Part shown: piece after piece, positions 1-32,000 of the stretch | Layout: each line of letters opens with the position of its first letter | How positions within the stretch are numbered: the first letter of the stretch is position 1 | Origin: Nostoc sp. PCC 7120 = FACHB-418 | GTDB lineage: Bacteria; Cyanobacteriota; Cyanobacteriia; Cyanobacteriales; Nostocaceae | Length of the DNA: 32,000 nt | NCBI RefSeq assembly: GCF_000009705.1 | Contig: NC_003272.1 | Location: forward strand, 6,090,001 to 6,122,000 | Reading direction: 5' to 3' | Notes under the pieces: model-generated | The model's database searches: none | Told to the model about the DNA's origin: nothing | Seen by the model: the letters and a program-made list of their open reading frames with translations, nothing else | Position numbers and translations under genes: made by a program

Positions 1-2399
1 CCCTTGCCTGTGGCAACAAAGCTACTACCAGTATTATTAGAACAACCACTAGCGATTTGTTGAGATGGGTCGGTGAGATTTTCTGATAATTCTACTAACC
101 CAGAATTTGGATCGACACCAATATTATTTATTTGCACAGTGCCATTGACATTGAATTGGGAACTAGCAGTAATGTCATTTGTCAAAACTTCTCTAGGATT
201 GAGAAGATTGCGATACTGCAACCCAATGATTCCCTGAGTTGCAATATGAATATTACCGCCCCTTCCTTGGACGGCATTGGCAATAACATCACTGTTTTCT
301 AAACCGACAATATTTGGGGCTGTAATTTTAATATTACCGCCATTACCAACTGCCTCTGCACTGATGAAACTGCCATTACGCATCAGTAAGACATCGCGCA
401 CTTGCAGATCAATATTACCTCCTTCGCCTGCATTGGCTTCAGAACGAAGTTTGCTAGCTAGATCCAACTTCAAATAATTAGCCTGAATGAGCATATTGCC
501 GGCATTTCCTGTGCCTTTGCCGCTAACTACAATTTCGGTGCGATCGCTAAGACTCAAATCTTTTGTCGTTACATATACGGAACCCGCAACACCAGGGCCT
601 GTAGAGGAGGCATACAACCCACTTGGGCCAGTAGCATCCAGAGAGTAAAGCAGTTGCCCACTTGGTACTTGACTCACACCTGCAATATTGATGGAATTGG
701 CTTGAATAGCAATATTTCCGGCTTTACCATAGGTTTCAGTTGAGGTGGAAATTCGCCCTCCGTCCAGTAAGTTGAGCTTACCAACATTAAAAGTAATGTC
801 GCCACCTTGTCCCTGACCCAGACTAATCAGTTTGTCAGTAGAGAAATCGTAGTTACCATTTGTTGATGCGAAAAATCGTGTGGCAACTCCAGTTGACGAA
901 CTGCCACCCAAAATTACTTCGTCAGCATTAACAATAATGTTACCTGATGTACCTTCACCATAAGTACCAGTCCGAATACCAGGGCCGTTTAAGACCTCTA
1001 GTTTACCGACATTGAGAATTATATCTCCACCCCTACCTGTGGCAAATTCACGGATACTGGTACTCATCCCCGTCAAAAATGCAGGTTCACCTGTTGCAGT
1101 TTCACCTGTCACACTTAAGTTCTTGGCTGTGACAATAATATTGCCACCATCACCAGTTCCTCTAGCAGTAGCGCGTAATTCACCACCGTCCCGAATATTG
1201 ACTTGGGTGGCATCAATCGTGACATTACCACCTCGACCTTGGGAACCATTCATCGTATTAGATGCTAGTGTACTGACGCTAAATCGCTGCTTTGTCGGCG
1301 CATGGATGGCTTCCCCAATCACATTAACAGTTGTAGCTTTAACTGTAATATTGCCGGAATCTCCAATTCCATTGGTACGGGTGTTAATTTGTGCGCCATT
1401 TAAAACACTAAGAAGAGGTGTTTCAATTGTTATATCACCACCCCGTCCCCTAGCTGTTGGTTGAGAGTGAGTAGCAATTGCAGTGTTAGAAAGGGATGAG
1501 CGACCAATAAGTTCAAGGGATTCAGAGGCTTTGACTAGAATACCTTGTCCTGAACTTGTGCCTAAAGTGTGGGAAGTGATAGTTGAAGAACCAGACAAAG
1601 TTATTTTTTGCCCATGGAGAGCGATCGCCCCACCTTGGTTTCCACTGGTATCAACCTTGGCTACATTGCTAAAGTTAATATCTTGGAACTGAGCCACAGT
1701 ATTGAAATCTAAGCTGAATCCAGTAGTGTTTGCAGACAGTCCCACAATATTATTTGCTGCAACGCTCCCTAATTCAACTCTGCCATCGGTAGCAGTAATT
1801 GTACTCTGGTCAAAAGTTAAGTTATTTCCTACTAGTGCAAATGTGTTTCTCGCGGGAATTGCTAATTTTGACCCATAAACGTTAATTGAACTGGGACTGC
1901 TGCCCATTTGCAAACCAATCGGCACGCTCAAGGTGAGTAAAGCTGAATCCAGTGGACTTGTAGCACTAAACTTAAATCCATCAGCAAATTTAATACTTTC
2001 AGCAGTAGTAGCAACAAACGAACCACCAATTTTCAAACTTGCATTTTTGCCAAAAATAATCCCACTGGGATTGAGCAAAAATAAATTAGCACTACCATTG
2101 GCTCTAATTAGACCATCAATGTTGGAGACAGTGCCACCTGTTACTCTACTAAAAATATTCTGTATATCTGCGGCATTGTTGAAAAATGCCGAACCGTTGA
2201 TAGGAAACGAGAATTGGCTGAAGCTATGAAATAAATTATTACCTACCCGGCTACCATTGGTGATGGTGAAATGATTACTACCAGTCACAGTGGTGTTGAG
2301 AGTGGGATCAGGAATAACTTGAGCGTGAACACTACTGTTATCAATAGCAGATATGAAGATTGTGCCAATTAAGGCTAAACCAGTAAAATTTAGTTGCAT
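1..2399 (-). CDS. TpsA / filamentous-haemagglutinin-like two-partner-secretion exoprotein, paralogue 1 (3' end cut by the window edge)
   Basis: Absent from the ORF track because it stays open to the window edge. The reverse complement of 2397-2399 is ATG. My translation starts MQLNFTGLALIGTIFISAIDNSSVHAQVIPDPTLNTTVTGSNHFTITNGSRVGNNLFHSFSQFS...SANLFLLNPSGIIFGKNASLKIGGSFVATTAESIKFADG, which carries the TPS-domain motifs. The frame is still open at nt 3, where it reads ...DPSQQIASGCSNNTGSSFVATGK(G). The conserved C-terminal module is therefore truncated about 75-80 aa before its end. Confidence 0.88.
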   Translation of the reverse strand, partial: MQLNFTGLALIGTIFISAIDNSSVHAQVIPDPTLNTTVTGSNHFTITNGSRVGNNLFHSFSQFSFPINGSAFFNNAADIQNIFSRVTGGTVSNIDGLIRANGSANLFLLNPSGIIFGKNASLKIGGSFVATTAESIKFADGFKFSATSPLDSALLTLSVPIGLQMGSSPSSINVYGSKLAIPARNTFALVGNNLTFDQSTITATDGRVELGSVAANNIVGLSANTTGFSLDFNTVAQFQDINFSNVAKVDTSGNQGGAIALHGQKITLSGSSTITSHTLGTSSGQGILVKASESLELIGRSSLSNTAIATHSQPTARGRGGDITIETPLLSVLNGAQINTRTNGIGDSGNITVKATTVNVIGEAIHAPTKQRFSVSTLASNTMNGSQGRGGNVTIDATQVNIRDGGELRATARGTGDGGNIIVTAKNLSVTGETATGEPAFLTGMSTSIREFATGRGGDIILNVGKLEVLNGPGIRTGTYGEGTSGNIIVNADEVILGGSSSTGVATRFFASTNGNYDFSTDKLISLGQGQGGDITFNVGKLNLLDGGRISTSTETYGKAGNIAIQANSINIAGVSQVPSGQLLYSLDATGPSGLYASSTGPGVAGSVYVTTKDLSLSDRTEIVVSGKGTGNAGNMLIQANYLKLDLASKLRSEANAGEGGNIDLQVRDVLLMRNGSFISAEAVGNGGNIKITAPNIVGLENSDVIANAVQGRGGNIHIATQGIIGLQYRNLLNPREVLTNDITASSQFNVNGTVQINNIGVDPNSGLVELSENLTDPSQQIASGCSNNTGSSFVATGK

Positions 2400-2490
2400 C
2401 AACTTATCTCTAATTTTCTAGCCTGTGTATAGTTTTCCCAAGCAAAATGCTACAAGTTGAGGAAGTTTGTAATGTTATGGTGAGTTCTTT

Positions 2491-4950
2491 TTAGCCTTTA
2501 TGAAAAGCAGTACAAGTTAATGATGACTGTAAATTCACGGAAGATTTATCGGCAATTAATTCTATTTTGCCTTGGGTGTTACGATGCCAAGAAGTTGCTT
2601 GGATAGGAATTTGTGGTTGTATAGGTGTTTGTGCTTGTATTTGTGGTGTGTTTTGGAATGCAGATATATCACGAGTATCAGACCAAGTGCGATCGCTCCT
2701 CACTTCCTGTGTAGGATTTTGCGGCACACCACCCCTACCAGTGGCGACAAAACTACTACTATTAGTATTAGAACAACCAGTAGCTATTTGCTGTGATGGA
2801 TCAGTCACATTCTCCGGTAATTCTACTAAACCGGAATTAGGATCAACACCGACATTATTAATTTGAACTGTACCACTTACCCCAAATTGAGAACTGGCAG
2901 TAATATCACTTTCGGAAGTTTCGCCATCACGAAATTCTAAGCCCAATAAACCTTGAGTGGTAATTTGAATTTTGCCTCCATTTCCTGCAACGGCATTGGC
3001 AATAATATCACTGTTTTCTAGTCCGACAATTAAGGGAGAAATAACAGTAATGTTGCCCCCATTACCATTATTTCCAGCTCTAGCACTGATGAGACTGTTG
3101 TGGCGCATCAGGAGAATATCTCCTACAATCAGTCCTAGAGAACCGCCTTGCCCGGATGCAGCAGCAGTTCTAATTTGACCTTGTTGCTCTAACAAGAGCG
3201 AGTCGGTTTGAATTTGTAAATATCCACCATTGCCACTACCTATATTTTCCGCCGCGATATAGCCCTCATTACTAACTTTAATAGTGGGAGAGATAATAGT
3301 TAAATTTCCGCCATTGCCACTAGGAAATGCTGACAAACCTCTATTTTGTAAATACCTGGGTCGAAATCTTTGCCCTGATGCAGTAATACGACTATGATCC
3401 CGCAACACGGAATTAGAACCATCAACTTCCACAGATTCACTAGCATAAATAGTTAAATCACCCGCATTACCAGTATCAGAAGTGCTAGCAGAAATTACGC
3501 CAGATGCTCTCAGTATTAATTGTCTGGTATTAATAGTTATTACACCGCCATCTCCCCCGAAAAAGGTCGATGTAGCAATAGCGGATGCTCCACCTGATCC
3601 TGGATTTTCACCAAATAGAGAAATTATATCTGCGGTCATGTGAATATTACCGCCACTACCTCCTCCTTCAACCAGTGATGTAATCGTTCCCCCTTCTTTC
3701 ACAATTAAATCTCTAGTGGCGATCGAAATATTTCCACCCTTTCCTCCTCCTGGGAAAGATGGGCTATTAATGCCACTAGCACGAAAATTAATAGGAGAAA
3801 AACCTATAATTTGGATTGATTCTGCGGCAGTGACAGTAATATCGCCGCCTTTCCCCCCATTTGTATAGGTTGTGGATAAAATTCCGCCCCCATCCTGCAC
3901 AATCAACTGCCTAGCTGAAACATCTATATTCGCCCCATATCCACTACCCAGATTTTCAGACAAAATGAAACTTGGATTTTTTTGCGGCAATGCACCACTC
4001 ATTGCTAATAAATCTGCGTTAATTTTGATGCTACCTGGGCGTTGCTGTCCTTGATGTTGAATAAATACACTAGAACTATTTTGAATGTGAATATCTTTTC
4101 CTTGAAGATGAATCGAACCTCCAGGATTACCACTTGTATCGATGAGAGCAGCGCGAGTGAGATAGATATCTGATAAAATTTGACCAGAATGATAGTCAAA
4201 TTTCCAAATAGGAGTATTAGTATTGAGATGAACTGTTCCTGCTGTCATGCTTCCCAGTTCAATATGTCCGCTTTCAGCAATTAACACCCCTGCATCCAAT
4301 TGAATACCATTACCCAAGAGGGCTAATGTTTTCCCTGGAAACAGGCGCAAACCACCAAGTTGTGGATCACGAGTCACTGGGGCTAAAAAATTGGTGGGGT
4401 GGAGAAGATTGTGTCCTTGTCCTTGGACTTGAATGCTACCTGAATTTTGTCCCATCTGTAAGCCAATGGGTACGCTCATCGTGAGCAAAGAAGGTGTGGT
4501 TGTATCAGTTGTACTAAAGATAAAGCCATCGCTAAAGTTAATACTATCGGCTGTCGTTCCTAGAAAAGACCCACCAATATTTAACCTGGCATTAGAGCCA
4601 AAAATAATTCCATTGGGATTGAGTAAAAATAAATTGGCACTACCATTAGCTTGAATTAAACCATCAATATGAGAAATACTACTGCCCGTCACACGACTAA
4701 AAATATTTTGGATATCTAAAGCATTGTCGAAGAAAGCAGAGCCATTGGTGGAAATTGAGAATTGCTGTAAACTGTGAAACAGATTATTCCCAACACGGTT
4801 GCCATTAGTGATAGTGAAATGATTAGCACTTTGAGAAACATCGGTGTTGAGAGTTCCATCGGGAATAACTTGAGCGTTAACACAACTGCTGCCAATAACG
4901 CTTATGAACATTCCGCCGATTACACCAAAGACCGTAAAAGTTACTTTCAT
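2491..4950 (-). CDS. TpsA / filamentous-haemagglutinin-like exoprotein, paralogue 2
   Basis: The track ORF is 2491-4953, but its first codon (4951-4953) is TTG. The adjacent ATG at 4948-4950 gives MKVTF..., which parallels MKITF/MKLTF in sister copies. Signal peptide ends ...SSCVNA|QV. TPS motifs: NLFHSLQQFS, LFLLNPNGIIFG, GGSFLGTTADSINFSDG. The core has GGNI-type Gly/Asn-rich repeats. C-terminal module: ENSDIIANAV, GCS..SSFVATGRGGVPQNP, RSDRTWSD, SWHRNTQGKIEL, LTCTA. Confidence 0.92.
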   Translation of the reverse strand: MKVTFTVFGVIGGMFISVIGSSCVNAQVIPDGTLNTDVSQSANHFTITNGNRVGNNLFHSLQQFSISTNGSAFFDNALDIQNIFSRVTGSSISHIDGLIQANGSANLFLLNPNGIIFGSNARLNIGGSFLGTTADSINFSDGFIFSTTDTTTPSLLTMSVPIGLQMGQNSGSIQVQGQGHNLLHPTNFLAPVTRDPQLGGLRLFPGKTLALLGNGIQLDAGVLIAESGHIELGSMTAGTVHLNTNTPIWKFDYHSGQILSDIYLTRAALIDTSGNPGGSIHLQGKDIHIQNSSSVFIQHQGQQRPGSIKINADLLAMSGALPQKNPSFILSENLGSGYGANIDVSARQLIVQDGGGILSTTYTNGGKGGDITVTAAESIQIIGFSPINFRASGINSPSFPGGGKGGNISIATRDLIVKEGGTITSLVEGGGSGGNIHMTADIISLFGENPGSGGASAIATSTFFGGDGGVITINTRQLILRASGVISASTSDTGNAGDLTIYASESVEVDGSNSVLRDHSRITASGQRFRPRYLQNRGLSAFPSGNGGNLTIISPTIKVSNEGYIAAENIGSGNGGYLQIQTDSLLLEQQGQIRTAAASGQGGSLGLIVGDILLMRHNSLISARAGNNGNGGNITVISPLIVGLENSDIIANAVAGNGGKIQITTQGLLGLEFRDGETSESDITASSQFGVSGTVQINNVGVDPNSGLVELPENVTDPSQQIATGCSNTNSSSFVATGRGGVPQNPTQEVRSDRTWSDTRDISAFQNTPQIQAQTPIQPQIPIQATSWHRNTQGKIELIADKSSVNLQSSLTCTAFHKG
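2541..2700. repeat. 160-bp tract perfectly identical to 7554-7713 (direct repeat, inside the C-terminal module of TpsA paralogue 2)
   Basis: Base-by-base comparison of the two stretches, from aagatttatcggcaatt... to ...ccaagtgcgatcgctcct, shows no mismatch. The offset is a constant 5013 nt. Confidence 0.95.
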
Positions 4951-5024
4951 CAAGCTATTTCCATTTTCTACCCTGTAAGTAGTATTCCCAAAAGATGATT
5001 TTGCTAACCTTGTCGGATGTGTAA

Positions 5025-7412
5025 CTAACTTTTGGAAATTGCTGCACAGGTTAAAGATAGTTGTGCCTGAGTAGAAGATTGCTCTGCAACTAATTCAATT
5101 TTGCCTTGGGTATTACGATGCCAGGAAGTAGCTTGGATGAGAATTTGTGGCTGTGTGGGTGTTTGTGATTGTATTTGTGGTCTGTTCTGGAATGCAGATA
5201 TATCACGAATGTCAGACCAAGTGCGATCGCTCCTCATTTCTTGTGTGGGATTTTGTGGTATTCCACCCCTGCCTGTGGCGACAAAACTACTACCAGTAGT
5301 ATTAGAACAACCACTAGCAATTTGTTGTGATTGATCGGTGATATTGGCCGGCAATTGGATTAAACCGGATTTGGGATCAACACCAATATTATTTACTTCA
5401 ACTGTACCGTTCACACCAAATTGAGAACTAGCAGTAATATCATTTTCGGAAGTGAGTTGAGGACTATATTGTAAGCCGATAATTCCCTGAGTTGTGATTT
5501 GAATATTGCCCCCTTTTCCGTGGACAGCATTGGCAATGATATCACTGTTTTCTAAACCTACAATGATAGGCGAATTAATAGTGATATTACCACCATCACC
5601 AATTGCATTTGATGTAGCGTTAATGGCACTATTATGACGCATCAATAGGGTTTGGGTATTAACATCAATGTTGCCCCCTTCTCCCATTTGTGTGACAGCA
5701 GTAATAGCACCTTGAGTATTCAACACTAGAGAATTGACATTTATTTTTACCATTCCAGCATTACCTCGACCATCATTTCTAACATTAATTAATCCACTAT
5801 TAGCAACCTTCAATTGCTGAGTGGTAATTTGTACATCTCCACTATTTCCAGTCAAAACTCTTGATGTACCGGCTTGTTGAACTGTTGATGAACCTATAAA
5901 ACTGGGAATTAAGAATGATTGTCTGGGCTTGCCAGCAACTTCTATTGATTCTGTGGCATGGAGAGTGACATTTCCGGCTTTCCCACTGGCGTAGGAAGAA
6001 GCTTCCACTCTCGCCCCACTTTGAACTGATAATCTAGCTGTATTCACAATCAAATTGCCAGAATTACCAGCAGCAAGAGTTGAAGAACTTAGGGAACTGG
6101 GTGCAAAACTTGTGGAGACGGTTTCAACTCCGGCTAATTCAATAGATTCTGTGGCCTTGACTGTCACATTTCCTGCCGCACCTGTTCCAATTGTAGAGGT
6201 CGTGACTACAGAACCATCAAGAATTTCTAAGCGATTCGCAACTACGCTCACATCTCCACCCTTTCCAGAAAGAAAAGTCAGTCCAGAAATACCACTACGA
6301 TTAGTTGATATCTTTCCTACTCCTGCTACTTGAATATTGCCAGAGGCATTAACAGTAATATTGCCTCCGCCTACGGAATTACTAATGTTACTGGTCAGAA
6401 TAATACCACCATTATTGGCCATCAGGTCTCGTGTGGATATTTCAATATTGCCTACCATCCCAGTACCGATCGCTCCTGCTCGTACTGCACTAGTAGTAGT
6501 ACCACTGGGATTATCACCAGTGACCGTTAGTAGTTTTGTAGCATGGACTGAAATTTTGCCCGGAGTTTGGACATTTGTCATGTTTTGAATCGATACACGA
6601 GAACCCCCACTCAAAGAGACATTAGCCCCCCATAAATGAATTTCACCATTGCCACCTGTTGACAGTAAAGTTTGGTTAGATAGGTCAATATTCCCAAAAC
6701 TTTGAACATCTTGATAACCTAAACTCCAACCTAAATTATTGGGAGTAAGGCTAACAGTCCCCTCCCCAACTGCACCGAATTCAATTCGTCCTTGAGAAGT
6801 GGAAAGATTACGACTGTCTACAAATATATCTCCTCCTATAAGTGCTAAAGTTTTTCCTGTGGGTACTTGAAGTTGAGTTCCAGATGCTTGAACTTGAATG
6901 GCACTAGGATTCTGCCCAAACTGCAAACCGAGAGGTATATTGATGGTTAACAAAGGAGATATTGTAGGATTGGTGGCACTAAACTCAACTCCATCAAGAA
7001 ACTGAATGCTGTTAGCTGTTGTACCGACAAACGATCCACCAATATTTAACCTGGCATTAGCTCCGAAAATAATCCCATTTGGGTTGATTAAAAATACATT
7101 GGCACTTCCCTTGGCATTGATAGAACCATTAATGGTAGAAACATGACCACCAGTCACTCGACTAAAAATATTTTGGACATCTGAAGCGTTGTCAAACAAG
7201 GCAGAGCCATTGTTAGGAATAGAAAATTGGCTAAAGCTATGAAATAAATTATTACCAACACGAGTACCGTTGGTGATGCTGTAATGATTACTACCGCTCA
7301 CAGAAGTATTGAGGGTGTTGTCGGGTGTTACTTGTGCGTGAACACTAATGTTGCCAATAACTAAGATGTAGATTGCACTAAGTAAGCTTAGGTTAGCAAA
7401 AGTTATTTTCAT
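5025..7412 (-). CDS. TpsA / filamentous-haemagglutinin-like exoprotein, paralogue 3
   Basis: 795-aa ORF with ATG at 7410-7412. Signal peptide ends ...SVHA|QV. TPS motifs: NLFHSFSQFSIP, VFLINPNGIIFGANARLNIGGSF. The core is Gly/Asn/Ser/Thr-rich. C-terminal module: ENSDIIANAVHGKGGNIQITTQGIIGL, GCSNTTGSSFVATGRGGIPQNP, RSDRTWSD, SWHRNTQGKIEL, LTCAA. Confidence 0.93.
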   Translation of the reverse strand: MKITFANLSLLSAIYILVIGNISVHAQVTPDNTLNTSVSGSNHYSITNGTRVGNNLFHSFSQFSIPNNGSALFDNASDVQNIFSRVTGGHVSTINGSINAKGSANVFLINPNGIIFGANARLNIGGSFVGTTANSIQFLDGVEFSATNPTISPLLTINIPLGLQFGQNPSAIQVQASGTQLQVPTGKTLALIGGDIFVDSRNLSTSQGRIEFGAVGEGTVSLTPNNLGWSLGYQDVQSFGNIDLSNQTLLSTGGNGEIHLWGANVSLSGGSRVSIQNMTNVQTPGKISVHATKLLTVTGDNPSGTTTSAVRAGAIGTGMVGNIEISTRDLMANNGGIILTSNISNSVGGGNITVNASGNIQVAGVGKISTNRSGISGLTFLSGKGGDVSVVANRLEILDGSVVTTSTIGTGAAGNVTVKATESIELAGVETVSTSFAPSSLSSSTLAAGNSGNLIVNTARLSVQSGARVEASSYASGKAGNVTLHATESIEVAGKPRQSFLIPSFIGSSTVQQAGTSRVLTGNSGDVQITTQQLKVANSGLINVRNDGRGNAGMVKINVNSLVLNTQGAITAVTQMGEGGNIDVNTQTLLMRHNSAINATSNAIGDGGNITINSPIIVGLENSDIIANAVHGKGGNIQITTQGIIGLQYSPQLTSENDITASSQFGVNGTVEVNNIGVDPKSGLIQLPANITDQSQQIASGCSNTTGSSFVATGRGGIPQNPTQEMRSDRTWSDIRDISAFQNRPQIQSQTPTQPQILIQATSWHRNTQGKIELVAEQSSTQAQLSLTCAAISKS

Positions 7413-7503
7413 CAGCCAAACTTGTAATTATTTACCTTGTATCTAGTATTCCCAAGGTAAATTTTGCTATTGGGGTAGCTGTGTAATTTTACGATGAGTT
7501 TTT

Positions 7504-10389
7504 TCAGCTTTTATTAACAGCAGCACAAGTTAATGATGGTTGTAAATTCACAGAAGATTTATCGGCAATTAATTCTATTTTGCCTTGGGTGTTACGATGC
7601 CAAGAAGTTGCTTGGATAGGAATTTGTGGTTGTATAGGTGTTTGTGCTTGTATTTGTGGTGTGTTTTGGAATGCAGATATATCACGAGTATCAGACCAAG
7701 TGCGATCGCTCCTTACTTCCTGCATAGGATTTTGCGGTATCCCACCCCGTCCGGTAGCTATAAAACTACTACCCTGATTGCTATCACAAGCATTAGCAAT
7801 TTGTTGTGATGGATCGCTAACATTTGTGGGTAGTTCTACTACACCCGAATTGGGGTCAATCCCCACATTATTAATTTGCACTGTGCCGTTGACACTAAAT
7901 TGGGAACTAGCTGTAATGTCGTTGGTGATGTCTTCTCTGGGGGTGAGGGTGTTGCGGAATTCTAAACCAATGATGCCTTGAGTGGTGATATTAATGTTGC
8001 CGCCGCGACCTTGGAAAGCATTGGCGACGATATCGCTATTTTCTAATCCCAGCACAAACAAAGCATGATTGATGTTGATATTGCCACCATTACCATTGCC
8101 CTCTGCTTCGGTGCTGATTTGGCTCATATCCCGCAGGTATAGCAATCCTGATGAGTTGAGATCGATATTGATATTGCCACCATCGCCCACACTTGATACC
8201 GCACTCAAACTACTATTTTGAGCTAGGTTAATACTTTGTGCGGCTGTGATTTGCAGATTTCCGGCTTGTGCTTGGTCTTGCCCACTGACCGAAATTAATC
8301 CACCATCCCGGACAAATAACCGATTAGTCGTCAACGATATATTACCAGCAATGCCTGCTCCGGGTGTCAAGGGATTGCTTGCCGCAGAGGATATTTGGCT
8401 AGTTGGCATCGTTTCGCTATGTACTGCTCGACCACCAACTTCAATGGTATGGGCATTAATACTGATATCACCACCAATGCGATCGCCTGTCACAGAAGAT
8501 TTAATTGCGCCACTGTTGAGAACTCGCAGTGTATCCGTTGTAATATTAATGCGGGAAATATCCCCCGGATCACCATTGGGTAAGGGTTCTCCCCGGCTAC
8601 TGGCATCAATCCCACTGATTCTCCATCCTCCCCTGTCATCGAGTGCTGCCCCTATCACCTCTACAGATTCTGTAGCTTTAATGTTGATGCTACCACTAGA
8701 GCTTTTTGTCTCACTACTGACTAGCAACGAACCACCATCCAGCAATCTTAGTCGCTGTGTTTCAATTTGGATATCTCCTGCCTGAAAGCCTGGAGCAGCA
8801 GCAAATATTGCCGTGGACGAGGAGATACGAGATTGCCGAGACAGTCCGTTAGTCCCCACAATTTCTAGGTCTGGGGTGCGTATGGTAATATTACTGGCGT
8901 TGCCATTACCAAAACTATCTGCCCGAATAGTTCCACTGTCAGAAAGCCGGACGGAGCGACTGGCATTGATCTCAATATTGCCCCCCCATCCAGATGTCTC
9001 CCGTTCGAGTGTGGATGAAATCCAACTATTGATCTGTGAGGAGCTAGAGCCACTGATTTCCACATCCCCTGCATTCACAACCACGTCTCCTGCCTGGGCT
9101 TTTCCACCTACTGGAGTGCTGGTTACATCTGTAATGACACGGGCGTTATTCAAAAGGCGGACACGATCAGCTGTAATTCTGATATCCCCTACACGACCAA
9201 CACCTCCTTGACCCTGGGTTGTGATCCTGGCAGATCCATTACCAGTTCTTGAGGTAGCATTGCCAAGTAGCAAAAAATCCTGAGATGTGATGGTAATATT
9301 GCTACCCTTGTCTAGTCCTAATGTACCAAAGGTTTCATTTCCTCTTAAGTTGGTTGCGATGTTGGAATTGCCTGTGATTTGCATAACAGGAGCAGCCAGT
9401 GTGATGTTTCCACCCCGCCCTTGAGCATCTGCGGTCAATCGCACTCGTATTTCACTATTTATAATGTTTAAGGCATCAGAGGCACGCACCACAACCCCTT
9501 CCCCATCGGCTGTTTTGCCTGTGCTGTTGGCCATTAATTGAGAATTCCCCGTTATATTGACTTGTTGCCCATGAATCTGAATATTGCCTCCCCTAGAGCC
9601 ATTCACATCTACAGTAAATCCATTTCGTAGTTGCACTGTTTGGAAGGTGGGAATGCCGCTAAAATCAAAGTTAAATCGGGCGTTACTGAAGCTAAAGGGA
9701 ACAAAATTCTCAGATGCAACACTGCCAAGTATCACCTGCCCATCTCTTGCTAGAAGTCTTGCATTGCCCGTACCATTGAGGTCAATGTCGCCTCCCAATA
9801 ATACCAAACTTTGCCCCGTATCCACTTGTAATGGTCTGGCTTGTACCGTAATGGAACTGGCACTAGACCCCATCTGTAAACCAATGGGTACACTCATCGT
9901 TAATAATGGTGGACTAATGGGATTGATGGCACTAAACTCTGTGCCATCGGTAAACTTGATACTATTTGCCGTCGTCCCCACAAACGAACCACCAATATCC
10001 AACTTGGCATTTTGCCCAAACATAATCCCGTTGGGATTCATTAAAAACAAACTCACTTGATGATTACCACCAAGAGTTTGAATCAAGCCATCAATCTGAG
10101 AAATATTCCCACCTGTTACCCGACTAAATATAGTTGTAATATTTGGTGTATTAGTAACATCAAAAGTGGCTGAACCACCAGTTGGCACAGAAAAATTACT
10201 AAAACTATGGAATAAATTATTACCTTTTTCAATACCATCAAGAATATGGAAATTATTGCCACTGGGGTTAACAATGGTGTTAGTCGTACCATCAGATGTC
10301 ACCTGAGCATGAGCAGTATGACACCAAATCAGCATGAAACCTAATGACAATTGATTGAGTAAAACTAAACCAACAGAACTTACTTTCAT
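7504..10389 (-). CDS. TpsA / filamentous-haemagglutinin-like exoprotein, paralogue 4 (longest copy)
   Basis: The track ORF is 7504-10392, but its first codon (10390-10392) is GTG. The adjacent ATG at 10387-10389 gives MKVSS.... Signal peptide ends ...TAHA|QV. TPS motifs: NLFHSFSNFSVP, FDVTNTPNITTIFSRVTGGN, SLFLMNPNGIMFG. The repeat core is long and divergent. The C-terminal module has ACDSNQGSSFIATGRGGIPQNP, RSDRTWSD, SWHRNTQGKIEL, LTCAA. Confidence 0.92.
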   Translation of the reverse strand: MKVSSVGLVLLNQLSLGFMLIWCHTAHAQVTSDGTTNTIVNPSGNNFHILDGIEKGNNLFHSFSNFSVPTGGSATFDVTNTPNITTIFSRVTGGNISQIDGLIQTLGGNHQVSLFLMNPNGIMFGQNAKLDIGGSFVGTTANSIKFTDGTEFSAINPISPPLLTMSVPIGLQMGSSASSITVQARPLQVDTGQSLVLLGGDIDLNGTGNARLLARDGQVILGSVASENFVPFSFSNARFNFDFSGIPTFQTVQLRNGFTVDVNGSRGGNIQIHGQQVNITGNSQLMANSTGKTADGEGVVVRASDALNIINSEIRVRLTADAQGRGGNITLAAPVMQITGNSNIATNLRGNETFGTLGLDKGSNITITSQDFLLLGNATSRTGNGSARITTQGQGGVGRVGDIRITADRVRLLNNARVITDVTSTPVGGKAQAGDVVVNAGDVEISGSSSSQINSWISSTLERETSGWGGNIEINASRSVRLSDSGTIRADSFGNGNASNITIRTPDLEIVGTNGLSRQSRISSSTAIFAAAPGFQAGDIQIETQRLRLLDGGSLLVSSETKSSSGSINIKATESVEVIGAALDDRGGWRISGIDASSRGEPLPNGDPGDISRINITTDTLRVLNSGAIKSSVTGDRIGGDISINAHTIEVGGRAVHSETMPTSQISSAASNPLTPGAGIAGNISLTTNRLFVRDGGLISVSGQDQAQAGNLQITAAQSINLAQNSSLSAVSSVGDGGNINIDLNSSGLLYLRDMSQISTEAEGNGNGGNININHALFVLGLENSDIVANAFQGRGGNINITTQGIIGLEFRNTLTPREDITNDITASSQFSVNGTVQINNVGIDPNSGVVELPTNVSDPSQQIANACDSNQGSSFIATGRGGIPQNPMQEVRSDRTWSDTRDISAFQNTPQIQAQTPIQPQIPIQATSWHRNTQGKIELIADKSSVNLQPSLTCAAVNKS
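7554..7713. repeat. 160-bp tract perfectly identical to 2541-2700 (inside the C-terminal module of TpsA paralogue 4)
   Basis: See the partner copy at 2541-2700. The flanks remain similar but carry scattered mismatches (e.g. 2539 g versus 7552 a; 2701 c versus 7714 t). Confidence 0.95.
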
Positions 10390-10477
10390 CACTTATGTCT
10401 GTGATACTTAATGATTTATGCTTATGATTCCCTTCAGATAGATACTTCTAACCCTCACTTGTGGAGATTCAGGACAG

Positions 10478-12976
10478 TTAATTTTGGGAAACGGCAGCAC
10501 AAGTTAAGTATGATGGCGATGGCACATGAGCAGGTGATTGAGCGACTCTTAACTCAATTTTGCCATTAGCGTTACGTCGCCAACCTGTGGCTTGGACGAG
10601 TGTTTCTGGGGATTTCTGTATTTGTGCTTGTATTTGTGGTCTGTTCTGGAATGCAGAGATATCACGAGTATCAGACCAAGTGCGATCGCTCCTCACGTCC
10701 TGTGTGGGATTTTGCGGTATTCCCCCTCTTCCAGTGGCGACAAAACTACTACCAAAGGTGTTAGAACAACCTGTCGCAATTTGCTGCGATGGGTCGGTTA
10801 TATTTTCTGGTAATTCAACTAAACCAGAATTGGGATCAACACCAATGTTATTAATTTTTACCGTGCCATTAATATTAAATTCGGAACTGGCTGTGATGTC
10901 GTTGGTCTGGTCAACTCTTGGGGTAAGAGTATTGTGGAATGCTAGACCAATAATACCTTGAGTGCTGATATCAATATTGCCGCCTCTTCCTTTCACTGCA
11001 TTAGCAATAATGTCACTGTTTTCTAGCCCAGCGATCACAGGAGCATTAATGCTAATATTGCCGCCATTACCAGTACCCCCGGATGTCGCACTAATCAAGC
11101 TATTGTGACGTAGTAACAACAGATCACTGACTTGTGAGGTAATATTACCTCCCTCACCCGATAACGTTTGAGCTTGAATGCTACCTTGACGATCTAAAAA
11201 TATCCTATTGGCAGTAATGTTTATATGACCCCCATCGCCTGTCCCTTCATTAGTCACACTAACTGCGCCGCCATTGGTTAACGTCAAGGTAGGGGTGGTT
11301 ACATTCACAGTTCCGGCATTCGCCGACAGAATATTTGGCAAATTGAATAATTGTTTGATTAATGCCGTAGAGGAAAGGACTGCTGAGTTAATACTGCTAT
11401 TGTTAGTTTGACTGCGTCCGTCAATCAAAATTGATTCCTTCGCGTTAATGTTTAAATTTCCAGCTTCACCAATCAAGAAGGATGTGGTAGCAACTGCTCC
11501 CCCATTGAGCAGTTGTAATCGATCCGTATCTAACGTTAAGGTTTGGGCTTCGCCTGTGCCATAAGTGATTGCACTAATGTTGCTATAGAGTCCTGCCGGA
11601 TTGTCTCCTGTGACAGTCGTATTTTTACTGCGAATAGTTACTTGTCCCGTGGAACCACTCGCCAATGCCAGTGAAGAGATGGCTGCTCCCTGAGAAACCA
11701 GTAGACTATTACTGTTAATGGAGAGATTGCCTGCTGATTTAGCTGTTCGGGAAGAGGTAGTCAGGGAGGTTACTCCTGTAGGATTGATGGGAGAGAAACC
11801 AGATAACTCCACTCTCTCGGCATCAATCTGAATATCGCCACTGGCAGACGATCCAAAAGCATTGGTGTTGACTCCTGCACCTTGTGAGATGGTTAAGTGG
11901 GGAGTGATGATATAAATGGATGAACCTGTGCCAGTATTTAACCCTTCAGAGCGGATACCACTACGAATTTGGGCGTTGGCAGTTGTACCAAAAATCTCAA
12001 TCCCTTCTGAAGCCTGTAAAAAAGTTTCACCCCCAGCAACATTTCCCAGATTTTTGGAAAATATAATTGATCCATCACTGATTTGAATGTGCCGTCCCTG
12101 TAATTGTGCTGAACCAGCATTCAATGCCCCTGCACTTAATAATGCTCCTACAGTCAGCAAGGATTTTTGGGTAAGTTGGATATCTGCAAAGCTTTGTCCG
12201 CTCTGATAACTTAACTGATAACCCTGAGCGATGGGGTTTAAACTAACCATTCCCACTCCGCTTAAACTTCCCAATTCCAAACGTCCTTCGGGTGCATTCA
12301 AGGTTGCACCAATGAGATTCAAGTTACCCCCTACCAGTGCCAAGGTTTTTCCTGGCTTTACCCTCAGTTCTGAGGCACTGGGATTTTGAGTGATGGGGGC
12401 GACGGTACTGGGCGCGGTTAGGGCATGACCTGTGCCTTCAACTATTATGGGGTTGGGATTACTGCCCATTTGCAAGCCAATTGGAACACTCATTGTCAGC
12501 AATGGTATTGAACTGGGATTATTTGCACTAAACTCTGTCCCGTCAGCGAACTTAAGACTATTTGCCGTTGTTCCTACAAACGACCCGCCAATATTCAAGG
12601 AGGCATTGGAACCAAACACAATCCCTGCCGGATTCATTAAAAACAAACTTACCGGATTATTACTCTTAATAGTCTCAATTAGTCCATCAATATGAGAAAT
12701 ATTACCACCCGTAACTCGGCTAAATATATTTGTAATATTTGGTGTATTTGTTAAGTCAAAAGTTGCTGAAGTGTCTTTTGGTAGAGAGAAATTACTAAAG
12801 CTGTGAAATAAATTATTGCCTCTGGCAGTACCGTTAATAATCTGAAAATTATTACTGCTTGGGTTGACAGTAGTGTTTGTAGTACCATCAGAAGTCACCT
12901 GAGCCGTTGCTGGTAAAGACCTTCCCGCAGCTAAGAACACACAGGCTAAACCCAAGCATACAGAAGTTACTTTCAT
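10478..12976 (-). CDS. TpsA / filamentous-haemagglutinin-like exoprotein, paralogue 5
   Basis: The track ORF is 10478-12979, but its first codon is GTG. The adjacent ATG at 12974-12976 gives MKVTS.... Signal peptide ends ...PATA|QV. TPS motifs: NLFHSFSNFSLP, FDLTNTPNITNIFSRVTGGN, SLFLMNPAGIVFG. C-terminal module: GCSNTFGSSFVATGRGGIPQNP, RSDRTWSD, GWRRNANGKIEL, LTCAA. Confidence 0.92.
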   Translation of the reverse strand: MKVTSVCLGLACVFLAAGRSLPATAQVTSDGTTNTTVNPSSNNFQIINGTARGNNLFHSFSNFSLPKDTSATFDLTNTPNITNIFSRVTGGNISHIDGLIETIKSNNPVSLFLMNPAGIVFGSNASLNIGGSFVGTTANSLKFADGTEFSANNPSSIPLLTMSVPIGLQMGSNPNPIIVEGTGHALTAPSTVAPITQNPSASELRVKPGKTLALVGGNLNLIGATLNAPEGRLELGSLSGVGMVSLNPIAQGYQLSYQSGQSFADIQLTQKSLLTVGALLSAGALNAGSAQLQGRHIQISDGSIIFSKNLGNVAGGETFLQASEGIEIFGTTANAQIRSGIRSEGLNTGTGSSIYIITPHLTISQGAGVNTNAFGSSASGDIQIDAERVELSGFSPINPTGVTSLTTSSRTAKSAGNLSINSNSLLVSQGAAISSLALASGSTGQVTIRSKNTTVTGDNPAGLYSNISAITYGTGEAQTLTLDTDRLQLLNGGAVATTSFLIGEAGNLNINAKESILIDGRSQTNNSSINSAVLSSTALIKQLFNLPNILSANAGTVNVTTPTLTLTNGGAVSVTNEGTGDGGHINITANRIFLDRQGSIQAQTLSGEGGNITSQVSDLLLLRHNSLISATSGGTGNGGNISINAPVIAGLENSDIIANAVKGRGGNIDISTQGIIGLAFHNTLTPRVDQTNDITASSEFNINGTVKINNIGVDPNSGLVELPENITDPSQQIATGCSNTFGSSFVATGRGGIPQNPTQDVRSDRTWSDTRDISAFQNRPQIQAQIQKSPETLVQATGWRRNANGKIELRVAQSPAHVPSPSYLTCAAVSQN

Positions 12977-12992
12977 CACCCCTTCTCCATTT

Positions 12993-13048
12993 CAACTTTA
13001 TGCTTAGGTTTCCCACAATACAACTTTATACTTAGGTTTCCCACAATA
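12993..13048. repeat. Tandem duplication of a 28-bp unit in the spacer upstream of TpsA paralogue 5
   Basis: caactttatGcttaggtttcccacaata (12993-13020) is followed immediately by caactttatActtaggtttcccacaata (13021-13048), with one mismatch. Each unit contains the TTCCC (GGGAA on the coding strand) spacer motif. Confidence 0.95.
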
Positions 13049-13070
13049 TTTGTTTGACTCAACACTCCAA

Positions 13071-15521
13071 TTAACTTTGAGCCGCCGCCGCACAGGTTAA
13101 TGGTGGTTGCACCTGAGTAAGAGATTTATATGCAAGTATCTCGATTTTGCCATGAGCATTACGTCGCCAACCAGTGGCTTGGACAAGAACCAGAGATTCG
13201 GGGATTTGTGCTGTCACTGCGCCAGTATTCCGGTATGCAGAGATGTCGCGCACATCAGACCAAGTGCGATCGCTCCTTACCTCCTGATTGGGATTTTGCG
13301 GTGTTCCACCTCTACCTGTAGTGACAAAACTACTATCACTGTTCTCTGCACATCCACTAGCAATCTTTTGCGATGAATCGGTGAAATTTGTTGGTAATGC
13401 AACTAAACCCGAATTCGGGTCTACACCGATGGTATTGACTTGTACTGTACCATTTACTCCAAACTCTGAACTGGCTGTAATATCATTTCCTGGTGTCAGT
13501 TGAGAACCGTATTCTAAACCAATAATTCCTTGAGTGGTGATGTTAATATTGCCACCTTGACCTCGAACAGCATTAGCTGTGATATCACTGTTTTCTAAGC
13601 CGACAATGGTGGGTGAACTAATGTTGATATTGCCGCCATTACCCGTACTGCCTGCTGTGGTTGTCATTTTACTGCGATCGCGCATTAACAGCAAACTTCC
13701 CACTTTTAAGTCTATATCTCCACCATTCCCAGATTCAGTCTGTGCTTGAATCAAAGCCTGATTTTTTAATTGGATAATATCTGCGGTAATATTCAGGTTG
13801 CCGGCATTACCAGTACCTTCACTCGTTACAGTCACAGTAGCACCATCCATCAGGCTCAGATTTGGTGTTGTAATGCTAAGACTACCAGCATCTGCCGTCA
13901 GCATATCTGGAAAGTCAGATGATTGACGCAACTGTGCATTAAGACGCATTGCAGAAGAATTAATTGCACTGTTGTTATTATTATTACGACCACTAATTGC
14001 GATCGCTTCACTTGCATTGATACTGACATTTCCCCCGTTACCAGCAAACAGTGTAGATGAACCAATTCTTCCCCCATCTAAAATTTGTAATTTGCCAGTA
14101 TTCAATATCAAATCTTTGTTATCTCCGAACGCGAATGTAGCTAAAGTAATCGCACTGTCAAATCCGGAAGGGCTGTTTCCGACCACTGTGGTGTTTTGAT
14201 TGCGAATTGAAATTTTACCACTACTTCCACTGCCAAATGTGACTGAAGAAAGGGAAGCTCCACCGGATATTAGTAAATTATCACCATTAACGAATATATC
14301 ACCAGCACTGCCAGAAGCAAAACTCAAAGTGCTAATACCAGTAACTCTGTTGGGGTTTATTTGCGAAAAACCAGATATTTCAACTGTTTTTGCATCAATT
14401 TCAATATTACCACCAGGAGCAATTCCCGAAGTTAGATTATTTAAACCAGATCCTTCTTGGAGGGTAAATTTTCGCGTAAAAATACCAATATTTCCCCCTG
14501 CTCCAATTCCATAAGTTTCGCTACGAACTCCACTCAACACTTCTCCATCGCTACTTGTGCCAATTAAATCAATTCCTGTTGATGCTTGAAGGTTAATTTC
14601 TCCACCAGGAAGATAGCCATAATTTTGTGCAAGTATCAATGAACCATCTGTTAAACGGATATTTCCGGCTTGTAAACGAACAGAACCTGAATTTACACCA
14701 CTTACATTTATCAGTGACTTTTCTGCTAATTGAATATAACCGAAAATTTGTCCATTCTCATAACCCAACATATAACCTTGTGCATTTGGGATTAAATCAA
14801 CTTGCCCAGTTCCATTGGTACTAACCAATTCTACCCGTCCTTCTGGGGCAGTCAATATAAACCCATCTATTTGTAAATTACCGCCTACCAATGCTAAGGT
14901 TTTTCCTGGTTTCACTTGTAGTTCTGTCGAGTTGGGTGTTGGAACGATAAAAAAACCGCTATTTGTATATCCTCTTCCTTGAGCCTTGATAGCAGCAGAA
15001 TTACTACCCATTTGCAACCCCACTGGTGCGTTCATTGTCAGCAGAGGTTTATCAGCACCTTGCACAGTACTAAATTCCGTCCCATCGGCAAACTTGATAC
15101 TATTGGCAGTTGTGGCTATAAATGAACCACCAATATTTAAGCTGGCATTTTGCCCAAAAATAATTCCTGCGGGGTTGAGTAAGAATAAGTTGGCACTACC
15201 CTTGGCACTAATATCACCATCAATGTTAGAAATATTACCACTAGTCACCCGACTAAAAATATTTTGGATATCAGTGGCATTGTCAAATGAAGCAGAACCA
15301 CCACTAGGCAAGGAAAATTGGCTGAAACTATGAAATAAATTATTCCCAATACGAGTGCCATTGTTAATAATGTAACTATTGCTTCCATTTATGGAAGTAG
15401 TGGACGTAACAGAAGTATTGAGGGTATTATCGGGACTTACTTGTGCGTGAACACTATTGTTGTAAACAACAGATAACCAGATTACACTCAGCACACCAAA
15501 CCCGACAAAAGTTAATTTCAT
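13071..15521 (-). CDS. TpsA / filamentous-haemagglutinin-like exoprotein, paralogue 6
   Basis: 816-aa ORF with ATG at 15519-15521. Signal peptide ends ...SVHA|QV. TPS motifs: NLFHSFSQFSLP, DIQNIFSRVTSG, LFLLNPAGIIFG. The core resembles that of paralogue 5. C-terminal module: GCAENSDSSFVTTGRGGTPQNP, RSDRTWSD, GWRRNAHGKIEI, LTCAA. Confidence 0.93.
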   Translation of the reverse strand: MKLTFVGFGVLSVIWLSVVYNNSVHAQVSPDNTLNTSVTSTTSINGSNSYIINNGTRIGNNLFHSFSQFSLPSGGSASFDNATDIQNIFSRVTSGNISNIDGDISAKGSANLFLLNPAGIIFGQNASLNIGGSFIATTANSIKFADGTEFSTVQGADKPLLTMNAPVGLQMGSNSAAIKAQGRGYTNSGFFIVPTPNSTELQVKPGKTLALVGGNLQIDGFILTAPEGRVELVSTNGTGQVDLIPNAQGYMLGYENGQIFGYIQLAEKSLINVSGVNSGSVRLQAGNIRLTDGSLILAQNYGYLPGGEINLQASTGIDLIGTSSDGEVLSGVRSETYGIGAGGNIGIFTRKFTLQEGSGLNNLTSGIAPGGNIEIDAKTVEISGFSQINPNRVTGISTLSFASGSAGDIFVNGDNLLISGGASLSSVTFGSGSSGKISIRNQNTTVVGNSPSGFDSAITLATFAFGDNKDLILNTGKLQILDGGRIGSSTLFAGNGGNVSINASEAIAISGRNNNNNSAINSSAMRLNAQLRQSSDFPDMLTADAGSLSITTPNLSLMDGATVTVTSEGTGNAGNLNITADIIQLKNQALIQAQTESGNGGDIDLKVGSLLLMRDRSKMTTTAGSTGNGGNINISSPTIVGLENSDITANAVRGQGGNINITTQGIIGLEYGSQLTPGNDITASSEFGVNGTVQVNTIGVDPNSGLVALPTNFTDSSQKIASGCAENSDSSFVTTGRGGTPQNPNQEVRSDRTWSDVRDISAYRNTGAVTAQIPESLVLVQATGWRRNAHGKIEILAYKSLTQVQPPLTCAAAAQS

Positions 15522-15587
15522 GAATCCAGTTTTTGTTTCTTCGTCTGCAATCTATTGTTCCCATTTTGGTAAGTTTTGGAACATTAA

Positions 15588-18341
15588 TTAATTTTCGACT
15601 ATAGCAGTACAGGTCAACTGTGATAAGTGCAATGTGGAAGAGAGTGTAGAGACTAGCTCAACTTTACCTTGAGCATTACGATGCCAAGAAGTAGCTTGGA
15701 CGGGAATTTGTGGCTGTGCGGGTATTTGTGCTTGTATTGAAGGGGTGTTCTGGAATGCAGAGATGTCGCGGATATCAGACCAAGTGCGATCGCTCCTCAT
15801 ATCTTGCGTGGGATTTTGTGGTATTCCGCCCCTGCCTGTGGCGACAAAACTACTACCAGTATTTGCTGAACAACCTGTAGCAATTTGTTGTGACGAGTCA
15901 GTAACATTCCCAGGTAGTTCAATTAAGCCAGAATTAGGGTCAACACCAAAGTTATTAATTTGTACAGTGCCGCTAACTCCAAATTGAGAACTGGCTGTAA
16001 TATCACTTTCGGAGGTAGCTTGGGGACGGAATTTTAGTCCAAATAAACCCTGAGTTTGAATATCGATGTTACCACCAGCCCCTTCAATCGCATTGGCAGT
16101 AATATCACTGTTTTCTAAACCAATAATAATCGGTGCATGAATACTGATATTGCCACCTGTGGCTGTACCTGTAGCATTAGTATTAATTTTACTGCCAGAA
16201 CGCATCAGTAGAACATCAGCAGCTAGACTAATATTACCGCGATCGCCTACAGAAACTTCTGAAAGCAGACTGCCTCCTTGCTCCAGCTTAATCCGGTTGG
16301 CATTCACGATCAAGTTACCTGAATTGCCACCACCTGTATTACTGACAGAAATTTGCCCATGATTAAGAACATTGAGCCGATTCGCCACTAGATTAACTGA
16401 ACCAGCATCAGAGGTTGTAGTAGAAGCTGCCGTAATGGTGCTTGGGAGAATGCGACCATCAGTTAAGGGTTTGGACATACCCTCTACAGTAATATTGTTG
16501 ACTTGCAAATTAACATTACCCGCCGCACCATTACCATCTGCGGAGGAGGTAATTTGTCCACCGTTGAACACACGCAGGTTATCGGCTGTCAGGTTAAGGT
16601 TGCCACCTGAACCCGTAGAACCATTGCCCAGAGAGGCTTTGATACCTGTGATAGTTTGGCTATATCCATCAATCATCGGTTCGCTGACCTGTATATCTTT
16701 AGCTCGAATCTCAATATCTCCTGCTGTACCGTTTGCTCCTGGTATAAAAAGACCCAAGAAATTTACTTGAGAACCTACTACCTCACTAGTAATGCCCCCA
16801 CCATTTGATAATATGAGATTCCCTGTATCGATAGAAATGCGTCCTCCTTGTCCTGTTGTCCCAGATTCCAGTGAAGCAAGAACCGCACTAAATATACCAA
16901 CAGGGTTAGCGCCTTGAATCTCTAAACTCTCGGTAGCTCGAATGGTGACTTCTCCTCCTCTACCATTCCCTCCCAACACACTGCTACTAATACGACCACC
17001 ATTGAATAGGTGAATCCTTTGAGCATCAACAGTAACTTGTCCACTCTGATTATTGCTTCCCGATAGAAGTAAATTACCAATTGAAGTTGCAGAAGCTCCA
17101 AATAAAGTTTCATATCCCAATAGATCCACATCTGTAGCGTGTATGGTGATGTCTCCAGTCCTAGAGTTATTACCAGAAGTGCTGGACACAAGCCAAGCTC
17201 CATTCGTCATCTTTAAACGTCCAGTTTCGATGGTTATATTTCCTGCTTGTCCTGTTGCTGGTGGCCCTGGAAGTACAAATAATCCTAATGAATTGCCTAC
17301 GGAAGTGCTGATCCCAGCGAAAAGAGGTTGGTTAACAAAATCAATGGTTCCTAAAAGATCGATAAATTCTGTAGTGTGGATAGTAATACCTTTTCCTTGT
17401 CCAGCAAATGTTTTTGCACCTATGTTCGAGCCATCCTTTAAGGTTAATCCCCGTCCCCAAATATTGATTGCGCCACCGTTGCTACCATCCGCAGTAACAA
17501 AAGAAGTTTGTTGAAGTGTAATTGTACCCCCGTTGACAGTATTTGGCGAAGAAGTGAGTTGCCATCCGGTTTCCTTGTCTAGGGCAATTTCTCCACTTTG
17601 CAGCGCCCATAATTCGATATGTCCATCAGGAGCAGAAATACTGGCACTATCAATATCAATCTGACTACCCACAAGAGCTAAAGTCTGATTGGGAATCACT
17701 GATAATGTTGGTAATCTAACAAAGAACAAACCGAAACCTAACTCTGGAAGCCCTTGCACTTGAATTGGTGAGCCTTGGACTTGAATTGCTCCGGCATTAC
17801 TTCCCATCTGTAACCCCACGGGTACACTCATAGTCAATAATGGCAGTGCAGCAGAGTTAGTTGCACTAAATTCTGTCCCATCGGAAAACTTAATACTACT
17901 CGCTGTTGTTCCGACGAACGAACCACCGATATTTAGGCTGGCATTTGGCCCGAATACAATCCCGTTAGGATTCATCAAAAATAAACTGACTGGGTTATTG
18001 CTACTGAGCGTCCGAATCAACCCATCTATCTGAGAAACATTACCGCCTGTGACTCGGCTAAATATCGTTGTAATATTTGGCGTATTTGTTAAATCAAAGG
18101 TTGCCTTGCCACCTGTCGGCACAGAGAAATTACTGAAGCTGTGAAATAAATTATTTCCCTTATCAATACCATTGAGAATAGAAAAATCATCACCAATGGC
18201 GTTGACAGTAGTGTTAGTTGTGTTATCAGATGTGACTTGAGCTAGGGTTGGTAGTGAGAGAGTGGAAGTGAACAAGCCAGTGGTCAATGCTGTTAACAAC
18301 AATTGAAACCAGAGATTTGATTCTTTGTAGTTAATTCTCAT
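15588..18341 (-). CDS. TpsA / filamentous-haemagglutinin-like exoprotein, paralogue 7
   Basis: The track ORF is 15588-18347, but it begins with TTG-GTG. The first ATG (18339-18341) gives MRINYKESNLWFQLLL.... Signal peptide ends ...PTLA|QV. TPS motifs: NLFHSFSNFSVP, FDLTNTPNITTIFSRVTGGN, SLFLMNPNGIVFG. The core resembles that of paralogue 8. C-terminal module: GCSANTGSSFVATGRGGIPQNP, RSDRTWSD, SWHRNAQGKVEL, LTCTA. Confidence 0.92.
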   Translation of the reverse strand: MRINYKESNLWFQLLLTALTTGLFTSTLSLPTLAQVTSDNTTNTTVNAIGDDFSILNGIDKGNNLFHSFSNFSVPTGGKATFDLTNTPNITTIFSRVTGGNVSQIDGLIRTLSSNNPVSLFLMNPNGIVFGPNASLNIGGSFVGTTASSIKFSDGTEFSATNSAALPLLTMSVPVGLQMGSNAGAIQVQGSPIQVQGLPELGFGLFFVRLPTLSVIPNQTLALVGSQIDIDSASISAPDGHIELWALQSGEIALDKETGWQLTSSPNTVNGGTITLQQTSFVTADGSNGGAINIWGRGLTLKDGSNIGAKTFAGQGKGITIHTTEFIDLLGTIDFVNQPLFAGISTSVGNSLGLFVLPGPPATGQAGNITIETGRLKMTNGAWLVSSTSGNNSRTGDITIHATDVDLLGYETLFGASATSIGNLLLSGSNNQSGQVTVDAQRIHLFNGGRISSSVLGGNGRGGEVTIRATESLEIQGANPVGIFSAVLASLESGTTGQGGRISIDTGNLILSNGGGITSEVVGSQVNFLGLFIPGANGTAGDIEIRAKDIQVSEPMIDGYSQTITGIKASLGNGSTGSGGNLNLTADNLRVFNGGQITSSADGNGAAGNVNLQVNNITVEGMSKPLTDGRILPSTITAASTTTSDAGSVNLVANRLNVLNHGQISVSNTGGGNSGNLIVNANRIKLEQGGSLLSEVSVGDRGNISLAADVLLMRSGSKINTNATGTATGGNISIHAPIIIGLENSDITANAIEGAGGNIDIQTQGLFGLKFRPQATSESDITASSQFGVSGTVQINNFGVDPNSGLIELPGNVTDSSQQIATGCSANTGSSFVATGRGGIPQNPTQDMRSDRTWSDIRDISAFQNTPSIQAQIPAQPQIPVQATSWHRNAQGKVELVSTLSSTLHLSQLTCTAIVEN

Positions 18342-18403
18342 CACCAATACCTTAGATTGACCTCGTTAAAGTTAAAGTTCCCTTGAAGGTATGAAAAATA
18401 ACA

Positions 18404-21145
18404 TTATTGAATTTTAGGAACAGCAGCACAGGTTAATGATGGTTGTACCTGATTCGGAGAGTTATCTGCAACCAGTTCAATTTTGCCTTGGGCGTTGCGA
18501 TGCCAAGAAGTAGCCCGGATGAGAACTTGTGGTGTTGTCGGTATTTGGGCCGTCACATTACCAGTTTTGTGGAATGCAGAGATGTCGCGCACATCAGACC
18601 AAGTGCGATCGCTCCTCACTTCCTGATTGGGATTTTGTGGTATTCCACCCCTGCCTGTGGCGACAAAACTACTACCATTATCACCAGAACAACCTGTAGA
18701 CACTTTTTGTGACGGATCATTTACATTTGCTGGTAATTCTACTAAACCTGAGTTGGGATCAACGCCGATAGTATTGACTTGAACCGTACCACTTAGCCCG
18801 AATTGGGAACTGGCGGTGATGTCACTATCAGGGGTGAGTCGGTCACGGAACTCAAACCCTAACAAACCTTGAGTTGTAATTAGAATATTACCACCTCGTC
18901 CTAAGACTGCATTGGCAGCAATATCACTGTTTTCTTTAGGGACAGCAATAATCGACTCGGCACTAATATTAATGTTACCACCCGTGGAAGTACCACGAGC
19001 ATTGGTAACAATATTACTGCCGTGTCTGAGGAGAACAAAATCACTGGCGCTAAGTTGAATGTTACCACGACCACCTCCATTCACCTCGGCTCGCAGACTT
19101 GCGCCATTATCTAAAAATATCTGACTAGCATTAATATTTAAGTTACCAGCATCCCCGGAACCAAGATTGCTGACAGTAATTTCTGCCCCATCACGAACAC
19201 TCAAGCGGTCGGCATTAATATTAACTGACCGAGCAGAAAAATTATTGGTGGCAGATGCTGTAATAGTACTAGGCAGTATCCGACCATCCCTTAAAGGTTT
19301 AGAAAGACCCTGTACATCAATATCATTAACCAGTAAATTCACCGTGCCAGCAGATCCTTGACCCAAGCTAGATGAAGTGATCTGGCCACCTTGGAACACG
19401 CGTAAGCGTTCAGCTTGCAGATTGATATTACCACCATCACCAATCGCATTTTTATTCACTGCCACAGTAATACCACTAACTGTATTACTAAAACTATCGA
19501 GCGTTGGCTTACTGACTTCTACATTTTGAGCCTGAATTGCTATATTCCCGGCATTGCCAGTACCTGATAGTTCACTAGCGATAGACCCACCATTTGTGAC
19601 GCGCAAATTTCCTGTGTTAATAGTAATATTGCCAGCTTCACCTTGAGCAAAAGCTTGAATTGAACTAATGATAGCACCAGACAATCCCCCAGCCGTAGTT
19701 CCATTAATTTCCAGAGACTCGCTAGCTTGAATAGAGATATCTCCAGAATTACCGATGGTGATTGAGTCTAAACCAGGAATTGGGAAACCTATTATACTGG
19801 CACTAATACGTCCACCGTTCAGCAGACGAACTTGATTAGCTTCAATGGTGATAGTACCGCTATTATTTCTTTTGCCACTATTAACTAAGGTGGTAATAGC
19901 ACTAGGTCTAAAATTAGCAACTCCAGTAAAAGGATTGGGAAATGGGTTATAGCCACTCACTTCCACGTCCTTAGCAGAAACGGTAATGTTGCCTGTAGTA
20001 GTATCGTTGATGGGAGTAAGGCTGAAGGTTGAGAAATCGAAGGTAAAACCATTGTTGATAGATTGCAACCATGCTCCATTCTGAATCCGTAAACTTTCAG
20101 TCTCGATGGTAATATCTCCCGCCTTTGCCCCACTTCCAGATACAGTAGTGAATAATCCAGGGGTGTCATAATTTTGTGGATCTGATACTCCCAACAAATC
20201 AATAAATTCAGTGGTTTTGACGGTAATCCCTTGTCCTTGTCCAGATGCTCCTGTAGCCGAAGTAATCCCCGAACCTTCCTGAAGTGTTAAACCTCGGCCA
20301 CGGATGTTAATAGCTCCCCCATTTATTCCACTAGTATCGATATATGAGGCTTGTCTGAGGGAAATCAGTCCCCAGTCAGCTGTCGTAGGGCTAGTTAGTT
20401 GTAATCCTGTTTGATTATTTAATCCTACCTCTGCATTCCGCAATGCCCACAATTCCACTCTGCCGTCTGGATTGGCAAGACTAGTTTGATTAAGATCAAT
20501 TTCACTACCAACTAAAGCGACGGTTTGAGCCTTAAAACTTTGCGCGGGGCGAAACAGGAAATTAAGTGCTGGTGTGCCTTGGGTACGAATTGCTCCAGCA
20601 TTGCTGCCTAGTTGTAGTCCCACAGGCACACTCATGGTTAATAAAGGCTGTGTTGTAGAGTCGGTAGCGCTAAATTTACTCCCGTCAGCAAATTGAATAC
20701 TTTCGGCAGTAGTTCCAACAAAAGACCCACTAATGTTGAGGCGGGCATTAGGCCCAAATACAATTCCGCTAGGGTTAAGTAGAAACAGACTAACAGGGTT
20801 TTTGCTATTGATAGTCTGAATTAAGCCATCGATATGGGAAATGCTACCTCCAGTGACTCGACTAAAGATAGTAGAAATATTAGGTGTATTGACTAAATCA
20901 AATGTGGCTGAACCTGGATTGGGAACGGAAAATTGCCCAAAGCTGTGAAATAGATTACTACCTGAGGCACTACCATTAGTGATTGTGAAATGATTGCCAT
21001 TTTTAGTGATATCAGTATTGAGACTGCCGTCTGAAGTGACCTGAGCAGAGGCACAACTATTCCATAGAATGATTCCTAATGGCAACAGCAGCGAACTTGT
21101 AATGATTCGATTTGCCAAACCCCACCCAAAAAAAGGCTGTCTCAT
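18404..21145 (-). CDS. TpsA / filamentous-haemagglutinin-like exoprotein, paralogue 8 (first cargo gene after tpsB)
   Basis: 913-aa ORF with ATG at 21143-21145. Signal peptide ends ...CASA|QV. TPS motifs: NLFHSFGQFSVP, FDLVNTPNISTIFSRVTGGS, SLFLLNPSGIVFG. C-terminal module: GCSGDNGSSFVATGRGGIPQNP, RSDRTWSD, SWHRNAQGKIEL, LTCAA. Confidence 0.93.
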   Translation of the reverse strand: MRQPFFGWGLANRIITSSLLLPLGIILWNSCASAQVTSDGSLNTDITKNGNHFTITNGSASGSNLFHSFGQFSVPNPGSATFDLVNTPNISTIFSRVTGGSISHIDGLIQTINSKNPVSLFLLNPSGIVFGPNARLNISGSFVGTTAESIQFADGSKFSATDSTTQPLLTMSVPVGLQLGSNAGAIRTQGTPALNFLFRPAQSFKAQTVALVGSEIDLNQTSLANPDGRVELWALRNAEVGLNNQTGLQLTSPTTADWGLISLRQASYIDTSGINGGAINIRGRGLTLQEGSGITSATGASGQGQGITVKTTEFIDLLGVSDPQNYDTPGLFTTVSGSGAKAGDITIETESLRIQNGAWLQSINNGFTFDFSTFSLTPINDTTTGNITVSAKDVEVSGYNPFPNPFTGVANFRPSAITTLVNSGKRNNSGTITIEANQVRLLNGGRISASIIGFPIPGLDSITIGNSGDISIQASESLEINGTTAGGLSGAIISSIQAFAQGEAGNITINTGNLRVTNGGSIASELSGTGNAGNIAIQAQNVEVSKPTLDSFSNTVSGITVAVNKNAIGDGGNINLQAERLRVFQGGQITSSSLGQGSAGTVNLLVNDIDVQGLSKPLRDGRILPSTITASATNNFSARSVNINADRLSVRDGAEITVSNLGSGDAGNLNINASQIFLDNGASLRAEVNGGGRGNIQLSASDFVLLRHGSNIVTNARGTSTGGNINISAESIIAVPKENSDIAANAVLGRGGNILITTQGLLGFEFRDRLTPDSDITASSQFGLSGTVQVNTIGVDPNSGLVELPANVNDPSQKVSTGCSGDNGSSFVATGRGGIPQNPNQEVRSDRTWSDVRDISAFHKTGNVTAQIPTTPQVLIRATSWHRNAQGKIELVADNSPNQVQPSLTCAAVPKIQ

Positions 21146-21321
21146 CTTCAGAGTTTCCTGATAATACTCAATTTATAATTCCCTAAATAGTATTGTTTTT
21201 AACAATAGTAACCAGGGGGACTGATTAGAGGTTAGGGCGTGTAAGCGATCCGCCCAATGTATAAATATCCGTATCTTAGGCACAAATAAACTACAAGAAG
21301 GCCTCAGGGGCAAAACAGGTA

Positions 21322-23088
21322 TTAAAACGGAGAATATTGTAATGAGAAGTACAAACCATTTTCTTGGAGCGATCGCTTTTCACCATCTACGGATGTTAGA
21401 GGAATACCCCAATCTAGCCTAACTGAGAAACTATCCCCTTGTTTCCATAGCAGCCCCAACCCAGTACCCACAAAGGTACTTGGTGACGGGTTACTACCTT
21501 GGGTATTCCAGCCTGTGCCTATGTCGATAAATGGTGTTAGTTGTAGCACGCCTCCCAAGTTATCAGCACGGACAATCGGTAACCTCAATTCTCCAGACAA
21601 CAATAAACCATTATCTGTAAGTAATGTATCTTGGCGATAACCCCGGACACTTTGCTGACCACCAAGACCAAATTGTTCCAAGGGTACTAGGGAAGTTGAG
21701 GCTAGTTGAATATCGCCTCTGGCTAAAAATAGGGTGTCTGGTGCTAACTGTCTTACCCATTGCGCCTGTCCCCGCCAGGCGAAAAAGCGACTATCTGGTT
21801 CATCCTGATTCACATTAGCATCGAACCAATTTACTCCCAAGCTAAATTGCGATCGCGCTGCAAAAACTTGCTCATTGCTGCGTTGGGTATACTCCTGGGT
21901 AAAGCGGAAGGCAGAAATCTTAGTTCTTCCTTCTGCATCTGCACCAGGTGATAAAGGAAACCCACCAATATTATCCAGCCCTAACTCAGTCTGGCTTTCT
22001 TGGCGCGAGAAGGATAGCCCCACCGCTAATTCTTGGGTTGGCTTTTGAATGAGTGGCTGTCGATAGCCAAATTCATAAGAGGTCGTGTTGGATTGAATAT
22101 CTAGGACGCTGAATGGGTCTTCAATTACACGGTTCCACCCCTGGTTAAAACCGAAGGATACGGTACCATTGCGGGCATTAATGGGCAGTTGGTAATTTAA
22201 ATTAATGGCATTACTGCCATCTGTGTTGTTGTACCCTACGCTGAGAGTGTCGCCTAAACCTAGTAAATTTGCCTCTTGCAGATTTACCCCCCGGCGAAAA
22301 CTACCCACACTAGGCGATCGCCCATTATCTAAAGTTGCTGTCAGTGAGAAGGTATCGGCTTCTTGTACCTCAACTTGCAAGATGTTAGTTCCAGGTTCTA
22401 CACCCATTTGCAACTCGGCTGACAAATTTTGAATACGCGGATCGAGGCGCAGTAGTTGTAGCTTTTCTATTAAGCGCGGTACGTTGAGTGGCTTACCAGC
22501 ACCCAATTGAATGCGATCGCGAATGTATTGACTACGCAGTCGCCGATTACCAACTATTTTAATGTCCTGCAAACTGCCTTCTACTATCTGAATAGTAATT
22601 ACTCCAGCTTCTACTGTCTGCGGTGTAATTACAGCCCCTGTCGTTACATAGCCGTTATCAGTGTAGAGTTTGGTGATAGCGTCTCTAACTTGCAACAGTT
22701 CTGCAAATGATACTTCTCGTCCCACGAAGGGATCTGTAATAGGGGTAAATTTTTCTGGTGGGAAAACTTGACTACCAACAACTTCAATACGATCAACTCG
22801 AAATTTGGCATTAGTATCATTTTCTACTGGATTTTGCTGCTCTAGTAGATCCGTAGGAGCAGGTAATTGCTCTTGATCTGATGGTTTTTGCAATACTTCC
22901 GACGGTAAAGTCCTCGTAGGAATATCTTCTAAACGATCCTTTGGCAAGGAGCCAGGGTCAGGTGTTTGGGCGATCGCTGGATGATAGTCGCATAATACTG
23001 CTGCTACCACAAAAGCATATTTGAGAAGTTTGAGTTTAGTAATGGAATTTTCTGTATATGAAACTAATAATTCTGAATTTACATTCAT
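21322..23088 (-). CDS. TpsB outer-membrane transporter (ShlB/FhaC/HecB family, Omp85 superfamily, POTRA-containing)
   Basis: 588-aa ORF. It has a hydrophobic signal-like segment (LLKYAFVVAAVL...AIAQ) and a Pro/Gln-rich linker. POTRA-like segments: FRVDRIEVVGSQVF...LYTDNGY and ITIQIVEGSLQDIKIVGNRRL. The loop-6 signature is GGQQSVRGY. The C-terminal half has alternating beta-strand character and ends in the aromatic terminus ...YFSLQYSPF. It lies directly upstream of, and co-oriented with, the TpsA genes. Confidence 0.88.
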   Translation of the reverse strand: MNVNSELLVSYTENSITKLKLLKYAFVVAAVLCDYHPAIAQTPDPGSLPKDRLEDIPTRTLPSEVLQKPSDQEQLPAPTDLLEQQNPVENDTNAKFRVDRIEVVGSQVFPPEKFTPITDPFVGREVSFAELLQVRDAITKLYTDNGYVTTGAVITPQTVEAGVITIQIVEGSLQDIKIVGNRRLRSQYIRDRIQLGAGKPLNVPRLIEKLQLLRLDPRIQNLSAELQMGVEPGTNILQVEVQEADTFSLTATLDNGRSPSVGSFRRGVNLQEANLLGLGDTLSVGYNNTDGSNAINLNYQLPINARNGTVSFGFNQGWNRVIEDPFSVLDIQSNTTSYEFGYRQPLIQKPTQELAVGLSFSRQESQTELGLDNIGGFPLSPGADAEGRTKISAFRFTQEYTQRSNEQVFAARSQFSLGVNWFDANVNQDEPDSRFFAWRGQAQWVRQLAPDTLFLARGDIQLASTSLVPLEQFGLGGQQSVRGYRQDTLLTDNGLLLSGELRLPIVRADNLGGVLQLTPFIDIGTGWNTQGSNPSPSTFVGTGLGLLWKQGDSFSVRLDWGIPLTSVDGEKRSLQENGLYFSLQYSPF

Positions 23089-23284
23089 ATATTTAAATCC
23101 CGATACTTTGGTTTAACGGGTATGTTTAATTACACATGATCTCTATATTTTTTACAGTAATCATCAGCATAAATACGGTTTTTCCTCAAAGTACTTAATG
23201 GCAGAAGTGTAATTACTTTCACCCATCACCGATGCCCACTTCTCCTGATACAATCATGAAAACTAAGTTTTATGGGTTAAAGCT
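23089..23284. promoter_or_regulatory. Divergent intergenic region, likely carrying the promoter(s) of the tpsB-tpsA array and of the dehydrogenase gene
   Basis: 196-bp AT-rich non-coding gap between divergently oriented genes. tpsB is the first gene of a 23-kb co-oriented cluster. I could not assign specific -10/-35 boxes with confidence; a TACAAT at about 23247-23252 lies on the plus strand upstream of the GTG start. Confidence 0.3.
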
Positions 23285-24310
23285 GTGTTAGCAGCCTTGC
23301 TTTATGGTCAGGAAGATTTACGCTTAGAACAAGTTGCTGACCCATCTCCAGACGTTGGGGAGGTGGTAATTAAAGTGGGAGCAGCAACAACTTGTGGCAC
23401 AGATTTAAAAGTTTGGCGGCGTGGTGGTCATGCCAAGATGTTAAAATTGCCCACTTTATTTGGTCATGAAGCAGCTGGGGAAATTGTGGCGGTAGGTGCG
23501 GATGTGACGGGTTGGCAAATAGGCGATCGCGTAGTTGCCAATAATTCTGCACCCTGCATGAAATGTTTTTTTTGTCAACGTCAAGAATATTCCCTATGTC
23601 CCAATTTGACTTGGAATAATGGCACATTTGCCGAATACTTAAAAATCCCCGCCCCCATAGTACAGCATAATTTATTGCAGGTTCCTGATGAGTTGCCGTT
23701 ATCATTAGCCGCTATGACTGAACCCTTGGCTTGTGTGCTGCATGGGGTAGCTCGTTCTCACATTAAACCTCAAGATAGGGTTGTTGTCTTGGGGGATGGG
23801 GCAATTGGGTTAATGTTTGTGGCAGTCTTGGCTGATAAGGTTGAGGTATTGTTGTGGGGTGGTAACGACCAACGGCTAGAAATTGGTCAAAAGTTGGGGG
23901 CGACGAAAACCTTTAATTATCATCAAAATCCAGATATTCCCCATGTAGTGAAAGAACTCACCCAAGGTTGGGGTGCAGATGTAGTGATTGAAGCCACTGG
24001 TGTACCCAGCGTTTGGGAAACTGCGATCGCCTGCGCTCGTCCTGGTGCGATCGTCAATTTATTTGGTGGTTGTCCACGGGATACAACAATTACAGTCAAT
24101 ACAGAACAACTCCACTATAGCGAACTGACTCTCAAAGGCGTTTTTCACAACACCCCTGAATATGTACGTGCAGCACTGGCTCTAATAGCTAGCCGTAAAA
24201 TTCCTTTTGAATTATTAATTAGTGAACAGCGCCCATTAAAAGATTTAGAACAAGTATTTTATGACATGAAAGCGCGGAAAGTAATTAAGGTAGCAATGGT
24301 TTGTAGTTAG
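23285..24310 (+). CDS. Zinc-dependent medium-chain dehydrogenase/reductase (alcohol / threonine / sorbitol dehydrogenase-like)
   Basis: 341-aa ORF. GTG at 23285 is the first possible start after an in-frame TAA at 23264-23266. Catalytic Zn motif GHEAAGEIVAVG. Structural-Zn Cys cluster CMKCFFCQRQEYSLC. Rossmann motif VVVLGDGAIGL. Confidence 0.85.
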   Translation: MLAALLYGQEDLRLEQVADPSPDVGEVVIKVGAATTCGTDLKVWRRGGHAKMLKLPTLFGHEAAGEIVAVGADVTGWQIGDRVVANNSAPCMKCFFCQRQEYSLCPNLTWNNGTFAEYLKIPAPIVQHNLLQVPDELPLSLAAMTEPLACVLHGVARSHIKPQDRVVVLGDGAIGLMFVAVLADKVEVLLWGGNDQRLEIGQKLGATKTFNYHQNPDIPHVVKELTQGWGADVVIEATGVPSVWETAIACARPGAIVNLFGGCPRDTTITVNTEQLHYSELTLKGVFHNTPEYVRAALALIASRKIPFELLISEQRPLKDLEQVFYDMKARKVIKVAMVCS

Positions 24311-24365
24311 AAAATACAGCTACGAACTCAGTTCTAATGATTTACTTAACTGTAATAATTGGTTC

Positions 24366-25355
24366 TTAATTTGATGAAGATGAGGAAGTATCTAATGATT
24401 GTTGAACATCAGGATATTGCTGCTCAAAGCCGCTAACTTCTGACAATGTATAAAGTGGTCTTTGTTTAACCTCTTCATAAATTCGCCCGATATACTCACC
24501 TAAAATACCAATACTGACAAGTTGTACTGCTCCCAAAAAGAAGATAGCTATGAGAATAATGGCGATTCCAGTTAGGGGAGAATGGGGTGTAAAAATCCGC
24601 CAATATAAAACTAATAGACACATTAATAATGAGGCTATTGCGGCAAATAGTCCTAAATAAGTTGAAAGCCTTAATGGCACTTTAGAAAAGGAAACTATGC
24701 CATTAATTGCCAATGCGAAAGATTTACGAAAAGTATATTTGACATCGCCAGCAAAACGCGGATCTCGTTCAAATTTAACGGCTGTTTGGTTAAAACCTAC
24801 CCAAGAACGCAAGCCGCGAATGTAACGATTTCGCTCTGGCATGGCATTGAGTACATCGACAACTTGTCTATCTAATAAACAAAAGTCTCCCGTATCTGTA
24901 GGAATATCAACATCTGCTAGCTGTTTGAGAATCCGATAAAAAGCGTAGGCGGTAAAGCGTTTAAACCAGCCTTCTTGACGGCGTTTGATTCTTTGGGCAT
25001 AAATTATATGATATCCTTGCCGCCATAGTTCCACCATTTCCGCGATCAATTCTGGTGGATCTTGTAAATCAGCATCGAGAATCACAACTATTTGTCCACG
25101 GGCAAAATTCAAACCTGCGGTGACGGCGATTTGGTGACCAAAATTTCTGGCAAGACTTAAGTAGACAACACGCGGATCTTTTTGATGTAATTCTCGCATC
25201 ATTTTTAGAGAGCGATCGCGGCTACCATCGTTGACTAAACACAACTCGACTGAACCATCCATCTGATCCATTACCTGGGAAATGCGGCGATACATTTCTG
25301 TGATGGTTTCTTCTTCGTTGTAAATTGGGACGATAAAAGAATATTTAGGTGGCAT
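24366..25355 (-). CDS. Family-2 glycosyltransferase, polyprenol-phosphate sugar transferase type (DPM1/ArnC/GtrB-like)
   Basis: 329-aa ORF. N-terminal [10 protein letters not shown] and LVNDGSRD motifs. DxD-type motif [11 protein letters not shown]. Two C-terminal hydrophobic helices ([19 protein letters not shown] and [30 protein letters not shown]), as is typical of this subfamily. Confidence 0.85.
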
Positions 25356-25367
25356 AGTTGAAATTTG

Positions 25368-26030
25368 TTAGGGTTTTTTACGAGTGGGAAAAGAGCGACG
25401 ACGACGATACCAAGTGGAACCACCAACTAGCATTCCAATCAATGCCAAAGCACCAACTAATGGTAGAACCTCACCAGTACGGATGGCTTTTAAACCAGAA
25501 CTCCCCAAAAGGACAAATGGTAAGATTCCGGGTACTGTTCCCAAGGCTGTACCAATTAGATAATCCTTAAAGCTGATTGATGTCAAACCGGCAGCAAAAT
25601 TTACTAATCCATAGGGTAGGATGGGCATCAGCCGGATAGCAAACATATAAAAAACGGCTCCCTGCCTAACTTCGGCATCGATAGCTTGCCAACGTCCAGC
25701 CAGTCTTTGAGCCACAATTTCCCGTCCTACTGTCCGCGCAAAAATAAAGGCAGCGATCGCCGCAATAATTGCACCTACACTTGTCCAGAATGTCCCCATC
25801 CAAGGGCCGAAAATCGCTCCACCAGTTAAATTCAATGCCGTTGATGGCAAAATCAAAATAGTCGCCACCACGTATACAGCTACATAAGTAACAGGGGCCC
25901 AAATTCCCGCAGCCTTTAACCAAGCTTGAATTAACTCTGGATTAATTCCCCCCAGTAGATATCCTGTAACTCCTGTGGCTATGAGACACACAGCCATCAA
26001 TAAGGCGAAACTGGTTTTAGCATTCAGCAT
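25368..26030 (-). CDS. TVP38/TMEM64 (DedA-related, SNARE-associated-like) integral membrane protein
   Basis: 220-aa polytopic ORF. It contains VTYVAVYVVATILILPSTALNLTGGAIFGPWMGTFW..., AAIAAFIFARTVGREIV and PYGLVNFAAGLTSISFKDYLIGTALG, which resemble the family core. It is 12 bp upstream of the GT2 gene on the same strand. Confidence 0.75.
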   Translation of the reverse strand: MLNAKTSFALLMAVCLIATGVTGYLLGGINPELIQAWLKAAGIWAPVTYVAVYVVATILILPSTALNLTGGAIFGPWMGTFWTSVGAIIAAIAAFIFARTVGREIVAQRLAGRWQAIDAEVRQGAVFYMFAIRLMPILPYGLVNFAAGLTSISFKDYLIGTALGTVPGILPFVLLGSSGLKAIRTGEVLPLVGALALIGMLVGGSTWYRRRRSFPTRKKP

Positions 26031-26157
26031 TAATTAAGACTCCTAGTTGTTCAACCTGACATCTGATGAACGCAGTCCCGTTCATCGATCTGTTTTTGAC
26101 TAAGGAAGGCGATCGCTAACACCGTTTTGATTCATTGATTTCATTACATAACTATCT

Positions 26158-28122
26158 TTACTCTTTCATCAACACAGTCACTGGTTTAGAAAATAATTTT
26201 TTCGTATATTTTACATTTTTAAAAATCATTGACTCTACTGGCGCTTCTTCGTCTCTTCTCACGGCAATAATACCACAAGGTTGAAATTGATTATGTGGAT
26301 ACACTTGAGATTTCACAGCAGTAAAATTAGTAGGGTTTAAGATATGTCCAAACTTAATTACTCGCTGCTGCTGATTATTTAATAGAACCCAAAATGGATA
26401 TTCCCAATAACGGGCAGATGGAGTTTGTTCGGTTCCCAAGGAAAGTCCAATATTTTCACATTGTATAGTTTTTACAAAATTAGTTGCCTCAAAATATGAA
26501 TTGATCAGATGAGGTCGATTAGTAAAGTAAAGTTCGTTTCTACTAGTATTAAAAATATTATTTTCTGCTGCTATGGGTCGGAATTTATTGATAAACACAA
26601 ACTGCATGGATGTTACTAAAAGAATCACCGCTAAGAATGTGACAAAATAACGGCTCCAGACTTGGCAGAAAACTAAGCCGACAAAAGCAGAGAACAGTAC
26701 GAATAAAGAAAGATGATGACGACTTTGATATGGCTGCAATTTTAGCATCCAACATAACAGTAAAAAGCCAGCAACCAAAGATAAGACATAAGCTAGTAAT
26801 TCTTTATTGCTCCTCAATCTTTTATGAAAGATAAATATGGCTATAGCTATTAAAGTCAGTAACAAATGTAAAGGATTACCCGCAACATTTTCGTCAAAAG
26901 ACAGCCCTGGTACACCATTGTAAGAGTTGGGGGGATGGGTTATCCGCGAGTCGGTCATATCCACCCCTAAAAAGCCATGAATTATAGTAATTATTTTAGT
27001 TAGCTTACCCGTCAATGGTTCTATAATTTTTTGCAAACCTAAGTGTCTAACAATATCTGTATGCAAAGATAAATTACGAATGATATTAGAAATCCATGTA
27101 GGTAGGCTATATATTTCTATCTTGTATTCTTTGGAGTATTCTGCTGCTGATATAGGATTACCATATAAATCAAAATTACGTAAATAATGCCCGATATTTA
27201 AGGTGAAGAAAATAGCAGCTACAATCACTCCTGACTTCCACATTTTCCAGCGCATTGAGTTGACATACCAGATAAATAACCAAACCATGAAGGGAAAAGC
27301 AAAGATATAACCAGAACTCTTTGTGTACACGGCTAATCCACAACTGGCGCCAATACTTAAGACTAAGTGCGTGGGAGGATTTTTATCAGGTAAAGTCAAC
27401 AGCACAAAATGGGCTAAACAAACTAGCCAAAAACAAACCGCATAATCGTTTTGAGTGCTAGAACTTTGCAAAATACCCATCGGGAGAGTAGCACAGAATA
27501 CGGTAGCAAAAATCTGTCCTCGCTTATCTGCTCCTAATTGCTGGGCAATTAATGATACGCCGATGATGCTACCAATCATACTAAACACTTGTACTAAATT
27601 GGCAAAGCGATCGCCCCCACTCAAAATTTGCAGATGTAAAATCACCACCTCCGCAAAAGGTGGGTGAACTAATTGGGCTGAGTAGTAGGTAGGATAATGA
27701 GCCAGACTACGGTTTTGTATCCAATGCACCACCCGCGCCATGTGATAAGTCATGGAATCCCAGTTATTTGGGGGAGCAACGATCGCAATTATAGTAATGG
27801 TGGCAATAATAAAAGCTACACCACCCAATAATACTAAGGAAACGGGAGTGATTGAGGGAAGTTTTGGGGAAAAGAGCGTGCGCTTTCCTGTTTTAACGAG
27901 GCGATAGTAAATCCATCCCAAAGCAAGATTAGCCAGCAACCACAAAGCTAGCACCCAACCAAAGGTGATGATTCGCAAAAGGCTGAAAACTTCCGTGGAA
28001 ATCGTGACTAGAACACCCCAGGAAACTGCTGCTGATAACACAGCACTACGCCAATCTCGCTCAGAATTGTGAAAAATCAGCCAAAGAATCACTAAGGATA
28101 ATAAGACTAGTCCAGTCAGCAT
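26158..28122 (-). CDS. Large polytopic membrane protein, putative GT-C-fold glycosyltransferase (ArnT/PMT_2-like)
   Basis: 654-aa ORF with more than ten hydrophobic segments. An acidic/aromatic first-loop motif (PPNNWDSMTYHMARVVHW) follows TM helices, and there is a soluble-looking C-terminal domain. It is co-oriented and upstream of the TVP38 and GT2 genes. The CDS call is solid; the functional call is tentative. Confidence 0.55.
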   Translation of the reverse strand: MLTGLVLLSLVILWLIFHNSERDWRSAVLSAAVSWGVLVTISTEVFSLLRIITFGWVLALWLLANLALGWIYYRLVKTGKRTLFSPKLPSITPVSLVLLGGVAFIIATITIIAIVAPPNNWDSMTYHMARVVHWIQNRSLAHYPTYYSAQLVHPPFAEVVILHLQILSGGDRFANLVQVFSMIGSIIGVSLIAQQLGADKRGQIFATVFCATLPMGILQSSSTQNDYAVCFWLVCLAHFVLLTLPDKNPPTHLVLSIGASCGLAVYTKSSGYIFAFPFMVWLFIWYVNSMRWKMWKSGVIVAAIFFTLNIGHYLRNFDLYGNPISAAEYSKEYKIEIYSLPTWISNIIRNLSLHTDIVRHLGLQKIIEPLTGKLTKIITIIHGFLGVDMTDSRITHPPNSYNGVPGLSFDENVAGNPLHLLLTLIAIAIFIFHKRLRSNKELLAYVLSLVAGFLLLCWMLKLQPYQSRHHLSLFVLFSAFVGLVFCQVWSRYFVTFLAVILLVTSMQFVFINKFRPIAAENNIFNTSRNELYFTNRPHLINSYFEATNFVKTIQCENIGLSLGTEQTPSARYWEYPFWVLLNNQQQRVIKFGHILNPTNFTAVKSQVYPHNQFQPCGIIAVRRDEEAPVESMIFKNVKYTKKLFSKPVTVLMKE

Positions 28123-28341
28123 ATTGGAACCTCACACCTAACGCCTCAAGTTGAGTAATTATCAGTAAAATCTATGTATAATCAACGCCTATTATACTTA
28201 TTGCTAAGATATTAACTCATCGATAGTTCAGACATCTGCTTTTGTTGATTAGGCAGGTGATTGAAATAATCTTCCTGCAAAACGGGAAAACTATGGTTAT
28301 TCCCTCACGGGTAAATTTCTATATGAGTCCCGAATAGGAAA

Positions 28342-28953
28342 ATGCTCAAAAAATTTCGGCTGAACTTTTTGATTTTGCCCTTTTCTCTAGTTTCCTGGTT
28401 GTGTCTAGGAATATTGACTAACCCCCAGGCTGATGCGTTACCCGGACAAAGTACGGAAGAAGTGGGTACTTGGATTAAAGCCCATCCCACTCTCCGTCCC
28501 AGGGCTGGAGAAAAATTATTTGTGCAGAAAAGTGATACAGCCGCCCAGCGATTCACTTTTCAAGCGTCGGTATTACCCCCTGGTAAAGTAGGATTTACCA
28601 AAGACCGGAGTGTAATTCGGACTGAACGCATTGCTATGTATGATGCCATTAACGGTATGAGCTTGCAGCGTTTACAAGAATCCTTGCGGGTGATTTATGG
28701 TTTAGATATTTATCAAGACTTTAAACGCGCCCAAGTGGTGTACGAATATCCCAACGAAAGCGCCATTAACTCAGCGCGGCTGGCGAAAACTCCCATCCGG
28801 GAAGCTTTGAAGGGAGAATTACGTGTAGGCGATCGCTATGCTTATTGGCTAGAAGTCGCCCAACCTAGAAACGGCAAGGCTTTTACTGGGCAGATGACTG
28901 TTTTACTCAAGAATGACTTGGACAAGTTAGAAGCAGAACTGCGAAATCGTTAG
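28342..28953 (+). CDS. Hypothetical secreted protein (N-terminal signal peptide)
   Basis: 203-aa ORF. ATG is preceded by AGGAA. The N-terminus MLKKFRLNFLILPFSLVSWLCLGILTNPQADA looks like a Sec signal. I recognised no family motif. Confidence 0.6.
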   Translation: MLKKFRLNFLILPFSLVSWLCLGILTNPQADALPGQSTEEVGTWIKAHPTLRPRAGEKLFVQKSDTAAQRFTFQASVLPPGKVGFTKDRSVIRTERIAMYDAINGMSLQRLQESLRVIYGLDIYQDFKRAQVVYEYPNESAINSARLAKTPIREALKGELRVGDRYAYWLEVAQPRNGKAFTGQMTVLLKNDLDKLEAELRNR

Positions 28954-28977
28954 CTAGGATATGGCTGTTATATTTAT

Positions 28978-29007
28978 ATCCCCGACTTTTTATAAAAAGT
29001 CGGGGAT
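28978..29007. terminator. Perfect 30-nt palindrome; probable bidirectional intrinsic terminator between convergent genes
   Basis: ATCCCCGACTTTTTA|TAAAAAGTCGGGGAT, with a GC core CCCCGAC/GTCGGGG. It lies 25 nt after the stop of 28342-28953 (+) and 8 nt after the stop of 29015-29374 (-), and is flanked by T/A-rich runs. Confidence 0.6.
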
Positions 29008-29014
29008 GTTTCTA

Positions 29015-29374
29015 TTATAAATTTCCAGGCGGTAGGGTTTGCCAAACACCAGAAAAAATACTTTCCGTAGCTAAAGCAATTCGTAGCAAATCTTCCTTGA
29101 GTAGTGGTGGCCAATCTACACCGGCTCTACGCCCTGCCACAAATAGCTGTTGAGCCTTAACGGTTAACTGATAAAGTGCAAAAACTAATTCCCTGTCCAG
29201 ACTAGGGGAATCTTTCAGCGCCTCAAATACTACTTTCAACGCTAATAAAATTGAGGTAATTTGACCAGGCACTGGCGGTTTGCCGTGTCTCATTCGCATC
29301 AACAAGGCATCAGGGTTTTCCTCACTTGCTATTGTCTGTCCTACTAGGAGTTTGTGAGCTATCTCGTAATTCAT
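29015..29374 (-). CDS. Hypothetical protein (119 aa, soluble, helical-looking)
   Basis: ORF with an ATG start and ordinary, non-repetitive composition. I recognised no motif. It is followed by the palindromic terminator. Confidence 0.5.
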   Translation of the reverse strand: MNYEIAHKLLVGQTIASEENPDALLMRMRHGKPPVPGQITSILLALKVVFEALKDSPSLDRELVFALYQLTVKAQQLFVAGRRAGVDWPPLLKEDLLRIALATESIFSGVWQTLPPGNL

Positions 29375-29533
29375 CTATCCAGCCTAGTGTAGATGTTTAC
29401 ACAATTAGATACTTATGTTATGCGAAATTTATTACTATCTAAAGTGTAAGTTTAGGATAAATATATCCTTATCTGTTAGGAGTTACACAGGTGTCATAAA
29501 TTGCTGATTGAGTCAAAAGTCGAATATTTCTTA

Positions 29534-31045
29534 CTAATGACTATGATTAATTTGCCTAACTACAGTTAAAGCCGAGTAGCTTACGCCGGCTGTCCCTTCA
29601 CCTGGGTGGGTAGAGTCACCGACTAACCACAGATGGTCAATGGGTGTACGATTGGCAAAACCAAAGGGGCCGAATGTGGGGATTCTTTGACCAATACCAC
29701 CGACTATACCGCGATCGCGTGCTGTGTAATGGGCAAAGGTACGCGGTGTAGCAGCTTCTTGATAAATAATAGTCTCTGGTTTGAGATAAAAGTATTGGGC
29801 TAATTTGGCGATCGCTTCTTGGGTAAATTTCTGTTTCAAACCAGGGTAATCTTCCGTACTCCACCACCGTTCGGGGTCTACGAAAGATGAGGCAATAATT
29901 GTAGCTTTTCCTTCTGGCGCGCGACCATCACCAGCATGACTCACCGACACAAACAAAGAATTATTCTCCCCAATCACACCATCAGCATCATATAAAAACT
30001 GCAAATGGGGGGGACATTCGGGCGGGATAGCACTAGCATCTACACCCAAATACACAACAAACGCCCCTGATGCTTGGGGGAGTTTATTGACACGCTGCTT
30101 ATAACCTGATGGAGCCTTGTCGCCTAATAGTTGCACTAGGTTCTGCACAGTCACGTTAGCAACTATGTGGTCTGCTTCTTCTGTCCAAACTTCCCCTGTT
30201 TTTTGGTTTCTGATGACGACAGCAGATGCTTTACCGTTTTCCACTTTGATTTGTTCAACGGTATGACGCATCAATAATTTACCGCCATCTCTTTCTAACG
30301 CTTCGACTAGGCGATCGCTTAATACCTGCATACTACCTTCTAGGTGAAATAATCCCTGTGGTAGTTGGGACACACTCAACGCCGTTGCAGCATAAAGTAA
30401 AGCCGTCTCCTCAGCGTTGACTTGAGAATATAGTTTGAGTTGCAAATCTAAAAATGTCCTCAGTCGGTGGTCATTTCCCAAACCACACAACCTTAAAGCG
30501 TCACCCACGGTAAATAGTGTGAAGGGTACAGTAACTAAGGTACTAGGACGTACCGCCTGGGTTAACTGCCACAAATCCCACAAATTACGCGGCGGTAAAA
30601 CTGGGTCACGTCCTTGAAACTCCCAACTGGCATCAAATAAAGTAGCCATCAATTGCCAAAATGGTTCACTCCCAGGAAATTGTCTTTGGCGTTCTTCCTG
30701 CCACTTTTTTGGGTCGCGCCAAACATTGATAGGTGTATTTTCCCCCGGTAAATAAACTGCACAAGCAGGGTCACAAGGTGTTGCATCTGGTAAATCTATT
30801 TCCAGTTCCGAAAAGATGCGGTGATGGATTCCCCCTGGTTCTAAGCCTGCAACCTGAGTTGCACCCACATCAAAGGTGAATCCTTGGCGTTTAAATGTGG
30901 AAGCACAACCCCCAGGAACAAGGGCTTGGTCTAATATGAGGACGCTGTAACCGCGATGGGCTAATAATGCACCAGCCGTTAGTCCGCCTATTCCCGCACC
31001 AATCACGACTACACGGGGTTTATTTTGCTTAACAATATTAGACAT
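29534..31045 (-). CDS. crtD: FAD-dependent phytoene-desaturase-family oxidoreductase, probably carotenoid C-3',4' desaturase CrtD
   Basis: 503-aa ORF. N-terminal dinucleotide fold VVVIGAGIGGLTAGALLA..GY.V..LDQ...GGCASTF.R.GFTFDVGATQVAGLE.GGIH. C-terminal LWLVGDSTHPGEGTAGV. The length and motif pattern match my recollection of cyanobacterial CrtD (Synechocystis slr1293-like) better than CrtISO. Subfamily assignment is from memory only. Confidence 0.6.
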   Translation of the reverse strand: MSNIVKQNKPRVVVIGAGIGGLTAGALLAHRGYSVLILDQALVPGGCASTFKRQGFTFDVGATQVAGLEPGGIHHRIFSELEIDLPDATPCDPACAVYLPGENTPINVWRDPKKWQEERQRQFPGSEPFWQLMATLFDASWEFQGRDPVLPPRNLWDLWQLTQAVRPSTLVTVPFTLFTVGDALRLCGLGNDHRLRTFLDLQLKLYSQVNAEETALLYAATALSVSQLPQGLFHLEGSMQVLSDRLVEALERDGGKLLMRHTVEQIKVENGKASAVVIRNQKTGEVWTEEADHIVANVTVQNLVQLLGDKAPSGYKQRVNKLPQASGAFVVYLGVDASAIPPECPPHLQFLYDADGVIGENNSLFVSVSHAGDGRAPEGKATIIASSFVDPERWWSTEDYPGLKQKFTQEAIAKLAQYFYLKPETIIYQEAATPRTFAHYTARDRGIVGGIGQRIPTFGPFGFANRTPIDHLWLVGDSTHPGEGTAGVSYSALTVVRQINHSH

Positions 31046-31204
31046 TTAGTTTACAAAAATTAATATTACTACTCATAATTTTACAAGCTAATTGCGGTGA
31101 AGTTGGGGCGATCGCTAAAGAAAAAACCTAACAATTGCACTGAGGACATTAATTTTCAGTTTCTGAGAAAATTGCTTTGAGAAAAAAATACAAGATACAG
31201 TCAC

Positions 31205-31768
31205 ATGAAATATATCAAGCGTCACGCTAACAAAATTGAGCTTATTGTCGAGGTGATTTTTTTAGTGGTCTTATTTCTGCTGGGATTTTTTCTGGATTAT
31301 AAATACGCTGCTTCCTTATATTGGAAATATTACTTATTTATGGCTGTTTTAGCCCTCATTTTACTTTTGCCAGTGTACTTGCAATCTCGGCGGAAACAAG
31401 AATTGTGGCTGTTTATCGGGTTCAATCTAAGTCTGTTAGCTTTGTACTTTGTAACTCTCTCGCCTGTCAAACCCTTCACTCAGTTTTATCTTGACATTAA
31501 ACATGGGATGACAATTCAAGAAGTGCAAAGCAGATTAAACCAGCGTTTTCCCAAAGGTGGAAGATTTCCTCAGCCAGAATCGCAACTTCTTGATGAACAT
31601 CAGGGTGTGCTAGAAAATATTAACCCAAAAGAAAAAGGCTTTTTAGCTGTACCTAACCAGTGTCTAAACTACATTCTTGACCTAAACGATGGTCGTTACA
31701 ATGCAGAAGTGGTAAATGTTTATTTCAAAAATGGCGAAGTGGTAGGAATGGAGTATTTGCCCGATTGA
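31205..31768 (+). CDS. Hypothetical small membrane protein (three N-terminal TM segments plus a soluble C-terminal domain)
   Basis: 187-aa ORF with ATG at 31205. Hydrophobic stretches: IELIVEVIFLVVLFLLGFFL, YLFMAVLALILLLPVYL, LWLFIGFNLSLLALYFVTL. I recognised no family. Confidence 0.5.
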   Translation: MKYIKRHANKIELIVEVIFLVVLFLLGFFLDYKYAASLYWKYYLFMAVLALILLLPVYLQSRRKQELWLFIGFNLSLLALYFVTLSPVKPFTQFYLDIKHGMTIQEVQSRLNQRFPKGGRFPQPESQLLDEHQGVLENINPKEKGFLAVPNQCLNYILDLNDGRYNAEVVNVYFKNGEVVGMEYLPD

Positions 31769-31891
31769 GAAAAAACCTTCAACCCAGCCTCAAAAAATCT
31801 TTGTGTGTCCGTTTCAGATGCAACAATCAAATATATTTTGGGGTGACGGATAAGATAAAGAAGTAACAGATCAGTTCATTCCCCACTACCC

Positions 31892-32000
31892 ATGACATCA
31901 ACCCTGCGGAAACTGCCCCGACTTAATGCCCCAAAGCTACATACACTACCCAATGGTTTGACGATCATAGTGGAGCAAATGCCAGTTGAAGCCGTGAATC
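31892..32000 (+). CDS. M16 (pitrilysin/insulinase) family peptidase, N-terminal fragment continuing past the window
   Basis: ATG at 31892. My translation is MTSTLRKLPRLNAPKLHTLPNGLTIIVEQMPVEAVN. The motif LPNGLT.I.E....EAV is the characteristic start of cyanobacterial processing-protease-like M16 proteins. Only 36 codons are visible. Confidence 0.55.
   Translation, partial: MTSTLRKLPRLNAPKLHTLPNGLTIIVEQMPVEAVN

Follow-up and report, generated by a model that had tools for sequence, protein, structure and literature searches.

The window analysed here, a stretch of 32,000 nucleotides from Anabaena/Nostoc sp. PCC 7120, carries a type Vb (two-partner) secretion locus in which the transporter gene tpsB (All5116) is followed downstream, on the same strand, by 11 tpsA genes (all5115 to all5104) encoding proteins of approximately 800–960 aa. 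The genes, together with a repeat shared by two of them, are arranged as follows.

21322–23088, minus strand: tpsB (All5116, BAB76815.1), 588 aa
18404–21145, minus strand: tpsA copy A1 (All5115, BAB76814.1), 913 aa; PF05860 TPS domain, E = 3.8e-63; Cys819 and Cys906
15588–18341, minus strand: tpsA copy A2 (all5114 by position), 917 aa in the public annotation; PF05860, 4.3e-62; Cys824 and Cys911
13071–15521, minus strand: tpsA copy A3 (all5113 by position), 816 aa; PF05860, 9.3e-65
10478–12976 (ORF to 12979), minus strand: tpsA copy A4 (all5112 by position), 832 aa; PF05860, 1.3e-69
7504–10389 (ORF to 10392), minus strand: tpsA copy A5 (all5111 by position), 961 aa, the longest; PF05860, 2.8e-67
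5025–7412, minus strand: tpsA copy A6 (All5110, BAB76809.1), 795 aa; PF05860, 2.6e-74; the copy used for the structure model
2491–4950 (ORF to 4953), minus strand: tpsA copy A7 (all5109 by position), 819 aa; PF05860, 8.2e-67; exact product present on public contigs
1–2399, minus strand: tpsA copy A8, running off the window edge, 799 of 885 aa; PF05860, 4.4e-69
Outside the window, after A8 (from extension of the locus): three tpsA genes of 815, 825 (All5105) and 828 aa
7525–7713, minus strand: 189-bp tract at the 3' end of A5, near-identical (3 mismatches) to its partner at 2512–2700 in the 3' end of A7

An alternative start of A2, an upstream TTG at 18347, would yield 919 aa (ORF 15588–18347). 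A5 owes its length to additional β-helix turns, seen as insertions in the alignment of the paralogues.

The sequence-only reading of this DNA had described a single tpsB with a tandem run of at least eight tpsA genes, still open at the left edge, and had proposed extension in that direction. All of its coordinates hold, as does the spacing of 176 bp after tpsB and 62–94 bp between the window copies (with the start codons of the public annotation), and the seven complete ORFs in the window are indeed uninterrupted. All eight ORFs are real; the count itself was too low, with three further tpsA genes beyond the window edge bringing the total to 11, and an aminotransferase gene following the last of them. 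The original annotation truncates or splits later copies of the array (all5105, for example, has 740 aa there and 825 aa here). The window copies are genuine, the same proteins being found on the finished chromosome of 6,413,771 bp and in several independent assemblies, and an assembly error as the source of the array is excluded. An array of nine copies in the draft GCA_003990585.1 is itself an assembly artefact: the two missing genes turn up on another contig, 5 kb long, and the array was wrongly joined within the 189-bp repeat listed above.

All5116 consists of a signal peptide, a Pro-rich linker, a POTRA region and a barrel of the 16-strand type. Its assignment as a ShlB/FhaC-type transporter agrees with the Pfam matches to POTRA_2 (3e-24), ShlB (8e-33) and Omp85 (1.5e-20), with one POTRA stretch reported, and the motifs of the TpsB/Omp85 superfamily are represented by VRGY (L6) at residue 481 and FIDIG at residue 520. 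Cyanobacterial TpsB proteins belong to the Hmw1B subgroup (Heinz & Lithgow 2014). Outer-membrane preparations of Anabaena 7120 contain All5116 (PMC12548389, Table S2), and none of All5104–All5115 is listed in that table. Other tpsB genes exist in the PCC 7120 genome, so that "one pore" is a statement on gene linkage alone.

The TpsA proteins share a common architecture. Each of the 11 copies begins with a hydrophobic stretch and then A-Q-V at residues 25–34, read from the sequence as a signal peptide, and all eight window copies match the TPS domain over profile positions 1–252 of PF05860 (E from 4e-62 to 3e-74), a placement with which NCBIfam TIGR01901 is concordant. Many members of this family are labelled "S-layer family protein" by NCBI. 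In the AlphaFold2 (AF2) model of A6, residues 28–675 form a β-helix with pLDDT mostly above 85, predicted to be of the right-handed type seen in TpsA passengers; the best Foldseek matches of the model are HxuA (2e-7), EtpA (8e-6) and the HMW1 secretion domain (3e-4). The C-terminal 120 residues of the same model have pLDDT of 31–58 and are predicted to be mostly disordered.

That last segment is the most conserved part of the protein. Identity between the paralogues reaches 66% at the TPS end and 67% in the C-terminal module, and falls to 32% in the center of the β-helix. The module is defined by a pair of cysteines, exemplified by A6:

5028–5390, minus strand: C-terminal module of A6, about 120 aa, flanked by Cys702 and Cys789; the 3' end of every copy encodes one

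Mature TpsA contains exactly two cysteines in all 11 copies, 86–89 residues apart, and both are invariant among 76 family members. At least 6,197 representative clusters (at 50% identity) carry the module, always at the C-terminal end, and a TPS domain was present in all eight module-bearing clusters sampled. By sequence, the module was thus found only at TpsA C-termini, and it appears to be annotated in no database.

This distribution of conserved and variable regions bears on the possibility that the locus is one of contact-dependent inhibition or polymorphic toxins, with a toxic C-terminal domain in each TpsA and the array serving as a toxin arsenal. CdiA proteins do belong to the TpsA family, UniRef applies the domain name "FhaB/tRNA nuclease CdiA-like TPS", and tandem variant copies resemble orphan cdiA-CT cassettes. 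However, it is the center that varies here and not the C terminus (32% versus 67% identity), the VENN motif occurs in no copy, the gaps of 52–94 bp contain no ORF and are too small for immunity genes, and proteins of 800–960 aa are far below CdiA length. The conserved C terminus and the missing VENN motif and immunity ORF contradict a toxin identity, which we regard as highly improbable.

In anchored TpsA proteins such as HMW1 and HxuA, the cargo is held by a periplasmic disulfide anchor (Guerin 2017 review). The cysteine pair characteristic of this type is present by sequence in the PCC 7120 proteins, where the two residues would form the corresponding disulfide. A profile of the last 150 residues gave no sequence match in Pfam or the PDB at E ≤ 10, and the module thereby shows no similarity to HMW1, HxuA or any PDB chain at this threshold. 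The loop of about 87 residues is much longer than the loop of HMW1. The absence of similarity to HMW1 and HxuA, the low AF2 confidence and the long loop make the anchor reading one of analogy: the module may work like the HMW1/HxuA anchor, and membership in that family is not claimed.

A different role for the module would follow if the TpsA proteins were released exoproteins or matrix proteins rather than tethered ones, ending in the sheath, the EPS or a loose S-layer-like coat. In that case the module would serve as a pro-domain or as a recognition site and would be cut, for example, by the CHAT-family caspase-like protease whose gene follows the array in many relatives, or would bind polysaccharide or LPS. 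In 32 of 59 related loci, a gene encoding CHAT and TPR regions, and apparently a signal peptide, is situated no more than 10 kb from tpsB, mostly directly after the last tpsA, and the predicted disorder of the module is as expected of a cleavable or partner-binding segment. The naming by NCBI points the same way, as does the family-sized Npun_F1714 (815 aa), detected by MS, in whichever fraction, in a proteomic data set of N. punctiforme, and FhaB, in the source passages covered, is a precedent for C-terminal processing. The CHAT gene is, however, absent from the loci of PCC 7120 and Trichormus variabilis, the strict two-cysteine C terminus is a trait of the anchored TpsA subfamily, and searches of texts and supplements on the PCC 7120 exoproteome found none of All5104–All5115. 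Release is a possible but, in our estimate, rather unlikely alternative to tethering.

A further conserved element is located in front of the genes. A J-Box-like motif, GGGAAnnnTA, is positioned approximately 39 nt upstream of the ATG in all 11 copies.

21175–21183, minus strand: J-Box-like motif GGGAATTAT, 38 nt ahead of the ATG of A1
18374–18382, 15554–15562, 13006–13014 (with a second at 13034–13042), 10424–10432, 7445–7453, 4981–4989 and 2431–2439, minus strand: J-Box-like motifs of the other window copies

Nine motifs in 742 bp of gaps, compared to about 0.2 expected, correspond to an approximately 40-fold enrichment. The motif also precedes all five T. variabilis copies and, with constant spacing (median -39), 69 of 99 orthologous genes. 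It agrees with the extended -10 consensus of SigJ, GGGaAtacT (PMC6495340). These features suggest that each tpsA may have its own promoter, and a single transcript for the array appears doubtful since every copy has a conserved promoter-like motif; alternatively, the motif could function at the RNA level, within a polycistronic transcript. Terminator prediction returned none in the intergenic gaps. In a sigJ over-expresser, all5113 was up 2.07 ± 1.01-fold, a weak signal, and Npun_F1714, a TPS gene of the same size in N. punctiforme, goes down while hormogonia develop under SigJ control, with no change at t0 in sigma mutants.

Comparison with T. variabilis, which follows the suggestion of the earlier reading to compare copy numbers, reveals five copies at the syntenic site against 11 in PCC 7120. 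Three of the five are shared orthologues, namely A3 (89% identical), A4 (86% identical) and A11, the last copy. The difference in number at a syntenic site, with three orthologues shared, indicates birth-and-death turnover of tpsA copies. The proposal that the copies are maintained by selection is borne out in these three, with dN/dS of 0.18–0.28 in all three protein regions (0.20–0.24 for A3); the corresponding value for tpsB is 0.13. The copies are old paralogues, with cores only 25–50% identical, and the 189-bp tract shared by A5 and A7 is a recent gene-conversion tract. Multi-copy tpsA arrays behind an orthologue of All5116 are common in Nostocales.

Such a tract, together with the layout of a variable core between conserved 5' and 3' ends and an elevated dS towards the ends of certain orthologue pairs, would suit a system of cassette exchange like that of pilS or tpsC, with expression confined to the first copy and gene conversion from the remaining, silent ones producing antigenic variation. 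We consider this improbable. No copy is truncated, and none lacks a start codon, a signal peptide or a promoter-like motif of its own. Purifying selection acts along the entire gene in the three orthologue-bearing copies, among them the last of the array, and the divergent cores show no mosaicism besides the A5/A7 tract.

Taken together, sequence, profile searches and structure prediction give each TpsA a four-part build, beyond which we infer the tether, the promoters and the competition. The reading that we prefer, at a rough probability of 0.6, is that All5116 and its eleven paralogous TpsA proteins constitute a tethered, individually promoted surface repertoire. The Sec signal peptide would direct TpsA to the periplasm, where the conserved TPS domain would engage the POTRA domains of the common TpsB, and the right-handed β-helix shaft, strongly diverged between the copies, would form the outward-facing part. 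A periplasmic disulfide between the two cysteines would close a loop of about 87 residues, too bulky for the pore, and would leave TpsA tethered to TpsB at the cell surface, as in HMW1 and HxuA. Each tpsA would have a J-Box-type promoter (SigJ/SigF-like, extended -10) to itself and would not depend on read-through from tpsB alone, with the copies competing for one pore and yielding a mixed β-helical surface coat or adhesin repertoire. Tandem duplication and loss, and now and then gene conversion at the conserved ends, would shape the repertoire, with the retained copies under purifying selection. A surface or exoprotein repertoire, as had been proposed from the sequence, is most likely the function.

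We can speculate further, with considerable doubt, about a three-layer display system, in which a disulfide-closed plug module parks the β-helix in an Hmw1B-type pore, up to 11 cargoes compete for it in Nostocales, each from an alternative-sigma (J-Box) promoter of its own, and a periplasmic CHAT protease, encoded after the array in many relatives, releases or matures the cargoes as a third partner; in this complete form the proposal seems to us unlikely. If true, it would represent a system so far undescribed, with a module common to a very large TpsA family, and the composition of the surface coat would be set transcriptionally, with fast turnover between species.

The locus itself has been noted before. 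Arnold, Zeth & Linke 2010 (PMC2878562) mention, in one sentence, All5116 with All5110–All5115, which is the same locus with six copies instead of the eleven described here. Our literature search found no functional study of the PCC 7120 array, and the paralogue structure, C-terminal module, promoters and turnover do not appear in the PMC2878562 passages covered. The architecture as such had thus been recorded.

Among the known systems, the closest likeness is to HMW1/HMW2–HMW1B of Haemophilus influenzae and to HxuA/HxuB, which share a TpsB of the Hmw1B type, a β-helical TpsA with an N-terminal TPS domain and a C-terminal cysteine pair that in HMW1 and HxuA creates the periplasmic disulfide loop locking the cargo in the pore. 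The PCC 7120 locus differs in its loop of about 87 residues, in having no linked HMW1C-type glycosyltransferase, and in having eleven tandem cargo genes behind one pore, whereas HMW1 and HxuA have one cargo per pore gene. A TPS locus followed by tandem variant sequences is also found in CdiB/CdiA with its orphan cdiA-CT/cdiI cassettes and in the tpsA–tpsC cassettes of Neisseria, both of which diversify by recombination (review PMC5422565). The downstream units in these systems are C-terminal cassettes, truncated and lacking promoters, that come with immunity genes and have a variable C terminus, whereas those of PCC 7120 are complete genes, variable in the center and without immunity genes. 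More than one cargo for a single TpsB is known from LspB with LspA1 and LspA2 in Haemophilus ducreyi. Another documented case is that of FhaC with FhaB and FhaS in Bordetella (review PMC5422565). In contrast to these systems, with two cargoes each and a TpsB of the FhaC type, the cargoes of PCC 7120 are eleven in number, tandem, short, and characterized by a conserved C-terminal cysteine module.

The seven complete ORFs that follow the transporter gene on the same strand encode proteins of 795–962 residues, and an eighth ORF crosses the left edge of the window, so that the claim of one tpsB with eight same-strand tpsA genes, made from the sequence alone, is correct with respect to both ORFs and protein families.

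21322–23088, minus strand: tpsB, ORF of 588 residues (BAB76815.1 = All5116, numbered by accession offset)

The tpsB product matches the Pfam profiles POTRA_2 (3e-24), ShlB (8e-33), and Omp85 (1.5e-20), and contains both the L6 motif VRGY and the FIDIG motif. The TPS secretion domain, PF05860, is present over the whole profile in all eight cargoes of the window (E-values from 4e-62 to 3e-74), and NCBIfam TIGR01901 concurs with this assignment; the proposed membership in the TPS and ShlB families is thus borne out by profile search. The N terminus of every cargo is hydrophobic and closes with A-Q-V at residue 25–34, in agreement with the signal peptides ascribed to the copies. With starts taken as in the public annotation, 176 bp separate tpsB from the first cargo gene, A1 (copies are numbered away from tpsB), and 62–94 bp separate each copy from the next.

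The sequence-only reading also had the array running on past the left edge, and it proves larger than claimed. Extension along public contigs completes A8 (885 residues, ~85 of them beyond the window) and adds three further tpsA copies of 815, 825, and 828 residues, bringing the total to 11. In the sequence obtained by joining the window to the contig locus L007 through a 7,161-bp, 100% identical overlap, the reading frame is intact in all 11 genes. The end of the array is flanked by genes for an aminotransferase, a GT2 glycosyltransferase, a PBP1C-type penicillin-binding protein, and an alpha-2-macroglobulin. Assembly collapse or expansion had been raised as a concern, and the array is not an artefact of this kind, its proteins being found on the finished 6,413,771-bp chromosome as well as in several independent assemblies. 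Within the window, a minus-strand neighborhood adjoining the locus (24366–28122) encodes another GT2 glycosyltransferase (329 residues), a VTT/DedA-type membrane protein (220 residues), and a polytopic membrane protein of 654 residues with no Pfam match, and looks envelope-related. An Rfam scan of the window gave no match.

The encoded proteins are identical to those of Anabaena/Nostoc sp. PCC 7120 (= FACHB-709/418). The accession offset makes A1 All5115 and the 795-residue copy, A6, All5110, which is concordant with the literature numbering; a copy outside the window is all5105 (BAB76804.1), as named in its source record. In the original annotation, all5105 has 740 residues compared with 825 here, being 85 residues short at the N terminus, and between All5110 and All5105 the original locus tags outnumber the ORFs by one. 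The six cargo copies counted at this locus by Arnold, Zeth & Linke (2010, PMC2878562) probably stem from later genes having been truncated or split in that annotation. The locus firmly belongs to type Vb secretion, is mentioned once in the literature, and is uncharacterized; the literature searched reports no function for all5104–all5116. The All5116 protein was detected in outer-membrane preparations (PMC12548389, Table S2), and it is the sole member of the array listed in the exoproteome and outer-membrane supplements examined, in which no TpsA cargo appears.

In the alignment of the eleven copies, mean pairwise identity is 66% for the TPS domain, 32% (range 25–50%) for the center, and 67% for the last ~220 columns. 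The closest pairs in the center are the neighbors A1/A2, A3/A4, and A10/A11 (46–50% identity), as expected of old tandem duplications. A single near-identical segment of 189 bp, with three mismatches, is shared at the DNA level by the 3' ends of A5 and A7.

7525–7713: 3' end of A5, 189-bp tract
2512–2700: 3' end of A7, 189-bp tract

No other DNA segment at least 88% identical was found between copies. Together with central cores that are 25–50% identical, this rules out a recent amplification; the copies are ancient, with gene conversion rare and limited to the conserved ends, the A5/A7 tract being the sole recent conversion tract of the array. The same tract accounts for a draft assembly of a PCC 7120-like strain with nine copies (GCA_003990585.1), which we reject as real copy-number variation and attribute to a repeat-induced mis-join, because the junction lies inside the tract and the "missing" A6 and A7 are carried by a 5-kb contig of their own in that assembly.

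Comparison with relatives reveals a different repertoire at the syntenic site. In complete genomes of Trichormus variabilis, the locus (ADH, tpsB, array, aminotransferase, GT2, PBP, A2M) carries five cargoes next to a tpsB that is 93% identical to that of PCC 7120. Clear orthologues exist for A3 (89%), A4 (86%), and A11 (86%), leaving two T. variabilis and eight PCC 7120 copies without a close partner. In the three pairs of orthologues, dN/dS is 0.18–0.28, alike in the TPS, central, and C-terminal parts, and for tpsB it is 0.13. The retained copies are thus under constraint, as had been proposed from their uninterrupted frames. With 11 versus five copies and three in common, the gene content of the array shifts quickly while its members stay constrained, a pattern expected of proteins that meet phages, grazers, symbiotic hosts, or neighboring cells.

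Cargoes within 10 kb were also counted at 55 loci of other species carrying an orthologue of this tpsB. At least four directly follow tpsB in nine loci, three in five, two in ~16, one in ~8, and none in several, so that multi-copy arrays are common in Nostocales; among the arrays fully countable in this survey, that of PCC 7120 has the highest copy number. In some lineages single copies decay: the A3 counterpart in a JGI metagenome (3300029221, L004:9471–11911) is called as two ORFs of 456 and 346 residues, and in Cyanocohniella sp. LLY (L032:14192–17895) two tpsA copies are mere fragments flanking a 207-residue ORF.

A motif, GGGAAnnnTA (GGGCA once), lies on the coding strand 38–43 nt upstream of the ATG of all 11 copies, with AT-rich sequence before it.

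J-Box-like motifs in the window
21175–21183, minus strand: before A1
18374–18382, minus strand: before A2
15554–15562, minus strand: before A3
13006–13014, minus strand: before A4
13034–13042, minus strand: before A4
10424–10432, minus strand: before A5
7445–7453, minus strand: before A6
4981–4989, minus strand: before A7
2431–2439, minus strand: before A8

In the gaps of the window (742 bp), GGGAAnnnT is observed nine times compared with ~0.2 expected at the shuffled-sequence rate, and sites inside genes are accounted for by Gly-Asn codons. The motif is found upstream of all five T. variabilis copies and of 69 of the 99 cargo genes at the 55 other Nostocales loci (~4 expected), at a median position of -39 (interquartile range -41 to -38); it was not found upstream of tpsB. 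It fits the J-Box (GGGaAtacT), which in Nostoc punctiforme is the extended -10 element of promoters that depend on SigJ (PMC6495340), two copies matching perfectly. Its presence before each cargo gene suggests that each has its own putative alternative-sigma promoter, which qualifies any description of the array as an operon. Expression evidence for such a role is thin and mixed: all5113 is up 2.07 ± 1.01-fold in Anabaena over-expressing sigJ (alr0277; PMC2779892), and Npun_F1714, an N. punctiforme TPS gene of similar size, drops in SigJ-driven hormogonium development and is unaltered at time zero in sigma mutants. A promoter and terminator consensus scan gave counts equal to those in shuffled sequence, and was thus uninformative, with no intergenic terminators predicted. 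A store of silent cassettes is contradicted by the full length, own start, and motif of every copy, and by the purifying selection over the whole gene in the three copies with orthologues.

In a PCC 7120 substrain selected to resist phages A-4L/AN-15, the mutated (A127V) "filamentous hemagglutinin" is another TPS gene, alr1906 (PMC10811720, supplement), and a phage-resistance link for the present locus is rejected on that ground; for cyanobacterial TpsA proteins in general, this change is circumstantial support for phage relevance. Mis-mapping of reads between paralogues of this kind may explain the "variant hotspots" reported for hemagglutinin genes in Nostoc CCCryo 231-06 (PMC9307615).

In the AlphaFold2 model of A6, built from a 76-sequence alignment, an unbroken β-helix extends from residue 28 to ~675 with pLDDT mostly >85, and the model is structurally closest to the TpsA proteins HxuA (2e-7) and EtpA, and to the HMW1 secretion domain. 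The last 120 residues are modeled at pLDDT 31–58, yet are the most conserved in sequence. Mature TpsA contains exactly two cysteines in all 11 copies, 86–89 residues apart and both within this C-terminal module (Cys702 and Cys789 in A6); the pair is strictly conserved across 76 members of the family, drawn from many cyanobacteria, and is accompanied by the motif F..TGRGG.P.NP...W.D.R. The module has no match to Pfam or PDB chains even at E ≤ 10. Among 1.84 billion representative clusters, its profile matches 6,197 at E ≤ 1e-3 and 3,811 at ≤ 1e-10, always stopping within ~15 residues of the protein end, in proteins mostly of 790–1,100 residues (maximum 1,775); all eight sampled carry an N-terminal TPS domain and no other. 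The module thus represents a large protein family without a Pfam entry. This conserved C terminus contradicts a CDI or toxin arsenal, as do the lack of a VENN motif and gaps too small for immunity genes.

The C terminus of HMW1 and HxuA stays periplasmic, where a loop closed by a disulfide keeps the cargo locked in TpsB (Guerin 2017), and the Hmw1B subgroup includes cyanobacterial TpsB (Heinz & Lithgow 2014). On these grounds we propose that the module may act as an anchor of the HMW1/HxuA type. A serious alternative, in which TpsA is released and the module is a cleavable or binding segment, draws on the genes for CHAT proteases located after the array in many relatives. At 32 of 59 related loci, the 10 kb around tpsB include a gene for a CHAT (caspase-like) and TPR protein of ~850–910 residues with an apparent signal peptide, usually placed directly after the last tpsA.

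Examples of CHAT+TPR genes (28 further loci carry one; in Nostoc linckia NIES-25, L021, a CHAT gene comes after the array)
L027:12277–14826
L032:18719–21274
L059:2923–5580
L062:4032–6761

Such a protein may be a third partner, for example a maturation protease; neither the PCC 7120 nor the T. variabilis locus has the gene.

Two-partner secretion is commonly presented as a pairing of a single pore and a single cargo. In this model organism, which is genetically tractable, eleven intact cargo genes come after one pore gene, and the array offers several concrete, testable hypotheses: the choice of substrate by one TpsB among many cargoes, the individual switching of cargo genes, and the cysteine-bracketed module as a general anchor. 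As such an anchor, the module would be a functional analogue of that of HMW1 and HxuA, from which it differs in the absence of sequence homology and in a much longer loop.

Follow-up and report, generated by a model that had tools for sequence, protein, structure and literature searches.

Organization of the locus

The window, i.e. the whole 32,000-nt stretch that was analysed (positions 6,090,001 to 6,122,000 of contig NC_003272.1 of Nostoc sp. PCC 7120), contains one tpsB gene followed by seven complete tpsA genes and another one, P1, that is cut at the window start (Table 1). Three more tpsA genes (P0, Pm1 and Pm2) lie past P1 beyond this start, and the full array of the Anabaena/Nostoc sp. 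PCC 7120 lineage is composed of one tpsB and then 11 complete, co-oriented tpsA genes. A start codon, a signal peptide, a TPS domain and a stop codon were found in all 11 copies, as was an NPNG-type motif, NP(N/S/A/T)G. The Pfam TPS domain PF05860 was detected once per gene in the eight minus-strand frames of the window (8/8, E 1e-62 to 1e-74) and the tpsA products also matched TIGR01901 (E 1e-22 to 1e-26). Together with the adjacent Omp85-family TpsB, which carries POTRA domains and a ShlB/FhaC-type barrel, the TPS domains characterize the locus, as judged from sequence, as a type Vb (two-partner secretion) system.

Spacers measure 56-176 nt in the window and 52-112 nt among the three further genes, tpsA-to-tpsA spacers being 52-112 nt across the 11-gene array, and no reading frame was found inside them. 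At the DNA level, conserved junction blocks of about 1.2 kb, each made of the tail of one gene, the spacer and the head of the next gene, alternate with highly divergent cores of 1.5-1.9 kb. A promoter and terminator scan of the array gave counts at the level of shuffled sequence, and an Rfam scan of the window gave no match. A tie to the upstream genes for GT2, VTT/DedA and 654-aa membrane proteins, suggestive of periplasmic glycosylation, was considered and dropped, as the flanks are syntenic in the sister species only and not at the other 54 loci.

Table 1. Features of the tpsB-tpsA array in the window
Feature	Position	Strand	Description
tpsB	21322..23088	-	sole Omp85-family exporter, at the array head; Pfam ShlB 7.6e-33, POTRA_2 3.2e-24, Omp85 1.5e-20
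P8 tpsA	18404..21145	-	913 aa; hybrid A-then-B head 20606-21145, core family 7/8 18839-20605, conserved C-terminal part 18404-18838
P7 tpsA	15588..18347	-	919 aa; type B head 17802-18347, core family 7/8 16020-17801
P6 tpsA	13071..15521	-	816 aa; type A head 15006-15521, core family 5/6 13500-15005, mosaic tail
P5 tpsA	10478..12979	-	833 aa; type B head 12464-12979, core family 5/6 10928-12463
P4 tpsA	7504..10392	-	962 aa; type B head, long singleton core
P4 tail tract	7553..7713	-	161 nt, identical to P2 tail; HIP1 7702-7709
P3 tpsA	5025..7412	-	795 aa; type A head, singleton core; product modelled with AF2
P2 tpsA	2491..4953	-	820 aa; type A head (closest Pm1, 78-83%), singleton core, tail converted with P4
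P2 tail tract	2540..2700	-	161 nt, identical to P4 tail; HIP1 octamer 2689-2696, 5 nt inside the 5' edge of the tract
P1 tpsA	1..2399, cut at window start	-	885 aa in full; type A head, singleton core; entire gene L060:12552-15209

Protein anatomy and predicted fold

TpsA proteins share a common layout with a Sec signal peptide, a TPS secretion domain (the head), a long beta-helical shaft (the core), a conserved helix end and a conserved tail of about 85 residues that is predicted to be disordered. In the AF2 model of P3 (mean pLDDT 76.6), an all-beta helix extends from about residue 25 to 675 with pLDDT mostly >85; residues 677-759 have pLDDT <50 and a hairpin is formed at 761-776. The best PDB matches retrieved by Foldseek with this model were HxuA, EtpA and HMW1 (probability 0.98-1.00). 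As modelled, the array products are predicted to be right-handed beta-helical passengers of a type Vb system.

The C-terminus is the most conserved region of TpsA, and the last 275 residues gave no match against Pfam, NCBIfam or PDB sequences. The mature protein contains only two cysteines, which flank the conserved tail about 87 residues apart and are invariant across 92 homologues together with the RTWSD.RD and TGRGG..P motifs. This tail, enclosed by the two cysteines, may anchor fibres on the cell surface. The head would be the domain recognized by TpsB, and the conservation of both head and tail likely results from all copies sharing one exporter, the exposed shaft appearing as the part under diversifying pressure.

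Modular mosaicism of the paralogues

The initial annotation had sorted heads, cores and tails into groupings that disagree with each other, and all the motifs that it quoted were found as written in the reading frames of the window. Its two TPS types were recovered in NJ trees, with paralogues 1, 2, 3 and 6 forming type A and 4, 5 and 7 forming type B (bootstrap 93-99 and 91-94); nucleotide identity of this domain is 68-72% within A and 73-76% within B versus 62-66% between the two types. Both types are coherent across the wider family, where their two linked indel markers are never discordant. The P8 head is indeed hybrid, being A-like to about codon column 88 and B-like beyond (max-chi2 p = 0.004, 20 diagnostic sites).

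Cores and tails are grouped otherwise. P5/P6 and P7/P8 share cores with 55% and 58% identity, compared to 38-47% in other pairs, and with NJ bootstrap values of 99-100 and 100, respectively. The tails of P2 and P4 are 94.6% identical versus 66-82% in other pairs (bootstrap 96-100) and comprise 161 nt that are identical in DNA. The common tail proposed for P5 and P6 was retained in part: the ATGWRRNA.GKIE patch is present, but it is a short patch inside a P6 tail that is itself mosaic, and the whole tail places P6 with P8 (77-84%) and not with P5. The P6 head is closest to Pm2 (84-87%) and then to P0 (81-87%), the P4 C-terminal part is closest to Pm1 (77-83%) and then to P2 (92-99%), and the P7 tail contains an 84-89% patch for which P3 is closest.

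Separate NJ trees for head, core and tail conflict with high bootstrap and, since the {5,6} grouping of cores cannot be reconciled with the TPS split, the three groupings genuinely disagree. In Mantel tests, tail and core similarities were uncorrelated (r = -0.03) and head and core similarities weakly correlated (r = 0.35). In the wider P5/P6 core family, A heads were found in 11 members and B heads in 16, and head type changes at least 5 times along the core tree.

Traces of recombination and gene conversion

Recombination or gene conversion among array members, the central proposal of the initial annotation, is borne out by incongruent module trees, the PHI test (p <= 0.003), GENECONV-like and 3SEQ-like tests and the sister-species comparison described below. 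The GENECONV-like test, permuted within modules, gave global p values of <0.0005 for P2/P4, 0.004 for Pm1/Pm2 and 0.04 for P8/P3. In the 3SEQ-like scan, 140 of 990 triplet tests reached the permutation floor (z up to about 20) with consistent breakpoints near columns 150-185 and 900-1015, which correspond to the end of the TPS domain and the conserved C-terminal part; because core alignments of non-sister paralogues are poor (25-30% aa), these positions are accurate to about 20-30 codons only. For instance, P5 is P4-like over columns 39-184 and P6-like over 184-918 (z = 16.6-20.6), P7 is P4-like over columns 40-173 and P8-like over 173-1030 (z = 14-16), and P6 is of A type over columns 22-155 and P5-like further on (z = 10-14).

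The P2/P4 tract spans 90 consecutive concordant polymorphic sites, with a tail pS of 0.08 versus 0.40-0.63 in other pairs, and is the only recent tract of the array. Outside the 161 nt, synonymous sites of P2 and P4 are saturated, as they are in nearly all paralogue pairs, which indicates that most exchanges are ancient. At pairs of identical residues, synonymous-codon identity rises from 0.30-0.40 in cores to 0.50-0.58 in the TPS domain and 0.61-0.77 in tails, a gradient that is not predicted by protein-level constraint alone. pN amounts to 0.11-0.28 in heads and tails versus 0.32-0.56 in cores. The HIP1 octamer occupies the same tail position in 11 of 11 copies and adjoins the boundary of the P2/P4 tract, and nucleotide-level selection could account for part of the synonymous similarity of tails.

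The cyanobacterial family is very large, with at least 7,850 matches below E 1e-30, and its function is almost unstudied. Among the other 55 loci, no recent tract (>=95% identity, 90 nt) was found between tpsA paralogues, the other matches at this threshold being two, in L032 and L050. A looser scan found within-array tail tracts of 84-92% identity and 380-1,150 nt in other genera, lengths that are biased as BLAST extends over whole junction blocks.

Comparison with Nostoc parmelioides

At the level of sequence, comparison with orthologues from the sister species N. parmelioides is the decisive test of module exchange. The tpsB orthologues are 94% identical in amino acids with a dS of 0.23, and the array flanks, with 93% nucleotide identity, are syntenic in this species only, tpsA arrays of other genera being found in differing genomic contexts. 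Gene order within the array is changed in N. parmelioides and one extra gene is present. In the orthologues of P8 and P0, the cores are retained, that of P8 with 90-98% nucleotide identity, but the heads and C-termini are non-orthologous. In the N2/P8 pair, dS is 0.31 in the core, 0.95 in the head and 0.67 in the C-terminus; in the N3/P0 pair, the corresponding values are 0.25, 1.37 and 0.95. Constraint cannot produce ends with 3-5 times more synonymous divergence than the variable core. The replaced heads of P8, P0 or their orthologues could be assigned to no donor, the closest in-array sequences for P0/P8 being 81-87% identical, so that exchange within the array and exchange with another strain are not separable for those events. 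Orthology in these families is consequently to be called per module, as heads and tails of the "same" gene were non-orthologous in two sister-species pairs.

Stability within the PCC 7120 lineage

The same array, with 0-1 mismatches, was recovered in 20 contigs of the lineage that stem from about 15 samples sequenced independently; these are consensus assemblies and not population data and thus have limited power. The initial annotation suggested looking for new chimeras in sister strains or resequenced lineages, and the sole apparent case proved to be an assembly collapse. In GCA_003990585.1, the order P5-P4-P1, with a P4 body joined to a P2 end, was at first taken as a deletion by unequal crossing-over, and its crossover point falls exactly within the 161-nt tract. 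However, the missing 5,012 bp (P3 and the P2 body) form a contig of their own in this assembly, which identifies the chimera as a collapse; the same 5.0-5.1 kb loop contig was present in four other short-read assemblies. A split of P6 into two genes in L003 was likewise rejected, being due to a run of N in the scaffold. Short-read assemblies of this model cyanobacterium therefore collapse or break at the conversion tract, one public assembly holds a false chimeric gene, and cross-talk between paralogues may be the source of the synonymous "variant hotspots" that have been reported as clusters in genes of this kind.

Taken together, old exchanges, uniform arrays and the lack of a real chimera indicate that chimeras form about as slowly as species diverge and not within the life of a culture. 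The view of the array as a cassette system making new chimeric exoproteins stands for recombination among its members; it is not supported as regards cassettes, since none is silent or truncated, or ongoing switching, with a single recent tract and uniform lineage arrays. Re-pairing of modules is real and well supported, and it is a slow evolutionary shuffling rather than a fast switching.

Interpretation and alternative explanations

The reading that we favour, with a probability of about 0.85, is that interlocus conversion and unequal crossing-over within conserved blocks re-pair the heads, cores and tails of this type Vb array. Homologous recombination in the junction blocks would bring the three modules into new combinations and change copy number. 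Short non-reciprocal gene-conversion tracts are the part of this mechanism that is directly documented, and unequal crossing-over is suggested by arrays whose gene order and gene number vary from one species to another. The same recombination would keep the ends alike in DNA (concerted evolution), and shafts would diverge because they offer too little homology for it. Events are rare, with one recent tract in the array and ends replaced since the split from the sister species.

Part of these observations could also be expected from a dedicated and frequently acting system of cassette or antigenic variation, comparable to pilE/pilS, where array members would serve as donors that rewrite an expressed copy within the lineage. 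Such a system would account for the perfect P2/P4 tract, the conserved flanks around variable cores and the HIP1 octamer at a fixed tail position beside the tract boundary. Nevertheless, with 11 complete copies, signal peptide and TPS domain included, none is a silent cassette, and the unchanged lineage arrays, the collapse behind the only apparent chimera, the synonymous saturation of nearly all pairs and the lack of recent tracts between tpsA paralogues at the other 55 loci make it very improbable. Explaining the pattern without any recombination, through unequal constraint or convergence, two head forms co-adapted to the exporter and short motifs shared by chance, agrees with the stronger purifying selection on heads and tails than on cores. 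Yet type A is set apart from type B by two linked indels in addition to substitutions, identity reaches synonymous sites, orthologue ends exceed their cores in synonymous divergence and the GENECONV-like and 3SEQ-like permutation tests are significant, which leaves it hardly credible.

Uptake of foreign DNA could be the main source of the chimeras, with other strains contributing cores or entire junction blocks that recombine in via the conserved ends. The replaced P0/P8 heads without an in-array donor above 81-87%, the differing genomic contexts of arrays in other genera and the finding that environmental cassettes can replace meningococcal tpsA 3' ends (PMC3848433) point in this direction; however, both partners of the recent tract are array members, tails and heads are homogenised within genomes, and P8/P0 cores show ordinary vertical divergence with a dS equal to that of tpsB. 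As the main source, it is considered unlikely. Foreign uptake is compatible with re-pairing within the array, both relying on the same conserved blocks. The TpsB/TpsA architecture and the several tandem tpsA-like genes, as in Neisseria tpsA-tpsC islands, also recall a contact-dependent inhibition or polymorphic-toxin locus that exchanges C-terminal toxin modules. This has next to no likelihood here, as C-termini are the most conserved and not the variable part, VENN and (Q/E)LYN motifs are absent, the last 275 residues match nothing in the databases searched, and the short spacers, both in the window and among the three further genes, leave no room for immunity genes.

Beyond the mechanism, the array might constitute a combinatorial shaft library in which one exporter serves 11 surface fibres, each with a secretion head, an exposed shaft and an anchoring tail between cysteines, and HIP1-bearing junction blocks are maintained for the reassortment, gain and loss of shafts, under pressure from phages or grazers using fibres as receptors or for filament recognition. 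This is a speculative and quite improbable idea for which a testable handle exists: a phage-resistant PCC 7120 mutant with lower adsorption carries a point mutation in the TpsA alr1906 (PMC10811720). When alr1906 was sought in the array, Ala127 was encoded by GCC in no paralogue, given the start codons used here. Ngo et al. (J Bacteriol 2021), cited in the supplement of PMC10811720, dealt with the two TpsB-like proteins that PCC 7120 possesses.

Comparison with known systems

No earlier description of such evolution in a cyanobacterial TpsA array was found in the literature searched, and PCC 7120 exoproteome and biofilm papers do not mention the array genes. The opa genes of Neisseria are a tandem surface-protein family that undergoes interlocus gene conversion and concerted evolution. 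In the same way, both processes are outlined for tandem genes of Plasmodium merozoite surface proteins (PMC10919680). Such families have in common with the PCC 7120 array trees that conflict from segment to segment, short tracts without differences at silent sites, ends that are homogenised as other parts diverge, and shifts in copy number and order between close species. The array differs from them by its three-module unit and its single shared exporter.

Orphan modules of the CdiA-CT/CdiI kind and polymorphic toxin systems have reportedly been described. Like the array, they combine a conserved, TPS-secreted beta-helical scaffold with modules re-paired at conserved sequence. The polarity of the PCC 7120 array is reversed, since its middle varies and its ends are conserved, and it has no toxin, immunity gene or VENN boundary. 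Polymorphic toxin systems are the subject of Zhang et al. 2012 (PMC3482391).

With HMW1/HMW2 of Haemophilus influenzae, the array products share the TpsA beta-helix, the HMW1 secretion domain (2odl) being among the best fold matches, and a C-terminal cysteine pair. In HMW1, this pair is reportedly needed to keep the adhesin on the cell (Buscher et al. 2006). In contrast with HMW1, the cysteines of the array TpsA are about 87 residues apart and not within a 20-residue end, no HMW1C-type glycosyltransferase partner is present and the tails have no sequence similarity.

In N. meningitidis, tpsA/tpsC recombination occurs at a low measured frequency and was not regarded as antigenic variation by the authors (Arenas et al. 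2013, PMC3848433). That system resembles the array by two-partner secretion, tandem tpsA-related sequences and exchange of segments by recombination, but its donors are truncated silent 3' cassettes among immunity genes, and swapping is restricted to the toxic C-terminal domain (PMC3848433). The PCC 7120 array is instead made of 11 complete copies with a conserved C-terminus and no intervening reading frames, in which both ends are exchanged relative to the core. It offers a clean case from nature in which sharing one export partner can keep both ends of a secreted protein family fixed, while recombination there joins them anew to freely diverging middles.

Organization of the locus

The TPS domains of eight large reading frames (the tpsA paralogues P8, next to tpsB, to P1, at the window start) and the ShlB, POTRA_2 and Omp85 domains of a ninth identify a two-partner secretion locus, in which tpsB is followed by tandem tpsA genes. 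Spacers between the locus genes in the window measure 56-176 nt. The identical TpsB protein occurs on contigs that agree with the window at 100%. By walking along matching contigs past the window start, the full length of P1 was read as 885 aa. Beyond it lie three more tpsA genes, P0 (815 aa), Pm1 (825 aa) and Pm2 (828 aa), so that the array holds 11 tpsA genes. A convergent aminotransferase gene closes the array, and past it lie genes encoding a GT2, a class A penicillin-binding protein and an alpha-2-macroglobulin-like protein of 1,906 aa. The three genes just upstream of the locus are syntenic with tpsB in the sister species only; as a group they look like a set for lipid-carrier-linked glycosylation. 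Opposite the tpsA genes run reading frames of 150-179 aa, which have probably arisen by chance in coding sequence that is repetitive and rich in glycine and asparagine.

Coordinates of the features discussed (window positions unless a contig is named)
Feature	Position	Strand	Remark
P1-P8, tpsA	1-21145	-	one Pfam TPS secretion domain each, E 1e-62 to 1e-74
tpsB	21322-23088	-	ninth reading frame
Rest of P1 and three further tpsA	L060:12552-20267, L062:12542-15028		contigs reaching beyond window start
GT2 glycosyltransferase, VTT/DedA-family protein, 654-aa polytopic membrane protein	24366-28122	-	last without Pfam match
Antisense reading frames	8246-8785, 9584-10060, 17053-17514, 1012-1464	+	
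Conserved, predicted-disordered tail	last ~95 codons per tpsA, e.g. P3 5025-5309		
Identical P2/P4 tail tract, 161 nt	2540-2700 = 7553-7713	-	
HIP1 octamer	2689-2696 (P2), 7702-7709 (P4)		equivalent tail position in 11/11 paralogues
False P4-P1 join, P3 and P2 dropped	L061 (RSCN01000014.1)		
5,012-bp contig	L069 (RSCN01000087.1)		with L061, corresponds to window 2540-7713
N. parmelioides array start	L005:11800-21763		

Architecture of the TpsA proteins

An AlphaFold2 model of P3, built using 92 homologues, predicts an unbroken beta-helix over residues ~25-675 (pLDDT mostly >85), beyond which residues 677-759 form a stretch of low confidence that leads to a small hairpin (761-776). Its best structural matches are the TpsA passengers HxuA, EtpA and HMW1. 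The low-confidence stretch is among the best conserved regions (motifs SSF.ATGRGG.P.NP and RSDRTWSD.RD). The mature protein has just two cysteines, ~87 residues apart; they flank this tail and are invariant in the 92 homologues. Searches of the last 275 residues against Pfam, NCBIfam and PDB sequences found nothing. In HMW1, a cysteine pair retains the fibre at the cell surface. The cysteine-bracketed tail may be a surface-retention or exporter-binding element, and it can be hypothesized by analogy that it holds the fibre at the surface as the HMW1 pair does. A contact-dependent inhibition locus was also considered and ruled out, because the TpsA proteins lack a VENN motif and the spacers are too small for immunity genes.

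Conflicting relationships among modules

Each gene can be divided into a head (N-terminal TPS domain, type A or B), a core (variable beta-helical shaft) and a conserved C-terminal tail. The initial annotation had proposed that these modules group the paralogues in three incompatible ways, and the motifs on which it relied are all present. In the TPS domain, nucleotide identity is 68-72% inside {P1,P2,P3,P6}, 73-76% inside {P4,P5,P7} and 62-66% between the two groups. In the core, P5/P6 (55%) and P7/P8 (58%) stand apart from the remaining pairs (38-47%), as does P2/P4 in the tail (94.6% versus 66-82%). Separate neighbour-joining trees, computed on protein and codon alignments, support {1,2,3,6} (93-99% bootstrap) and {4,5,7} (91-94%) for the TPS domain, {5,6} (99-100%) and {7,8} (100%) for the core, and {2,4} (96-100%) and {6,8} (77-84%) for the tail. 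Since the core split {5,6} cannot share one tree with the TPS split {1,2,3,6}, the conflict is real. Tail and core similarity are uncorrelated (Mantel r = -0.03), while head and core similarity are weakly correlated (r = 0.35, p = 0.02).

The hybrid head proposed for P8 was also recovered, its diagnostic sites being A-like up to about alignment column 88 and B-like beyond (max-chi2 p = 0.004, 20 sites). The suggested linker shared by P5 and P6 exists, but only as a short patch, and over the whole tail P6 joins P8; the tail is therefore itself a patchwork.

Recombination tests and breakpoints

The PHI test rejected a single history with eight sequences (p = 0.003) and with seven (p = 0.001). 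In a GENECONV-like test on runs of concordant polymorphic sites, columns were permuted within each module only, which kept the conserved ends from inflating the outcome. The test singled out a P2/P4 run of 90 sites (global p < 0.0005), together with Pm1/Pm2 (p = 0.004) and P8/P3 (p = 0.04). All 990 ordered triplets were put through a 3SEQ-like scan, and 140 reached the permutation floor (p <= 0.001, z up to 20.6). Breakpoints recur in two places: columns 150-185, where the conserved part of the TPS domain stops near GLQMG, and columns 900-1015, inside the conserved C-terminal part. P5 is P4-like over columns 39-184 and P6-like over 184-918; P7 is P4-like over 40-173 and P8-like beyond; Pm2 is P6-like over 5-104 and Pm1-like beyond; and P2 is P4-like over 1011-1091. 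Mapped in sliding windows, the ends of the 11 genes resolve into a patchwork whose pieces, 75-300 nt long, are 80-89% identical to differing partners.

Comparison with the sister species and the wider family

The closest relative available is N. parmelioides FACHB-3921, whose contig covers the array start and stops some 800 bp beyond the stretch analysed. Its flanks and tpsB share ~93% DNA identity with PCC 7120 (flanking proteins 96-99%), and its array begins tpsB-N1-N2-N3-N4. N1, lying between tpsB and N2, is an additional tpsA without counterpart in PCC 7120; N2 is orthologous to P8, N3 to P0, and N4 is related to P6. The P0 orthologue is thus third in N. parmelioides and ninth in PCC 7120, eight genes further down. 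Between the species, dS is 0.23 for tpsB and similarly low in the cores (N2/P8 0.31, N3/P0 0.25), whereas it reaches 0.95 and 1.37 in the respective heads and 0.67 and 0.95 in the C-termini, and the nearest relatives of these ends are other paralogues. Judged from these values, the most conserved parts of the N2/P8 and N3/P0 proteins are the least orthologous. High dS at the ends around low dS cores is explained solely by recombinational replacement after the species split. Together with the tests above, this bears out the recombination or gene conversion postulated among array members. The differences in gene order and number also point to unequal crossing-over or deletion.

A wider sample comprised 95 TpsA proteins encoded at 55 tpsB loci of Nostocales. 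In it, types A and B each make up a coherent lineage, and two indel markers are never discordant. The P5/P6 core family carries a type A head in 11 members and a type B head in 16, with at least 5 switches on the core tree; the closest core to that of P6 (type A) belongs to a type B protein of Nodularia harveyana. In arrays of several other genera, paralogue tails share tracts of 380-1,150 nt at 84-92% identity. Across the sample, one to at least four copies lie within 10 kb of tpsB.

Age of the exchanges and mode of evolution

For nearly all pairs, synonymous differences have reached saturation in the core as well as in the TPS domain and the conserved C-terminal part (pS 0.53-0.87), so the paralogues must be old, as must most of the shuffling. 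Only the P2/P4 tail departs from this (pS 0.08); it contains the perfectly identical tract, around which P2/P4 identity is 55-75% upstream and ~80% downstream through the stop codon and spacer. The tract starts 5 nt upstream of the cyanobacterial HIP1 octamer GCGATCGC, which encodes S-D-R of RSDRTWSD in all 11 paralogues, ~200 nt ahead of the stop. Where paired residues are the same, the codons also agree in 30-40% of cases in the core, and this share rises to 50-58% in the TPS domain and to 61-77% in the tail. Such high same-codon use at the ends is not predicted by protein-level constraint but is predicted by their homogenisation at the DNA level.

Complete secreted-fibre genes make up this tandem family, which evolves through interlocus gene conversion and unequal crossing-over. 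Junction blocks of ~1.2 kb (tail, spacer and next head), 70-76% identical to one another, alternate with divergent cores and would be the sole sites where recombination can start. Short conversion tracts have demonstrably patched heads and tails from other copies, and crossovers between the blocks of different copies would, as the species comparison suggests, delete, duplicate and re-order genes. The ends presumably stay conserved because all 11 proteins share one exporter, which would thereby set the module structure.

The initial annotation had gone further and described the array as behaving like a cassette system that produces new chimeric exoproteins. Recombination among its members holds, but this label overstates the case: no evidence of a fast or dedicated switching mechanism was found in the array, the lineage samples or the other loci. 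All 11 tpsA copies are complete genes, the array is identical in 20 contigs from ~15 lineage samples, and the other 55 loci contain no recent tracts between tpsA paralogues at 95% identity and 90 nt. No true new chimera appeared in the lineage samples. The sole apparent case, a P4/P2 chimera in GCA_003990585.1, arose when the assembly collapsed across the 161-nt tract: the same assembly carries the missing 5,012 bp as a contig of its own. Other short-read assemblies yield the same loop contig, and several metagenome and short-read assemblies break at this repeat.

Relation to known systems

Full-text literature searches brought up no paper describing TpsA arrays in cyanobacteria or their mosaicism. 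Another TpsA of PCC 7120, alr1906, carries an A127V point mutation in a mutant reported to resist phage and to show lower adsorption (PMC10811720). Resequencing of Nostoc was reported to show repeated "variant hotspots", largely synonymous, in genes of the hemagglutinin-like and psbA kinds (PMC9307615); these match the expected look of paralogue cross-talk and may stem from conversion between paralogues or from their cross-mapping. The nearest published parallel is the meningococcal tpsA/tpsC system which, like the PCC 7120 array, recombines rarely, and which its authors judged not to represent antigenic variation (PMC3848433).

Follow-up and report, generated by a model that had tools for sequence, protein, structure and literature searches.

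A tandem array of exoprotein genes lies downstream of a single transporter gene in the 32,000-nucleotide stretch of Nostoc DNA analysed here (the window). Why do all the array proteins end in the same C-terminal module of about 200 amino acids, and what may this module do?

The TpsA array and its TpsB gene

All large ORFs within positions 1-23088 of the window are located on the minus strand. The TpsB transporter (21322..23088, minus strand) consists of a POTRA_2 domain (PF08479, E 3e-24) and a ShlB/Omp85 barrel (PF03865, E 8e-33). Downstream of this single gene follow seven complete TpsA paralogues, all on the minus strand, at 18404..21145 (913 aa; module at 18404-19030), 15588..18347 (ORF of 919 aa, 917 aa in the public record; module at 15588-16210), 13071..15521 (816 aa; module at 13071-13700), 10478..12979 (ORF of 833 aa; module at 10478-11100), 7504..10392 (ORF of 962 aa; module at 7504-8130), 5025..7412 (795 aa; module at 5025-5650) and 2491..4953 (ORF of 820 aa, 819 aa as called; module at 2491-3114), the last of which serves as reference copy. 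An eighth paralogue (1..2399, minus strand) is cut by the window edge inside its module at ...GCSNNTGSSFVATGK. Its reading frame starts at 2399 and leaves the window at base 1, where the last residues are ...SSFVATGK, in line with the first-pass annotation, which had a module beginning there. On the source contig JACJQQ010000014.1 (GCA_014696735.1) this protein has 885 aa, and at least three further TpsA genes lie beyond the window. The earlier count of seven complete copies and one cut copy therefore holds for the window, which ends before the end of its own array; the array itself comprises at least 11 genes in tandem. Two of the three further genes could be read to the stop codon and encode the module with both cysteines; the third is cut within the module.

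Consecutive TpsA genes are separated by gaps of 56-91 bp. Each encodes a signal peptide with a hydrophobic leader ending A-x-A|Q, and the four paralogues scanned matched the TPS domain PF05860 (E 1e-63 to 1e-74) and TIGR01901 (E 1e-22 to 1e-26); for the remaining paralogues PF05860 was taken from the precomputed table of the public record. With a signal peptide, a TPS domain and a TpsB encoded alongside, the array proteins are TpsA exoproteins of two-partner (type Vb) secretion. As to a beta-helical passenger, the final 90 aa before the connector described below were modelled with AF2, which predicted regular short strands with a pLDDT of 70-85. A TpsB gene was found in 22 related loci, mostly upstream of the array. 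Scans of the window with Rfam and for tRNAs gave no matches.

Anatomy and conservation of the C-terminal module

An alignment of the last 230 aa placed the module in all seven complete copies where it had been annotated, and reproduced every listed motif in the same order. The module is composed of four parts, namely beta-helix rungs, a Pro-rich connector, a first cysteine with a motif-rich stretch, and a linker followed by a hairpin and a second cysteine. Its signature is Cys1-x7-F-x2-TG[RK]GG-x-P-x2-P...W-x-D-x-R; the variable linker, the beta-hairpin and Cys2 come after it.

In the reference copy, where all parts lie on the minus strand, the module begins with LLMRHNS at nucleotide 3114. 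The last beta-helix rungs (2848..3114; LLMR...ENSDIIANAV.G.GGKIQITTQG...DITASSQFGVSGTVQINNVG) are predicted as strands by AF2, with a pLDDT of 70-85 over residues 1-90 of the last 210 aa. The Pro-rich connector of about 24-25 aa (2776..2847; VDPNSGLVELPENVTDPSQQIATG) spans from the end of the beta-helix to Cys1; its residues P23, L30 and D36 are at least 94% conserved and its AF2 pLDDT is below 50. The Cys1 codon (Cys727, 2773..2775) is 100% conserved in 129 representatives. It is followed by the motif F-x2-T-G-[R/K]-G-G-x-P-x2-P (2713..2751; FVATGRGGVPQNP), a candidate docking or cleavage site for a TPR-CHAT protein, with F53, G57 and G60 at 100%, G59 and P65 at 99%, and position 58 occupied by R (96%) or K (4%) in the same 129 representatives. 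The RSDRTWSDTRDISAF block (2656..2700) has a W-x-D-x-R core (W75 99%, D77 98%, R79 98%). In the variable Gln/Pro/Thr-rich linker (2599..2655) every residue is conserved in at most 30% of the representatives, and the pN/pS among paralogues is 0.64. The predicted beta-hairpin ATSWHRNTQGKIELIA (2551..2598) reached a pLDDT of about 80 and of 78-91 in the two AF2 models and contains the DCA pair N110-E116. The Cys2 codon (Cys814, 2512..2514; 99% conserved) lies 6 residues from the C-terminus, which equals the median tail beyond Cys2 in the 129 representatives. A tract of 161 nt (2540..2700) that covers linker, hairpin and tail is identical to 7553-7713 and is attributed to gene conversion.

A profile of the distal 138 aa retrieved 7,985 protein clusters (50% identity) at E ≤ 1e-3. 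The module always occupies the extreme C-terminus, and all matches bearing organism names are cyanobacterial, a distribution that the first-pass annotation had proposed to determine. The same residues and both cysteines are kept across Nostocales, Oscillatoriales, Pseudanabaenales and Acaryochloridales. Type Vb exoproteins that end in this conserved module form a very large family, confined to cyanobacteria so far. Among the window paralogues the mean pairwise amino acid identity is 0.65-0.79 in the module versus 0.2-0.35 in the middle of the protein, and along the whole proteins both ends are conserved and the middle is variable. The likeness of the modules greatly exceeds what chance would produce. 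The pN/pS of the module core is 0.25. At synonymous sites the paralogues differ less in the distal module (pS 0.48) than they do in the TPS domain (pS 0.72). The conservation of the module is the result of purifying selection plus some gene conversion.

This layout is, as annotated earlier, the opposite of that of CdiA. Array TpsA share an N-terminal TPS domain, an adjoining TpsB and presumably a beta-helical shaft with CdiA and polymorphic-toxin TpsA; in CdiA, however, a hypervariable C-terminal toxin follows a pretoxin motif and is accompanied by an immunity gene, whereas the C-terminus of array TpsA is their most conserved part. A CDI toxin was rejected on account of this conserved C-terminus, the absence of a VENN-type motif and the gaps of 56-91 bp, which are too short to accommodate immunity genes.

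The module fits no described family; the first-pass annotation had been unable to assign it to any. Pfam and NCBIfam detected only the TPS domain in full-length proteins and left the C-terminal region without a match at E ≤ 0.1; 26 module sequences gave no consistent match at E ≤ 5. Searches of PDB sequences with the module, either as a single sequence or as a 70-sequence profile, returned nothing relevant and no TpsA, and the full-length TpsA matched only the TPS domain of EtpA. Self-processing at an Asp-Pro bond as in FrpC was likewise rejected, as the Asp of the VDP motif is present in only 77% (N in 12%) and PDB sequences gave no match. In the literature no paper was found on the module or on a cluster of CHAT, DUF928, CHASE2 and TPS genes; paralogous cyanobacterial hemagglutinin-like exoproteins are mentioned in a 2007 paper on Beggiatoa.

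Two AF2 models were calculated, one of the last 210 aa with 70 sequences (mean pLDDT 64.6) and one of the last 175 aa with 114 sequences (mean pLDDT 53.1). In both, only the beta-helix rungs and one hairpin were confident. Conservation within the module peaks in the connector and the TG[RK]GG stretch, yet their pLDDT stayed below 50 in both models, a combination that would fit a segment structured only with a partner; the low confidence may also reflect a shallow alignment or a novel fold. Foldseek searches of the PDB with the 210-aa model gave no match at E < 0.6; a weak match concerned the secretion domain of HMW1 (2odl). Mean-field DCA of 452 module sequences (Meff 291) was noisy, in part gap-driven and near the noise level, and its pairs are a weak hint only. 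The pairs S51-I115, V61-I115, W107-T133 and T78-L130 join the two halves between the cysteines; V14-N110, V14-H108 and V14-L130 run from the last rung to the hairpin and the tail.

Outside the first 31 residues, which make up the signal peptide, each of the seven complete TpsA of the window contains exactly two cysteines, at positions 727/814, 702/789, 869/956, 738/827, 724/810, 826/913 and 819/906. The mature parts of the two further TpsA that could be read to the stop on the source contig likewise have exactly two. The spacing of 86-89 aa in the seven window copies agrees with the earlier estimate of about 88 aa, and Cys2 precedes the end by 5-7 aa. Conservation in relatives, on which the annotation of the module had been made to depend, was found for motifs and cysteines alike: 128 of the 129 representative modules have exactly two cysteines, 78-115 aa apart and with Cys2 about 6 aa before the end. 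The passengers of the representatives contain 5 cysteines in 70,107 residues. Cys1 and Cys2 quite probably form an intramolecular disulfide. An intermolecular disulfide with TpsB is ruled out because mature TpsB has no cysteine, the only one (residue 33) being located within the signal peptide.

Genes linked to the arrays

An operon of TpsB, one to eight TpsA, a TPR-CHAT protein, a DUF928 protein and a CHASE2 kinase was found in 30 of 73 related loci, with gaps down to 30-90 bp, and the same gene set is present on plasmids of Planktothrix and N. punctiforme. The linked CHAT proteins have Sec signal peptides and an invariant His and Cys within the CHAT-domain region. They share the TPR and CHAT architecture with the TPR-CHAT proteases Csx29 of type III-E CRISPR and cyanobacterial HetF, but differ from these in their Sec signal peptide and in being encoded in a secretion operon; the module itself is no protease. 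On pREB1 of Acaryochloris, a single protein comprises TPS domain, beta-helix, the front half of the module (positions 2-88), TPR and CHAT, and the F-x2-TG[R/K]GG-x-P motif is kept at the junction. A homologue search for more such TpsA-CHAT fusions says little, as it yielded just five short proteins of 247-440 aa and no fusion. About 40% of the arrays with a visible downstream end are without an adjacent CHAT gene, which counts against the reading favoured below.

The DUF928 proteins contain 3-7 tandem repeats of QATGGASRG-x-LF-x-P that loosely resemble the module motif; the likeness is short and could be due to chance. Metacaspases and orthocaspases cleave after R or K. By analogy with these enzymes, CHAT might cleave the module after the R/K of its motif.

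A putative periplasmic stopper and its alternatives

The reading we favour, although we give it somewhat less than an even chance, is that the module acts as a disulfide-closed periplasmic stopper that tethers the passenger in TpsB and carries a docking or cleavage site for TPR-CHAT. The Cys-free beta-helical passenger would be exported through the shared TpsB. In the oxidising periplasm, the last ~90 aa, from Cys1 to Cys2, would form a small beta domain that is stapled by the disulfide and unable to pass the TpsB channel, and the conserved 24-aa Pro-rich connector would hence remain in the pore, with the passenger displayed and tethered to TpsB. Just inside the periplasm, the invariant F-x2-TG[R/K]GG-x-P-x2-P / W-x-D-x-R would be docked or cleaved by the caspase-like periplasmic TPR-CHAT, and the cut would set the passenger free and vacate TpsB for the paralogue that comes next. 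Release was included in the proposal since at least 11 TpsA genes per TpsB gene speak against permanent plugging. The TPS domain and the module, at the two ends of the paralogues, would be conserved because each deals with shared partners, leaving the middle free to diversify; conserved ends and a variable middle fit the use of one TpsB by several paralogues. The parts of this proposal differ in strength. Retention of the module in the periplasm and tethering come close to an even chance, a functional interplay of module and TPR-CHAT is a more tentative possibility, and placing the docking or cleavage site exactly at the TG[R/K]GG stretch is unlikely to be right.

Cysteines are rare in passengers of type V secretion systems, which tolerate only small disulfide loops; loops of the present size are described as incompatible with translocation (T5SS reviews, PMC5422565 and PMC8151025). 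HMW1 and HxuA are anchored in their TpsB by a C-terminal disulfide domain that remains in the periplasm (Buscher et al. 2006, as reported in PMC5422565 and PMC8151025). On these two grounds retention in the TpsB pore is favoured, and a role as tag, recognised by a common processing protein or partner, is favoured because a TPR-CHAT gene follows the arrays in 30 of the 73 loci and because of the Acaryochloris fusion. Both functions had been offered as separate options by the first-pass annotation and are here preferred in combination.

Like HMW1/HMW2 and HxuA of Haemophilus influenzae, array TpsA have a pair of cysteines at their very C-terminus and a passenger that is otherwise free of cysteine, and the disulfide domain thought to hold those proteins from the periplasm in the TpsB pore would have its counterpart in the module. 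No similarity of sequence or fold was, however, detectable in a comparison limited to PDB chains, in which the C-terminus of HxuA is disordered in the crystal and which did not extend to that of HMW1. The Cys pair of HMW1 lies within the last 20 or so residues, a short terminal segment, whereas the module cysteines are 78-115 aa apart around a motif-rich domain. This wider loop and the lack of likeness to any solved protein count against the stopper. Moreover, a module-type TpsB serves up to at least 11 paralogues, and its locus is linked to TPR-CHAT, DUF928 and CHASE2.

Alternatively, the module may be an extracellular cap or tip that folds on the last beta-helix rung after full translocation and forms its disulfide outside the cell, either to stabilise the end of the helix or to provide a shared activity such as binding of a common ligand or head-to-tail stacking of paralogues via their conserved ends. 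The confidently predicted hairpin would suit such a role, as would conserved N- and C-termini around a variable shaft in an end-to-end assembly, and many members are named 'S-layer family protein' by NCBI. The weak pairs V14-N110, V14-H108 and V14-L130 tie the last rung to hairpin and tail; two of them, V14-N110 and V14-L130, would set the hairpin on the last rung and so count weakly against a stopper, but these signals are near the noise level. A possible analogy is the autochaperone or junction of autotransporters, also a conserved C-terminal piece of a beta-helical passenger beside the pore, although autotransporters belong to subtype Va, emerge from C to N, and their autochaperone has no Cys pair and no sequence relationship to the module. 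A cap is nevertheless somewhat unlikely. Its 88-aa loop would have to stay reduced across the oxidising periplasm, and Cys pairs of this kind are normally absent from type V passengers. AF2 gives no confident fold for the most conserved stretch alone, and the linkage or fusion to a TPR-CHAT that has a signal peptide but no outer-membrane export signal is left unexplained.

It is quite unlikely that the module serves solely as a tag for processing or recognition on a fully secreted TpsA, recognised without tethering by TPR-CHAT, DUF928 or the CHASE2 sensor; cleavage at TG[RK]GG could, for example, yield a C-terminal peptide that signals via the CHASE2 kinase. The operon linkage of all three partners, the Acaryochloris fusion, the basic residue invariant in the motif (R 96%, K 4%) and the loosely similar DUF928 repeats are consistent with a tag. 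The partners, however, have Sec signal peptides only and would therefore be across the outer membrane from a fully secreted substrate, the two invariant cysteines are given no role, and the short DUF928 likeness may be chance.

Very unlikely is an intramolecular chaperone or prodomain like that of FhaB, which would be periplasmic during secretion, control folding or timing and then be degraded by housekeeping proteases. The topological arguments are the same as for the periplasmic stopper. As in Bordetella FhaB, where this C-terminal TpsA region stays intracellular in the periplasm and is removed by proteolysis (PMC5422565), the module would be retained. In array TpsA, however, only ~120 aa come after the beta-helix. 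The prodomain of FhaB, about ten times longer at roughly 1,200 aa, includes a proline-rich region and has a conserved extreme C-terminus; it is unrelated to the module in sequence and not built on a Cys pair. Given the short tail of array TpsA, the strict FhaB-like prodomain that had been offered as another function does not fit; no similarity to FhaB was detected, and the dedicated protease gene linked to the arrays makes housekeeping proteases seem unnecessary.

That gene conversion between the tandem copies alone made the modules alike, without any specific function, has hardly any probability: the identical 161-nt tract common to two non-adjacent copies and the lower pS of the distal module speak for it, but as sole cause it is effectively refuted by the core pN/pS of 0.25 and by the conservation of residues and both cysteines across four orders and in 7,985 clusters.

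A wider version of the stopper proposal, decidedly unlikely, makes the module the transducer of a hitherto unrecognised, cyanobacteria-wide envelope system of TpsB, TpsA array, TPR-CHAT, DUF928 and CHASE2 hybrid histidine kinase. Variable TpsA 'antennae' would be kept on the surface by the periplasmic Cys-loop, and TPR-CHAT would cut TG[R/K]GG, acting in cis where it is fused to TpsA, as in Acaryochloris, and otherwise in trans. The CHASE2 kinase would sense the condition of the tether or else the C-terminal fragment set free, and the QATGGASRG repeats of DUF928 would serve as competing substrate, decoy or pro-peptide. If true, type Vb secretion would be coupled to a pathway of proteolytic signalling of the caspase-like kind.

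The module is absent from Pfam and NCBIfam, yet terminates thousands of cyanobacterial exoproteins, many of them encoded in arrays of up to at least 11 genes. Tethering and release by the periplasmic stopper, if true, would mean that a further phylum uses the anchoring principle of HMW1 and HxuA, with a stopper that is unrelated and far larger, and would account for the frozen ends of the paralogues as against their diversifying middle. It would also give the abundant cyanobacterial periplasmic TPR-CHAT proteins a first substrate, and DUF928 proteins and CHASE2 sensors a first context. In Nostoc-type cyanobacteria, symbiotic strains included, the TpsA array proteins are candidate factors in filament adhesion and in interactions of sheath or surface, and how they are held and released is hence relevant to the biology of the cell surface.

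TpsA array and its C-terminal module

The single TpsB gene (21322-23088, minus strand; POTRA_2 and ShlB/Omp85 domains by Pfam match) is followed downstream, on the same strand, by seven complete genes for TpsA exoproteins and an eighth that starts at 2399 and is truncated at the window edge. All of these TpsAs begin with a signal peptide and contain a TPS domain (PF05860, E 1e-63 to 1e-74; TIGR01901). The array extends past window position 1: on the source contig (GCA_014696735.1, JACJQQ010000014.1; L078:12552-22460) the window-edge gene encodes 885 aa and is followed by at least three more TpsA genes (815, 825 and 828 aa, the last running off the locus), two of which were read to the stop and carry the module with its Cys pair, while the sequence of the third is cut off inside the module. 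At least 11 TpsA genes thus stand behind one TpsB gene. TpsB has an N-terminal Pro/Gln/Glu-rich extension of ~55 aa (residues about 40-95) ahead of POTRA1. Its sole Cys, residue 33, belongs to the signal-peptide region, so that the mature protein contains none. In 20 other full-length TpsBs checked in related loci the sole Cys is likewise in the signal-peptide region, save that one of them carries a second at residue 501.

The TpsA coding sequence is repetitive and rich in Gly, Asn and Ser, and the antisense ORFs of 150-179 aa on the plus strand opposite it (1012-1464, 8246-8785, 9584-10060 and 17053-17514) are most probably its shadow ORFs. At 1-5 kb upstream of the TPS locus, past an oppositely oriented zinc alcohol dehydrogenase gene, three minus-strand genes (24366-28122) encode a GT2 glycosyltransferase (24366-25355), a VTT/DedA-type membrane protein (25368-26030) and a 654-aa multi-pass membrane protein without Pfam match (26158-28122).

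The first-pass annotation had described a shared C-terminal module of nine elements, and an alignment of the last 230 aa recovered all nine, in the same order and at the coordinates described (2491-3114 in the reference paralogue 2491-4953). Each complete paralogue has exactly two Cys outside the signal peptide, 86-89 aa apart as proposed, with Cys2 located 5-7 residues before the C-terminus. When the paralogues are compared in pairs, the identity of their TPS domains is 0.65-0.72, that of their middles 0.2-0.35 and that of their modules 0.65-0.79, a layout that is indeed the reverse of the CDI/CdiA type. A CDI toxin was rejected, as the C-terminus is conserved and the gaps are too small for immunity genes.

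The module is an unannotated domain family. Pfam and NCBIfam matched the TPS domain alone in the window proteins, 26 module sequences scanned at E<=5 gave no consistent family, searching every PDB chain by sequence and by profile returned no module match, and Foldseek against PDB with the module model found none either (best E 0.6), in agreement with the earlier failure to assign it. A FrpC-like Asp-Pro self-processing module was rejected, the Asp being 77% conserved and similarity absent. In an AF2 model of the last 210 aa, residues 1-90 form beta-helix rungs with pLDDT 70-85, and a hairpin is predicted at ATSW...IELIA (about 80). Between connector and TGRGG-P, where conservation is highest, pLDDT falls below 50. 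A second model with a deeper alignment and fewer rungs was poorer overall (mean pLDDT 53); it retained the hairpin at 78-91 and further suggests short strands at QIATGC and SSFVA. Mean-field DCA was noisy; its pairs S51-I115, V61-I115, W107-T133 and T78-L130 couple the hairpin to the SSFVATGRGGV segment and to the tail, as would be consistent with a small beta domain lying between Cys1 and Cys2.

Distribution and selection

A profile of the distal 138 aa (DITASS to the end) matched 7,985 clusters (50% identity) at E<=1e-3, 5,212 at E<=1e-10 and 400 at E<=1e-30. In all 150 matches listed, which are proteins of about 790-1,775 aa or fragments, the module ends at most a few residues before the C-terminus. 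Exactly two Cys occur in 128 of 129 representative modules, spaced by 78-115 aa (median 88) and with a median tail of 6 aa; the Cys pair and the motifs hold in relatives. Invariant or nearly invariant among these representatives are D1, I2, A4, S6, G12, C45 (Cys1), F53, G57, G59, G60, P65, W75, D77, R79, G113, L117 and C132 (Cys2), with R58 nearly so (R 96%, K 4%). Across 97 long members, 5 of 70,107 passenger residues are Cys. All named matches are cyanobacterial. A genome scan gave at least 594 confirmed matches, the best 80 of which are all cyanobacterial and mostly Nostocales, and 28 of 72,556 plasmids match, all from cyanobacteria (Nostocales, Oscillatoriales, Pseudanabaenales and Acaryochloris). 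The module is complete, with both Cys, even in divergent long TpsAs of N. punctiforme pNPUN03, Planktothrix agardhii and Pseudanabaena PCC 7367.

Among the window paralogues, pS is about 0.7 in the TPS domain and middle, near saturation, and 0.48 in the distal module. Two non-adjacent paralogues share a perfectly identical 161-nt tract (2540-2700 = 7553-7713) spanning linker, hairpin and tail, a recent gene-conversion tract; in other pairs identical runs reach just 25-50 nt and centre on the blocks coding for TGRGG..P and RSDRTWSD. The lower module pS and this tract indicate that gene conversion contributes to module similarity. That it explains the similarity without any function is, however, hardly credible: pN/pS in the connector-to-RDISAF core is 0.25, below that of the middle (0.71) and of the linker (0.64), and the same residues are kept far outside the source genome. 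Conservation of the module is functional, with gene conversion not its whole cause. The central passengers are highly divergent (e.g. 3200-4400, 5700-6900 and 8200-9800; identity 0.2-0.35, pN/pS about 0.7, many indels, protein lengths 795-962 aa), a pattern suggesting that the displayed shaft is under relaxed or diversifying selection.

Genomic neighbours and a natural fusion

In 73 related loci, 207 full-length TpsAs with TPS domain and module were labelled, typically of 810-930 aa and with as many as eight arrayed in one 20-kb locus. Three unrelated families recur directly downstream: TPR + CHAT proteins (about 850 aa; PF12770, E 5e-63; 30 loci), DUF928 proteins (PF06051; 26 loci) and CHASE2 hybrid histidine kinases. 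Most often the genes run TpsB, TpsA(n), TPR-CHAT protease, DUF928 and CHASE2 kinase (e.g. L071:13265-17266, L035 and L022), with 30-90 bp between the last TpsA and CHAT in eleven loci. This conserved operon was counted in 30 of the 73 loci and is also present in other cyanobacterial orders. Plasmids of Planktothrix agardhii (L081) and N. punctiforme (L080) carry the same gene set; in the latter, CHAT starts 10 nt past the TpsA stop. The CHAT proteins carry Sec signal peptides, and His and Cys residues are invariant in the region of their CHAT domain. The link of the module to these three families is apparently undescribed in the searchable literature.

DUF928 proteins (e.g. L050:15467-16585 and L032:11407-12681) consist of a signal peptide, 3-7 tandem ~22-aa repeats (...GKGAPRQATGGASRGNLFTP...) and the DUF928 domain. 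The ATGG-x-SRG core of the repeats loosely resembles the TpsA ATG[RK]GG motif, and both may possibly be recognised by TPR-CHAT.

One protein of 1,756 aa, encoded on Acaryochloris marina pREB1 beside a DUF928 gene (L079:5502-10772), combines a TPS domain (residues 24-229), a beta-helix, module positions 2-88 (residues 835-923, E 1e-22), TPR repeats and a CHAT domain (residues 1486-1754), and is a Rosetta-stone fusion. Its junction is the module front half (last rung, connector, Cys1 and F-x2-TGRGG-x-P), and TPR-CHAT stands in place of linker, hairpin and Cys2.

Proposed role of the module

According to reviews, type V passengers are Cys-poor and accept just small disulfide loops, and in some TpsAs (HMW1 and HxuA) a small C-terminal disulfide-containing domain remains periplasmic and locks TpsA in TpsB (PMC5422565; PMC8151025). 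Module-bearing TpsAs have a Cys-free passenger of at least 700 aa and, at their extreme C-terminus, an invariant Cys pair that brackets about 88 aa. By function the HMW1/HxuA C-terminal anchor is the nearest known thing. The module shares the Cys pair with it, the PDB and Foldseek searches revealed no homology, and the module is not established as a member of that class. A TpsA-TpsB disulfide is excluded because mature TpsB has no Cys. In the most economical reading, the Cys1-Cys2 domain would form in the periplasm as a stopper, the 24-aa Pro-rich connector would fill the TpsB pore and the passenger would be shown on the cell surface; such a protein would be a C-terminally stoppered TpsA. The TPR-CHAT, DUF928 and CHASE2 proteins, linked or fused, all have periplasm-facing parts, which places them in the same compartment as the proposed stopper. 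The obvious candidate site for TPR docking or CHAT cleavage is the invariant TG[R/K]GG-x-P-x2-P / W-x-D-x-R stretch, highly conserved and not confidently folded alone. Cleavage would release the passenger and resolve the stoichiometry of at least 11 TpsA genes per TpsB gene, and shared partners at both TpsA ends would account for conserved ends around a variable middle.

This combined model of periplasmic stopper, tether and TPR-CHAT docking or cleavage goes beyond the sequence facts and gene linkage, and we hold it tentatively, at somewhat less than even chances. An extracellular cap or tip, or an end-to-end assembly domain, is a less probable role for the module; a role solely as a processing or signalling tag, with no part in tethering, is unlikely, and a degradable prodomain like that of FhaB is more doubtful still. 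Should the proteolytic or signalling connection prove real, the module would gain sharply in significance.
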